Notes under the pieces: generated by a model | What the model saw: the letters and a program-made list of their open reading frames with translations, nothing else | Told to the model about the DNA's origin: nothing | Databases searched by the model: none | Part shown: positions 1-25,256 of the stretch, one piece after another | Position numbering within the stretch: the stretch's first letter is position 1 | Layout of the letters: each line of letters starts with the position of its first letter | Made by a program: the position numbers and the translations under genes | Source: Candidatus Omnitrophota bacterium | GTDB taxonomy: Bacteria; Omnitrophota; Gorgyraeia; Tantalellales; Tantalellaceae | Assembly (NCBI GenBank): GCA_032126595.1 | Contig: JAQBAV010000002.1 | Span: forward strand, 1 to 25,256 | DNA length: 25,256 nt | Direction: 5' to 3'

Positions 1-350
1 AAAAGAAAGCATTAGTAGCTTCCAGTAAGAAAAACTATGAAAATGTACAGAATGATGTGTATTATGAAGTAGAAGATATGTATTTTAAAATAACTACGTA
101 TAGAGATGTAATTTCACTTTATGAAACCGCCTTAATTCCTCAATCGGAACAGTCCTTTGACGCATCAAAAACCGGATATGAGACAGGAAGTGTTGATTTT
201 TTGAATTGGCTGGAATCCGAGAGAGTGCTCTTACAGACAAGGTTAGCTTACTATAAATCAATAGTTGATTATCAGAAATCTATTGCCTATTTGGAGAGAG
301 TTATCGGCAAAGATTTGCAAGGAGGAGAAAATGAGTCAGAAGAGCTATAG
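1..350 (+). CDS. TolC/CusC-family outer-membrane efflux protein, C-terminal part (5' end outside window)
   Basis: Frame is open from position 3 to the stop at 350. The translation 'AEQSFDAS...GYETGSVDFLNWLESERVLLQTRLAYY...YQKSIAYLERVIG' fits the C-terminal OEP repeat. It lies directly upstream of MFP and RND genes. Confidence 0.85.
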   Translation, partial: KKALVASSKKNYENVQNDVYYEVEDMYFKITTYRDVISLYETALIPQSEQSFDASKTGYETGSVDFLNWLESERVLLQTRLAYYKSIVDYQKSIAYLERVIGKDLQGGENESEEL

Positions 351-1632
351 GTTCATAAATTTCTTAAGAAGTTTTATGTTGGTATTAATCATAATAGGCG
401 TTGGCTTTTCAGCTGTTTCTTGCGGCGGAAGAGTATCATCCGAGCAAGAAGCAGTCAAAATTGATTATTACACTTGCGGCATGCATCCAAGTGTGAAAGT
501 TGCGCCTGAAGAATATAATAAAGGTACAACAACCTGTCCGATCTGCAATATGAATTTAATTCCGGTATATAAAGAAGCGGAGCTGGATTCTACTTATTAT
601 GGTTGCGGCATGGAAGGCGAGGAGCATGTATTTTACCTTCAAGGGGATCATGAAGGGATGAAATGTCCGATTTGCGGCATGCCTCTTAAAAAATTATCAG
701 AAGAAGAGGCCGATAAACTTAGAGGAGTTGTCAGTAAGGTTGTTATAAAAGGGGAGCAGGCAAGATTAGCCGGAGTTAAAGCAGAGCCTCTTAAAAAAAT
801 GCATCTATTTAAGGAAATACGGACCGTTGGAAAGGTTGCCTATGACCCACAGCTTGCCATAACCCAGGAAGAGTTGATCTCTTCGCTGAAAGCTGTGGAC
901 AAAATGGGTGAGGGAAGTATTCCGGAAATTAAAGAGCGAGCTATGAGCCTTGTGGAATCAGCAAGAAGGAAATTAAAACTGTTAGGTTTGAGCGCGGAGC
1001 AGATTAAAGAACTGGAAGACACAAGAGAAGTAGAGACAAGCCTTATATTTCCTGAAGAAAAAATGTGGATATATGGTGAAGTCTATGAATATGAATTAGG
1101 CTGGGTAAAAAAAGGGGAAAAGGTATTGGTCACGACGTCCGGTATGCCCGGAACAGAATTTCATGGCATTATTTCTTCTGTGAACCCTGTCTTAGACCCT
1201 AAAACCCGTTCCGTTACTTTTAGGGCTCAAGTTGATAACCCGGGCCTAAAATTAAAGCCTGAAATGTATGTTGATGTAGTCATTGTGAGCATGTTGAACT
1301 CAGACGGAGAGACGGAAGTTTTGGCCGTTCCAAAAGAAGCAGTGCTTGATACCGGTGTGCGTAAGATTGTTTGGGTTGATAAAGGCAACGGTGAATATGA
1401 GGGCCGGGCAATTAAAGTCGGGCCGGAGGCCACTGCCATGATAGATGGTTATGAAGGAAAGTTTTATCCGGTGTTAGAAGGCTTGAACGAAGGTGATCAA
1501 GTTGTCGTAAAATCGAACTTCTTGATAGATTCCCAGAGCCAGCTTTCAGGGACAGCCGCTTCTCAATATGGAGGAGCATTGGGCTCTAAAGAGGAAGATA
1601 AGACGGCAATGCCGCCGGGACATCAGCACTAA
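331..1632 (+). CDS. cusB: CusB-like RND membrane fusion protein with two N-terminal Cys/Met heavy-metal-binding motifs; possible lipoprotein
   Basis: ATG at 331 follows GGAGGAG, in frame with ORF 265..1632. Motifs are YYTCGMHP...CPICNMNL and YYGCGM...CPICGMPL. MFP signature: 'EVYEYELGWVKKG...G.ISSVNPVLDPKTRSVTFRA.VDNPGLKLKPEMY'. Lipobox-like AVSC; C-terminal MPPGHQH. Confidence 0.85.
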   Translation: MSQKSYRFINFLRSFMLVLIIIGVGFSAVSCGGRVSSEQEAVKIDYYTCGMHPSVKVAPEEYNKGTTTCPICNMNLIPVYKEAELDSTYYGCGMEGEEHVFYLQGDHEGMKCPICGMPLKKLSEEEADKLRGVVSKVVIKGEQARLAGVKAEPLKKMHLFKEIRTVGKVAYDPQLAITQEELISSLKAVDKMGEGSIPEIKERAMSLVESARRKLKLLGLSAEQIKELEDTREVETSLIFPEEKMWIYGEVYEYELGWVKKGEKVLVTTSGMPGTEFHGIISSVNPVLDPKTRSVTFRAQVDNPGLKLKPEMYVDVVIVSMLNSDGETEVLAVPKEAVLDTGVRKIVWVDKGNGEYEGRAIKVGPEATAMIDGYEGKFYPVLEGLNEGDQVVVKSNFLIDSQSQLSGTAASQYGGALGSKEEDKTAMPPGHQH

Positions 1633-1656
1633 TAACTTATAAACAAGGGAAAACTT

Positions 1657-4600
1657 ATGATCAACAAAATTATTGAAGGATGCCTTAAGAATAGATTTTT
1701 AGTTATAGCTGCCTTTGTGTTTATAGTTGTGTGGGGTTATTCTTCGATGGTGAATACTCCTGTCGATGCTATTCCTGATATTGGTGAACTTCAAGTAATA
1801 GTCTATGCTGATTGGCAGGGCAGAAGCCCGCAAGATATAGAAGACCAGGTAATATATCCGTTAACAACTGGGCTTATGGGAACTCCTGGAGTAAAGGTTG
1901 TGCGTTCCACGTCAGCGTTTGGCTTTGGACTTGTAAACCTGATTTTCAAAGAGGGCACGGATTATTATTGGGCAAGGACAAGGGTTTTAGAAAGACTGGA
2001 TTTCGCAAAGCGCGATGTGCCTAAAGATGTTACGGTCACCTTAGGGCCCGACGCGACAGCATTAGGGCAGATATTCTGGTATACAGTAGAAGGGGAAGGC
2101 TATGATCTAGCTGAGCTTCGTTCCATTCAGGACTGGTATATAAGATATCAATTAACGTCTGTTCCGGGGGTTTCGGAAGTTGCGTCTGTCGGTGGATATG
2201 TCAAACAATATCAGATTGATCTAGACCCTAACAAGCTTCTCGCCTACGGAATTAATATCCACGAAGTTATCAGTGCGGTTGAAAATTCCAATCTTGATGT
2301 AGGGGCGAAAGTTTTCGAAGAGGGTGGAGCAGAGTTTATTGTCCGCGGTATAGGTTTTATAAAAAATACCTCTGACATAGAAAATATTGTTATCGGCGCA
2401 AAAGAAGGCACACCCATTTACATAAAGAATATTGCCAAGGTCACGATCGGGCCGGATTTTAGGAGGGGGGCTTTAGATAAAGAGGGAAAAGAAGTTACCG
2501 GCGGAGTAGTTCTTATGCGTTATGGAGAAAATCCTCTCAAGGTGCTAAATAGCATTAAAGAGAAAATAAAAGAATTATCTGTAGGATTGCCGAGAGGAGT
2601 GAAGATAGTGCCTTTTTATGACCGTACAGGCCTTATTGGACGAAGCATAAATACATTAAAAACCGCTCTAATTCAGGAAATAATTATAACGGTACTCGTC
2701 ATCCTTTTATTTCTTATGCATTTTAGGGGCAGTATTATAATTTCCCTAGTTTTACCGATCGGCATTCTTATAGCTTTTATTTTTATGCGTAATCTTCGCA
2801 TCGATGCGAACATAATGTCTTTAGGGGGAATTGCCATAGCTATCGGCGTTATGGTTGATTCCGGGTGTGTGCTGGTTGAGAATATTTATAGGAGACTCAC
2901 TCTAAGGCGGCAGGAAAAAGGAGTAGCGAGACTCGATGACCAGGAAAGGTTAGACGTTTGCACCGAAGGGGCCCAAGAGGTTGGAAAACCTGTTTTGTTT
3001 GCCCTCTTAACAACTATTGTTGGTTTTATACCGGTATTTGTTTTGACCGGCCAGGCAGGAAAACTTTTTAAGCCCCTTGCCTTCACAAAAACATTTACGA
3101 TGGTAGGAGCAGCTATAATTGCTCTAACGCTTCTTCCCACGCTTTGTTATTATCTCTTAAGAGGAAAATTAAGGCCTGCAGAAAAAAATAAGATAACGCA
3201 GTTTTTGTACAAAGGGTATAACCCTACGATCAGATGGGCATTAAAGAATAAGAAGATGGTGGTATTATTCGCCATTATTGTTATGATCGTGGGATTATTG
3301 TGCGGGTCTTTAATGAAACAGGAGTTTATGCCGCCGCTTAACGAGGGTGACCTTCTATTTATGCCGGTACTTTTGCCGGGAGCATCTTTGACACAGGTAA
3401 TGGAAGTCATGAAAAAACAGGATGTTATTATAAAAAATAAGATTCCTGAAGTTGAATGGGTTGTTGGGAAATTGGGCCGAGCTGAAACAGCAACAGACCC
3501 GGCCCCTGTAACAATGATAGAGACAATCATTCACCTTAAAGATAAAAGACACTGGCGCAGGGGAATGACAAGAGAGAAAATCATAAGCGAAATCCAGGAA
3601 AAAACAAGAATGCCCGGGGTAAGTCCTATAATGACTCAGCCTATAAGAAATCGAATTGATATGTTAGCTACGGGCATACAGACGCCTGTAGGCATCAAAG
3701 TCTTTGGACCAGACCTAAACAAGATAGTGGATATAGCCACAGAAATAGAGAAGGTTGTAAAGGGTGTAGAAGGAGCAGTTAGTCCGTATGCAGAGAGAAC
3801 ATCTAATAGGCCGTACTTTGAAATAGAAGTAGATAGAGAAAAAGCAGCGCGATACGGGGTCAAGGTTGGAGATGTCCAGCATATCATCATGACTGCTATA
3901 GGAGGCATGAATCTTACTACCACCGTTGAAGGAAGAGAGCGCTACCCTGTACGCGTGAGATACCTGCGGGAATTAAGAGATACTCCGGAGGCGCTTAATA
4001 GGATCTTTGTTCCAACTTCAAGCGGAGAGCAGGTCCCATTGGCGCAGATCGCAGAGTTAAAGAAGGTTCCGGGACCAGCGGTTATAAACTCAGAAAATAC
4101 CGTTACGTATGCCAGGGTTTTTGTGAATGTTGACCAGAGTAAGGTTGGTCTTATAGATTTTGTAGAAAACGCCCAAAAGAGAGTTCAAGGCAAAATAAAA
4201 TCAGGGGAAATTAAGCTGCCGACCGGGTATTTTATTTCCTGGTCAGGGCAATTTGAGTCTGAGATGGAGTCGCGTAAAAAACTCGTTCCGTCACTAGTAA
4301 TATGTCTGGCAGTAATTTTGTTATTGCTATATATGGCTTTTAAAAAGTTCAGTATTTTGCTTATCCTTGCAACAGGGCTCCCGGTATCATTAATGGGAGG
4401 AACCATCCTGTTGTTCCTATTAGGGTTTAGATTCTCTACTGCAGTTTGGGTTGGTTTTATAGCTTTATTTGGGATTGCGACAGATAATGCTGTAGTATTA
4501 TTGTCGACCTTGGAAGATCTATTTAAAACGAAAGCTCCCAAAACAATAGAAAGTATTCGCCAGACGGTTATAGAAGGAGCATTACTCAGGGTTCGTCCGG

Positions 4601-4797
4601 CTATGATGACCACAACGACCACCATTGTAGCTCTTATGCCAGTAATGTTCGCTACAGGAACTGGAGCGGAGATCATGAAGCCTATGGCCTCACCGACTGT
4701 AGGGGGATTAATTACCGCAACTCTTTCTAACCTAATATTGGTTCCGATGCTATATTGCTGGATGAAAGAAAGAGAGATAAAGCATAATTCTAAATAA
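1657..4797 (+). CDS. cusA: CusA/CzcA-family heavy-metal RND efflux transporter
   Basis: 1046 aa. Diagnostic segments include 'MINKIIE..LKNRFLV', 'PVDAIPDIGELQV', 'GPDATALGQIFWY', 'NIMSLGGIAIAIGVMVD' and 'GA.LRVRP.MMT', plus the Met-rich 'FMP.LNEGDLLFMP' and 'IDMLATGI' segments. Confidence 0.95.
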   Translation: MINKIIEGCLKNRFLVIAAFVFIVVWGYSSMVNTPVDAIPDIGELQVIVYADWQGRSPQDIEDQVIYPLTTGLMGTPGVKVVRSTSAFGFGLVNLIFKEGTDYYWARTRVLERLDFAKRDVPKDVTVTLGPDATALGQIFWYTVEGEGYDLAELRSIQDWYIRYQLTSVPGVSEVASVGGYVKQYQIDLDPNKLLAYGINIHEVISAVENSNLDVGAKVFEEGGAEFIVRGIGFIKNTSDIENIVIGAKEGTPIYIKNIAKVTIGPDFRRGALDKEGKEVTGGVVLMRYGENPLKVLNSIKEKIKELSVGLPRGVKIVPFYDRTGLIGRSINTLKTALIQEIIITVLVILLFLMHFRGSIIISLVLPIGILIAFIFMRNLRIDANIMSLGGIAIAIGVMVDSGCVLVENIYRRLTLRRQEKGVARLDDQERLDVCTEGAQEVGKPVLFALLTTIVGFIPVFVLTGQAGKLFKPLAFTKTFTMVGAAIIALTLLPTLCYYLLRGKLRPAEKNKITQFLYKGYNPTIRWALKNKKMVVLFAIIVMIVGLLCGSLMKQEFMPPLNEGDLLFMPVLLPGASLTQVMEVMKKQDVIIKNKIPEVEWVVGKLGRAETATDPAPVTMIETIIHLKDKRHWRRGMTREKIISEIQEKTRMPGVSPIMTQPIRNRIDMLATGIQTPVGIKVFGPDLNKIVDIATEIEKVVKGVEGAVSPYAERTSNRPYFEIEVDREKAARYGVKVGDVQHIIMTAIGGMNLTTTVEGRERYPVRVRYLRELRDTPEALNRIFVPTSSGEQVPLAQIAELKKVPGPAVINSENTVTYARVFVNVDQSKVGLIDFVENAQKRVQGKIKSGEIKLPTGYFISWSGQFESEMESRKKLVPSLVICLAVILLLLYMAFKKFSILLILATGLPVSLMGGTILLFLLGFRFSTAVWVGFIALFGIATDNAVVLLSTLEDLFKTKAPKTIESIRQTVIEGALLRVRPAMMTTTTTIVALMPVMFATGTGAEIMKPMASPTVGGLITATLSNLILVPMLYCWMKEREIKHNSK

Positions 4798-4815
4798 TAT
4801 TTGAAGATATAGGCC

Positions 4816-4854
4816 AAAAACAAAACCTGTCTCATAAAGGCAGGTTTTGTTTTT
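4816..4854. terminator. Intrinsic terminator after cusA, probably bidirectional
   Basis: AAAAACAAAACCTGTC-tcataaa-GGCAGGTTTTGTTTTT: 16-bp stem with one G-U pair and A/T tracts on both sides. Confidence 0.85.
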
Positions 4855-4870
4855 ATTTATGGGCATGGTC

Positions 4871-4879
4871 TGGTATAAT
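4871..4879 (+). promoter_or_regulatory. Extended -10 promoter (TGgTATAAT), probably giving a leaderless mRNA
   Basis: TG at 4871-4872 and TATAAT at 4874-4879. The ATG at 4886 falls at the expected +1 position and has no Shine-Dalgarno. Confidence 0.6.
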
Positions 4880-4885
4880 GCAGAC

Positions 4886-5065
4886 ATGAAAAAAGAGCCA
4901 AAGAACTATGCATACTGGAAAAGCATTATAGCTGATTCCGAGAAAAGCGCCGAGTTTATGGCCAGGGGTACCGATCGCCAGAAAAAAGAGATCAAGAGAG
5001 TTTTTAAATATATGGAAAGCCAAAAGAAGTCTCAACAGGGTGATCTTTTTGGTGAAGAATTATGA
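4886..5065 (+). CDS. Small hypothetical protein (59 aa) ending QQGDLFGEEL
   Basis: ATG 4886 lies within ORF 4847..5065. Its stop overlaps the next start (ATGA), which suggests translational coupling. Confidence 0.55.
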   Translation: MKKEPKNYAYWKSIIADSEKSAEFMARGTDRQKKEIKRVFKYMESQKKSQQGDLFGEEL

Positions 5066-5355
5066 AAAAGAGTCTAAAAGAGCTAAAGATAATACCGGGA
5101 GTCGGAAAAGAGATCGCCAAAGACCTTTATGATATAGGTATAAGGAAAGTAGCTGATTTAAAAGACAAAGATCCTGAGAAGCTTTATAATAAAAGTAACA
5201 GGCTTCAAGGGTGCATACAGGATAGATGTTTGTTATATGTATTCAGGTGCGCCGTGTATTATGCTTCGGAGACAAAGCACGAAGCGAGAAAATTGAAATG
5301 GTGGTACTGGAAAGATGATATTAAAAAGGCTTTCAGGCTTGCCAAAAGAGTATGA
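5062..5355 (+). CDS. Helix-hairpin-helix protein of the Cdd1/'pathogenicity locus' (TfoX-C-like) type
   Basis: HhH motif 'LKIIPGVGKEIAKDL..IGI' and family-typical 'DRCLLYVFRCAVYYA...KWWYWKD'. Confidence 0.75.
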   Translation: MKKSLKELKIIPGVGKEIAKDLYDIGIRKVADLKDKDPEKLYNKSNRLQGCIQDRCLLYVFRCAVYYASETKHEARKLKWWYWKDDIKKAFRLAKRV

Positions 5356-5367
5356 AGAGGAACGGGT

Positions 5368-5745
5368 ATGAAGATAGTATTGTATATTTGTATGTTTCTG
5401 CTTGCAGTCGGGACGAACGTTAGTGCGGCCAAAGTAGATGAATCTAACCCTATGAGGAGGGAAATTATGAAAGCTAAAGCAAGACACATTTTAGTCGGAA
5501 CACAGGAAGAGTGTGAAGACTTAAAGACCAGAATAGAAGGCGGAGAAGACTTCGGTAAGATGGCGGAGGAATACTCCAAATGTCCGTCCGGACAGCAGGG
5601 CGGGGACCTTGGTGAGTTTACTCAGGGACAGATGGTTCCGGAATTTGATAAAGTGGTTTTTTCTGATGAAGTTGGCAAGGTGCATGGTCCGGTAAAGACA
5701 AACTTCGGTTATCATTTGATCGAGATCACAAGCCGCACAGATTAA
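5368..5745 (+). CDS. ppiC: Parvulin-type peptidyl-prolyl cis-trans isomerase (PpiC); alternative start at 5467
   Basis: 'KARHILV....C..LK..I.GG.DF...A..YS.CPSG..GGDLGEF..GQMVPEFDKVVF....G.VHGPVKTNFGYHLIEI'. Confidence 0.92.
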   Translation: MKIVLYICMFLLAVGTNVSAAKVDESNPMRREIMKAKARHILVGTQEECEDLKTRIEGGEDFGKMAEEYSKCPSGQQGGDLGEFTQGQMVPEFDKVVFSDEVGKVHGPVKTNFGYHLIEITSRTD

Positions 5746-5763
5746 TATAAGCCGCAATAAAAT

Positions 5764-7599
5764 ATGATAGAAGTCTACGACCTCACTAAAACATACGGGA
5801 AGCAGCTTCTTTTTGAAAAAGCTTCATTCAATATACTCCAGGGTGAGCGTATAGGGCTTGTCGGGCGAAATGGGCACGGCAAGTCTACGCTTTTAAGGAT
5901 AATTATTGGAGAGGAGGCTTCTGACGAAGGAAGCAAGAACATTCCCAGTAATTATAAAATCGGGTATCTCAGACAGAGCATAGAGTTTACTGAGGAAACT
6001 GTTCTGGCTGAAGCGTGTAAGGGTTTGTCCTCGGAAGATGCCGAAGAAATTTGGAAGGTAGAAAAAATACTTATGGGCCTGGGATTTACAGAAGAAGATT
6101 TTAATAAATCTCCGGGCATTCTATCCGGCGGGTACCAGATGCGGATAAATTTAGCGAAAGTGCTTGTATCTGAACCGGATTTGCTCTTGCTCGATGAACC
6201 TACGAATTTTCTTGATATTGTTTCAATAAGATGGCTGGAAAGCTTTCTAAAGACCTGGAAGAGTGAATTTATTATCGTAAGTCATGATAGAAACTTTATG
6301 GATAGCGTGGTTACTCATATTGTCGGTATAAACAGGGGGAAAATAAGGAAGATTAAAGGCAATACGGGTAAATATTATTCATCAATAGTTAAAGATGAAG
6401 AGATTCATGAAAAAAGGCGTATCAACGAAGACAAAAAACGCAAACAAATAGAAGAATATATAAACACTTTCAGAGCAAAGGCGCGCAGGGCAAAATCTGT
6501 TCAGTCTAGTGTCAAGCGGCTGAACAAGATGGGGAAAATAGATAAACTCGAAAACATACAGACTCTTTCTTTTTCTTTCAATTCCGTGCCATTCCGTGCG
6601 CCGTCATTAATGGAAGCGAAAAAGATTTCTTTTTCTTATGACAGAGAAGAGCCGTATCTAATAAAAGGTTTTAGTCTTTTGGTTGAACGCGGTGATAAGA
6701 TATGCATAGCCGGCGCTAACGGAAAAGGTAAGACTACACTTGCTAAGATGCTGGCGGGGGTAATGAACTCTGTTAAGGGAGAAATAAGAGTTAACCCGCA
6801 AGTTATGGTGTCGTATTATGAACAGGGCAATACCGCCAAGCTCAATGACGGTATGACCATTGAAGAGGAGATACTTTTATCTCACCCCGGGAAACATAAA
6901 ACAGAGGTAAGGAATATATGCGGCGCAATGATGTTTTCCGGAGACGATGCACTCAAGAAGATATCTGTCCTGTCGGGAGGTGAAAGAAGTAGAGTGCTTC
7001 TGGCTAAGACGCTTCTCAAGCCTTCCAATCTTTTAGTCCTTGATGAACCCACGCACCACTTGGATATGGAATCATGCTCCGCTCTTTTTGACGCAGTCGA
7101 GAGATACGAGGGCGCATCGATTATAGTAACTCACGATGAATATTTCTTACATAAAGTAGCTACCAAACTGATTATATTCCTGGATAACCGGATTATAGTT
7201 TTTCCGGGTAACTATTCAGAGTTTTTGGAGCAGATTGGATGGGACACCGGAGATGTCCTGGATGTAGCAAAGAAGGCTGCGCAAGGAGTAAAACCTGCAG
7301 CATCTGGAAACAAAAAAGAAGAAAGAAGGCAGCGTGCGCAGGAATTAGCCTTACGCCGCGAAAAACTGGGACCTCTTGAAAAAAGAATAGATACCCTGGA
7401 AGCGGATATTGTTTCCGGTGAAAAGGAAGAAAAAGTTTTAACCGGTGAACTTGTAAAAAGTTCAGAAAAGCAAGATGTGCAAGCAATAACCCGGTTTTCT
7501 AAAGAGCTTAATGAGGTTAAGGTGAAGATCGATAGTTTGTATGATGAGCTTGATAATGTGATGAGTGAATATGAGAAGGTTAAAGAAGAACTAGAATGA
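5764..7599 (+). CDS. ABC-F family ATPase (ribosome-associated, Uup/YheS-like) with C-terminal coiled coil
   Basis: Two NBDs: Walker A GRNGHGKS and GANGKGKT, signatures LSGGYQ and LSGGER, Walker B LLLLDEPT and LLVLDEPT. No transmembrane segments. Confidence 0.92.
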   Translation: MIEVYDLTKTYGKQLLFEKASFNILQGERIGLVGRNGHGKSTLLRIIIGEEASDEGSKNIPSNYKIGYLRQSIEFTEETVLAEACKGLSSEDAEEIWKVEKILMGLGFTEEDFNKSPGILSGGYQMRINLAKVLVSEPDLLLLDEPTNFLDIVSIRWLESFLKTWKSEFIIVSHDRNFMDSVVTHIVGINRGKIRKIKGNTGKYYSSIVKDEEIHEKRRINEDKKRKQIEEYINTFRAKARRAKSVQSSVKRLNKMGKIDKLENIQTLSFSFNSVPFRAPSLMEAKKISFSYDREEPYLIKGFSLLVERGDKICIAGANGKGKTTLAKMLAGVMNSVKGEIRVNPQVMVSYYEQGNTAKLNDGMTIEEEILLSHPGKHKTEVRNICGAMMFSGDDALKKISVLSGGERSRVLLAKTLLKPSNLLVLDEPTHHLDMESCSALFDAVERYEGASIIVTHDEYFLHKVATKLIIFLDNRIIVFPGNYSEFLEQIGWDTGDVLDVAKKAAQGVKPAASGNKKEERRQRAQELALRREKLGPLEKRIDTLEADIVSGEKEEKVLTGELVKSSEKQDVQAITRFSKELNEVKVKIDSLYDELDNVMSEYEKVKEELE

Positions 7600-7608
7600 G
7601 CTGTATGA

Positions 7609-7713
7609 GATGGCGGGTAATATGTTCGAGCTCAGACAGTCCTCGCTCCGACGGGCACCCCGTGAAACGGGGTCGCGAGGCTGCGGAACTCGCCGAACAC
7701 ACCACTCGTCATC
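7609..7713 (+). repeat. Structured intergenic element A, copy 1
   Basis: Outer stem GATGGCGGGT/ACTCGTCATC with 2 G-U pairs. Core CTCAGACAGTCCTC at 7631-7644 and CTGCGGAACTCG at 7681-7692. Inner hairpin ACCCCG-TGAAA-CGGGGT. Confidence 0.9.
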
Positions 7714-7739
7714 CTTTAAGCTAATATATTACTGGGGAA

Positions 7740-8354
7740 ATGGAGAGTATGTTAAAAGAGATATGTGAAGAGGCTATGTATGTAGGGATGGATATCGATC
7801 TTTCCGATTGCCACTATGGTGAGACGACAGGCACATCCGTTATTTCCCGGCCTACTAGTTATTATTATTTTCTCGCAGGCTTTGTTGCTCTTGAGGAGTG
7901 TGCGCAAGTCCTTGAGATAGGAACTAATTGCGGAGGCTCCATTATGTCGATCAGCAAGGGCCTTGATGCGGACGATATTACAGATAGGCGTTTAGTGACA
8001 GTGGATATCGCGCATAAAAATGAGGAAGGGCTTAAGGAATACCCGAAAGTTACAAGAGTGCATGGCGATTCTTTGAGCGGGGAGGTTGTGAAAAAGGTAG
8101 TAGGCTCTTTCAATAAAGAAATAGACCTACTTTATATTGATTCACTTCATGAATACGAACACACTAGAGAGAATATAGAAATTTATGCACCAAAACTAAA
8201 ACCGCGTTATATTATCCTGGATGATATAAGACAGACCGAAGGTATGAAAAAGCTTTGGGGAGAATTGAAAGAAGAGTTTGGGTGTAATGCGTTTGATGCT
8301 TCAGAGAGCGCGAAGAGGCACGGGGCGGGGTTTGGGGTCATAAAATATAGATAA
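7740..8354 (+). CDS. Class I SAM-dependent methyltransferase (Methyltransf_24/CmcI-like)
   Basis: Motif I 'VLEIGTNCGGS', 'LVTVDI', 'VHGDSL', 'IDLLYIDSLHEYE', 'YIILDDI'. Confidence 0.8.
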   Translation: MESMLKEICEEAMYVGMDIDLSDCHYGETTGTSVISRPTSYYYFLAGFVALEECAQVLEIGTNCGGSIMSISKGLDADDITDRRLVTVDIAHKNEEGLKEYPKVTRVHGDSLSGEVVKKVVGSFNKEIDLLYIDSLHEYEHTRENIEIYAPKLKPRYIILDDIRQTEGMKKLWGELKEEFGCNAFDASESAKRHGAGFGVIKYR

Positions 8355-8361
8355 TAGTTTT

Positions 8362-8444
8362 AAGAAAGGTGTATGTACCTCGGGACTCAGACAGTCCTCA
8401 GCCTTCGGCCTGCGGAACTCGTCCGAGACACATACACCTTTCTT
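8362..8444 (+). repeat. Structured intergenic element A, copy 2
   Basis: Perfect 15-bp outer stem AAGAAAGGTGTATGT/ACATACACCTTTCTT. Core at 8386-8399 and 8410-8421. Inner hairpin GCC-TTC-GGC. Confidence 0.9.
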
Positions 8445-8471
8445 TTTTGTTGCCCTGAAACTCTTATCGTC

Positions 8472-8521
8472 GGGGAGGACGGTGCTGATAATTCGGAAGG
8501 AAAAGCTACAGCTTTTCCTTC
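8472..8521 (+). repeat. Module B, degenerate copy with a different hairpin
   Basis: GGGGAG...GATAATTCGGAA as in the other B copies, then a perfect 11-bp hairpin GAAGGAAAAGC-taca-GCTTTTCCTTC. Confidence 0.6.
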
Positions 8522-8556
8522 TTCTTGTTATGGGCTTGTGTTTATAAGATGCAGAT

Positions 8557-8667
8557 AAAGGTTGGTATCGTACTTCGTGCTCGAACAGTCCTCGCCCCGA
8601 CGGGCACCCCGTGAAACGGGGTCGCGGGGCTGCGGAAACTGCGCGCGAAACACACTATCAACCCTTT
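8557..8667 (+). repeat. Structured intergenic element A, copy 3
   Basis: Outer stem GGTTGGTA/TATCAACC with a G-U pair. Core CTCGAACAGTCCTC at 8580-8593 and CTGCGGAAACTG at 8630-8641. Inner insert CCGACGGGCACCCCGTGAAACGGGGTCGCG is identical to that in copy 1. Confidence 0.9.
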
Positions 8668-8690
8668 TCATTAACGAAACATTACGGTTG

Positions 8691-8771
8691 GGGGAGGTAT
8701 AGTGATAATTCGGAAACGAACCTCACATGTTAAGACACCGGGGTTCGTTTTTCCTGGAATGGTTGGGGAGT
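8691..8771 (+). repeat. Module B, copy 1
   Basis: GGGGAG..GATAATTCGGAAACGAACC[...]GGGGTTCGTTTTTCCTGGAATGGTTGGGGAGT, homologous to 19189-19268 and 23133-23213. Confidence 0.85.
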
Positions 8772-8785
8772 GTTTTCCTTTTTAT

Positions 8786-8844
8786 AGGGACGGTTCTAAA
8801 TTCAAAGCTACATCCGTCCCGAATTTGAACTTACACTTGTCCCT
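8786..8844. repeat. REP-like palindromic element between convergent transcription units
   Basis: AGGGAC...GTCCCT ends, with inner GTTC(T)AAATTC/GAATTTGAAC. An alternative 7-bp stem GGGACGG/CCGTCCC is also possible. Confidence 0.65.
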
Positions 8845-8853
8845 GAAGAGAGG

Positions 8854-9993
8854 CTAATAGATCTCGTATTTTAAGAGGCGGCATTCGATATCACCGGTAT
8901 AGAAGGGGATGCGTCTGGATGCCGTGAGGCCCACCTTTTTAGAAAGTTCCCGGCTGCCTGTAAAGATATAACCATCATACCCCGTACATTTCTTCTTGAA
9001 GAAGTCGCCGATATTTTTGTATGTGTCAGCTAATTTTTTAACCTCGCCCATGCGTTCGCCGTATTCGGGGTTAAGAAGTACAATTCCCTTGCCTTCGGGA
9101 ATATCTGTTTCAGTGAAATCGCATACCTTAAAATCTATTAAGTGGTCAACTCCGCATGTTTTTGCATTCTTAATCGAAGCCTGAACAGCGTCCTCACTTC
9201 TATCTGTTGCAATTATTTTATAGTCAGTTTTTTTTTGGGCTCTTGCTAAAGCTTCCTTTCTCAAAGTGTACCAGTAATCGCTATTAAAATCCTTAAAGTG
9301 TTTAAAGGCAAAGTTACTTCTTAATAAACCCGGGGCTTTGTCCAGTGCGATCAAAGCAGCTTCTATCGCTAGAGTTCCGCTACCGCACATCGGGTTTACA
9401 AAGTGACTCTTGCCGTTATAACCGGATGCTAATACAACTGCCGCGGCAAGTGTTTCCTGCATGGGGGCCTTTAGGGGGAGTTTTCTGTAGCCTCTATCGG
9501 CGAGCTTGACTCCGGAAGTATTAAGATATATCCAGGCCTTGTTGCCTCTCCAGTATAGGTTAATTACAATGTTTTTCCTATCGGGTCCGGCGTTAGGTCT
9601 CCTGCCGCACTTATCTGTCATACGGTCGCATATAGCGTCTTTCAGCTTCTGATTGGCGAACATGGAATTTGTTATAGTGGGATTTTTTACTTGTGAAACT
9701 ATCGAAATATATTCAGTTGGAGGAATGATGTCCTCCCATTCAATCTTAGAGGCCTCACGGTATAGTTCGTCGGGAGAGGAGCATCTAAATTCTCCAATAT
9801 TAAAGAGAACATTATATGCGGTCCTGAGCTCAAGGTTCAGCTTATAAGTGTCCAGGAATTTTCCGCTTATGACAACACCTGTATCGTGCGATGATTCTAT
9901 CTTATGGCCAAGGCCAGTGATTTCCTTTTCCAAAAAAGGAGAAATTCCCGTTGCGCACGTAATTAGTATTTTGCTTTTCTTAGTTAGACTCAT
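8854..9993 (-). CDS. THUMP-domain class I SAM-dependent rRNA methyltransferase (RlmL/YpsC-like, single module)
   Basis: THUMP region followed by 'LNTSG..L..RGYR...LKAPMQETLAAA...NPMCGSGTLAIEAAL' and 'LLNPEYGERMG'. Confidence 0.88.
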   Translation of the reverse strand: MSLTKKSKILITCATGISPFLEKEITGLGHKIESSHDTGVVISGKFLDTYKLNLELRTAYNVLFNIGEFRCSSPDELYREASKIEWEDIIPPTEYISIVSQVKNPTITNSMFANQKLKDAICDRMTDKCGRRPNAGPDRKNIVINLYWRGNKAWIYLNTSGVKLADRGYRKLPLKAPMQETLAAAVVLASGYNGKSHFVNPMCGSGTLAIEAALIALDKAPGLLRSNFAFKHFKDFNSDYWYTLRKEALARAQKKTDYKIIATDRSEDAVQASIKNAKTCGVDHLIDFKVCDFTETDIPEGKGIVLLNPEYGERMGEVKKLADTYKNIGDFFKKKCTGYDGYIFTGSRELSKKVGLTASRRIPFYTGDIECRLLKYEIY

Positions 9994-10003
9994 ATGTCCT
10001 TAG

Positions 10004-10032
10004 AGTATAGCGTAATTTGTTTATAATTTGAA
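10004..10032 (-). promoter_or_regulatory. Candidate sigma70 promoter for the THUMP methyltransferase
   Basis: On the minus strand, TTCAAA (10032-10027), a 17-bp spacer, then TATACT (10009-10004). The start codon follows about 10 nt later. Confidence 0.45.
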
Positions 10033-10044
10033 GAGATAAAAACA

Positions 10045-10131
10045 ATAGTGGCAGGCGAACTACTCCGTGCTCGGACAGTCCTCGGCCTTTGGCCTGCGGA
10101 ACTGCGCGCGGAGCACTCCGCCTGCCACTAT
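10045..10131 (+). repeat. Structured intergenic element A, copy 4
   Basis: Perfect 13-bp outer stem ATAGTGGCAGGCG/CGCCTGCCACTAT. Core CTCGGACAGTCCTC at 10070-10083 and CTGCGGAACTG at 10094-10104. Inner hairpin GGCC-TTT-GGCC. Confidence 0.9.
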
Positions 10132-10251
10132 AATAAACCTAGAGATAAAACTTAATAGCACCTTTCTTTTTTCTGATGCACCCAAAATTCTCATCAAAGG
10201 AGGATTTTTATTTCTTGCTTTTGCAAACAACTTACCTTATTCTTAAAGACA

Positions 10252-11592
10252 ATGATTAAAACTGACGACTTAACAAAAGGCTCTGTAGGGAGAGAACTTT
10301 TTAGGCTTACTCTTCCCATGATATTTGGTGTATTCGCTATTATGGCATTCAATGTCATAGATACGTATTTCGTGGCGAAGCTCGGCACAAAAGAGCTTGC
10401 CGCTATGGCTTTTACATTCCCCGTGGTTTTTGTTATTGGCGCCATAACTATGGGGCTTGGCGTAGCCGCCTCATCAGTAATCTCAAGAGCAATAGGGCGA
10501 AAAGATTTTCATCAGGTAAGAAGGCTTACTGTAGATGCTCTTTTACTTTCGGTAATTATTGTAGTGATCTTTATTTTTGCGGGACTGGCAACCATGAAAA
10601 CCATATTCACAAGTATGGGGGCCACTAGCGATATCTATTACTTTATCGAAAAGTATATGAGAGTTTGGTATATAGGTGTCGGCTTTTTAGTTATACCCAT
10701 GGTAGGCAACAATGCTATAAGGGCCTCAGGAGACATGGTAACGCCCGCAGTAATAATGACTGTTTCCGCTATTTTAAATACAATTCTCGACCCTTTACTT
10801 ATATTTGGCTTAGCGGGATTCCCGCGTATGGGGATAGAGGGGGCCGCACTTGCTACAGTTATAACACGCTCGGTATCTTTAATCGTATCTTTGTCTGTCC
10901 TCCACTTTAGTAAAAGGATGCTGGAATTTTTTATTCCTACAATTAAGGAACTTATTAAGTCGTGGGGAGAGTTTCTTTATGTCGGCATACCTTCAGCGAT
11001 TTCTAATGTACTTTTTCCGATTACGATAGGTGTGGTTACAAGGATGGTGGCTTTTTATGGACCGGAGGCGGTCGCGGGATTTGGAGCGGCTATGCGTTTT
11101 GAAGCATTTGCTCTAATTATATTAATGGCGCTCTCTACAGCAATAGTACCTTTTGTAGGGCAGAACTGGGGGGCAAAGAGATTTGATCGTGTGCACTTAG
11201 CCCAGAGAGAGGGGAACAGTTTTGCTTTATTGTGGGGAGCATTGTGTTTTATTGTTCTATATTTTTCAGCTAATCTTGTCGGCCGAATCTTTAGCGATGA
11301 TCCCGGGGTAATTAAAAATATAGCAGATTATTTAAGGATCATGCCTCTAGGGTATGGGTTCGGAGGCGTATGCATGCTTACAGTATCTATTTTTAACGCC
11401 ATAAATAAACCCATCAAAGGAATACTACTTAATGCGATAAGATTTTTTGTCTTGTATATACCGCTTGCATATTTAGGCTTTAAGATCATGGACATAAAAG
11501 GTATATATTTCGGGCTAGTATTAGGCAGTGTAATAGGCGGGGTTATTTCTATTGTTTGGATAAGGCATACTTGCAGAGCATGCGAGAAGTAG
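10252..11592 (+). CDS. MATE-family efflux transporter
   Basis: 446 aa with about 12 hydrophobic segments. Motifs 'LT.GSVGRELFRLTLPM', 'DTYFVAKLGT..LAA' and 'LDPLLIFG..G.P.MGIEGAALAT'. Confidence 0.93.
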   Translation: MIKTDDLTKGSVGRELFRLTLPMIFGVFAIMAFNVIDTYFVAKLGTKELAAMAFTFPVVFVIGAITMGLGVAASSVISRAIGRKDFHQVRRLTVDALLLSVIIVVIFIFAGLATMKTIFTSMGATSDIYYFIEKYMRVWYIGVGFLVIPMVGNNAIRASGDMVTPAVIMTVSAILNTILDPLLIFGLAGFPRMGIEGAALATVITRSVSLIVSLSVLHFSKRMLEFFIPTIKELIKSWGEFLYVGIPSAISNVLFPITIGVVTRMVAFYGPEAVAGFGAAMRFEAFALIILMALSTAIVPFVGQNWGAKRFDRVHLAQREGNSFALLWGALCFIVLYFSANLVGRIFSDDPGVIKNIADYLRIMPLGYGFGGVCMLTVSIFNAINKPIKGILLNAIRFFVLYIPLAYLGFKIMDIKGIYFGLVLGSVIGGVISIVWIRHTCRACEK

Positions 11593-11748
11593 GTTATCTA
11601 GTAGCGGGTTGTGGCTTTGCAACTCTTCTTGGGGTATAATAACCTAGAAAATGGTTAAACATGGAGGGAACATGGAAGACTATAAACTGACCATTGAAGA
11701 AGCCGAGGAGTATTTGTTTGGGAAGTAATAGGCAATACGGGGAGTTAT

Positions 11749-12057
11749 ATGAATAAGCTGATTATTACACTTCTAATTTTTACGTTCCTACCAACAGCAG
11801 TCTACGCATCCACTGGTTATTATACTAGGGATGAGAAGGGTGTGATGCACTATAAAATTCATGACGAAGATTCTAGTTATGAACCGTCAAAGGATGTGGC
11901 TGGTACCAAAGAGGCCAAGAAAACAGTATATGCTAACAGACTTGATATGAAGTATCATAAAGAAGGGTGTAGATATTCAAGACGCACCGCAAATAGGATG
12001 ACAGCAGAAGAGGCAATAGAACTGGGATATCAGCCCTGTCAGAAGTGCAGGCCGTAA
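11749..12057 (+). CDS. Exported hypothetical protein with C-terminal Ada-metal-binding-like Cys/His motif
   Basis: Signal peptide (..PTAVYA) and C-terminal 'KYHKEGC...EEAIELGYQPCQKCRP'. SD GGGGAG. Confidence 0.7.
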   Translation: MNKLIITLLIFTFLPTAVYASTGYYTRDEKGVMHYKIHDEDSSYEPSKDVAGTKEAKKTVYANRLDMKYHKEGCRYSRRTANRMTAEEAIELGYQPCQKCRP

Positions 12058-12072
12058 ATAAGAACAGGAGGG

Positions 12073-12462
12073 ATGATGGAGATTTCTATACTTTTAGCAA
12101 AGATATTAGGACCGATGTACATTGTTATAGCGATAGGCATACTATTGAACATGAAGAATTATCAGACCGTTATGGAAGACTTTTCTCAAGAGCCGGCTCT
12201 GATTTACCTTGGAGGCCTTGTAGCTTTTATTTTTGGCATCATAATAGTGCTTTTTCATAATATATGGATGATGAATGGCCGCGTAATCATCACTATTATC
12301 GGGTGGATGGCTCTTATTAAGGGGGTTTGGCTAATCGTTTTCCCGAGAAGCTTAGCGTCTTCAGTGAGATTATTCAATAAAACCGGATTTTTAGCGGTAA
12401 GCATGGTGATAGTTTTTATTCTTGGAGCACTTCTTACTATAATGGGATATTTTCTAGTTTGA
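12073..12462 (+). CDS. Hypothetical integral membrane protein (about 4 TM)
   Basis: SD AGGAGG and four hydrophobic stretches; 'LAKILGP..IVIAIG...FHNIW...IITIIGWMALIKG'. Confidence 0.8.
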   Translation: MMEISILLAKILGPMYIVIAIGILLNMKNYQTVMEDFSQEPALIYLGGLVAFIFGIIIVLFHNIWMMNGRVIITIIGWMALIKGVWLIVFPRSLASSVRLFNKTGFLAVSMVIVFILGALLTIMGYFLV

Positions 12463-12475
12463 TAGGAGGGGCAAT

Positions 12476-12664
12476 ATGGAGTTGGAAAATTTTATAATAC
12501 CTTTGGGTGTGGCAACGTATTCATGTCTGGTCATATCAGTTATCACAGGACTGCTTATTTTTAAATTTCACGTAAAATGGATAAGTATAAAAATGCATAT
12601 TCTTTTTGGAATTGCTACGCTTATTTTAGGAACTTTTCACGCAGGAATAGTAATATTTTTTTGA
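12476..12664 (+). CDS. Small 2-TM membrane protein with His residues (HILFG...TFHAG)
   Basis: SD GGAGG. 62 aa and hydrophobic, with His residues flanking the second helix. Confidence 0.7.
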   Translation: MELENFIIPLGVATYSCLVISVITGLLIFKFHVKWISIKMHILFGIATLILGTFHAGIVIFF

Positions 12665-12681
12665 TTGATAAGGAGAATAGC

Positions 12682-12855
12682 ATGGTTACTAAGATTGCAA
12701 TTGGTGCTGTGATAGGCGGAGCGATCGGCTTTGGGATGAACTATCTTTGTATGATGACAGGGGGAGCATGTCCATTAATGAAGTTTAAAATAGTCGCGAT
12801 TTTTGTATGGGCGCTCATAGGGGCCGCGATAGGCGCTGCTGTAGGCAACAGATAA
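12682..12855 (+). CDS. Small Gly-rich 2-TM membrane protein with a CxxxGGACP loop (DUF6132-like)
   Basis: ATG 12682 follows AAGGAG, in frame with ORF 12577..12855. Translation MVTKIAIGAVIGGAIGFGMNYLCMMTGGACPLMK...GAAIGA. Confidence 0.7.
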   Translation: MVTKIAIGAVIGGAIGFGMNYLCMMTGGACPLMKFKIVAIFVWALIGAAIGAAVGNR

Positions 12856-12884
12856 AGACCTAAATCTCTAAACAAGGGGGAAAC

Positions 12885-13166
12885 ATGAAGAAAATCAGCG
12901 TTAAAAAAATAGTTGCAGGCGTTGCTATGACAACTCTTGTAGCAGGGCTAGCGACAGGAGCATATGCCGGTGTTAGTAAGTCTTCTTGCGGCAAAGGTTC
13001 TTGCGGCAAGTCTTCCTGCGGTTCTAAGGGGGCTAAAATGGAACAGGCAGGAAAAGCGGGCGATGAGCATTGTAAGGAAATGCCAGGCAAAAGAAAACTT
13101 GGTGCAGGTAACGAAATTGGTTGCAAGGGCAAGAGTTCTTGTGGTAAAGGTTCCTGCGGCAGTTAA
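12885..13166 (+). CDS. sbtA: RiPP precursor (SbtA/'selenobiotic'-like, Cys-only) with Sec-type signal peptide and five SCG motifs
   Basis: Leader MKKISVKKIVAGVAMTTLVAGLATGAYA, then KSSCGKGSCGKSSCG...KSSCGKGSCGS. 7 Cys. Directly upstream of a radical SAM/SPASM gene. Family assignment is from recall, not a search. Confidence 0.72.
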   Translation: MKKISVKKIVAGVAMTTLVAGLATGAYAGVSKSSCGKGSCGKSSCGSKGAKMEQAGKAGDEHCKEMPGKRKLGAGNEIGCKGKSSCGKGSCGS

Positions 13167-13189
13167 TATCGCTGTTAAGTTAGAAGTTT

Positions 13190-13226
13190 AAGTAGCCCGT
13201 TTCATTAAAAAGCGGGCTACTTTCTT
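13190..13226 (+). terminator. Hairpin (terminator or stabiliser) between precursor and maturase genes
   Basis: AAGTAGCCCG ... CGGGCTACTT, a 10-bp stem followed by TCTTTATT. Confidence 0.7.
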
Positions 13227-13234
13227 TATTAGCC

Positions 13235-14827
13235 ATGAATAAAAAAACCATAATCCGTATAAACAAGATCTTTAGTAGATGCAGGTCTTTATTGGGAGAC
13301 AAGGCCTGGGCCGAGATTATTAAGAATCTCGGTATAAACTTTGAACTTGAAGAGTTTCCGTCGTATATTGCCCAGCTTGCCAGGGAAGAAAAGGTCCCTA
13401 AATATATTTCTGAACTTGCCGCCTTCGAATGGGTTAAATATGCTATGTCTTTTTCTCCTCTAGGGGCAGGGAAAGATATAGAAAGAATAAAGATTAATCC
13501 CACCCTGGAGATATATGAACTTTCTTATGATTTTTCAGAGCTTTTTACATCGGAGGGTCCTTGGGGTGATATAAAAATAAAAAAGAATAAAGAGACAGTT
13601 CTTTTATGGCGCTCTCCCAAGACCGGAAAAGTAAACATTAAAAAAGCAGCCGATGATGATATGATCTCCATGAAAATAGCTATTGAAAATATAGCTACTA
13701 AGGATATCGTCAAAGAAACAGGATTATCTGTAAGCGATATAGATAATATGCTTCTTGCTAAAAGTGATGAAGGCATGATCTTGATGCCAATGTCCAAAAT
13801 AAAAAGAGATCCTTCGTTTTGTGATGATATTGGAAGCATTCCAGACGAGCAGTTAAGGGCTGACATTTTCACAATACAATGGCATATCACTAATGTATGC
13901 GACTTACATTGCAAACATTGCTATGACAGGGATAAGCGTTCGCCTCTTACTTTAAATCAGGGTAAGAAGGTCTTGAATGATTTGGATGAATTTTGTAAGA
14001 AAAAAAATGTAAGAGGGCATGTTTGTTTTTCAGGAGGAAACCCGTTTCTTTCACCTCACTTTTTTTCTTTGTATAAGGAGACCGCTGAAAGAGGGTACTC
14101 AACTTCCATTTTAGGAAACCCCACAACAAAAAAAGAGCTCCAACAGCTAATAGACATGCAAAAACCGGAATATTTTCAGGTTAGCCTTGAAGGATTGGAG
14201 GAACACAATGATCTAATAAGGGGGAAGGGCTTTTTTAAGAAGGTGATTGCGTTTCTTGATCTTTTAAAAGAGATGAATATATCCTCAGCTGTCATGCTTA
14301 CTCTTACAAAAGATAATATTAATGAGGTTTTTCTCCTTGCTGATGAGCTAAGTAAGCACTCAGACTATTTTACATTTAATCGATTATCTAACGTGGGGGA
14401 AGGAAAAAACCTTCTTCTTCCCAAGAAAAAAGAATACACCCAGTTTCTTAAAAAATATGTTAAAGCGTATAAAACTAACCCAATATTGGGTTTTAAGGAC
14501 AATTTAATAAACATTGTTCTTGAGAAAAAAGGCGTTAAGCCTTTTGGTGGATGTACGGGCTATGGCTGCGGGGCTGCTTTCAGCTTTGCAACAATACTTC
14601 CAGATGGGGAGGTTCATGCTTGCCGTAAATTTCCATCGATTATTGGCAATATTCTTGAGAGCAGCCTGTTAGATATATACAATTCCAAAAAAGCCGGTAA
14701 ATACAGATTAGGTTCAGAAGCTTGCAATAAGTGCTCATTAAAGCCTTACTGTGGAGGTTGCCTTGCCGCAACGAGCGGCGCAGGTATGGATATTTTCAAG
14801 GATGAGGATCCATATTGCTTCAAATAG
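13235..14827 (+). CDS. sbtM: Radical SAM/SPASM peptide maturase (SbtM-like) with N-terminal putative precursor-recognition domain
   Basis: CxxxCxxC in 'WHITNVCDLHCKHCY', 'FSGGNP', and SPASM cysteines 'GGCTGYGCGAA...VHACRK...CNKC...YCGGC...DPYCF'. About 200-aa N-terminal extension 'ELAAFEW...INPTLEIYELSYD' resembles DUF2063/HvfC-type domains. Confidence 0.8.
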   Translation: MNKKTIIRINKIFSRCRSLLGDKAWAEIIKNLGINFELEEFPSYIAQLAREEKVPKYISELAAFEWVKYAMSFSPLGAGKDIERIKINPTLEIYELSYDFSELFTSEGPWGDIKIKKNKETVLLWRSPKTGKVNIKKAADDDMISMKIAIENIATKDIVKETGLSVSDIDNMLLAKSDEGMILMPMSKIKRDPSFCDDIGSIPDEQLRADIFTIQWHITNVCDLHCKHCYDRDKRSPLTLNQGKKVLNDLDEFCKKKNVRGHVCFSGGNPFLSPHFFSLYKETAERGYSTSILGNPTTKKELQQLIDMQKPEYFQVSLEGLEEHNDLIRGKGFFKKVIAFLDLLKEMNISSAVMLTLTKDNINEVFLLADELSKHSDYFTFNRLSNVGEGKNLLLPKKKEYTQFLKKYVKAYKTNPILGFKDNLINIVLEKKGVKPFGGCTGYGCGAAFSFATILPDGEVHACRKFPSIIGNILESSLLDIYNSKKAGKYRLGSEACNKCSLKPYCGGCLAATSGAGMDIFKDEDPYCFK

Positions 14828-14847
14828 CCCCCGATACCCATATTCTA

Positions 14848-14875
14848 TTGACAAAACTTGGGCGAGTATTATAAT
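14848..14875 (+). promoter_or_regulatory. Consensus sigma70 promoter upstream of the EF-G paralogue
   Basis: TTGACA (14848-14853), a 16-bp spacer, then TATAAT (14870-14875). Confidence 0.8.
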
Positions 14876-14984
14876 AAAAATATTATATATAAAAGTGTTT
14901 CGTATTATTATCACTTCTACACGCGAGTCATGCATATCCCGTAGGTGAGGAAATTTCAAATCTAAACTTAAGGAGGTACTCAAA

Positions 14985-17033
14985 GTGGCTGTTTCAACAA
15001 AAGATATTCGCAATGTTGTCTTATTAGGACATGCCGGTGAAGGCAAAACAACTCTGGCAGAAAACCTGCTTGCAAAGGGTGGTACGATCCCTAAGCCGGG
15101 AAGCGTTAGTGATGGAACGACCGTTTCCGATTATAATGACGATGAAAAGACCCGCAAGAATTCCATAAGCCTCTCAGCTATGTCTTATGAGAAAGATGGA
15201 ATTAAGGTTAATATATTCGACACACCCGGATTCTTAGATTATACGGGAGATGTAGCATCAGGTGTAGCAGCAGCCGATGCCCAGATTATGATGGTTGATG
15301 CCGTGGGAGGAACAAGAGTAGGCACTTCAAAGTTCTGGAAACTTGCCAGGGCAAAAGGCTTACCGGGACTTATTGTAGTTAATAAAATGGATAAAGATAG
15401 CGCTAATTTTTCTAAGACGCTTGCAAACATACAGACAGCGTTAGGTAAAACCTGTGTAGCGCTGCGTTATCCTAATGGCACAGGGTCATCTTTTTCAGGC
15501 ACTGCAAACCTTTTGACCGGGGAAGGTATTGACGGCCTCCAGGGCGACGACAAGGCTAAGGCGGAAACTCTTTCCAACGCGATGGTGGAAGGTGTTGCCG
15601 AGTCGGATGATGTACTATTGGAAAAATACCTCGAAACCGGCGAATTGTCCCAAGATGAATTAAAGACAGCCTTCAGAAAAGGTGTAGTTTCGGGGAAGAT
15701 TGTGCCCGTTGTTCCAGCCTCCGCTGAAAAAGGTATTGGCCTTGACGAGATAATGGATATTATTAAGAACTATATGCCCTCTCCGGAGGATGCCATTTTT
15801 GAAACTGAAGCTGAGGGTGAAGCGGAAGCTCAAAAAATTGAAGTTAAAACAGATGGACCTTTCGCGGCTCAGGTAGTTAAAACCATATCAGACCCATTTA
15901 CAGGGCAGATATCAATATTGCGTGTCGTTAGAGGCAAGGCCGTTTCTAACGCGTCAGTTAAGAATGCAAATAAAGATGTTTCTGAAAAAATAGGGCAGCT
16001 TTTCTTTCTTCAGGGCAAAAAGCAGATACAGACGGATTCAGCTGTAGCGGGGGATGTAGTTGCTGTTGCCAAACTAAAAAACACAAATACAAACGATACT
16101 CTTTGTGACGACAAAAACCCCGTTAAATTAAAGAAGACAAGTTTCCCGCAGCCAGCTGTCAGTCTTTCTATTAAGCCAAAATCAAGGTCTGACGAAGACA
16201 AGATATCGGACGTTCTTGTAAAGCTTTCAGCTGAAGATCCATCATTTTTAAGCCTTAGAGATAAACAGACCCACGAACTTGTTATCTCCGGCATGGGCGA
16301 CCTCCACTTAAAGACCATGATACACAGAATGAAAGATCGTTATGGCGTAGACGTTGAGATCGGCACTCCAAAAGTTGCCTACAAGGAAACTATTACGGGT
16401 AAGGGAGAGTCAAAATATAGACACAAAAAGCAGTCAGGGGGTTCGGGGCAATTTGCAGAAGTGTGGATGAGGGTTGAACCATTGCCGCGTGGTGAAGGCT
16501 TTCTGTTTGTTGATGAAGTTGTAGGCGGAACTATACCAAAACAGTTTGTGGGAAGTTGCGAAAAGGGTGTTTTAGGCGCTTTGGCGGAAGGTTTCCTGGC
16601 AGGGTTTCCGGCTGTAGACGTGAAGGTAATTGTTTATGACGGCAAAACGCATCCGGTTGATTCCAAGGATATCGCTTTTCAGATAGCAGCTGCTCATGCC
16701 TTCCGCGAGTCATGCGAAAAAGCTAAGCCGGCTCTTTTAGAACCCGTAATGAACGTTGAATTTATGGTGCCCGAAGAGAATATGGGTGATGTTACAGGGT
16801 CTTTGAGTACAAGACGAGGAAGAGTTCAGGGAATGGATTCTGAAGGTGGCATGCAGGTTGTCAAAGCTCAGATACCTCTTGAAGAGATGTATAAATATGC
16901 TAATGAGCTCAAATCGCTTACCGGCGGCAGGGCTACTTACACTATGAGCTTTTCTCATTATGATCCTGTTCCGCCTAACGTTGCACAGAAGGTCATAGCG
17001 GAAAACAAGAAAGAGCATAAAGCAGAAGAATAA
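14985..17033 (+). CDS. fusA: Elongation factor G paralogue (EF-G2/FusA2 type)
   Basis: GTG start after AAGGAGG; 682 aa. G1 GHAGEGKT, G3 DTPG, G4 NKMD, domain IV 'HKKQSGGSGQFA' and 'HPVDSKDIAF'. Not located in the str operon. Confidence 0.92.
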   Translation: MAVSTKDIRNVVLLGHAGEGKTTLAENLLAKGGTIPKPGSVSDGTTVSDYNDDEKTRKNSISLSAMSYEKDGIKVNIFDTPGFLDYTGDVASGVAAADAQIMMVDAVGGTRVGTSKFWKLARAKGLPGLIVVNKMDKDSANFSKTLANIQTALGKTCVALRYPNGTGSSFSGTANLLTGEGIDGLQGDDKAKAETLSNAMVEGVAESDDVLLEKYLETGELSQDELKTAFRKGVVSGKIVPVVPASAEKGIGLDEIMDIIKNYMPSPEDAIFETEAEGEAEAQKIEVKTDGPFAAQVVKTISDPFTGQISILRVVRGKAVSNASVKNANKDVSEKIGQLFFLQGKKQIQTDSAVAGDVVAVAKLKNTNTNDTLCDDKNPVKLKKTSFPQPAVSLSIKPKSRSDEDKISDVLVKLSAEDPSFLSLRDKQTHELVISGMGDLHLKTMIHRMKDRYGVDVEIGTPKVAYKETITGKGESKYRHKKQSGGSGQFAEVWMRVEPLPRGEGFLFVDEVVGGTIPKQFVGSCEKGVLGALAEGFLAGFPAVDVKVIVYDGKTHPVDSKDIAFQIAAAHAFRESCEKAKPALLEPVMNVEFMVPEENMGDVTGSLSTRRGRVQGMDSEGGMQVVKAQIPLEEMYKYANELKSLTGGRATYTMSFSHYDPVPPNVAQKVIAENKKEHKAEE

Positions 17034-17037
17034 GTTC

Positions 17038-17098
17038 AGCTATAAGTTATAAGCCGTAAGCTGTAAAAAATATAGCTTAAAGCTTAAAACTTATAGCT
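17038..17098. repeat. Hairpin built from four heptamers per arm
   Basis: AGCTATA AGTTATA AGCCGTA AGCTGTA / TATAGCT TAAAGCT TAAAACT TATAGCT. Confidence 0.85.
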
Positions 17099-17125
17099 AC
17101 GAAAAGATTAAAAAAAAGGGGCAGT

Positions 17126-17878
17126 ATGTCCGGTCATTCAAAATGGTCTAGTATTAAACATAAAAAAGGCGCTGCGGATGCTAAGCGCGGAAAGCTTTTT
17201 ACTAAGCTTATTAGAGAAATTACTGTTTCTGCCAGAGAAGGCGGAGGAGACGCTGACTCTAATCCTCGCTTAAGGCTTGCTATACAAAAGGCAAAAGAAG
17301 CTAATATGCCTGCAGATAATATTGATCGCGGAGTTAAAAAAGGTACGGGTGAGCTCGAAGGTGTAAATTACGAGAATGTATCTTTTGAAGGATATGGGGT
17401 AGGTGGAGTAGCAGTTATTGTTGAGGGTCTTACAGATAACAAAAATCGCACTACAAGCGATGTAAGAAGCATTTTCTCAAAACGCGGCGGGAATATGGCA
17501 GGAGCAGGTTCAGTAGCTTTCCAGTTCGAAAGAAAAGGTGTTTTCTTGGTTAAAAAAGAAGATGCCAAGGAAGACGAACTTATGACTGTAGCCGTTGATG
17601 CCGGGGCGGAAGACTTCAATACCGACGAAGATTATTACGAAATAGTTTGCGCTCCGCAGGACTTTGACAAGGTGCGCAGCAAACTAACTAAAAAAGGCGT
17701 AAAATTAGAATCTGGCGAACTTAGCATGGAGCCAAAGAATACAGTTAAGGTAGATGACATTGAAACCGCTACGAAGATAATGAGCCTGATAGACGAACTT
17801 GAGGATAATGATGATGTTCAGAATGTCTATGCTAATTTTGATATTCCGGATGATATTCTTAAGAAGATAGAAGAATAA
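17126..17878 (+). CDS. yebC: YebC/PmpR-family protein
   Basis: 'MSGHSKWSSIKHKKGAADAKRGKLFTK...NPRLRLAI.KAK..NMP', 'EGYG.GGV', 'DDVQNVYAN'. Confidence 0.97.
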   Translation: MSGHSKWSSIKHKKGAADAKRGKLFTKLIREITVSAREGGGDADSNPRLRLAIQKAKEANMPADNIDRGVKKGTGELEGVNYENVSFEGYGVGGVAVIVEGLTDNKNRTTSDVRSIFSKRGGNMAGAGSVAFQFERKGVFLVKKEDAKEDELMTVAVDAGAEDFNTDEDYYEIVCAPQDFDKVRSKLTKKGVKLESGELSMEPKNTVKVDDIETATKIMSLIDELEDNDDVQNVYANFDIPDDILKKIEE

Positions 17879-17883
17879 TAAAT

Positions 17884-17941
17884 GGTTCATGGTTCAGCGT
17901 TCATAGTTCATCGACGAACCACAAACCACGAACTACGAACT
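17884..17941. repeat. Hairpin built from four heptamers per arm (second sequence type)
   Basis: GGTTCAT GGTTCAG CGTTCAT AGTTCAT cg ACGAACC ACAAACC ACGAACT ACGAACT. Confidence 0.85.
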
Positions 17942-17946
17942 AAATT

Positions 17947-18429
17947 ATGAAAATACTCGGAGTTGACCCAGGATTAATACGTACCGGATATGGTGTAATA
18001 GAATCTGATGGTCCGGAAAAGATGAAACTTATTGAAGCGGGGATCGTAAAAACTTCTTCAGAAGAATCTATATCGGAAAGACTAGTCACTATTTATAAGA
18101 ACTTAACCGATGTTATTGCCGAGCATAAGCCCGAAGTTCTTGTTCTTGAAAAACTTTATTCGCACTATAAACATCCAATCACATCAATACTTATGGGCCA
18201 TGCAAGAGGCGTTATATGTTTGGCTTCAGGCGTTAATAATGTGCGGTTAGTCAGCTATCCTGCCACACGCATTAAAAAAGCAGTTACAGGTAACGGCGCC
18301 GCAGCTAAAACTCAGGTACAAAGAATGGTAAAGATGCTTCTCTCGCTTGATAAGCTTCCAGAACCCCACGATGTAAGCGATGCACTTGCCATGGCTATAA
18401 GTTATGTTTACATGGAAGGAGTGAAATGA
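17947..18429 (+). CDS. ruvC: Crossover junction endodeoxyribonuclease RuvC
   Basis: 'ILGVDPG...TGYGVI', 'LEKLY', 'KKAVTGNG.A.K.QV', 'DVSDALA'. Confidence 0.96.
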   Translation: MKILGVDPGLIRTGYGVIESDGPEKMKLIEAGIVKTSSEESISERLVTIYKNLTDVIAEHKPEVLVLEKLYSHYKHPITSILMGHARGVICLASGVNNVRLVSYPATRIKKAVTGNGAAAKTQVQRMVKMLLSLDKLPEPHDVSDALAMAISYVYMEGVK

Positions 18430-19049
18430 TATCTAGAATTAAAGGCAAGATAATAAAGTCTAAGATTGATGCCCTAAATATAGAGAATAATGGGCTTTGT
18501 TACGAAGTGTTTGTTCCGGCGGCTGTAATGAAAGCCCTGGAGAAAGAGAGTAGGTTAGACGGACAAGTTGAACTTATCACTTATCATTACTATCAAATGG
18601 AGCCTTCCAGAGGCGTACCTGTCTTAATAGGGTTTCAAAATGAGGTTGAAAAAGAGTTTTTTGAAAAGTTTATTTCTGTTTCAGGGGTAGGCCCAAAGGC
18701 GGCATGCAGAGCCTTGGCCGAACCATTTTCTTTGATAGCCGGCGCCATAGATTCCGGAAATGTTTCTTTTTTGAAGAGTTTGCCGGGAATAGGAGAGACA
18801 AGAGCCCGTCAGATCGTCGCAAAACTTCAAGGCAAGGTCGGAAAATACGGACTCATACGCGATGAATTGATGGGAGACGTTAAGGTAGATGATGATATAA
18901 GAGGTGAAGCACTAGAGGTTCTCCTGCAGCTTCAATATAAAAGAGGGGAAGCTGAGGAGATGCTTAATAAGGCGCTCGAGAGAGTATCCAATATAAAAAC
19001 AAGCGAAGAGCTCCTAAATGAAGTTTATAAAGAGAGGATACAGAAATAG
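18426..19049 (+). CDS. ruvA: Holliday junction branch migration protein RuvA
   Basis: 'MISRIKG', HhH motifs 'ISVSGVGPK' and 'LPGIGE..A..IV..L.GK', C-terminal 'EALEVLLQLQY'. ATGA overlap with ruvC. Confidence 0.95.
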   Translation: MISRIKGKIIKSKIDALNIENNGLCYEVFVPAAVMKALEKESRLDGQVELITYHYYQMEPSRGVPVLIGFQNEVEKEFFEKFISVSGVGPKAACRALAEPFSLIAGAIDSGNVSFLKSLPGIGETRARQIVAKLQGKVGKYGLIRDELMGDVKVDDDIRGEALEVLLQLQYKRGEAEEMLNKALERVSNIKTSEELLNEVYKERIQK

Positions 19050-19079
19050 GTGATGAGTTGTATGGTAAGAAATAAAAAG

Positions 19080-19169
19080 AATGACAGGTTATATATTCGG
19101 CGCTCAAACAGTCCTCGCCCCGGTTTTATCGGGGCTGCGGAACTCGCGCCGAACACATTCCCTGTCATT
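19080..19169 (+). repeat. Structured intergenic element A, copy 5
   Basis: Outer stem AATGACAGG/CCTGTCATT. Core CTCAAACAGTCCTC at 19103-19116 and CTGCGGAACTCG at 19135-19146. Inner hairpin GCCCCGG-TTTTA-TCGGGGC. Confidence 0.9.
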
Positions 19170-19188
19170 TTGCACAATTAGCATCTTA

Positions 19189-19268
19189 GGGGAGTGAGCT
19201 GTTATAATTCGGAAACGAACCATATTATCAAGACAGCGGGGTTCGTCTTCCTGGGATGGTTGGGGAGT
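19189..19268 (+). repeat. Module B, copy 2 (contains TGtTATAAT at 19200-19208)
   Basis: GGGGAG...TGTTATAATTCGGAAACGAACC...GGTTCGTCTTCCTGGGATGGTTGGGGAGT. Confidence 0.85.
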
Positions 19269-19282
19269 ATAAATAAAAATAC

Positions 19283-19350
19283 TGGTGACCCGGTGACTTG
19301 GCAACTGGTGACAACTTTTGACATGTAACTTGTGACATATGACTTTTGAC
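19283..19350 (+). repeat. TGAC-periodic 8-mer/7-mer direct-repeat array (C1)
   Basis: TGGTGACC CGGTGACT TGGCAAC TGGTGAC AAC TTTTGAC ATGTAAC TTGTGAC ATATGAC TTTTGAC. Confidence 0.85.
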
Positions 19351-19366
19351 TAATTAGGTGATAAAT

Positions 19367-20410
19367 ATGGAAAATAATAGAGAAAAATTTGTTGATGACG
19401 CTGTTAGTCCGGTAAGGAGTGCCGACACTGATGACGACGTGGTATTGAATTTATCATTAAGGCCAAAAGAGCTCAAACATTTTGTAGGGCAAAAAGACGT
19501 GGTTGACTCACTATCAATAGCTCTTAAGGCATCTGTCAAAAGAGATGAGCCCATGGAGCATTTCCTTCTTTCCGGGCCTCCTGGACTTGGAAAAACGTCA
19601 CTGGCACATATCATAGCCAATGAAAGAGGCACCAAGATAACATCCACAAGCGGTCCCGCTATCGATAGAGCAGGGGATCTTATAGGCATCCTTACAAACC
19701 TTTCAGATGGCGATATTCTTTTTATTGATGAGATACATCGCCTTTCAAAGACCGTTGAGGAATTTATTTATCCTGCCATGGAAAACTATCAGATAGATTT
19801 TCTTGTTGATAAAGGGCCTTATGCTAAAACAATAAAGTTCAATCTTAAAAGATTTACTTTGATAGGAGCTACAACAAGGGCGGGGCTCTTAAGTGCACCC
19901 TTAAGGGACAGGTTCGGTATGTTTTTACATCTGGACTTTTATTCAGTGGAAGACCTTGAAGAGATAATTAAGCGATCAGCCCAGCTTTTAGGAATACCCA
20001 TGGATGCCGAAGGCGCCAGCGAGATAGCGCGCCGCTCAAGAGGCACTCCAAGGATAGCAAACCGTCTTTTAAGGAGAGTGAGGGACTGGGTGGAAGTTAA
20101 GTCTAATGGAAGGATCACCAAAGACGCTACCTTTGATGCTTTGGCAAGCCATGGTATAGATGGGGCAGGATTAGATAAGATGGACAGGAAGCTCCTCGAT
20201 GTCATACAAACTTCGTATAAGGGCGGCCCCGTGGGCATAGACGCAATAGCCGCATCATTGAATGAGGAGACGGATACAATCGAAGATGTTGTTGAGCCAT
20301 ATCTATTAAAGATGGGTTTTTTAAGAAGGACTTCGAGAGGAAGAGAGTTGACCGAAAAAGCCGTTGAGTATCTTGGAAAGAGCCCGGGGAAACAGGGGAA
20401 GATGTTTTAG
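19367..20410 (+). CDS. ruvB: Holliday junction branch migration ATPase RuvB
   Basis: ATG 19367 after AGGTG. 'LRPK.L..FVGQ', Walker A GPPGLGKT, 'LFIDEIHRL', 'GATTRAG.L..PLRDRFG', 'RGTPRIANRLLRRVRD'. Confidence 0.98.
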   Translation: MENNREKFVDDAVSPVRSADTDDDVVLNLSLRPKELKHFVGQKDVVDSLSIALKASVKRDEPMEHFLLSGPPGLGKTSLAHIIANERGTKITSTSGPAIDRAGDLIGILTNLSDGDILFIDEIHRLSKTVEEFIYPAMENYQIDFLVDKGPYAKTIKFNLKRFTLIGATTRAGLLSAPLRDRFGMFLHLDFYSVEDLEEIIKRSAQLLGIPMDAEGASEIARRSRGTPRIANRLLRRVRDWVEVKSNGRITKDATFDALASHGIDGAGLDKMDRKLLDVIQTSYKGGPVGIDAIAASLNEETDTIEDVVEPYLLKMGFLRRTSRGRELTEKAVEYLGKSPGKQGKMF

Positions 20411-20427
20411 GGGTATTTATTTTTATT

Positions 20428-20527
20428 TCATCCTCGCTAAAAACATGCGTGGATGACGATTTTGAATTTTCCTGGTGACCCGGTGACCCGGTGACTTGGT
20501 GACCCCTTTTGACATACGACTTTTAAC
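20428..20527 (+). repeat. Module D hairpin plus TGAC array (C2)
   Basis: TCATCC-T-CGC-taaaaacat-GCG-T-GGATGA, then GGTGACCC x2, GGTGACTT, GGTGACC, TTTTGAC ATACGAC TTTTAAC. Homologous to 23279-23367. Confidence 0.8.
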
Positions 20528-20531
20528 TATT

Positions 20532-20750
20532 ATGTTTCAGATTATTGGTAAGTATTTAGTTATATTTGGACTAGTTCTAGTTGCAATCGGGGGCATTTTT
20601 TATTTCGCCGGACGTCTTCCATTGTTTGGAAAGCTACCGGGAGATATTTTTATAAAGAGGGACAATTTTACTTTTTACTTTCCTCTTACGACATGCATTC
20701 TTATAAGCATAATTTTATCAATTCTTCTTTATCTTTTCTCAAAGAGATAA
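20532..20750 (+). CDS. DUF2905-family small membrane protein
   Basis: 'IGKYLVIFGLVL...G.LPGDI.IKR.NFTFYFPLTTCILISIILS'; usual neighbour of ruvB. Confidence 0.9.
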   Translation: MFQIIGKYLVIFGLVLVAIGGIFYFAGRLPLFGKLPGDIFIKRDNFTFYFPLTTCILISIILSILLYLFSKR

Positions 20751-21934
20751 CAAAACGTCCGGTAGGAATAGCGGCGGTAGTTTTTGTTATACTTTCTGTT
20801 CTTCTATTCTTTTTCTTTTTTCCGGTTATTTCTAAAAAAACCGAGGAACCCGTACTTTTAACCCGAGTAAGGATAGCTCACGATGAAAGCAACGTAAGAA
20901 TTGTCTTGAATGATAAGTTTAGAGTAGAAGACATAAAAACCGGTGAAACATTATTGAGCGATATGTTGCCCGGAGGAGTGGTTAATGTTTCAAAAACCTC
21001 TGGTGGGATAGGCCTAAACGGTGAAACCTTTACCTCCGAAGGGGTTACTTTTATATTTGCGAGTACCGGAGGGGTAATAGTCAACGATATCCCCTATAGG
21101 GGAACGGTAGATATCGTTAAAAATAAGAAGGACCTCAATGTAATAAACATTGTAGACATTGAAGACTATATTAAAGGCGTAGTGCCGTGTGAAGTAAATC
21201 CTTTATGGCCATTTGCTGCACTTAAGGCCCAGGCTATTGCTTCAAGAAGTTTTGCGGCATATCAAACAATAGTAAGAAGAAACAAAGATTTTGATCTTAC
21301 TGCAGATACTTATTCTCAGGTCTATAAAGGAAGATTAAGAGAAACCGCGAGAACCAATAAAGCCGTTAATGATACCCTTGGCAAAGTTCTTGCCTTTAAG
21401 GGCGAAATACTTCCAGGATATTTTCATTCATGTTGCGGCGGACACACTGAAGATGCTGCCGAACTGTGGGAACATAATTTAGAGCCCCTTAAAGGAGTTA
21501 AGTGTAAATGGTGTAGAGTATCACCACACTTTAAGTGGAGGGCTAGAATAAATAAAAAGGAGTTAGCCGAAAAATTAAATAAAGAAGGATATGATTTTAG
21601 CCGTGTAACCGGACTTGCCGAAGGCGCAAGAGATGCTTCGGGACGATTAGAATATGTTACCGTTGAAGATGGTCGGAAAAAAGAAGAGATCGACATTCTC
21701 AAGTTCAGAGCAATAGTTGGCAGGAGCACACTTAAAAGTGCAAATTTTCATATCGGCGGATTTTTTAAACCCTTTTCAATTAAGGGATTTGGTTGGGGGC
21801 ATGGAGTAGGGATGTGTCAGTGGGGAGCATTCGGCCTTGCCCTAAGGCGGCGAAGTGCAGAGAAAATACTTGAGTATTACTATCCCGGGGCTGAGATAGT
21901 TGATATAAAGAAAGTGCTACCTGGTAGTTTGTAG
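20693..21934 (+). CDS. SpoIID/LytB-domain protein (peptidoglycan lytic transglycosylase-like); true start uncertain (possibly ATA at 20747)
   Basis: 'YRG...IN..DIEDYIKGVVPCE..P.WP..ALKAQAIASRS', 'QVYKG', 'FHSCCGGHTE', 'GWGHGVGMCQWGA', 'ILEYYYPG'. Confidence 0.9.
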   Translation: MHSYKHNFINSSLSFLKEITKRPVGIAAVVFVILSVLLFFFFFPVISKKTEEPVLLTRVRIAHDESNVRIVLNDKFRVEDIKTGETLLSDMLPGGVVNVSKTSGGIGLNGETFTSEGVTFIFASTGGVIVNDIPYRGTVDIVKNKKDLNVINIVDIEDYIKGVVPCEVNPLWPFAALKAQAIASRSFAAYQTIVRRNKDFDLTADTYSQVYKGRLRETARTNKAVNDTLGKVLAFKGEILPGYFHSCCGGHTEDAAELWEHNLEPLKGVKCKWCRVSPHFKWRARINKKELAEKLNKEGYDFSRVTGLAEGARDASGRLEYVTVEDGRKKEEIDILKFRAIVGRSTLKSANFHIGGFFKPFSIKGFGWGHGVGMCQWGAFGLALRRRSAEKILEYYYPGAEIVDIKKVLPGSL

Positions 21935-21954
21935 TTAGTAGTTAGGAGTTTGTA
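21924..21954 (+). repeat. Short one-armed heptamer array overlapping the spoIID stop codon
   Basis: GTAGTTT GTAGTTA GTAGTTA GGAGTTT GTA. Confidence 0.6.
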
Positions 21955-21980
21955 TCCGGTAATTTGATGAGAAAGTAAAT

Positions 21981-22991
21981 ATGAAATTAAAAGATTTTTA
22001 TTATGAGCTTCCGGAAAAGTTAATTGCGCAGGAGCCTTTAACGGAGAGGGATAGTGCGCGACTCATGATTCTGGATAGAGGAAGCAGAGAAATTTCTGAG
22101 AGAGTTTTTAGAGATGTTTATGATTACATAAATGAAGGCGATTGCCTGGTTCTTAATAACACCCAGGTTATACCCGCCAGGCTCTATGGGAAAAGAGATA
22201 CCGGCGGTAAGGTTGAGATATTTTTGCTGGATTCACAGGGAGAAGACCCAAGAGCCCTGATACGACCTTCTAAAAAGATCAAAGAGGGCGAGAAGATAGA
22301 GCTGGAGAACGGTGTAATTGCGACAGTGCTCGGCGAAGCTGACGTGGGAAGGTTCGTGAAGTTTGATTCTTCCATTGAGAAGGTTTTAGAAGGAGGCCAC
22401 GTTCCTCTTCCGCCATATATAAGGCGCGAAGATACGGCAAGGGATATTGAGGATTATCAGACAGTGTATTCGTTAAGAGCAGGCGCTACAGCATCTCCTA
22501 CGGCAGGCTTACATTTTACTAGAGACCTTCTGGATGCTTTTAGAAGAAAAGGCGTGATAATTGAACAGGTTACGCTGCACACAAGCTATGGCACTTTTGC
22601 TCCGGTAAAAGAAGAAAACATTAGAGACCATAAAATGCATTCAGAGTTCTTTGAGATGAACGAGAAAACTGCCCGTGTGATAAATAAGGTTAAAACGTCA
22701 GGTCATAAAGTTTTTGCTGTAGGCACTACATCAACAAGAGTTCTTGAGACATCGGCAGATAAAGACGGGAAGATAAGGCCCTTAAAAGGAAAAACGGACC
22801 TATTTATTACGCCAGGATATTCGTTTAAAGTGGTGGACGGATTAATAACAAATTTTCATTTGCCGGAATCTACCTTGCTTATGCTGGTAAGCGCGCTTGC
22901 AGGTAAGGATTTTATTTTCGAAGCATACAAAAAAGCCATTAACAGTAAGTTCAGGTTTTTTTCGTATGGGGATGCGATGTTGATAATTTAG
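21981..22991 (+). CDS. queA: S-adenosylmethionine:tRNA ribosyltransferase-isomerase QueA
   Basis: 'DFYYELPEKLIAQEP...RDSARLM', 'VLNNTQVIPARL', 'PLPPYI', 'DYQTVY', 'ASPTAGLHFT', 'AVGTTSTRVLET', 'TNFHLPESTLL', 'RFFSYGDAM'. Confidence 0.98.
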   Translation: MKLKDFYYELPEKLIAQEPLTERDSARLMILDRGSREISERVFRDVYDYINEGDCLVLNNTQVIPARLYGKRDTGGKVEIFLLDSQGEDPRALIRPSKKIKEGEKIELENGVIATVLGEADVGRFVKFDSSIEKVLEGGHVPLPPYIRREDTARDIEDYQTVYSLRAGATASPTAGLHFTRDLLDAFRRKGVIIEQVTLHTSYGTFAPVKEENIRDHKMHSEFFEMNEKTARVINKVKTSGHKVFAVGTTSTRVLETSADKDGKIRPLKGKTDLFITPGYSFKVVDGLITNFHLPESTLLMLVSALAGKDFIFEAYKKAINSKFRFFSYGDAMLII

Positions 22992-23020
22992 GGTAAGATT
23001 GATATTTGACAGTAAATCAT

Positions 23021-23113
23021 ATGACAGCTCATGTATTCGGCGCTCAAACAGTCCTCGAATGGCAAACATTTTTGCCATCCTGCGGAACTCGCGGCGAACA
23101 CATTCCCTGTCAT
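23021..23113 (+). repeat. Structured intergenic element A, copy 6
   Basis: Outer stem ATGACAG/CTGTCAT. Core at 23043-23056 and 23080-23091. Inner hairpin ATGGCAAA-catt-TTTGCCAT. Confidence 0.9.
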
Positions 23114-23132
23114 TTTGTACAACTACCATCTT

Positions 23133-23213
23133 AGGGGAGTGAGATGTTATAATTCGGAAACGAACCATATTATCAAGACAACGGGGTTCGTCTTCCTGGG
23201 ATGGTTGGAGAGT
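23133..23213 (+). repeat. Module B, copy 3 (contains TGtTATAAT at 23145-23153)
   Basis: Near-identical to 19189-19268. Confidence 0.85.
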
Positions 23214-23236
23214 ATAAATAAATGCTGGTGACTTGA

Positions 23237-23313
23237 TGACAGTAAGATGTATGACAGCTCATGTATTCGGCGCTCAAATAAAAACATGCGGGGATAACGA
23301 TTTTGATTTTTTC
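23237..23313 (+). repeat. Truncated element A left arm fused to module D
   Basis: 23237-23278 repeats 23007-23048 (TGACAGTA......ATGACAGCTCATGTATTCGGCGCTCAAA) and then continues as TAAAAACATGCG.GGAT.ACGATTTTGA, as at 20438. Confidence 0.75.
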
Positions 23314-23440
23314 TGGTGACCCGGTGACCTGGCAACCGGTGACAATTTTTGACATATGACTTGTGACTTGGTGACCCGGTGACCCGGCAGCCGGTGACAA
23401 CTTTTGACATATGACTTGTGACTTTTTAACATTGTGACTT
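23314..23440 (+). repeat. Two tandem ~55-bp TGAC-array units (C3)
   Basis: 23314-23367 and 23369-23422 both read TGGTGACCCGGTGACC.GGCA.CCGGTGACAA.TTTTGACATATGACTTGTGAC, followed by further degenerate heptamers. Confidence 0.88.
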
Positions 23441-23457
23441 TTTACAAGGAGGAGATT

Positions 23458-23913
23458 ATGAAGAAAATGATGGGTTTAGTGATGATTGTGTTAGTTTTAG
23501 GTTTTTCTTTAAGTGCAGAGGCTGTTACTGTCCGGACCGAAGCCGTCTCTAGCGGTGTTTATGAAGATGGCAAGTATACTTCTACTAACGAAACTTTTAC
23601 GGCAGAATATGATATAAATGAAAATGCGGGCATCGTAAAAAGGACAAAAGTTTTTGAGAGCACCCGCGAAGGCAGGGCGGATGCAAAAGCAGATTATGAT
23701 ATATCAAACATGATGGCATCGGAAGGCCTATCAGCATTTATGGTATCCAGGGAAAAAATGGGACAGAAAATAGTAACATCTGTTAGAGATATGGATCCTA
23801 ATTCTGTCGAGATACTCATGATCGGTAGAGACTTTTACCAGTATTGTAATTCATTAAACGGAAAGTTTTACCTTGAATATGGAAATGTTATAAGAGAAGA
23901 GGAAGGAAGGTAG
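23458..23913 (+). CDS. Exported hypothetical protein
   Basis: ATG 23458 after AAGGAGGAG, in frame with ORF 23434..23913. Signal peptide MKKMMGLVMIVLVLGFSLSAEA. Confidence 0.75.
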   Translation: MKKMMGLVMIVLVLGFSLSAEAVTVRTEAVSSGVYEDGKYTSTNETFTAEYDINENAGIVKRTKVFESTREGRADAKADYDISNMMASEGLSAFMVSREKMGQKIVTSVRDMDPNSVEILMIGRDFYQYCNSLNGKFYLEYGNVIREEEGR

Positions 23914-23917
23914 GAAA

Positions 23918-25256
23918 GTGTTTTTTAGACCCGGGAAAGAAAAATTTGAAGATATGACTAAGGACGAGCTCGTCAAGAAGATCGAAGAGCTTCATGATGA
24001 AATAGGATCCTCAAAGTTTGGAAAAACGGACCACAAATGGTTTTCTCTTATTGAGCATGCTCCCAATACGGTAGTGGTCATTGACCGCGACCATAAGATA
24101 CAGTTTATCAATCATACTATTCCAGGGTACGATAAAGAAGAAGTGATTGGAACCGAGGTCTATAGACATATAGCTCCTGCTTATCATGGTGTTGCAGAGT
24201 CGATCATTAATCATGTTTTTAAGACCGGCGAGGTAAGCTCGTATGAGAACGAAGGGGCAGGCCCTTACGATGAGCACGCCTGGTACGAAGCGCAGGTGGG
24301 CCCGGTAAAGTCTGGCGATGAGATCGTAGCTGTAACGCTATTTATTACCGATATCACTTTACGTAAGTCTGTTGAAGAAGCTCTTGTGAGGAGTGAGGAA
24401 CAGTATAGGATGCTTGTTGAAGGCGCTAATCAGCCCATTTTTAAGGTTAGGAAAGATGGAGAATTTTTATTCTTAAACACTAATGCTGCAAGTCAGTTGG
24501 GCGGGAAACCCGAGAACTATATCGGCAAAACTATGTGGAATGTGTTTCCTAAAGAGATTGCAGATTCACAGATGAATGACATTCGCAATGTAATCGACAG
24601 CGGGGAAAAGATGGTAATTAAGGAGGCCGAGTCGATACTTCAAGGAGAGAAAAGATGGTTTGAGGTATCCATACAGCCGTTAGAAAATAGCCATGGTGAA
24701 TTAGATTCAGCGCTTTTAATAGTTACAGATATAAGTGAACGAAGGAAGGCTGACGTAGAGATAAGAAGAGAGAAAGAGTTTACCTCGAAGGTTATTAATG
24801 CACTGGAGTATCCACTTTACGTTATTGATGTTGACTATAAGGTAGCCCTTTCTAACAAGGCCGCTAAAAATAAAGGCATTGCCGAAGGCGGGCTATGTTA
24901 TGAAATGACACATCACAAAAATGTCCCTTGCGAAGATTGCGAATGCCCATTGAAAAAAGTGATCGAAGAGAAAAAGTCAGTCCAGGTTGAACATGGACAT
25001 TATGGCCAAGATGGTAAGAATACCACCGTGGAAGTTCATGCCGATCCTGTTTTTGATGATAATGGTAATGTGGTTCAGATGATAGAATATGCTATAGACA
25101 TTACTGAACGCAAAAAGACTCAGGATGAACTAAGAAAACTGTCCTATACTGTAAAACAAAGTCCGAATATTGTAATGATGACCAACGATAAAGGCATTAT
25201 CGAATATGTAAACGAAAAATTTCATAAGATTACAGGTTTTTCTCTGGAAGAGACTA
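23918..25256 (+). CDS. Multi-PAS/PAC sensor protein (probably a histidine kinase or diguanylate cyclase), 3' end outside window
   Basis: Hand translation from GTG 23918 (or ATG 23954) is open to the window end. Repeated PAS-PAC ends 'ITDITLRKSVEEAL', 'VTDISERRKA', 'AIDITERKKTQDEL', then a fourth PAS 'QSPNIVMMTNDKGIIEYVNEKF..ITG'. It is absent from the supplied ORF track because it has no stop in the window. Confidence 0.88.
   Translation, partial: MFFRPGKEKFEDMTKDELVKKIEELHDEIGSSKFGKTDHKWFSLIEHAPNTVVVIDRDHKIQFINHTIPGYDKEEVIGTEVYRHIAPAYHGVAESIINHVFKTGEVSSYENEGAGPYDEHAWYEAQVGPVKSGDEIVAVTLFITDITLRKSVEEALVRSEEQYRMLVEGANQPIFKVRKDGEFLFLNTNAASQLGGKPENYIGKTMWNVFPKEIADSQMNDIRNVIDSGEKMVIKEAESILQGEKRWFEVSIQPLENSHGELDSALLIVTDISERRKADVEIRREKEFTSKVINALEYPLYVIDVDYKVALSNKAAKNKGIAEGGLCYEMTHHKNVPCEDCECPLKKVIEEKKSVQVEHGHYGQDGKNTTVEVHADPVFDDNGNVVQMIEYAIDITERKKTQDELRKLSYTVKQSPNIVMMTNDKGIIEYVNEKFHKITGFSLEET

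Follow-up and report, generated by a model that had tools for sequence, protein, structure and literature searches.

REP and REPIN (BIME) elements are short imperfect palindromes that are extragenic and dispersed, often located 3' of genes and clustered, and in REPINs hairpins of approximately 100 nt form the replicating unit and are recognised through their structure and a few conserved bases. The attC sites of integrons lie in cassette arrays beside intI, directly 3' of an ORF and in fixed orientation; they conserve structure rather than sequence, combine two related boxes (R''/R', RYYYAAC...GTTRRRY) with an unpaired spacer, extrahelical bases and a variable terminal structure, fold on the strand complementary to the ORF, and move together with a gene. 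ERIC and Correia elements (MITE-like) are intergenic sequences of approximately 100–150 bp that form long RNA hairpins, occur in variants with internal insertions, and can split the genes of an operon or bring promoter or terminator activity. Hairpins also flank tnpA at IS200/IS605 ends and PATE elements, a GC-rich hairpin directly followed by a U tract makes up the intrinsic terminator, and in the early processing sites of phage T7 an asymmetric internal loop directs RNase III-type cleavage. The Omnitrophota are uncultivated, and to our knowledge their non-coding repertoire is essentially undescribed. Here we describe in these bacteria element A, a family of long-hairpin repeats of approximately 100 bases that is real, structured and able to spread, and that is uncatalogued and lies outside the known RNA families.

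The window, that is, the whole stretch of 25,256 nt that we analyzed, comes from contig JAQBAV010000002.1 of a Candidatus Omnitrophota MAG (1.13 Mb, GCA_032126595.1). Alignment and covariance-model matches recovered in it the six plus-strand copies that a preliminary description had located (c1 to c6). Copy c1 (7609–7713; model match 7616–7704, 49.4 bits) has a long bipartite apical hairpin; the stop codon of an ABC-F gene precedes it at 7599, and an accessory methyltransferase gene starts after it at 7740. Copy c2 (8362–8444; model match 8371–8433, 59.3 bits), with the apical hairpin GCC-UUC-GGC, starts 8 nt past the methyltransferase stop codon, and TTTTTT comes after it. Its convergent intergenic region contains a second copy with a long apical hairpin, c3 (8557–8667; model match 8566–8655, 55.8 bits), next to which is module B (8680–8771, plus strand), a hairpin with the conserved sequences ATAATTCGGAAACGAACC and GGGGTTCGTCTTCC. 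Copy c4 (10045–10131; model match 10056–10118, 64.1 bits), with the apical hairpin GGCC-UUU-GGCC, is the sole window copy in a divergent intergenic region, between an rlmL-like gene on the minus strand and a MatE gene on the plus strand. Copy c5 (19080–19169; model match 19089–19158, 79.7 bits) is located between ruvA and ruvB together with modules B (19172–19277, plus strand) and C, and c6 (23021–23113; model match 23029–23103, 70.4 bits) follows queA, with module B next (23117–23222, plus strand). A truncated half copy on the plus strand (23237–23278, repeat family D7) comprises the left flank and the left arm up to GCTCAAA, after which an unrelated repeat begins. Module B accompanies only about half of the element A copies.

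Each unit of approximately 85–115 nt folds into a single interrupted hairpin of 35–45 bp. Going inward, a variable outer stem (24–35 bp, non-homologous in sequence between subfamilies) is followed by the semi-conserved box GUGUUCC/GGAACAC, by GC and the 5-nt UCRRA bulge, and by a second imperfect box, (C)AGUCC/GGA-A-CU(G). The core inside the outer stem is asymmetric (GC-UCRRA-CAGU ... ACU(G)-C-GC), and the inner helix carries fixed defects, beyond which the apical hairpin is freely swapped. As first described, ACAGTCCTC and CTGCGGAA are identical in 6/6 copies, the core is preceded by CTC-RR with all four purine pairs (AG, AG, GA, GG, AA and AA), four unrelated apical hairpins are present, and the outer stems always pair and mostly differ, the exception being the one stem shared by c5 and c6, whose apical hairpins are unrelated. 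The claim of an invariant non-paired core holds in part: the core is only partly unpaired, since AGUCC pairs with GGA(A)CU in a helix whose CC/GG pairs have covaried to UU/AA in divergent classes. These classes have ordinary U-A pairs in place of most of the core and retain only a helix with the 5-nt bulge. Paired cells make up 89% of the alignment, both sides have changed in 19 of 23 pairs, and the covariation score is 0.42, whereas shuffles score 0.14 and slid controls no more than 0.07. GCTCRRACAGTCCTC with up to 2 mismatches was observed 6 times versus 0.08 expected from shuffles, and the expectation for the two-part core pattern is 0. The earlier reading of a structured element whose core is conserved, whose inner hairpin can be exchanged and whose outer stems covary is supported. 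A cmscan of both strands, run on the window and on short stretches, gave no Rfam match for it; Flavo-1 was absent at its gathering score and, with relaxed filters on the short stretches, also at E up to 10. Therefore, the likeness to Flavo-1 RNAs suggested in the preliminary description is unsupported; what the two have in common is only being a hairpin-containing motif.

Searches with the covariance model found at least 21 copies of element A in the MAG. Within the family, 27 of the 54 genomes have it, spread over 23 of 43 genera and with as many as 27 copies in one genome; it was also detected in 6 genomes from 6 other families of the class. Near-identical subfamilies occur within single genomes (G000 and G001 in our numbering), and some copies form tandem arrays of 2–3. 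The gap between ruvA and ruvB, which measures 308 nt here and holds element A with modules B and C, is 0–25 nt long in three relatives and contains other repeats in two; element A was absent from this site in nine relatives, and the locus of a tenth was seen in part only. Similarly, the genes that flank one G001 copy abut in G041. Some copies, such as that between ruvA and ruvB, are lineage-specific insertions. No target-site duplication was recognisable at the ruvA-ruvB or G001 sites, where neither a duplication nor an exact insertion boundary is definable because the relatives are only approximately 71–75% identical in the matched flanks, too divergent to decide. Other copies have stayed at the same place across genera for long periods, their pairing maintained through compensatory changes. 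Three genera share the arrangement groEL, element A (1–3 copies), FMN riboswitch and ribBA (in G000, the ribBA side with two copies is at a contig end), and at this locus four consecutive compensatory double changes separate G019 from G015, whose apical hairpins are unrelated to each other. The metH and udg loci with element A are likewise common to relatives. Visibly decayed copies were also found (C11 in G000, positions 1286–1347 of locus L016, L110, and the second copy in L111). These genomes hold many other palindromic repeat families.

Element A is located directly 3' of genes and in sense orientation, 35 of 38 copies following a gene on the same strand. Tandem gene contexts give a ratio of 22:0 for this orientation (one case was corrected via Pfam), and convergent contexts number 9 as against 1–2 divergent ones. 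From the stop codon to the core the median distance is 75 nt, with 23 of 35 distances not exceeding 90 nt.

The preliminary description had read the stem mismatches as G-T on the plus strand and had taken plus-strand RNA or single-stranded DNA as the folded form; neither is supported, as the mismatch counts and folding energies point the other way. In the six window copies A.C oppositions equal or exceed G.T on the plus strand, and all six fold better on the minus strand (z-scores of −4.5 to −9.8, compared with −3.8 to −6.8 on the plus strand, so that every copy folds much better than shuffled sequences). Across 47 de-duplicated stems, the plus-strand ratios are 82:37 for A.C to G.T and 56:14 for Y.Y to R.R, and in the variable outer part alone they are 46:16 and 36:8. 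Counting only isolated mismatches in this outer part gives 17:6 and 11:1 (p 0.03 and 0.006), so that under strict counting the strand asymmetry is moderate, and two positions at which mismatches recur, position 2 with U.G and position 8 with A.C, contribute part of it. Because A.C and pyrimidine-pyrimidine oppositions outnumber G.T on the plus strand, the complementary strand folds better: minus-strand stems were the more stable in 37 of 48 cases and plus-strand stems in 6. A control set of 103 terminator-like hairpins from the same genome behaved normally, with 46 G.T versus 29 A.C on the transcribed strand, and fourfold sites argue against a mutational origin of the strand bias. If genes are co-oriented with replication, the lagging-strand template exposed would be the plus strand, contrary to the minus-strand reading.

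The explanation that we tentatively favour is that element A is a dispersed, orientation-fixed palindromic repeat recognised by its structure, the Omnitrophota counterpart of REP/REPIN or attC, which spreads to new sites. Whole hairpins proliferate within genomes and insert at new intergenic positions, a few to tens of bases past a stop codon and always in one orientation relative to that gene; the two related boxes with the fixed irregularities would constitute the recognition site for a putative structure-specific protein acting in trans, possibly a recombinase or transposase, or a binding or processing protein. Selection would then see mainly the folded strand complementary to the mRNA, and that this strand is the folded form points to single-stranded DNA, with an antisense transcript as a less likely option, over sense mRNA. 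Once in place, element A is probably transcribed along with the upstream gene as the 3' end of its mRNA, and the hairpin may there terminate or shield the transcript as a side effect. Element A resembles REPINs in the traits listed above, and differs from REP sequences in that it has no conserved GTAG-like foot, its feet and flanks being non-homologous between subfamilies, in that the conserved part is central in the hairpin while the outer arms vary, and in its strict orientation to genes. ERIC and Correia elements have terminal inverted repeats that are conserved in sequence and occur in both orientations, and MITEs have conserved terminal inverted repeats and a target-site duplication, whereas the termini of element A differ between subfamilies and only its internal core is constant. 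As in REP/REPIN-RAYT systems, Y1_Tnp genes are abundant in this bacterial family: Y1_Tnp (PF01797) was detected in 48 of 54 genomes, irrespective of element A, and not in G000, G051 or G016 (75–81% complete). However, no copy adjoins a Y1 gene, no RAYT gene is flanked by or correlated with copies, and the covariance model with filters off found nothing in four Y1_Tnp loci, in contrast to the hairpins of IS200/IS605 ends and PATE. RVT_1 occurs in only 12 of 54 genomes, uncorrelated with element A. The search for a co-occurring RAYT or TnpA, which the preliminary description had suggested, thus showed no association, and among Y1 transposases and reverse transcriptases we identified no mobilising or binding protein linked to element A; absence of Y1 is weak evidence because the MAGs are fragmented at repeats.

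Alternatively, element A could act as a sense-strand mRNA element at the 3' end of the upstream gene, as an unusual terminator, an exonuclease stabiliser or an RNase III-type processing signal, its proliferation being secondary. We consider this unlikely, although it accounts for the position directly past stop codons at short distance, the strict sense orientation and the predominance of convergent over divergent sites. Among the copies listed for the window's own genome, 12 of 19 have a T run of at least 4 at the stem end. In G019 no structure other than element A separates groEL from the rib promoter; this case fits a sense-mRNA role and weighs against the dispersed-repeat explanation. One copy is present on an RNA-library contig at a depth similar to that of neighbouring genes, a value that comes without strand information and may reflect DNA carry-over. 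Nevertheless, the mismatch spectrum is opposite to that predicted for sense RNA and to that of canonical terminators in the same genome, with A.C exceeding G.T on the sense strand, whereas intrinsic terminators tolerate wobble on the transcribed strand. Of 47 copies, only 18 have a T run of at least 4 after the stem, mirrored controls giving 8 and 6, and such runs are missing from the whole G001 and G111 subfamilies, which bears out the earlier view that element A is not a simple terminator. In addition, a canonical terminator already precedes the copies after groEL in G002, and tandem arrays would be needless for termination.

Returning to element A as a dispersed structure-recognised repeat, a more specific version is that it is a chromosomal, non-integron analogue of attC. 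It would become a site of recombination or mobilisation only when the mRNA-complementary strand is folded as single-stranded DNA, and a putative structure-specific enzyme would read it via the two GTYCC/GGRAC boxes, the UCRRA bulge and the extrahelical bases. This version is doubtful. The two share their site 3' of an ORF, fixed orientation, conservation of structure and box architecture; the mismatch spectrum, which is indirect and only moderately significant evidence, favours the complementary strand in element A too. They differ in the arms (GTGTTCC...GGAACAC in element A), in the 12–20 bp of additional stem outside the boxes of element A, in its location between conserved syntenic core genes (groEL, ruvA-ruvB, metH), and in that it moves alone. 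One accessory gene has a copy on either side, but its homologue in G020 has none. If true, the attC-like version would define a new kind of mobile DNA that is coded by structure and has the region immediately past stop codons as its target. A minus-strand transcript would account for the same strand bias, either as a small RNA with the hairpin at its end or through a terminator or insulator function that keeps antisense transcripts out of the upstream gene. The minus-strand fold is better, with G.U and purine-purine oppositions, its core internal loop reads GCA/GA and could give tandem G.A pairs, module B has a promoter-like match on the minus strand in 3/3 window copies, and several copies have a T-rich tail on that strand. 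However, in 38 non-redundant copies the minus strand has no −10-like box at a constant spacing upstream of the hairpin, module B is far from general, and an A run of at least 4 on the left of the stem, equivalent to a U tract on the minus strand, is present in only 12 of 47 copies, making an antisense function improbable.

It is also quite improbable that the copies are selfish palindromes decaying without selection, in which pairing is kept only by template-switch (quasipalindrome) correction during replication. The decayed copies, the truncated copy and the abundance of other palindromic families are in line with decay, but the exact core is held across 23 genera and at orthologous loci despite turnover of stems and apical hairpins, and fixed orientation with strand-asymmetric mismatches is not expected under symmetric correction. 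Finally, it is very improbable that element A is a new self-cleaving ribozyme, or an RNA with another catalytic or ligand-binding activity, in which the core would be the active site and the stems and apical hairpin would provide the scaffold: a conserved core with peripheral helices of variable length, many copies per genome, the lack of an Rfam match and a distribution similar to that of bacterial hammerhead and twister motifs would suit it, but divergent classes replace most of the core by ordinary pairs, the structure has no junction or pseudoknot, and no ribozyme model (hammerhead, twister, twister-sister, pistol, hatchet, HDV-like or hairpin) matched at E up to 10, nor did any in relatives.

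Because element A is widespread, covaries strongly and matches no Rfam family, it provides a ready-made seed for a new model. In the genomes that carry it, element A marks the 3' ends of genes, divides operons such as ruvA-ruvB, and breaks MAG assemblies at repeats. Its orientation is strictly sense whereas its mismatch spectrum favours antisense folding, a combination that, among known elements, is typical of integron attC sites. Once found, the partner protein would reveal either a new mode of moving DNA or a new mRNA 3'-end system.

The six window copies of element A, an intergenic long-hairpin repeat of approximately 100 bases, all lie on the + strand (c1, 7609-7713; c2, 8362-8444; c3, 8557-8667; c4, 10045-10131; c5, 19080-19169; c6, 23021-23113), and they align as the preliminary description had proposed, with CTC-RR-ACAGTCCTC and CTGCGGAA invariant in all six. 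Shuffled versions of the window give a chance expectation of 0 for the two-part pattern, and the 15-mer with at most 2 mismatches was found 6 times against 0.08 expected. That these are structured elements was borne out, as all six copies fold far below their own shuffles on both strands. The suggested likeness to Flavo-1 RNAs is unsupported because Rfam 15 has no match at element A, with the whole window, short stretches or relatives as query and with either the gathering score or an E of up to 10 as cut-off. Nothing relevant was found in the literature on Omnitrophota repeats and RNA motifs. Read on the + strand, the hairpin has an outer stem of 24-35 bp whose sequences are unrelated between subfamilies and whose inner part is semi-conserved (GUGUUCC-N-GC / GC-N-GGAACAC). 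A 5-nt UCRRA bulge facing a single C leads to the inner helix, (C)AGUCC/GGA-A-CU(G) with a bulged A, beyond which come a U.C opposition, a bulged U, and an apical hairpin of 11 to approximately 40 nt (44 distinct sequences). Divergent classes occur in relatives G014 and G022, and as a second class in relative G023; in these, CC/GG is replaced by UU/AA and the UC/CUGC loop is lost. What is left, GC-UCARA-CAGU ... ACU(G)-C-GC, is the core that is universal across classes.

To follow the repeat beyond the window we used a relaxed sequence pattern alongside a covariance model, R1, of 70 positions and 23 pairs. R1 was restricted to these inner positions because automatic folding of a MAFFT alignment by RNAalifold did not recover the outer stem, and the outer stems were examined copy by copy. 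Over 67 distinct sequences, 89% of cells were paired and both members had changed in 19 of the 23 pairs; covariation scored 0.42, compared with 0.14 in shuffles and no more than 0.07 with slid partners, in an alignment that was fitted to the model and so favours structure. The metagenome-assembled genome (MAG) holding the window, G000 (1.13 Mb, 76% complete), whose closest YebC relatives are all labelled Candidatus Omnitrophota, contains 21 copies by pattern and R1. R1 matches occurred in 27 of 54 same-family genomes and 23 of 43 genera, at 1-27 copies per genome, and in six genomes from six other families of the class. Hits total roughly 300. Element A is a real, widespread and uncatalogued structured repeat family.

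The preliminary description had argued from G-T mismatches that the + strand folds. In 47 de-duplicated stems, scored blind to mismatch type, the opposite bias was found: + strand mismatches comprised 82 A.C versus 37 G.T (p 4.5e-5; per stem, 28 versus 5) and 56 Y.Y versus 14 R.R. The same ratios were 46:16 and 36:8 in the variable outer part alone, and 17:6 (p 0.03) and 11:1 (p 0.006) for isolated mismatches, flanked on each side by two Watson-Crick pairs. T exceeds A at fourfold-degenerate sites of + strand genes, and therefore mutation pressure should favour G.T on +; as a control, 103 terminator-like hairpins of the same genome gave 46 G.T versus 29 A.C on the transcribed strand. When stems were folded with a neutral loop, the - strand RNA was more stable in 37 and the + strand RNA in 6; the six window copies, folded separately, all favoured the - strand too. 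Two positions were recurrent exceptions in opposite directions, position 2 with U.G and position 8 with A.C. Apical triloops that read TTY on + are C-GAA-G or C-AAA-G on -. This evidence, which is indirect, makes the complement of the mRNA the stronger candidate for the strand that folds. In the reading tentatively favoured here, a trans-acting protein would recognise the folded core, most likely on antisense-strand single-stranded DNA. A RAYT/TnpA partner, which the preliminary description suggested looking for, did not emerge: nearly all genomes of the family have Y1_Tnp genes (RAYT-like, 160-340 aa, up to 17 matches per genome, 48 of 54 genomes), but these show no correlation with element A and no adjacency to its copies, and the assembled part of G000 has none. 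Reverse transcriptase genes are rare and likewise uncorrelated with element A. As for replication direction, GC skew measured along the element is positive at all true G000 copies, a signal inseparable from coding-strand composition.

According to the main rival explanation, which we consider less likely, element A acts in the sense mRNA at its 3' end. An upstream gene could be called for 38 copies, and in 35 of them it lay on the same strand. The only tandem copy that looked antisense owed this to a spurious ORF, the real genes being sense by Pfam, and therefore tandem contexts were 22:0 sense, with 9 convergent and 1-2 divergent. The core starts a median of 75 nt after the stop codon, so that the foot of the hairpin often begins 5-40 nt after the stop. 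The upstream genes are ordinary and varied, with Pfam support for ABC-F, methyltransferase, ruvA, queA and metH; putative groEL, udg, pyk, pyrG and fabH were named from C-terminal sequences only. The organism is present in marine sediment samples, from which runs X1 and X2 are DNA. Just one public RNA library contained contigs of it, a few in number and giving no strand or ends, and one of these carried a copy; for the A+B region (element A with the separate repeat module B), no RNA run was listed among public sequencing runs. A simple terminator was rejected because the T tract is inconsistent among copies (at least 4 T after the stem in 18 of 47, versus 8 and 6 in mirrored controls). No promoter was found at a fixed position beside the hairpin on either strand, and a generic promoter/terminator scan was uninformative.

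Copies differ in their spread and persistence. c5 and c6 form a near-identical subfamily (95% identity over 143 nt), and six copies in relative G001 share a common unit of approximately 230 nt. In the window genome the ruvA-ruvB gap is 308 nt and contains element A and modules B and C; three relatives have a gap of 0-25 nt, and two have other repeats there. Element A was absent from this gap in 9 of 9 relatives examined, one further locus being only partly visible, and different heptamer arrays occupy the site in relatives. The two genes flanking a G001 copy directly abut in G041. Some locations are shared: metH (G002, G022), udg (G001, G061), and the order groEL, 1-3 element A copies, FMN riboswitch, ribBA in G002, G019 and G015 (loci L016, L017, L115), the riboswitch being Rfam-confirmed in three relatives. 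The ribBA side with two copies is at the end of G000 contig C6, with a riboswitch judged by eye only. Between G019 and G015, the stems of the copies are homologous and differ by four consecutive compensatory double transitions, and their apical hairpins are unrelated. G019 has a single copy, located after groEL; groEL as ancestral home was rejected because other genes precede the sole or few copies of G059, G045 and G063. c1 and c2 tightly bracket a methyltransferase gene (Methyltransf_24 / CmcI-like, 7740-8354), an accessory gene because it is present in just 2 of 54 family genomes (G000 and G020, 70% identity). A gene cassette was rejected as a general rule, as the G020 homologue has no flanking copies and other copies lie between conserved genes.

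Module B (8680-8771, 19172-19277, 23117-23222), conserved and approximately 100 nt long, follows 11 of about 21 element A copies after a variable linker and recurs on G000 contigs C136, C10, C5, C124, C148, C75, C73 and C6. Its consensus is GT[T/G]ATAATTCGGAAACGAACC - 16-18 nt - GGGGTTCGTCTTCC-CTGGRATGG; within it lie a hairpin and, on +, an extended -10-like TGNTATAAT, and Rfam gave no match. The module that follows element A in G001 is a different one (B'), of approximately 100 nt. Heptamer-type arrays (19283-19356, 20474-20533, 23314-23428; units TGGTGAC, CCGGTGAC, CTTTTGACAT, CTTGTGACA) sit upstream of ruvB, a SpoIID-like gene and the ORF at 23434, and arrays like these were found on over 20 of the MAG's contigs. 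A truncated local duplicate of the c6 left flank and left arm (23237-23278) stops inside the bulge, after GCTCAAA, fused to a repeat also present at 20438-20491. Several other abundant palindromic repeat families were seen in relatives (L021 on G001 contig C9; L146-L149 in G041 and G042; L107), including a perfect palindrome, GTAGCTGGGGTTTAAACCCCAGCTAC, in dozens of copies in G041 and a 60-nt repeat in more than 20 copies in G042. Separately, a Cys-rich 93-aa ORF adjoins a radical SAM/SPASM gene (Pfam) at 12885-14827. Element A belongs among dispersed palindromic repeats; its nearest parallels are REP/REPIN and attC, and it falls within neither group. We tentatively favour recognition of its folded core by a trans-acting protein, which would most likely take place on the antisense strand as single-stranded DNA.

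Follow-up and report, generated by a model that had tools for sequence, protein, structure and literature searches.

A dispersed fold-back repeat with exchangeable tip hairpins in Candidatus Omnitrophota

How can two copies of an intergenic repeat be nearly identical along most of their length and still carry unrelated hairpins at the same internal position? This question is raised by a 25,256-nt stretch of DNA (here called the window) from a 1.13-Mb metagenome-assembled genome (MAG) of a Candidatus Omnitrophota bacterium that is 76% complete. Members of the Omnitrophota are uncultured, ultra-small bacteria with compact genomes of 1.5 to 2 Mb. An earlier note on the window had described two modules, A and B, that travel together as a composite, and had ascribed a replaced inner hairpin to exchange at fixed junctions by a site-specific or templated process. 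Here, we examine what the composite is, how its hairpins are exchanged, and which known repeats it resembles.

The A-linker-B composite in the window and beyond

Copies were located with two covariance models, R1 for module A and R2 for module B. All four A-linker-B units described in the earlier note were recovered by matches to these models, with boundaries that differ by a few bases from those first given. The A modules of these units score 69.9 to 99 bits (E values of 1e-17 to 3e-26), the three intact B modules score 83 to 105 bits, and each of the four B copies begins 5 to 14 nt 3' of an A. In total, the window holds six copies of A, each a hairpin of 90 to 119 nt, and four copies of B, all on the plus strand.

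The copy of A at 7605-7718 (83.6 bits), which has a long (L) tip and no B, lies 6 nt past the stop codon of an ABC-F gene. Another A, with the tiny (T) tip GCCTTCGGC (8358-8449; 69.9 bits), starts 4 nt past a methyltransferase stop codon and is followed by a degenerate B (8464-8545; 18.5 bits, E = 0.01) with a replaced inner hairpin. As the earlier note had read it, this B keeps GGGGAG..GATAATTCGGAA, and GGAAAAGCTACAGCTTTTCC stands in place of the expected ACGAACC..GGTTCGT. An L-tipped A (8553-8671; 96.8 bits) comes next with its own B (8681-8775; 83.2 bits). The T-tipped, B-less A at 10043-10134 (66.9 bits) is the sole window copy with no co-oriented gene on its 5' side, as it occupies a divergent spacer between an rlmL-like gene on the minus strand and a MatE gene on the plus strand. 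The ruvA-ruvB spacer contains an A with a short (S) tip (19076-19174; 99 bits) and a B (19180-19272; 105.2 bits), and behind queA are an A with an A/T-rich (W) tip (23016-23119; 91.2 bits) and a B (23125-23217; 103.5 bits). Finally, a truncated 5' half of A at 23237-23278, a 42-nt direct repeat of 23007-23048 (repeat family D6), ends inside the core (GCGCTCAAA) and is fused to module C. This truncated copy and the two B-less copies are additions to the earlier description.

A census of the MAG identified 21 copies of A and 12 of B. The view that A and B travel together holds for B, since every B (12 of 12) follows an A at a distance of 5 to 14 nt. It does not hold for A, because 9 of the 21 copies lack B, and a search of 40 related genomes detected no B at all, though 13 of those genomes carry A. 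Of 24 other genera in the family, 12 have module A, at up to 23 copies per genome, and sporadic occurrences extend to three further families of the class. Arrangements include A-B, A-A-B, and A-B-D, along with tandem arrays in relatives. Both A and B therefore have the features by which REP/BIME elements are recognized, namely, many copies, extragenic location, and mosaic association with other short motifs. One subfamily, cluster 1, consists of five or six copies that are 89 to 97% identical from the base of the outer stem through A and the linker as far as the last base of B, whereas their upstream flanks are unrelated. Such alignments support the A-linker-B composite as a discrete dispersed repeat, which is mosaic and probably selfish in nature.

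Module A anatomy and the exchange of tips

Module A is an imperfect hairpin whose conserved part is its center and whose ends are free, a reversal of how mobile repeats in bacteria are usually organized. The center forms an asymmetric internal loop that reads GCUCRRACAG(U) along its 5' side and AACU(G)CGC along its 3' side, and neither of the two conserved blocks (GCTCRRACAGTCCTC and CTGCGGAACTCGC) is the reverse complement of the other. The outer stems vary from copy to copy yet remain paired, and between flank clusters they are nonhomologous (46 to 70% identity). Overall, the stems comprise 35 to 45 bp and include large loops. The tip hairpin varies in size, being as small as a 3-nt loop in some copies and as large as a branched structure of 67 nt in others. 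Across 44 copies, 89.7% of cells are paired, compared with 65% in shuffles; 29 of the 31 pairs vary on both sides; and the covariation score is 0.527, compared with at most 0.107 for slid controls.

The exchange of tips is best exemplified by the composites at 19076-19272 and 23016-23217, which are 94% identical apart from the swapped tip hairpin. The swap is exact: the 17-nt S tip CCCCGGTTTTATCGGGG (19118-19134) in one copy corresponds to the 22-nt W tip AATGGCAAACATTTTTGCCATC (23058-23079) in the other, with ungapped identity of 29/32 to the left and 136/145 to the right, in agreement with the clean replacement first reported. A comparison of flank and tip histories, suggested in the earlier note, revealed that they are uncoupled in this genome (Mantel r = -0.02). 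For instance, 8 of 11 pairs with flanks at least 88% identical have unrelated tips, and ten pairs with flank identity below 70% have tips that are at least 95% identical. The histories are also uncoupled in G001, a genome from a second genus, where 23 of 39 pairs with near-identical flanks carry unrelated tips, and one flank type can bear three or four tip types in either genus. Moreover, inner hairpins occur free-standing in both genomes, as the earlier note had proposed to check. A hairpin on contig C5 of the MAG (12012-12031) is identical to GCCCCGGTTTTATCGGGGCT (19117-19136), which is the S tip plus flanking bases, and the 67-nt tip of G001 is a member of a different repeat family that numbers at least 15 copies. 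Uncoupled histories together with free-standing tips indicate that tip exchange is real.

The proposed site-specific or templated process fares less well than the exchange itself. For all tip types in both genomes, the joints lie at the same place, after GTCCTC(G) and before (C)TGCGG. These junctions fall within 12- to 15-nt blocks that are invariant in all copies, and so homology-driven gene conversion or template switching would give equally clean joints. Also, S and L tips have a common basal stem, GCCCCG/CGGGGC, and thus L resembles S carrying a nested hairpin, and the long tip of G001 is a chimera with the other repeat family, joined at a shared and duplicated GTCCTCG block. Recombination at the invariant core blocks, or the nesting of other hairpin repeats, is enough for tip exchange. 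We favor recombination by parsimony, noting that blocks of 12 to 15 nt are short for RecA-type exchange.

Insertion sites, placement, and strand

Evidence for the mobility of A comes from empty sites, which the earlier note had suggested seeking together with target-site duplications. No A was found near ruvB at 75 related loci or near ruvA at 41, and the ruvA-ruvB spacer has a median length of ~40 nt in relatives versus 308 nt here; the best metagenomic relatives of this ruvA are 73 to 74% identical. Likewise, five A-bearing genomes contain orthologues of queA and of the ABC-F gene on contigs that are free of A. Because relatives, all from other genera, have no A at the ruvA-ruvB and queA sites, the copies here appear to be lineage-specific insertions. 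Target-site duplications did not materialize: around five cluster-1 copies, there is A/T-rich, low-complexity similarity only and no consistent direct repeat. Neither a transposase linked to A copies nor conserved termini were found, and so the case for mobility is built on the empty sites in other genera, from which we infer that A itself moves. ORF maps of the surroundings of low-copy A in two other families (G083 and G170) show no obvious autonomous parent. As a separate observation, the core has long been conserved in different genera and families, and genera have T and W tips in common, which could alternatively reflect a selected function.

The neighbors of A are syntenic housekeeping genes (ruvCAB, queA, EF-G, and others) in the same order as in relatives. 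The gene upstream of A is co-oriented for 17 of 18 copies in the MAG and for 19 of 21 in relatives, and its stop codon is often 0 to 60 nt away. The orientation of A is fixed relative to both genes and GC skew; gene orientation and replication strand are inseparable here, because at least 90% of coding sequence lies on one strand of each contig, with a GC skew of ~0.17. A TTT follows the stem in 29 of 44 copies, and a simple terminator scan called none at 18950-19420. The bottom strand of A is the better-folding one in 56 of 65 copies with RNA parameters and in 56 of 64 with DNA parameters, and it folds better than the top strand when the outer stems are considered by themselves (35 versus 7) and likewise for the core plus inner part by themselves (37 versus 6). 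In the sense strand, mismatches of the outer stems are A.C in 50 cases and G.U in 13. Strand evidence for A is therefore in conflict, with position and the T-run pointing to the sense strand and folding pointing to the bottom strand. An intrinsic (Rho-independent) terminator is a stable hairpin with a U-run immediately behind it, located past a stop codon in the orientation of the gene; A agrees with this in position and orientation, but its long stems with large loops and the better fold of its opposite strand do not favor such a terminator. Module B folds better in the sense strand, where it uses G.U pairs. A promoter scan returned weak 9-of-12 matches only, on the minus strand of B, to which we give no evidential weight.

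Known repeats and competing explanations

A REP is a palindrome of 20 to 40 nt with a conserved terminal tetranucleotide, and a REPIN consists of two inverted copies of one REP around a spacer (PMC3116915, PMC3337134). Like REP, BIME, and REPIN elements, A occurs singly, in tandem, and in mosaics with other short modules; it is noncoding and nonautonomous, and a subfamily has recently spread within the genome. Unlike REPs and REPINs, A is 90 to 119 nt long, its conserved blocks are noncomplementary, and the base of its hairpin varies, and so we rejected a REP or REPIN proper; no RAYT gene is linked to A. RAYT (Y1_Tnp) genes that mobilize REPs are typically flanked by their REPs. A RAYT/Y1 transposase shows no association with A and is an unlikely mobilizer of it: PF01797 (Y1_Tnp) has no match in the 76%-complete MAG, and across 25 genomes searched, Y1_Tnp occurs in 21, A-bearing or not, and adjoins no A match.

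Other known elements share individual features with the composite. The BOX element of Streptococcus pneumoniae has the organization boxA-boxB(n)-boxC and varies by boxB copy number. Like BOX, the composite has ordered modules (A, B, and often D), a stable fold, variable module content, and an intergenic location near genes, but its sequence is unrelated and from another phylum, and its tip hairpin is replaced inside a conserved scaffold. Integron attC sites have R''/R' core sites (RYYYAAC ... GTTRRRY) at the hairpin base and belong to cassette arrays served by the IntI integrase. Module A is similarly an imperfect hairpin directly behind co-oriented ORFs, with structure conserved above sequence, an unpaired central region, a variable terminal structure, and a better-folding bottom strand. 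However, R and L boxes and a cassette array are absent, and the neighbors are core genes in the order of relatives, which led us to reject attC. ERIC and Correia-type MITEs are imperfect palindromes of ~100 to 150 nt in transcribed intergenic regions and operons that may bear terminator, processing, or promoter activity, and A is likewise inserted intergenically and within operons. MITEs have conserved terminal inverted repeats that match an autonomous IS, as well as target-site duplications; with outer stems that diverge between clusters and no consistent flanking direct repeat, A does not qualify as one.

Searches against Rfam 15, whose families include the hammerhead, twister, and riboswitches, returned no match at the gathering threshold for the whole window, and in E-value mode the two repeat regions gave chance-level matches only (E = 1.5 and 4.4). 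No tRNA or tmRNA origin was found. A hammerhead was rejected for B: although B has a GAAAC-stem-GUC, its CUGAUGA box lacks conservation and Rfam gives no match. We also dropped K-turn, loop-E, and sigma-54 interpretations of the core of A and of the W tip, because inspection by eye gave no consistent match.

With somewhat better than even confidence, we propose that A is a REP/BIME-like dispersed fold-back repeat, that an A-B subfamily spread, and that tips are exchanged by homology-driven recombination or nesting. Accepting this, A would belong to a family of fold-back intergenic repeats in Candidatus Omnitrophota with a REP/BIME-like lifestyle and a different anatomy, and its copies would land behind stop codons, in gene orientation, and turn over between genera. 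One subfamily in this lineage would have acquired module B, a genus-specific second hairpin, and would then have spread as an A-linker-B unit of ~195 nt, often with the promoter-like module D downstream of it. Tips would be exchanged among A copies and with other hairpin repeats, probably through gene conversion or template switching within those invariant blocks that flank the tip, and some tips may represent another hairpin repeat nested inside. Any function of A is likewise putative; A might serve as a terminator or processing hairpin at 3' ends, if it is transcribed, or as a folded single strand that some enzyme recognizes. The A-B repeat is an undescribed variant of a REP/BIME-type intergenic repeat and no new kind of machinery.

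Three other explanations deserve consideration. It is unlikely, though conceivable, that A, with or without B, is a structured RNA with a function, i.e., a protein-binding 3'-untranslated or intercistronic element that terminates, processes, or stabilizes transcripts, with tolerated tips and selected copies. The strong covariation, the asymmetric conserved loop typical of protein-binding RNA, the T-run and position of A right behind stop codons, and the sense-strand fold of B all fit such an element. Covariation in DNA palindromes can also come from template-switch correction, however, and A copies are not at orthologous sites; their sense-strand mismatches are A.C more than G.U, their bottom strand folds better, and their tandem arrays and truncated copies resemble repeat debris. 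A second explanation, by analogy with integron attC sites or REP/RAYT, would make A a folded single-stranded DNA site whose active strand is the bottom one and which a strand-specific recombinase or HUH enzyme would recognize, with the loop as recognition feature and the tip as "variable terminal structure." We regard it as improbable. It would account for better bottom-strand folding under both parameter sets and in outer stems and core each alone, for the fixed orientation, and for the broad range of tip sizes, and Y1 HUH genes are widespread among members of the class. Nevertheless, A has neither R''/R' boxes nor a GTAG-type tetranucleotide, its hairpin base is its least conserved part, its neighbors are housekeeping genes rather than cassettes, and Y1_Tnp genes occur independently of A and are not adjacent to it.

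Equally improbable, in our estimate, is the dedicated site-specific or templated process that would swap tips like cassettes at fixed junctions of a conserved scaffold. Clean joints at one place in every tip type, and several tip types on the same flank, in two genera, are what it predicts, and T and W tips do persist across genera, as evidenced by a near-identical W tip in another genus (locus L017). But ordinary homology-guided exchange at identical junction blocks predicts the same joints, the L tip looks like an S tip with a hairpin nested in it, and the long tip of G001 is chimeric at a duplicated block. The tip-adjacent core variants ACAATCCTC and GGAAACT, which are confined to copies that have L tips but different flanks, hint weakly at variable tract ends, and no recombinase or reverse transcriptase is linked to A copies. 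Most speculatively, and with least probability, the loop would be a docking site for a putative strand-specific enzyme whose substrate is the folded bottom strand, and this enzyme would both spread A behind genes and swap its tip as a cassette. If so, A would amount to a programmable scaffold whose head can be exchanged, a mobility or diversification system with no described counterpart, and recognition of its core by a dedicated enzyme would represent a new mobility mechanism.

Returning to homology-driven exchange, module shuffling is clear in two genera. If it is ordinary recombination, these repeats offer a clean model, provided by nature, of how dispersed copies undergo gene conversion, along with a warning against taking covariation as proof of an RNA gene. 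Together with modules B, C, and D and the G001 family, the structured element, at up to 20 or more copies in compact genomes, fills scarce intergenic spacers and splits operons such as ruvA-ruvB. The R1 and R2 models can be used to mask or label such elements in Omnitrophota MAGs, where copies also break assemblies; several contigs of this MAG terminate within repeat copies.

Hairpin modules A and B and their distribution

Copies were located by reading the sequence, by repeat detection, and with two covariance models, R1 for module A and R2 for module B. Within the window, A occupies 7605-7718, 8358-8449, 8553-8671, 10043-10134, 19076-19174, and 23016-23119, and B occupies 8681-8775, 19180-19272, and 23125-23217; a degenerate B at 8464-8545 retains GGGGAG..GATAATTCGGAA and has a different inner hairpin. 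The A-B copies described in the earlier note are therefore real. When the composites at 19076-19272 and 23016-23217 are aligned without gaps, 29 of 32 positions match to the left of the tip (the variable hairpin at the end of A) and 136 of 145 to its right, while CCCCGGTTTTATCGGGG in the former is replaced by AATGGCAAACATTTTTGCCATC in the latter.

Every A copy is a single long imperfect hairpin. Its outer stems (~20 bp in two segments) vary in sequence between copies with their pairing kept, and its core is asymmetric, reading GCTCRRACAGTCCTC in the 5' arm and CTGCGGAACTCGC in the 3' arm, reduced to GCUCRRACA / AACU(G)CGC in more distant genomes. An alignment of 44 copies, drawn from G000 (the MAG of the window) and 13 other genomes, has 89.7% of its cells paired, compared with 65% in shuffles, and both sides have changed in 29 of 31 pairs. 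Covariation scores 0.527, and slid controls reach 0.107 at most. Module B also forms a hairpin, in which P1 is variable and includes G.U pairs, the internal loop bears an invariant AUAAUUCGGAA, and P2 and P3 are formed by ACGAACC/GGUUCGU with a GG bulge. Neither module matched Rfam.

The 1.13-Mb MAG (191 contigs, 76% complete), of which the window is contig C2 and which RuvB relatives assign to Candidatus Omnitrophota, contains 21 A copies and 12 B copies, the latter comprising 11 found by R2 and the degenerate one. Contigs C51, C58, C73, and C6 terminate within A or B copies, indicating that these repeats fragment the assembly. The proposal that A and B travel together holds for B in this genome, where every copy lies 5 to 14 nt downstream of an A, but not in general: nine A copies, some at contig ends, lack a B, and an R2 search of 40 relatives found none. 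A itself is present in 12 of the 24 other genera of the family, at up to 23 copies per genome, and sporadically in three further families of the class. B is thus a lineage-specific addition, recently acquired by an old element.

An A-like copy in another family (L244, positions 2560-2672 of contig C1 in genome G083) lies within a 370-amino-acid minus-strand open frame, so that either it was inserted into a gene or the ORF is spurious. In the window, GGGGATGCGATGTTGATAATT at 22968-22992, at the 3' end of queA, is similar to B's 5' half (R2, 12.7 bits; E, 0.37); it may be a piece of B that overlaps the queA stop codon or a chance similarity.

Exchange of tips

Four tip types occur in G000: L (long, 35 nt; n = 11), S (short, 16 to 18 nt; n = 6), T (tiny, 9 to 11 nt; n = 2), and W (A/T-rich, ~22 nt; n = 2). 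The claim that inner hairpins are exchanged is borne out by a comparison of flank and tip histories, which are uncoupled in G000 and in G001, a genome from another genus. Flank cluster 1 carries tips L, L, L, S, and W, and flank cluster 2 carries W, L, S, L, and T. Across G000, flank and tip identities are uncorrelated (Mantel r = -0.02); tips are unrelated in 8 of 11 pairs with flanks at least 88% identical, and ten pairs with less than 70% flank identity have tips at least 95% identical. In G001, a single dominant flank type bears tips of three kinds (T, 41 nt, and 67 nt), and among the 39 pairs with near-identical flanks, the tips of 23 are unrelated. Other genera also have T and W tips; at 23059-23078, the W tip is one base off a copy in another genus and five off the second W copy of G000.

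Inner hairpins also stand free of A in both genomes. Together with its flanking bases (19117-19136, 20 nt), the S tip of the 19076 copy exactly matches a hairpin that stands alone at C5:12012-12031, and similar hairpins lie on C85, C63, and C25. In G001, the 67-nt tip of three A copies comes from another repeat family, which has at least 15 further copies, has in common with A a GTCCTCGG block, and joins A at a duplicated GTCCTCG; this case is a chimera. This abundant Omnitrophota family, at loci L150 to L159 of G001, has the form (..GGCCGAATCCGGGAGAATTCGGC ACTTCCTCGGACATTGCGTCCTCGGTCGC..).

The earlier note attributed the exchange at fixed junctions to a site-specific or templated process. 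The junctions are indeed clean, and they fall within blocks identical in all copies, so the same joints would result from gene conversion among dispersed A copies, from template switching between them during replication, or from A exchanging sequence with other hairpin repeats that have a block in common. L resembles an S tip whose loop holds a further nested hairpin, CCCCG..CGGGG. Core variants beside the tip (ACAATCCTC and GGAAACT) occur only with L tips and on different flanks, which hints, from very few copies, that the ends of the exchanged tract vary. We lean toward homology-driven exchange with nesting, in conjunction with the mosaic-repeat reading of A, and consider a dedicated site-specific or templated process improbable.

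A 42-nt direct repeat, 90% identical, lies at 23007-23048 and 23237-23278. Its second copy is the 5' half of A, which stops within the conserved core (GCGCTCAAA|TAAAAACATGCG) and joins a further small repeat, module C; this junction is a recombination scar within the core.

Insertion and relation to known repeats

The evidence says that A copies are insertions. No A was found at 75 genome loci around ruvB or at 41 metagenome loci around ruvA. In the nearest relatives, gene order is conserved with a ruvA-ruvB spacer of ~30 to 95 nt, and the median spacer is ~40 nt (54 and 18 loci), versus 308 nt in the window. Likewise, in five A-bearing genomes, no A lies on the same contig as the queA and ABC-F orthologues. 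Cluster 1 comprises five or six copies that are 89 to 97% identical from the outer-stem base through the linker and B, with unrelated upstream flanks. Comparison of five cluster 1 copies showed no consistent target-site duplication, and metagenomic ruvA relatives yielded no same-species empty allele. Genes for Y1 HUH transposases are widespread in the class, and their presence does not track A.

In lifestyle, A resembles REP/BIME/REPIN elements (PMC3116915, PMC3337134), BOX elements, and ERIC/Correia-type MITEs. It differs from them in architecture, having a conserved asymmetric centre and free ends, without an inverted doublet, terminal repeats, or duplication. Integron attC sites resemble A in lying behind ORFs, in having a bottom strand that folds better, and in their variable terminal structure, but A lacks the attC core boxes and context. 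We class A as a variant of mosaic intergenic repeats outside every named family, and a literature search found no published description of such Omnitrophota hairpin repeats.

Strand and gene context

The position of A favors the sense strand and makes it look like a terminator or a hairpin at a 3' end. At 17 of 18 copies in G000 and 19 of 21 in relatives, the gene upstream is co-oriented, its stop often 0 to 60 nt away, and the 3' flank is 51% T, with TTT in 29 of 44 copies. Predicted folding, in conflict with position, favors the bottom strand. With RNA parameters, that strand is the better folder for 40 of 45 and 16 of 20 copies; with DNA parameters, it is so for 56 of 64. These counts, like those for position, overstate independence because the copies are related. 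Considering only the outer stems (35 versus 7) or only the core and inner part (37 versus 6) leaves the advantage in place, and it arises because sense outer-stem mismatches are A.C (50) rather than G.U (13). B prefers the opposite strand, its sense strand being ~5 kcal/mol more stable.

Contigs of G000 have at least 90% of their coding sequence on a single strand, and the coding strand has a GC skew of ~+0.17. Element strand is thus confounded with gene strand and skew, making a replication-strand rule, as in single-strand transposons and attC, inseparable from a transcription rule. Gene content in the window is ordinary and chromosomal, nearly all on the + strand: an efflux pump, ABC-F, methyltransferases, MatE, a radical-SAM cluster, EF-G, yebC-ruvC-ruvA-ruvB, SpoIID, and queA.

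Module C, TAAAAACATGCGKGGATRACG(ATTTTGA), is at 20438-20465, 23279-23306, and near C5:12155, always followed by module D. D, at 19283-19356, 20474-20533, and 23314-23428, consists of GGTGACY heptad runs and then TTTTGACAT.TGACTT.TGAC with TTGACA boxes, and it lies just upstream of the start codons of ruvB and the gene at 23458. Because A, B, and D form one cassette in four of five cluster 1 copies, A-B-D may be a portable terminator-plus-promoter spacer. Behind the EF-G gene, at 17038-17098, is an inverted repeat that is unrelated to A or B and has 28-nt arms made up of AGCTATA-type heptamers.
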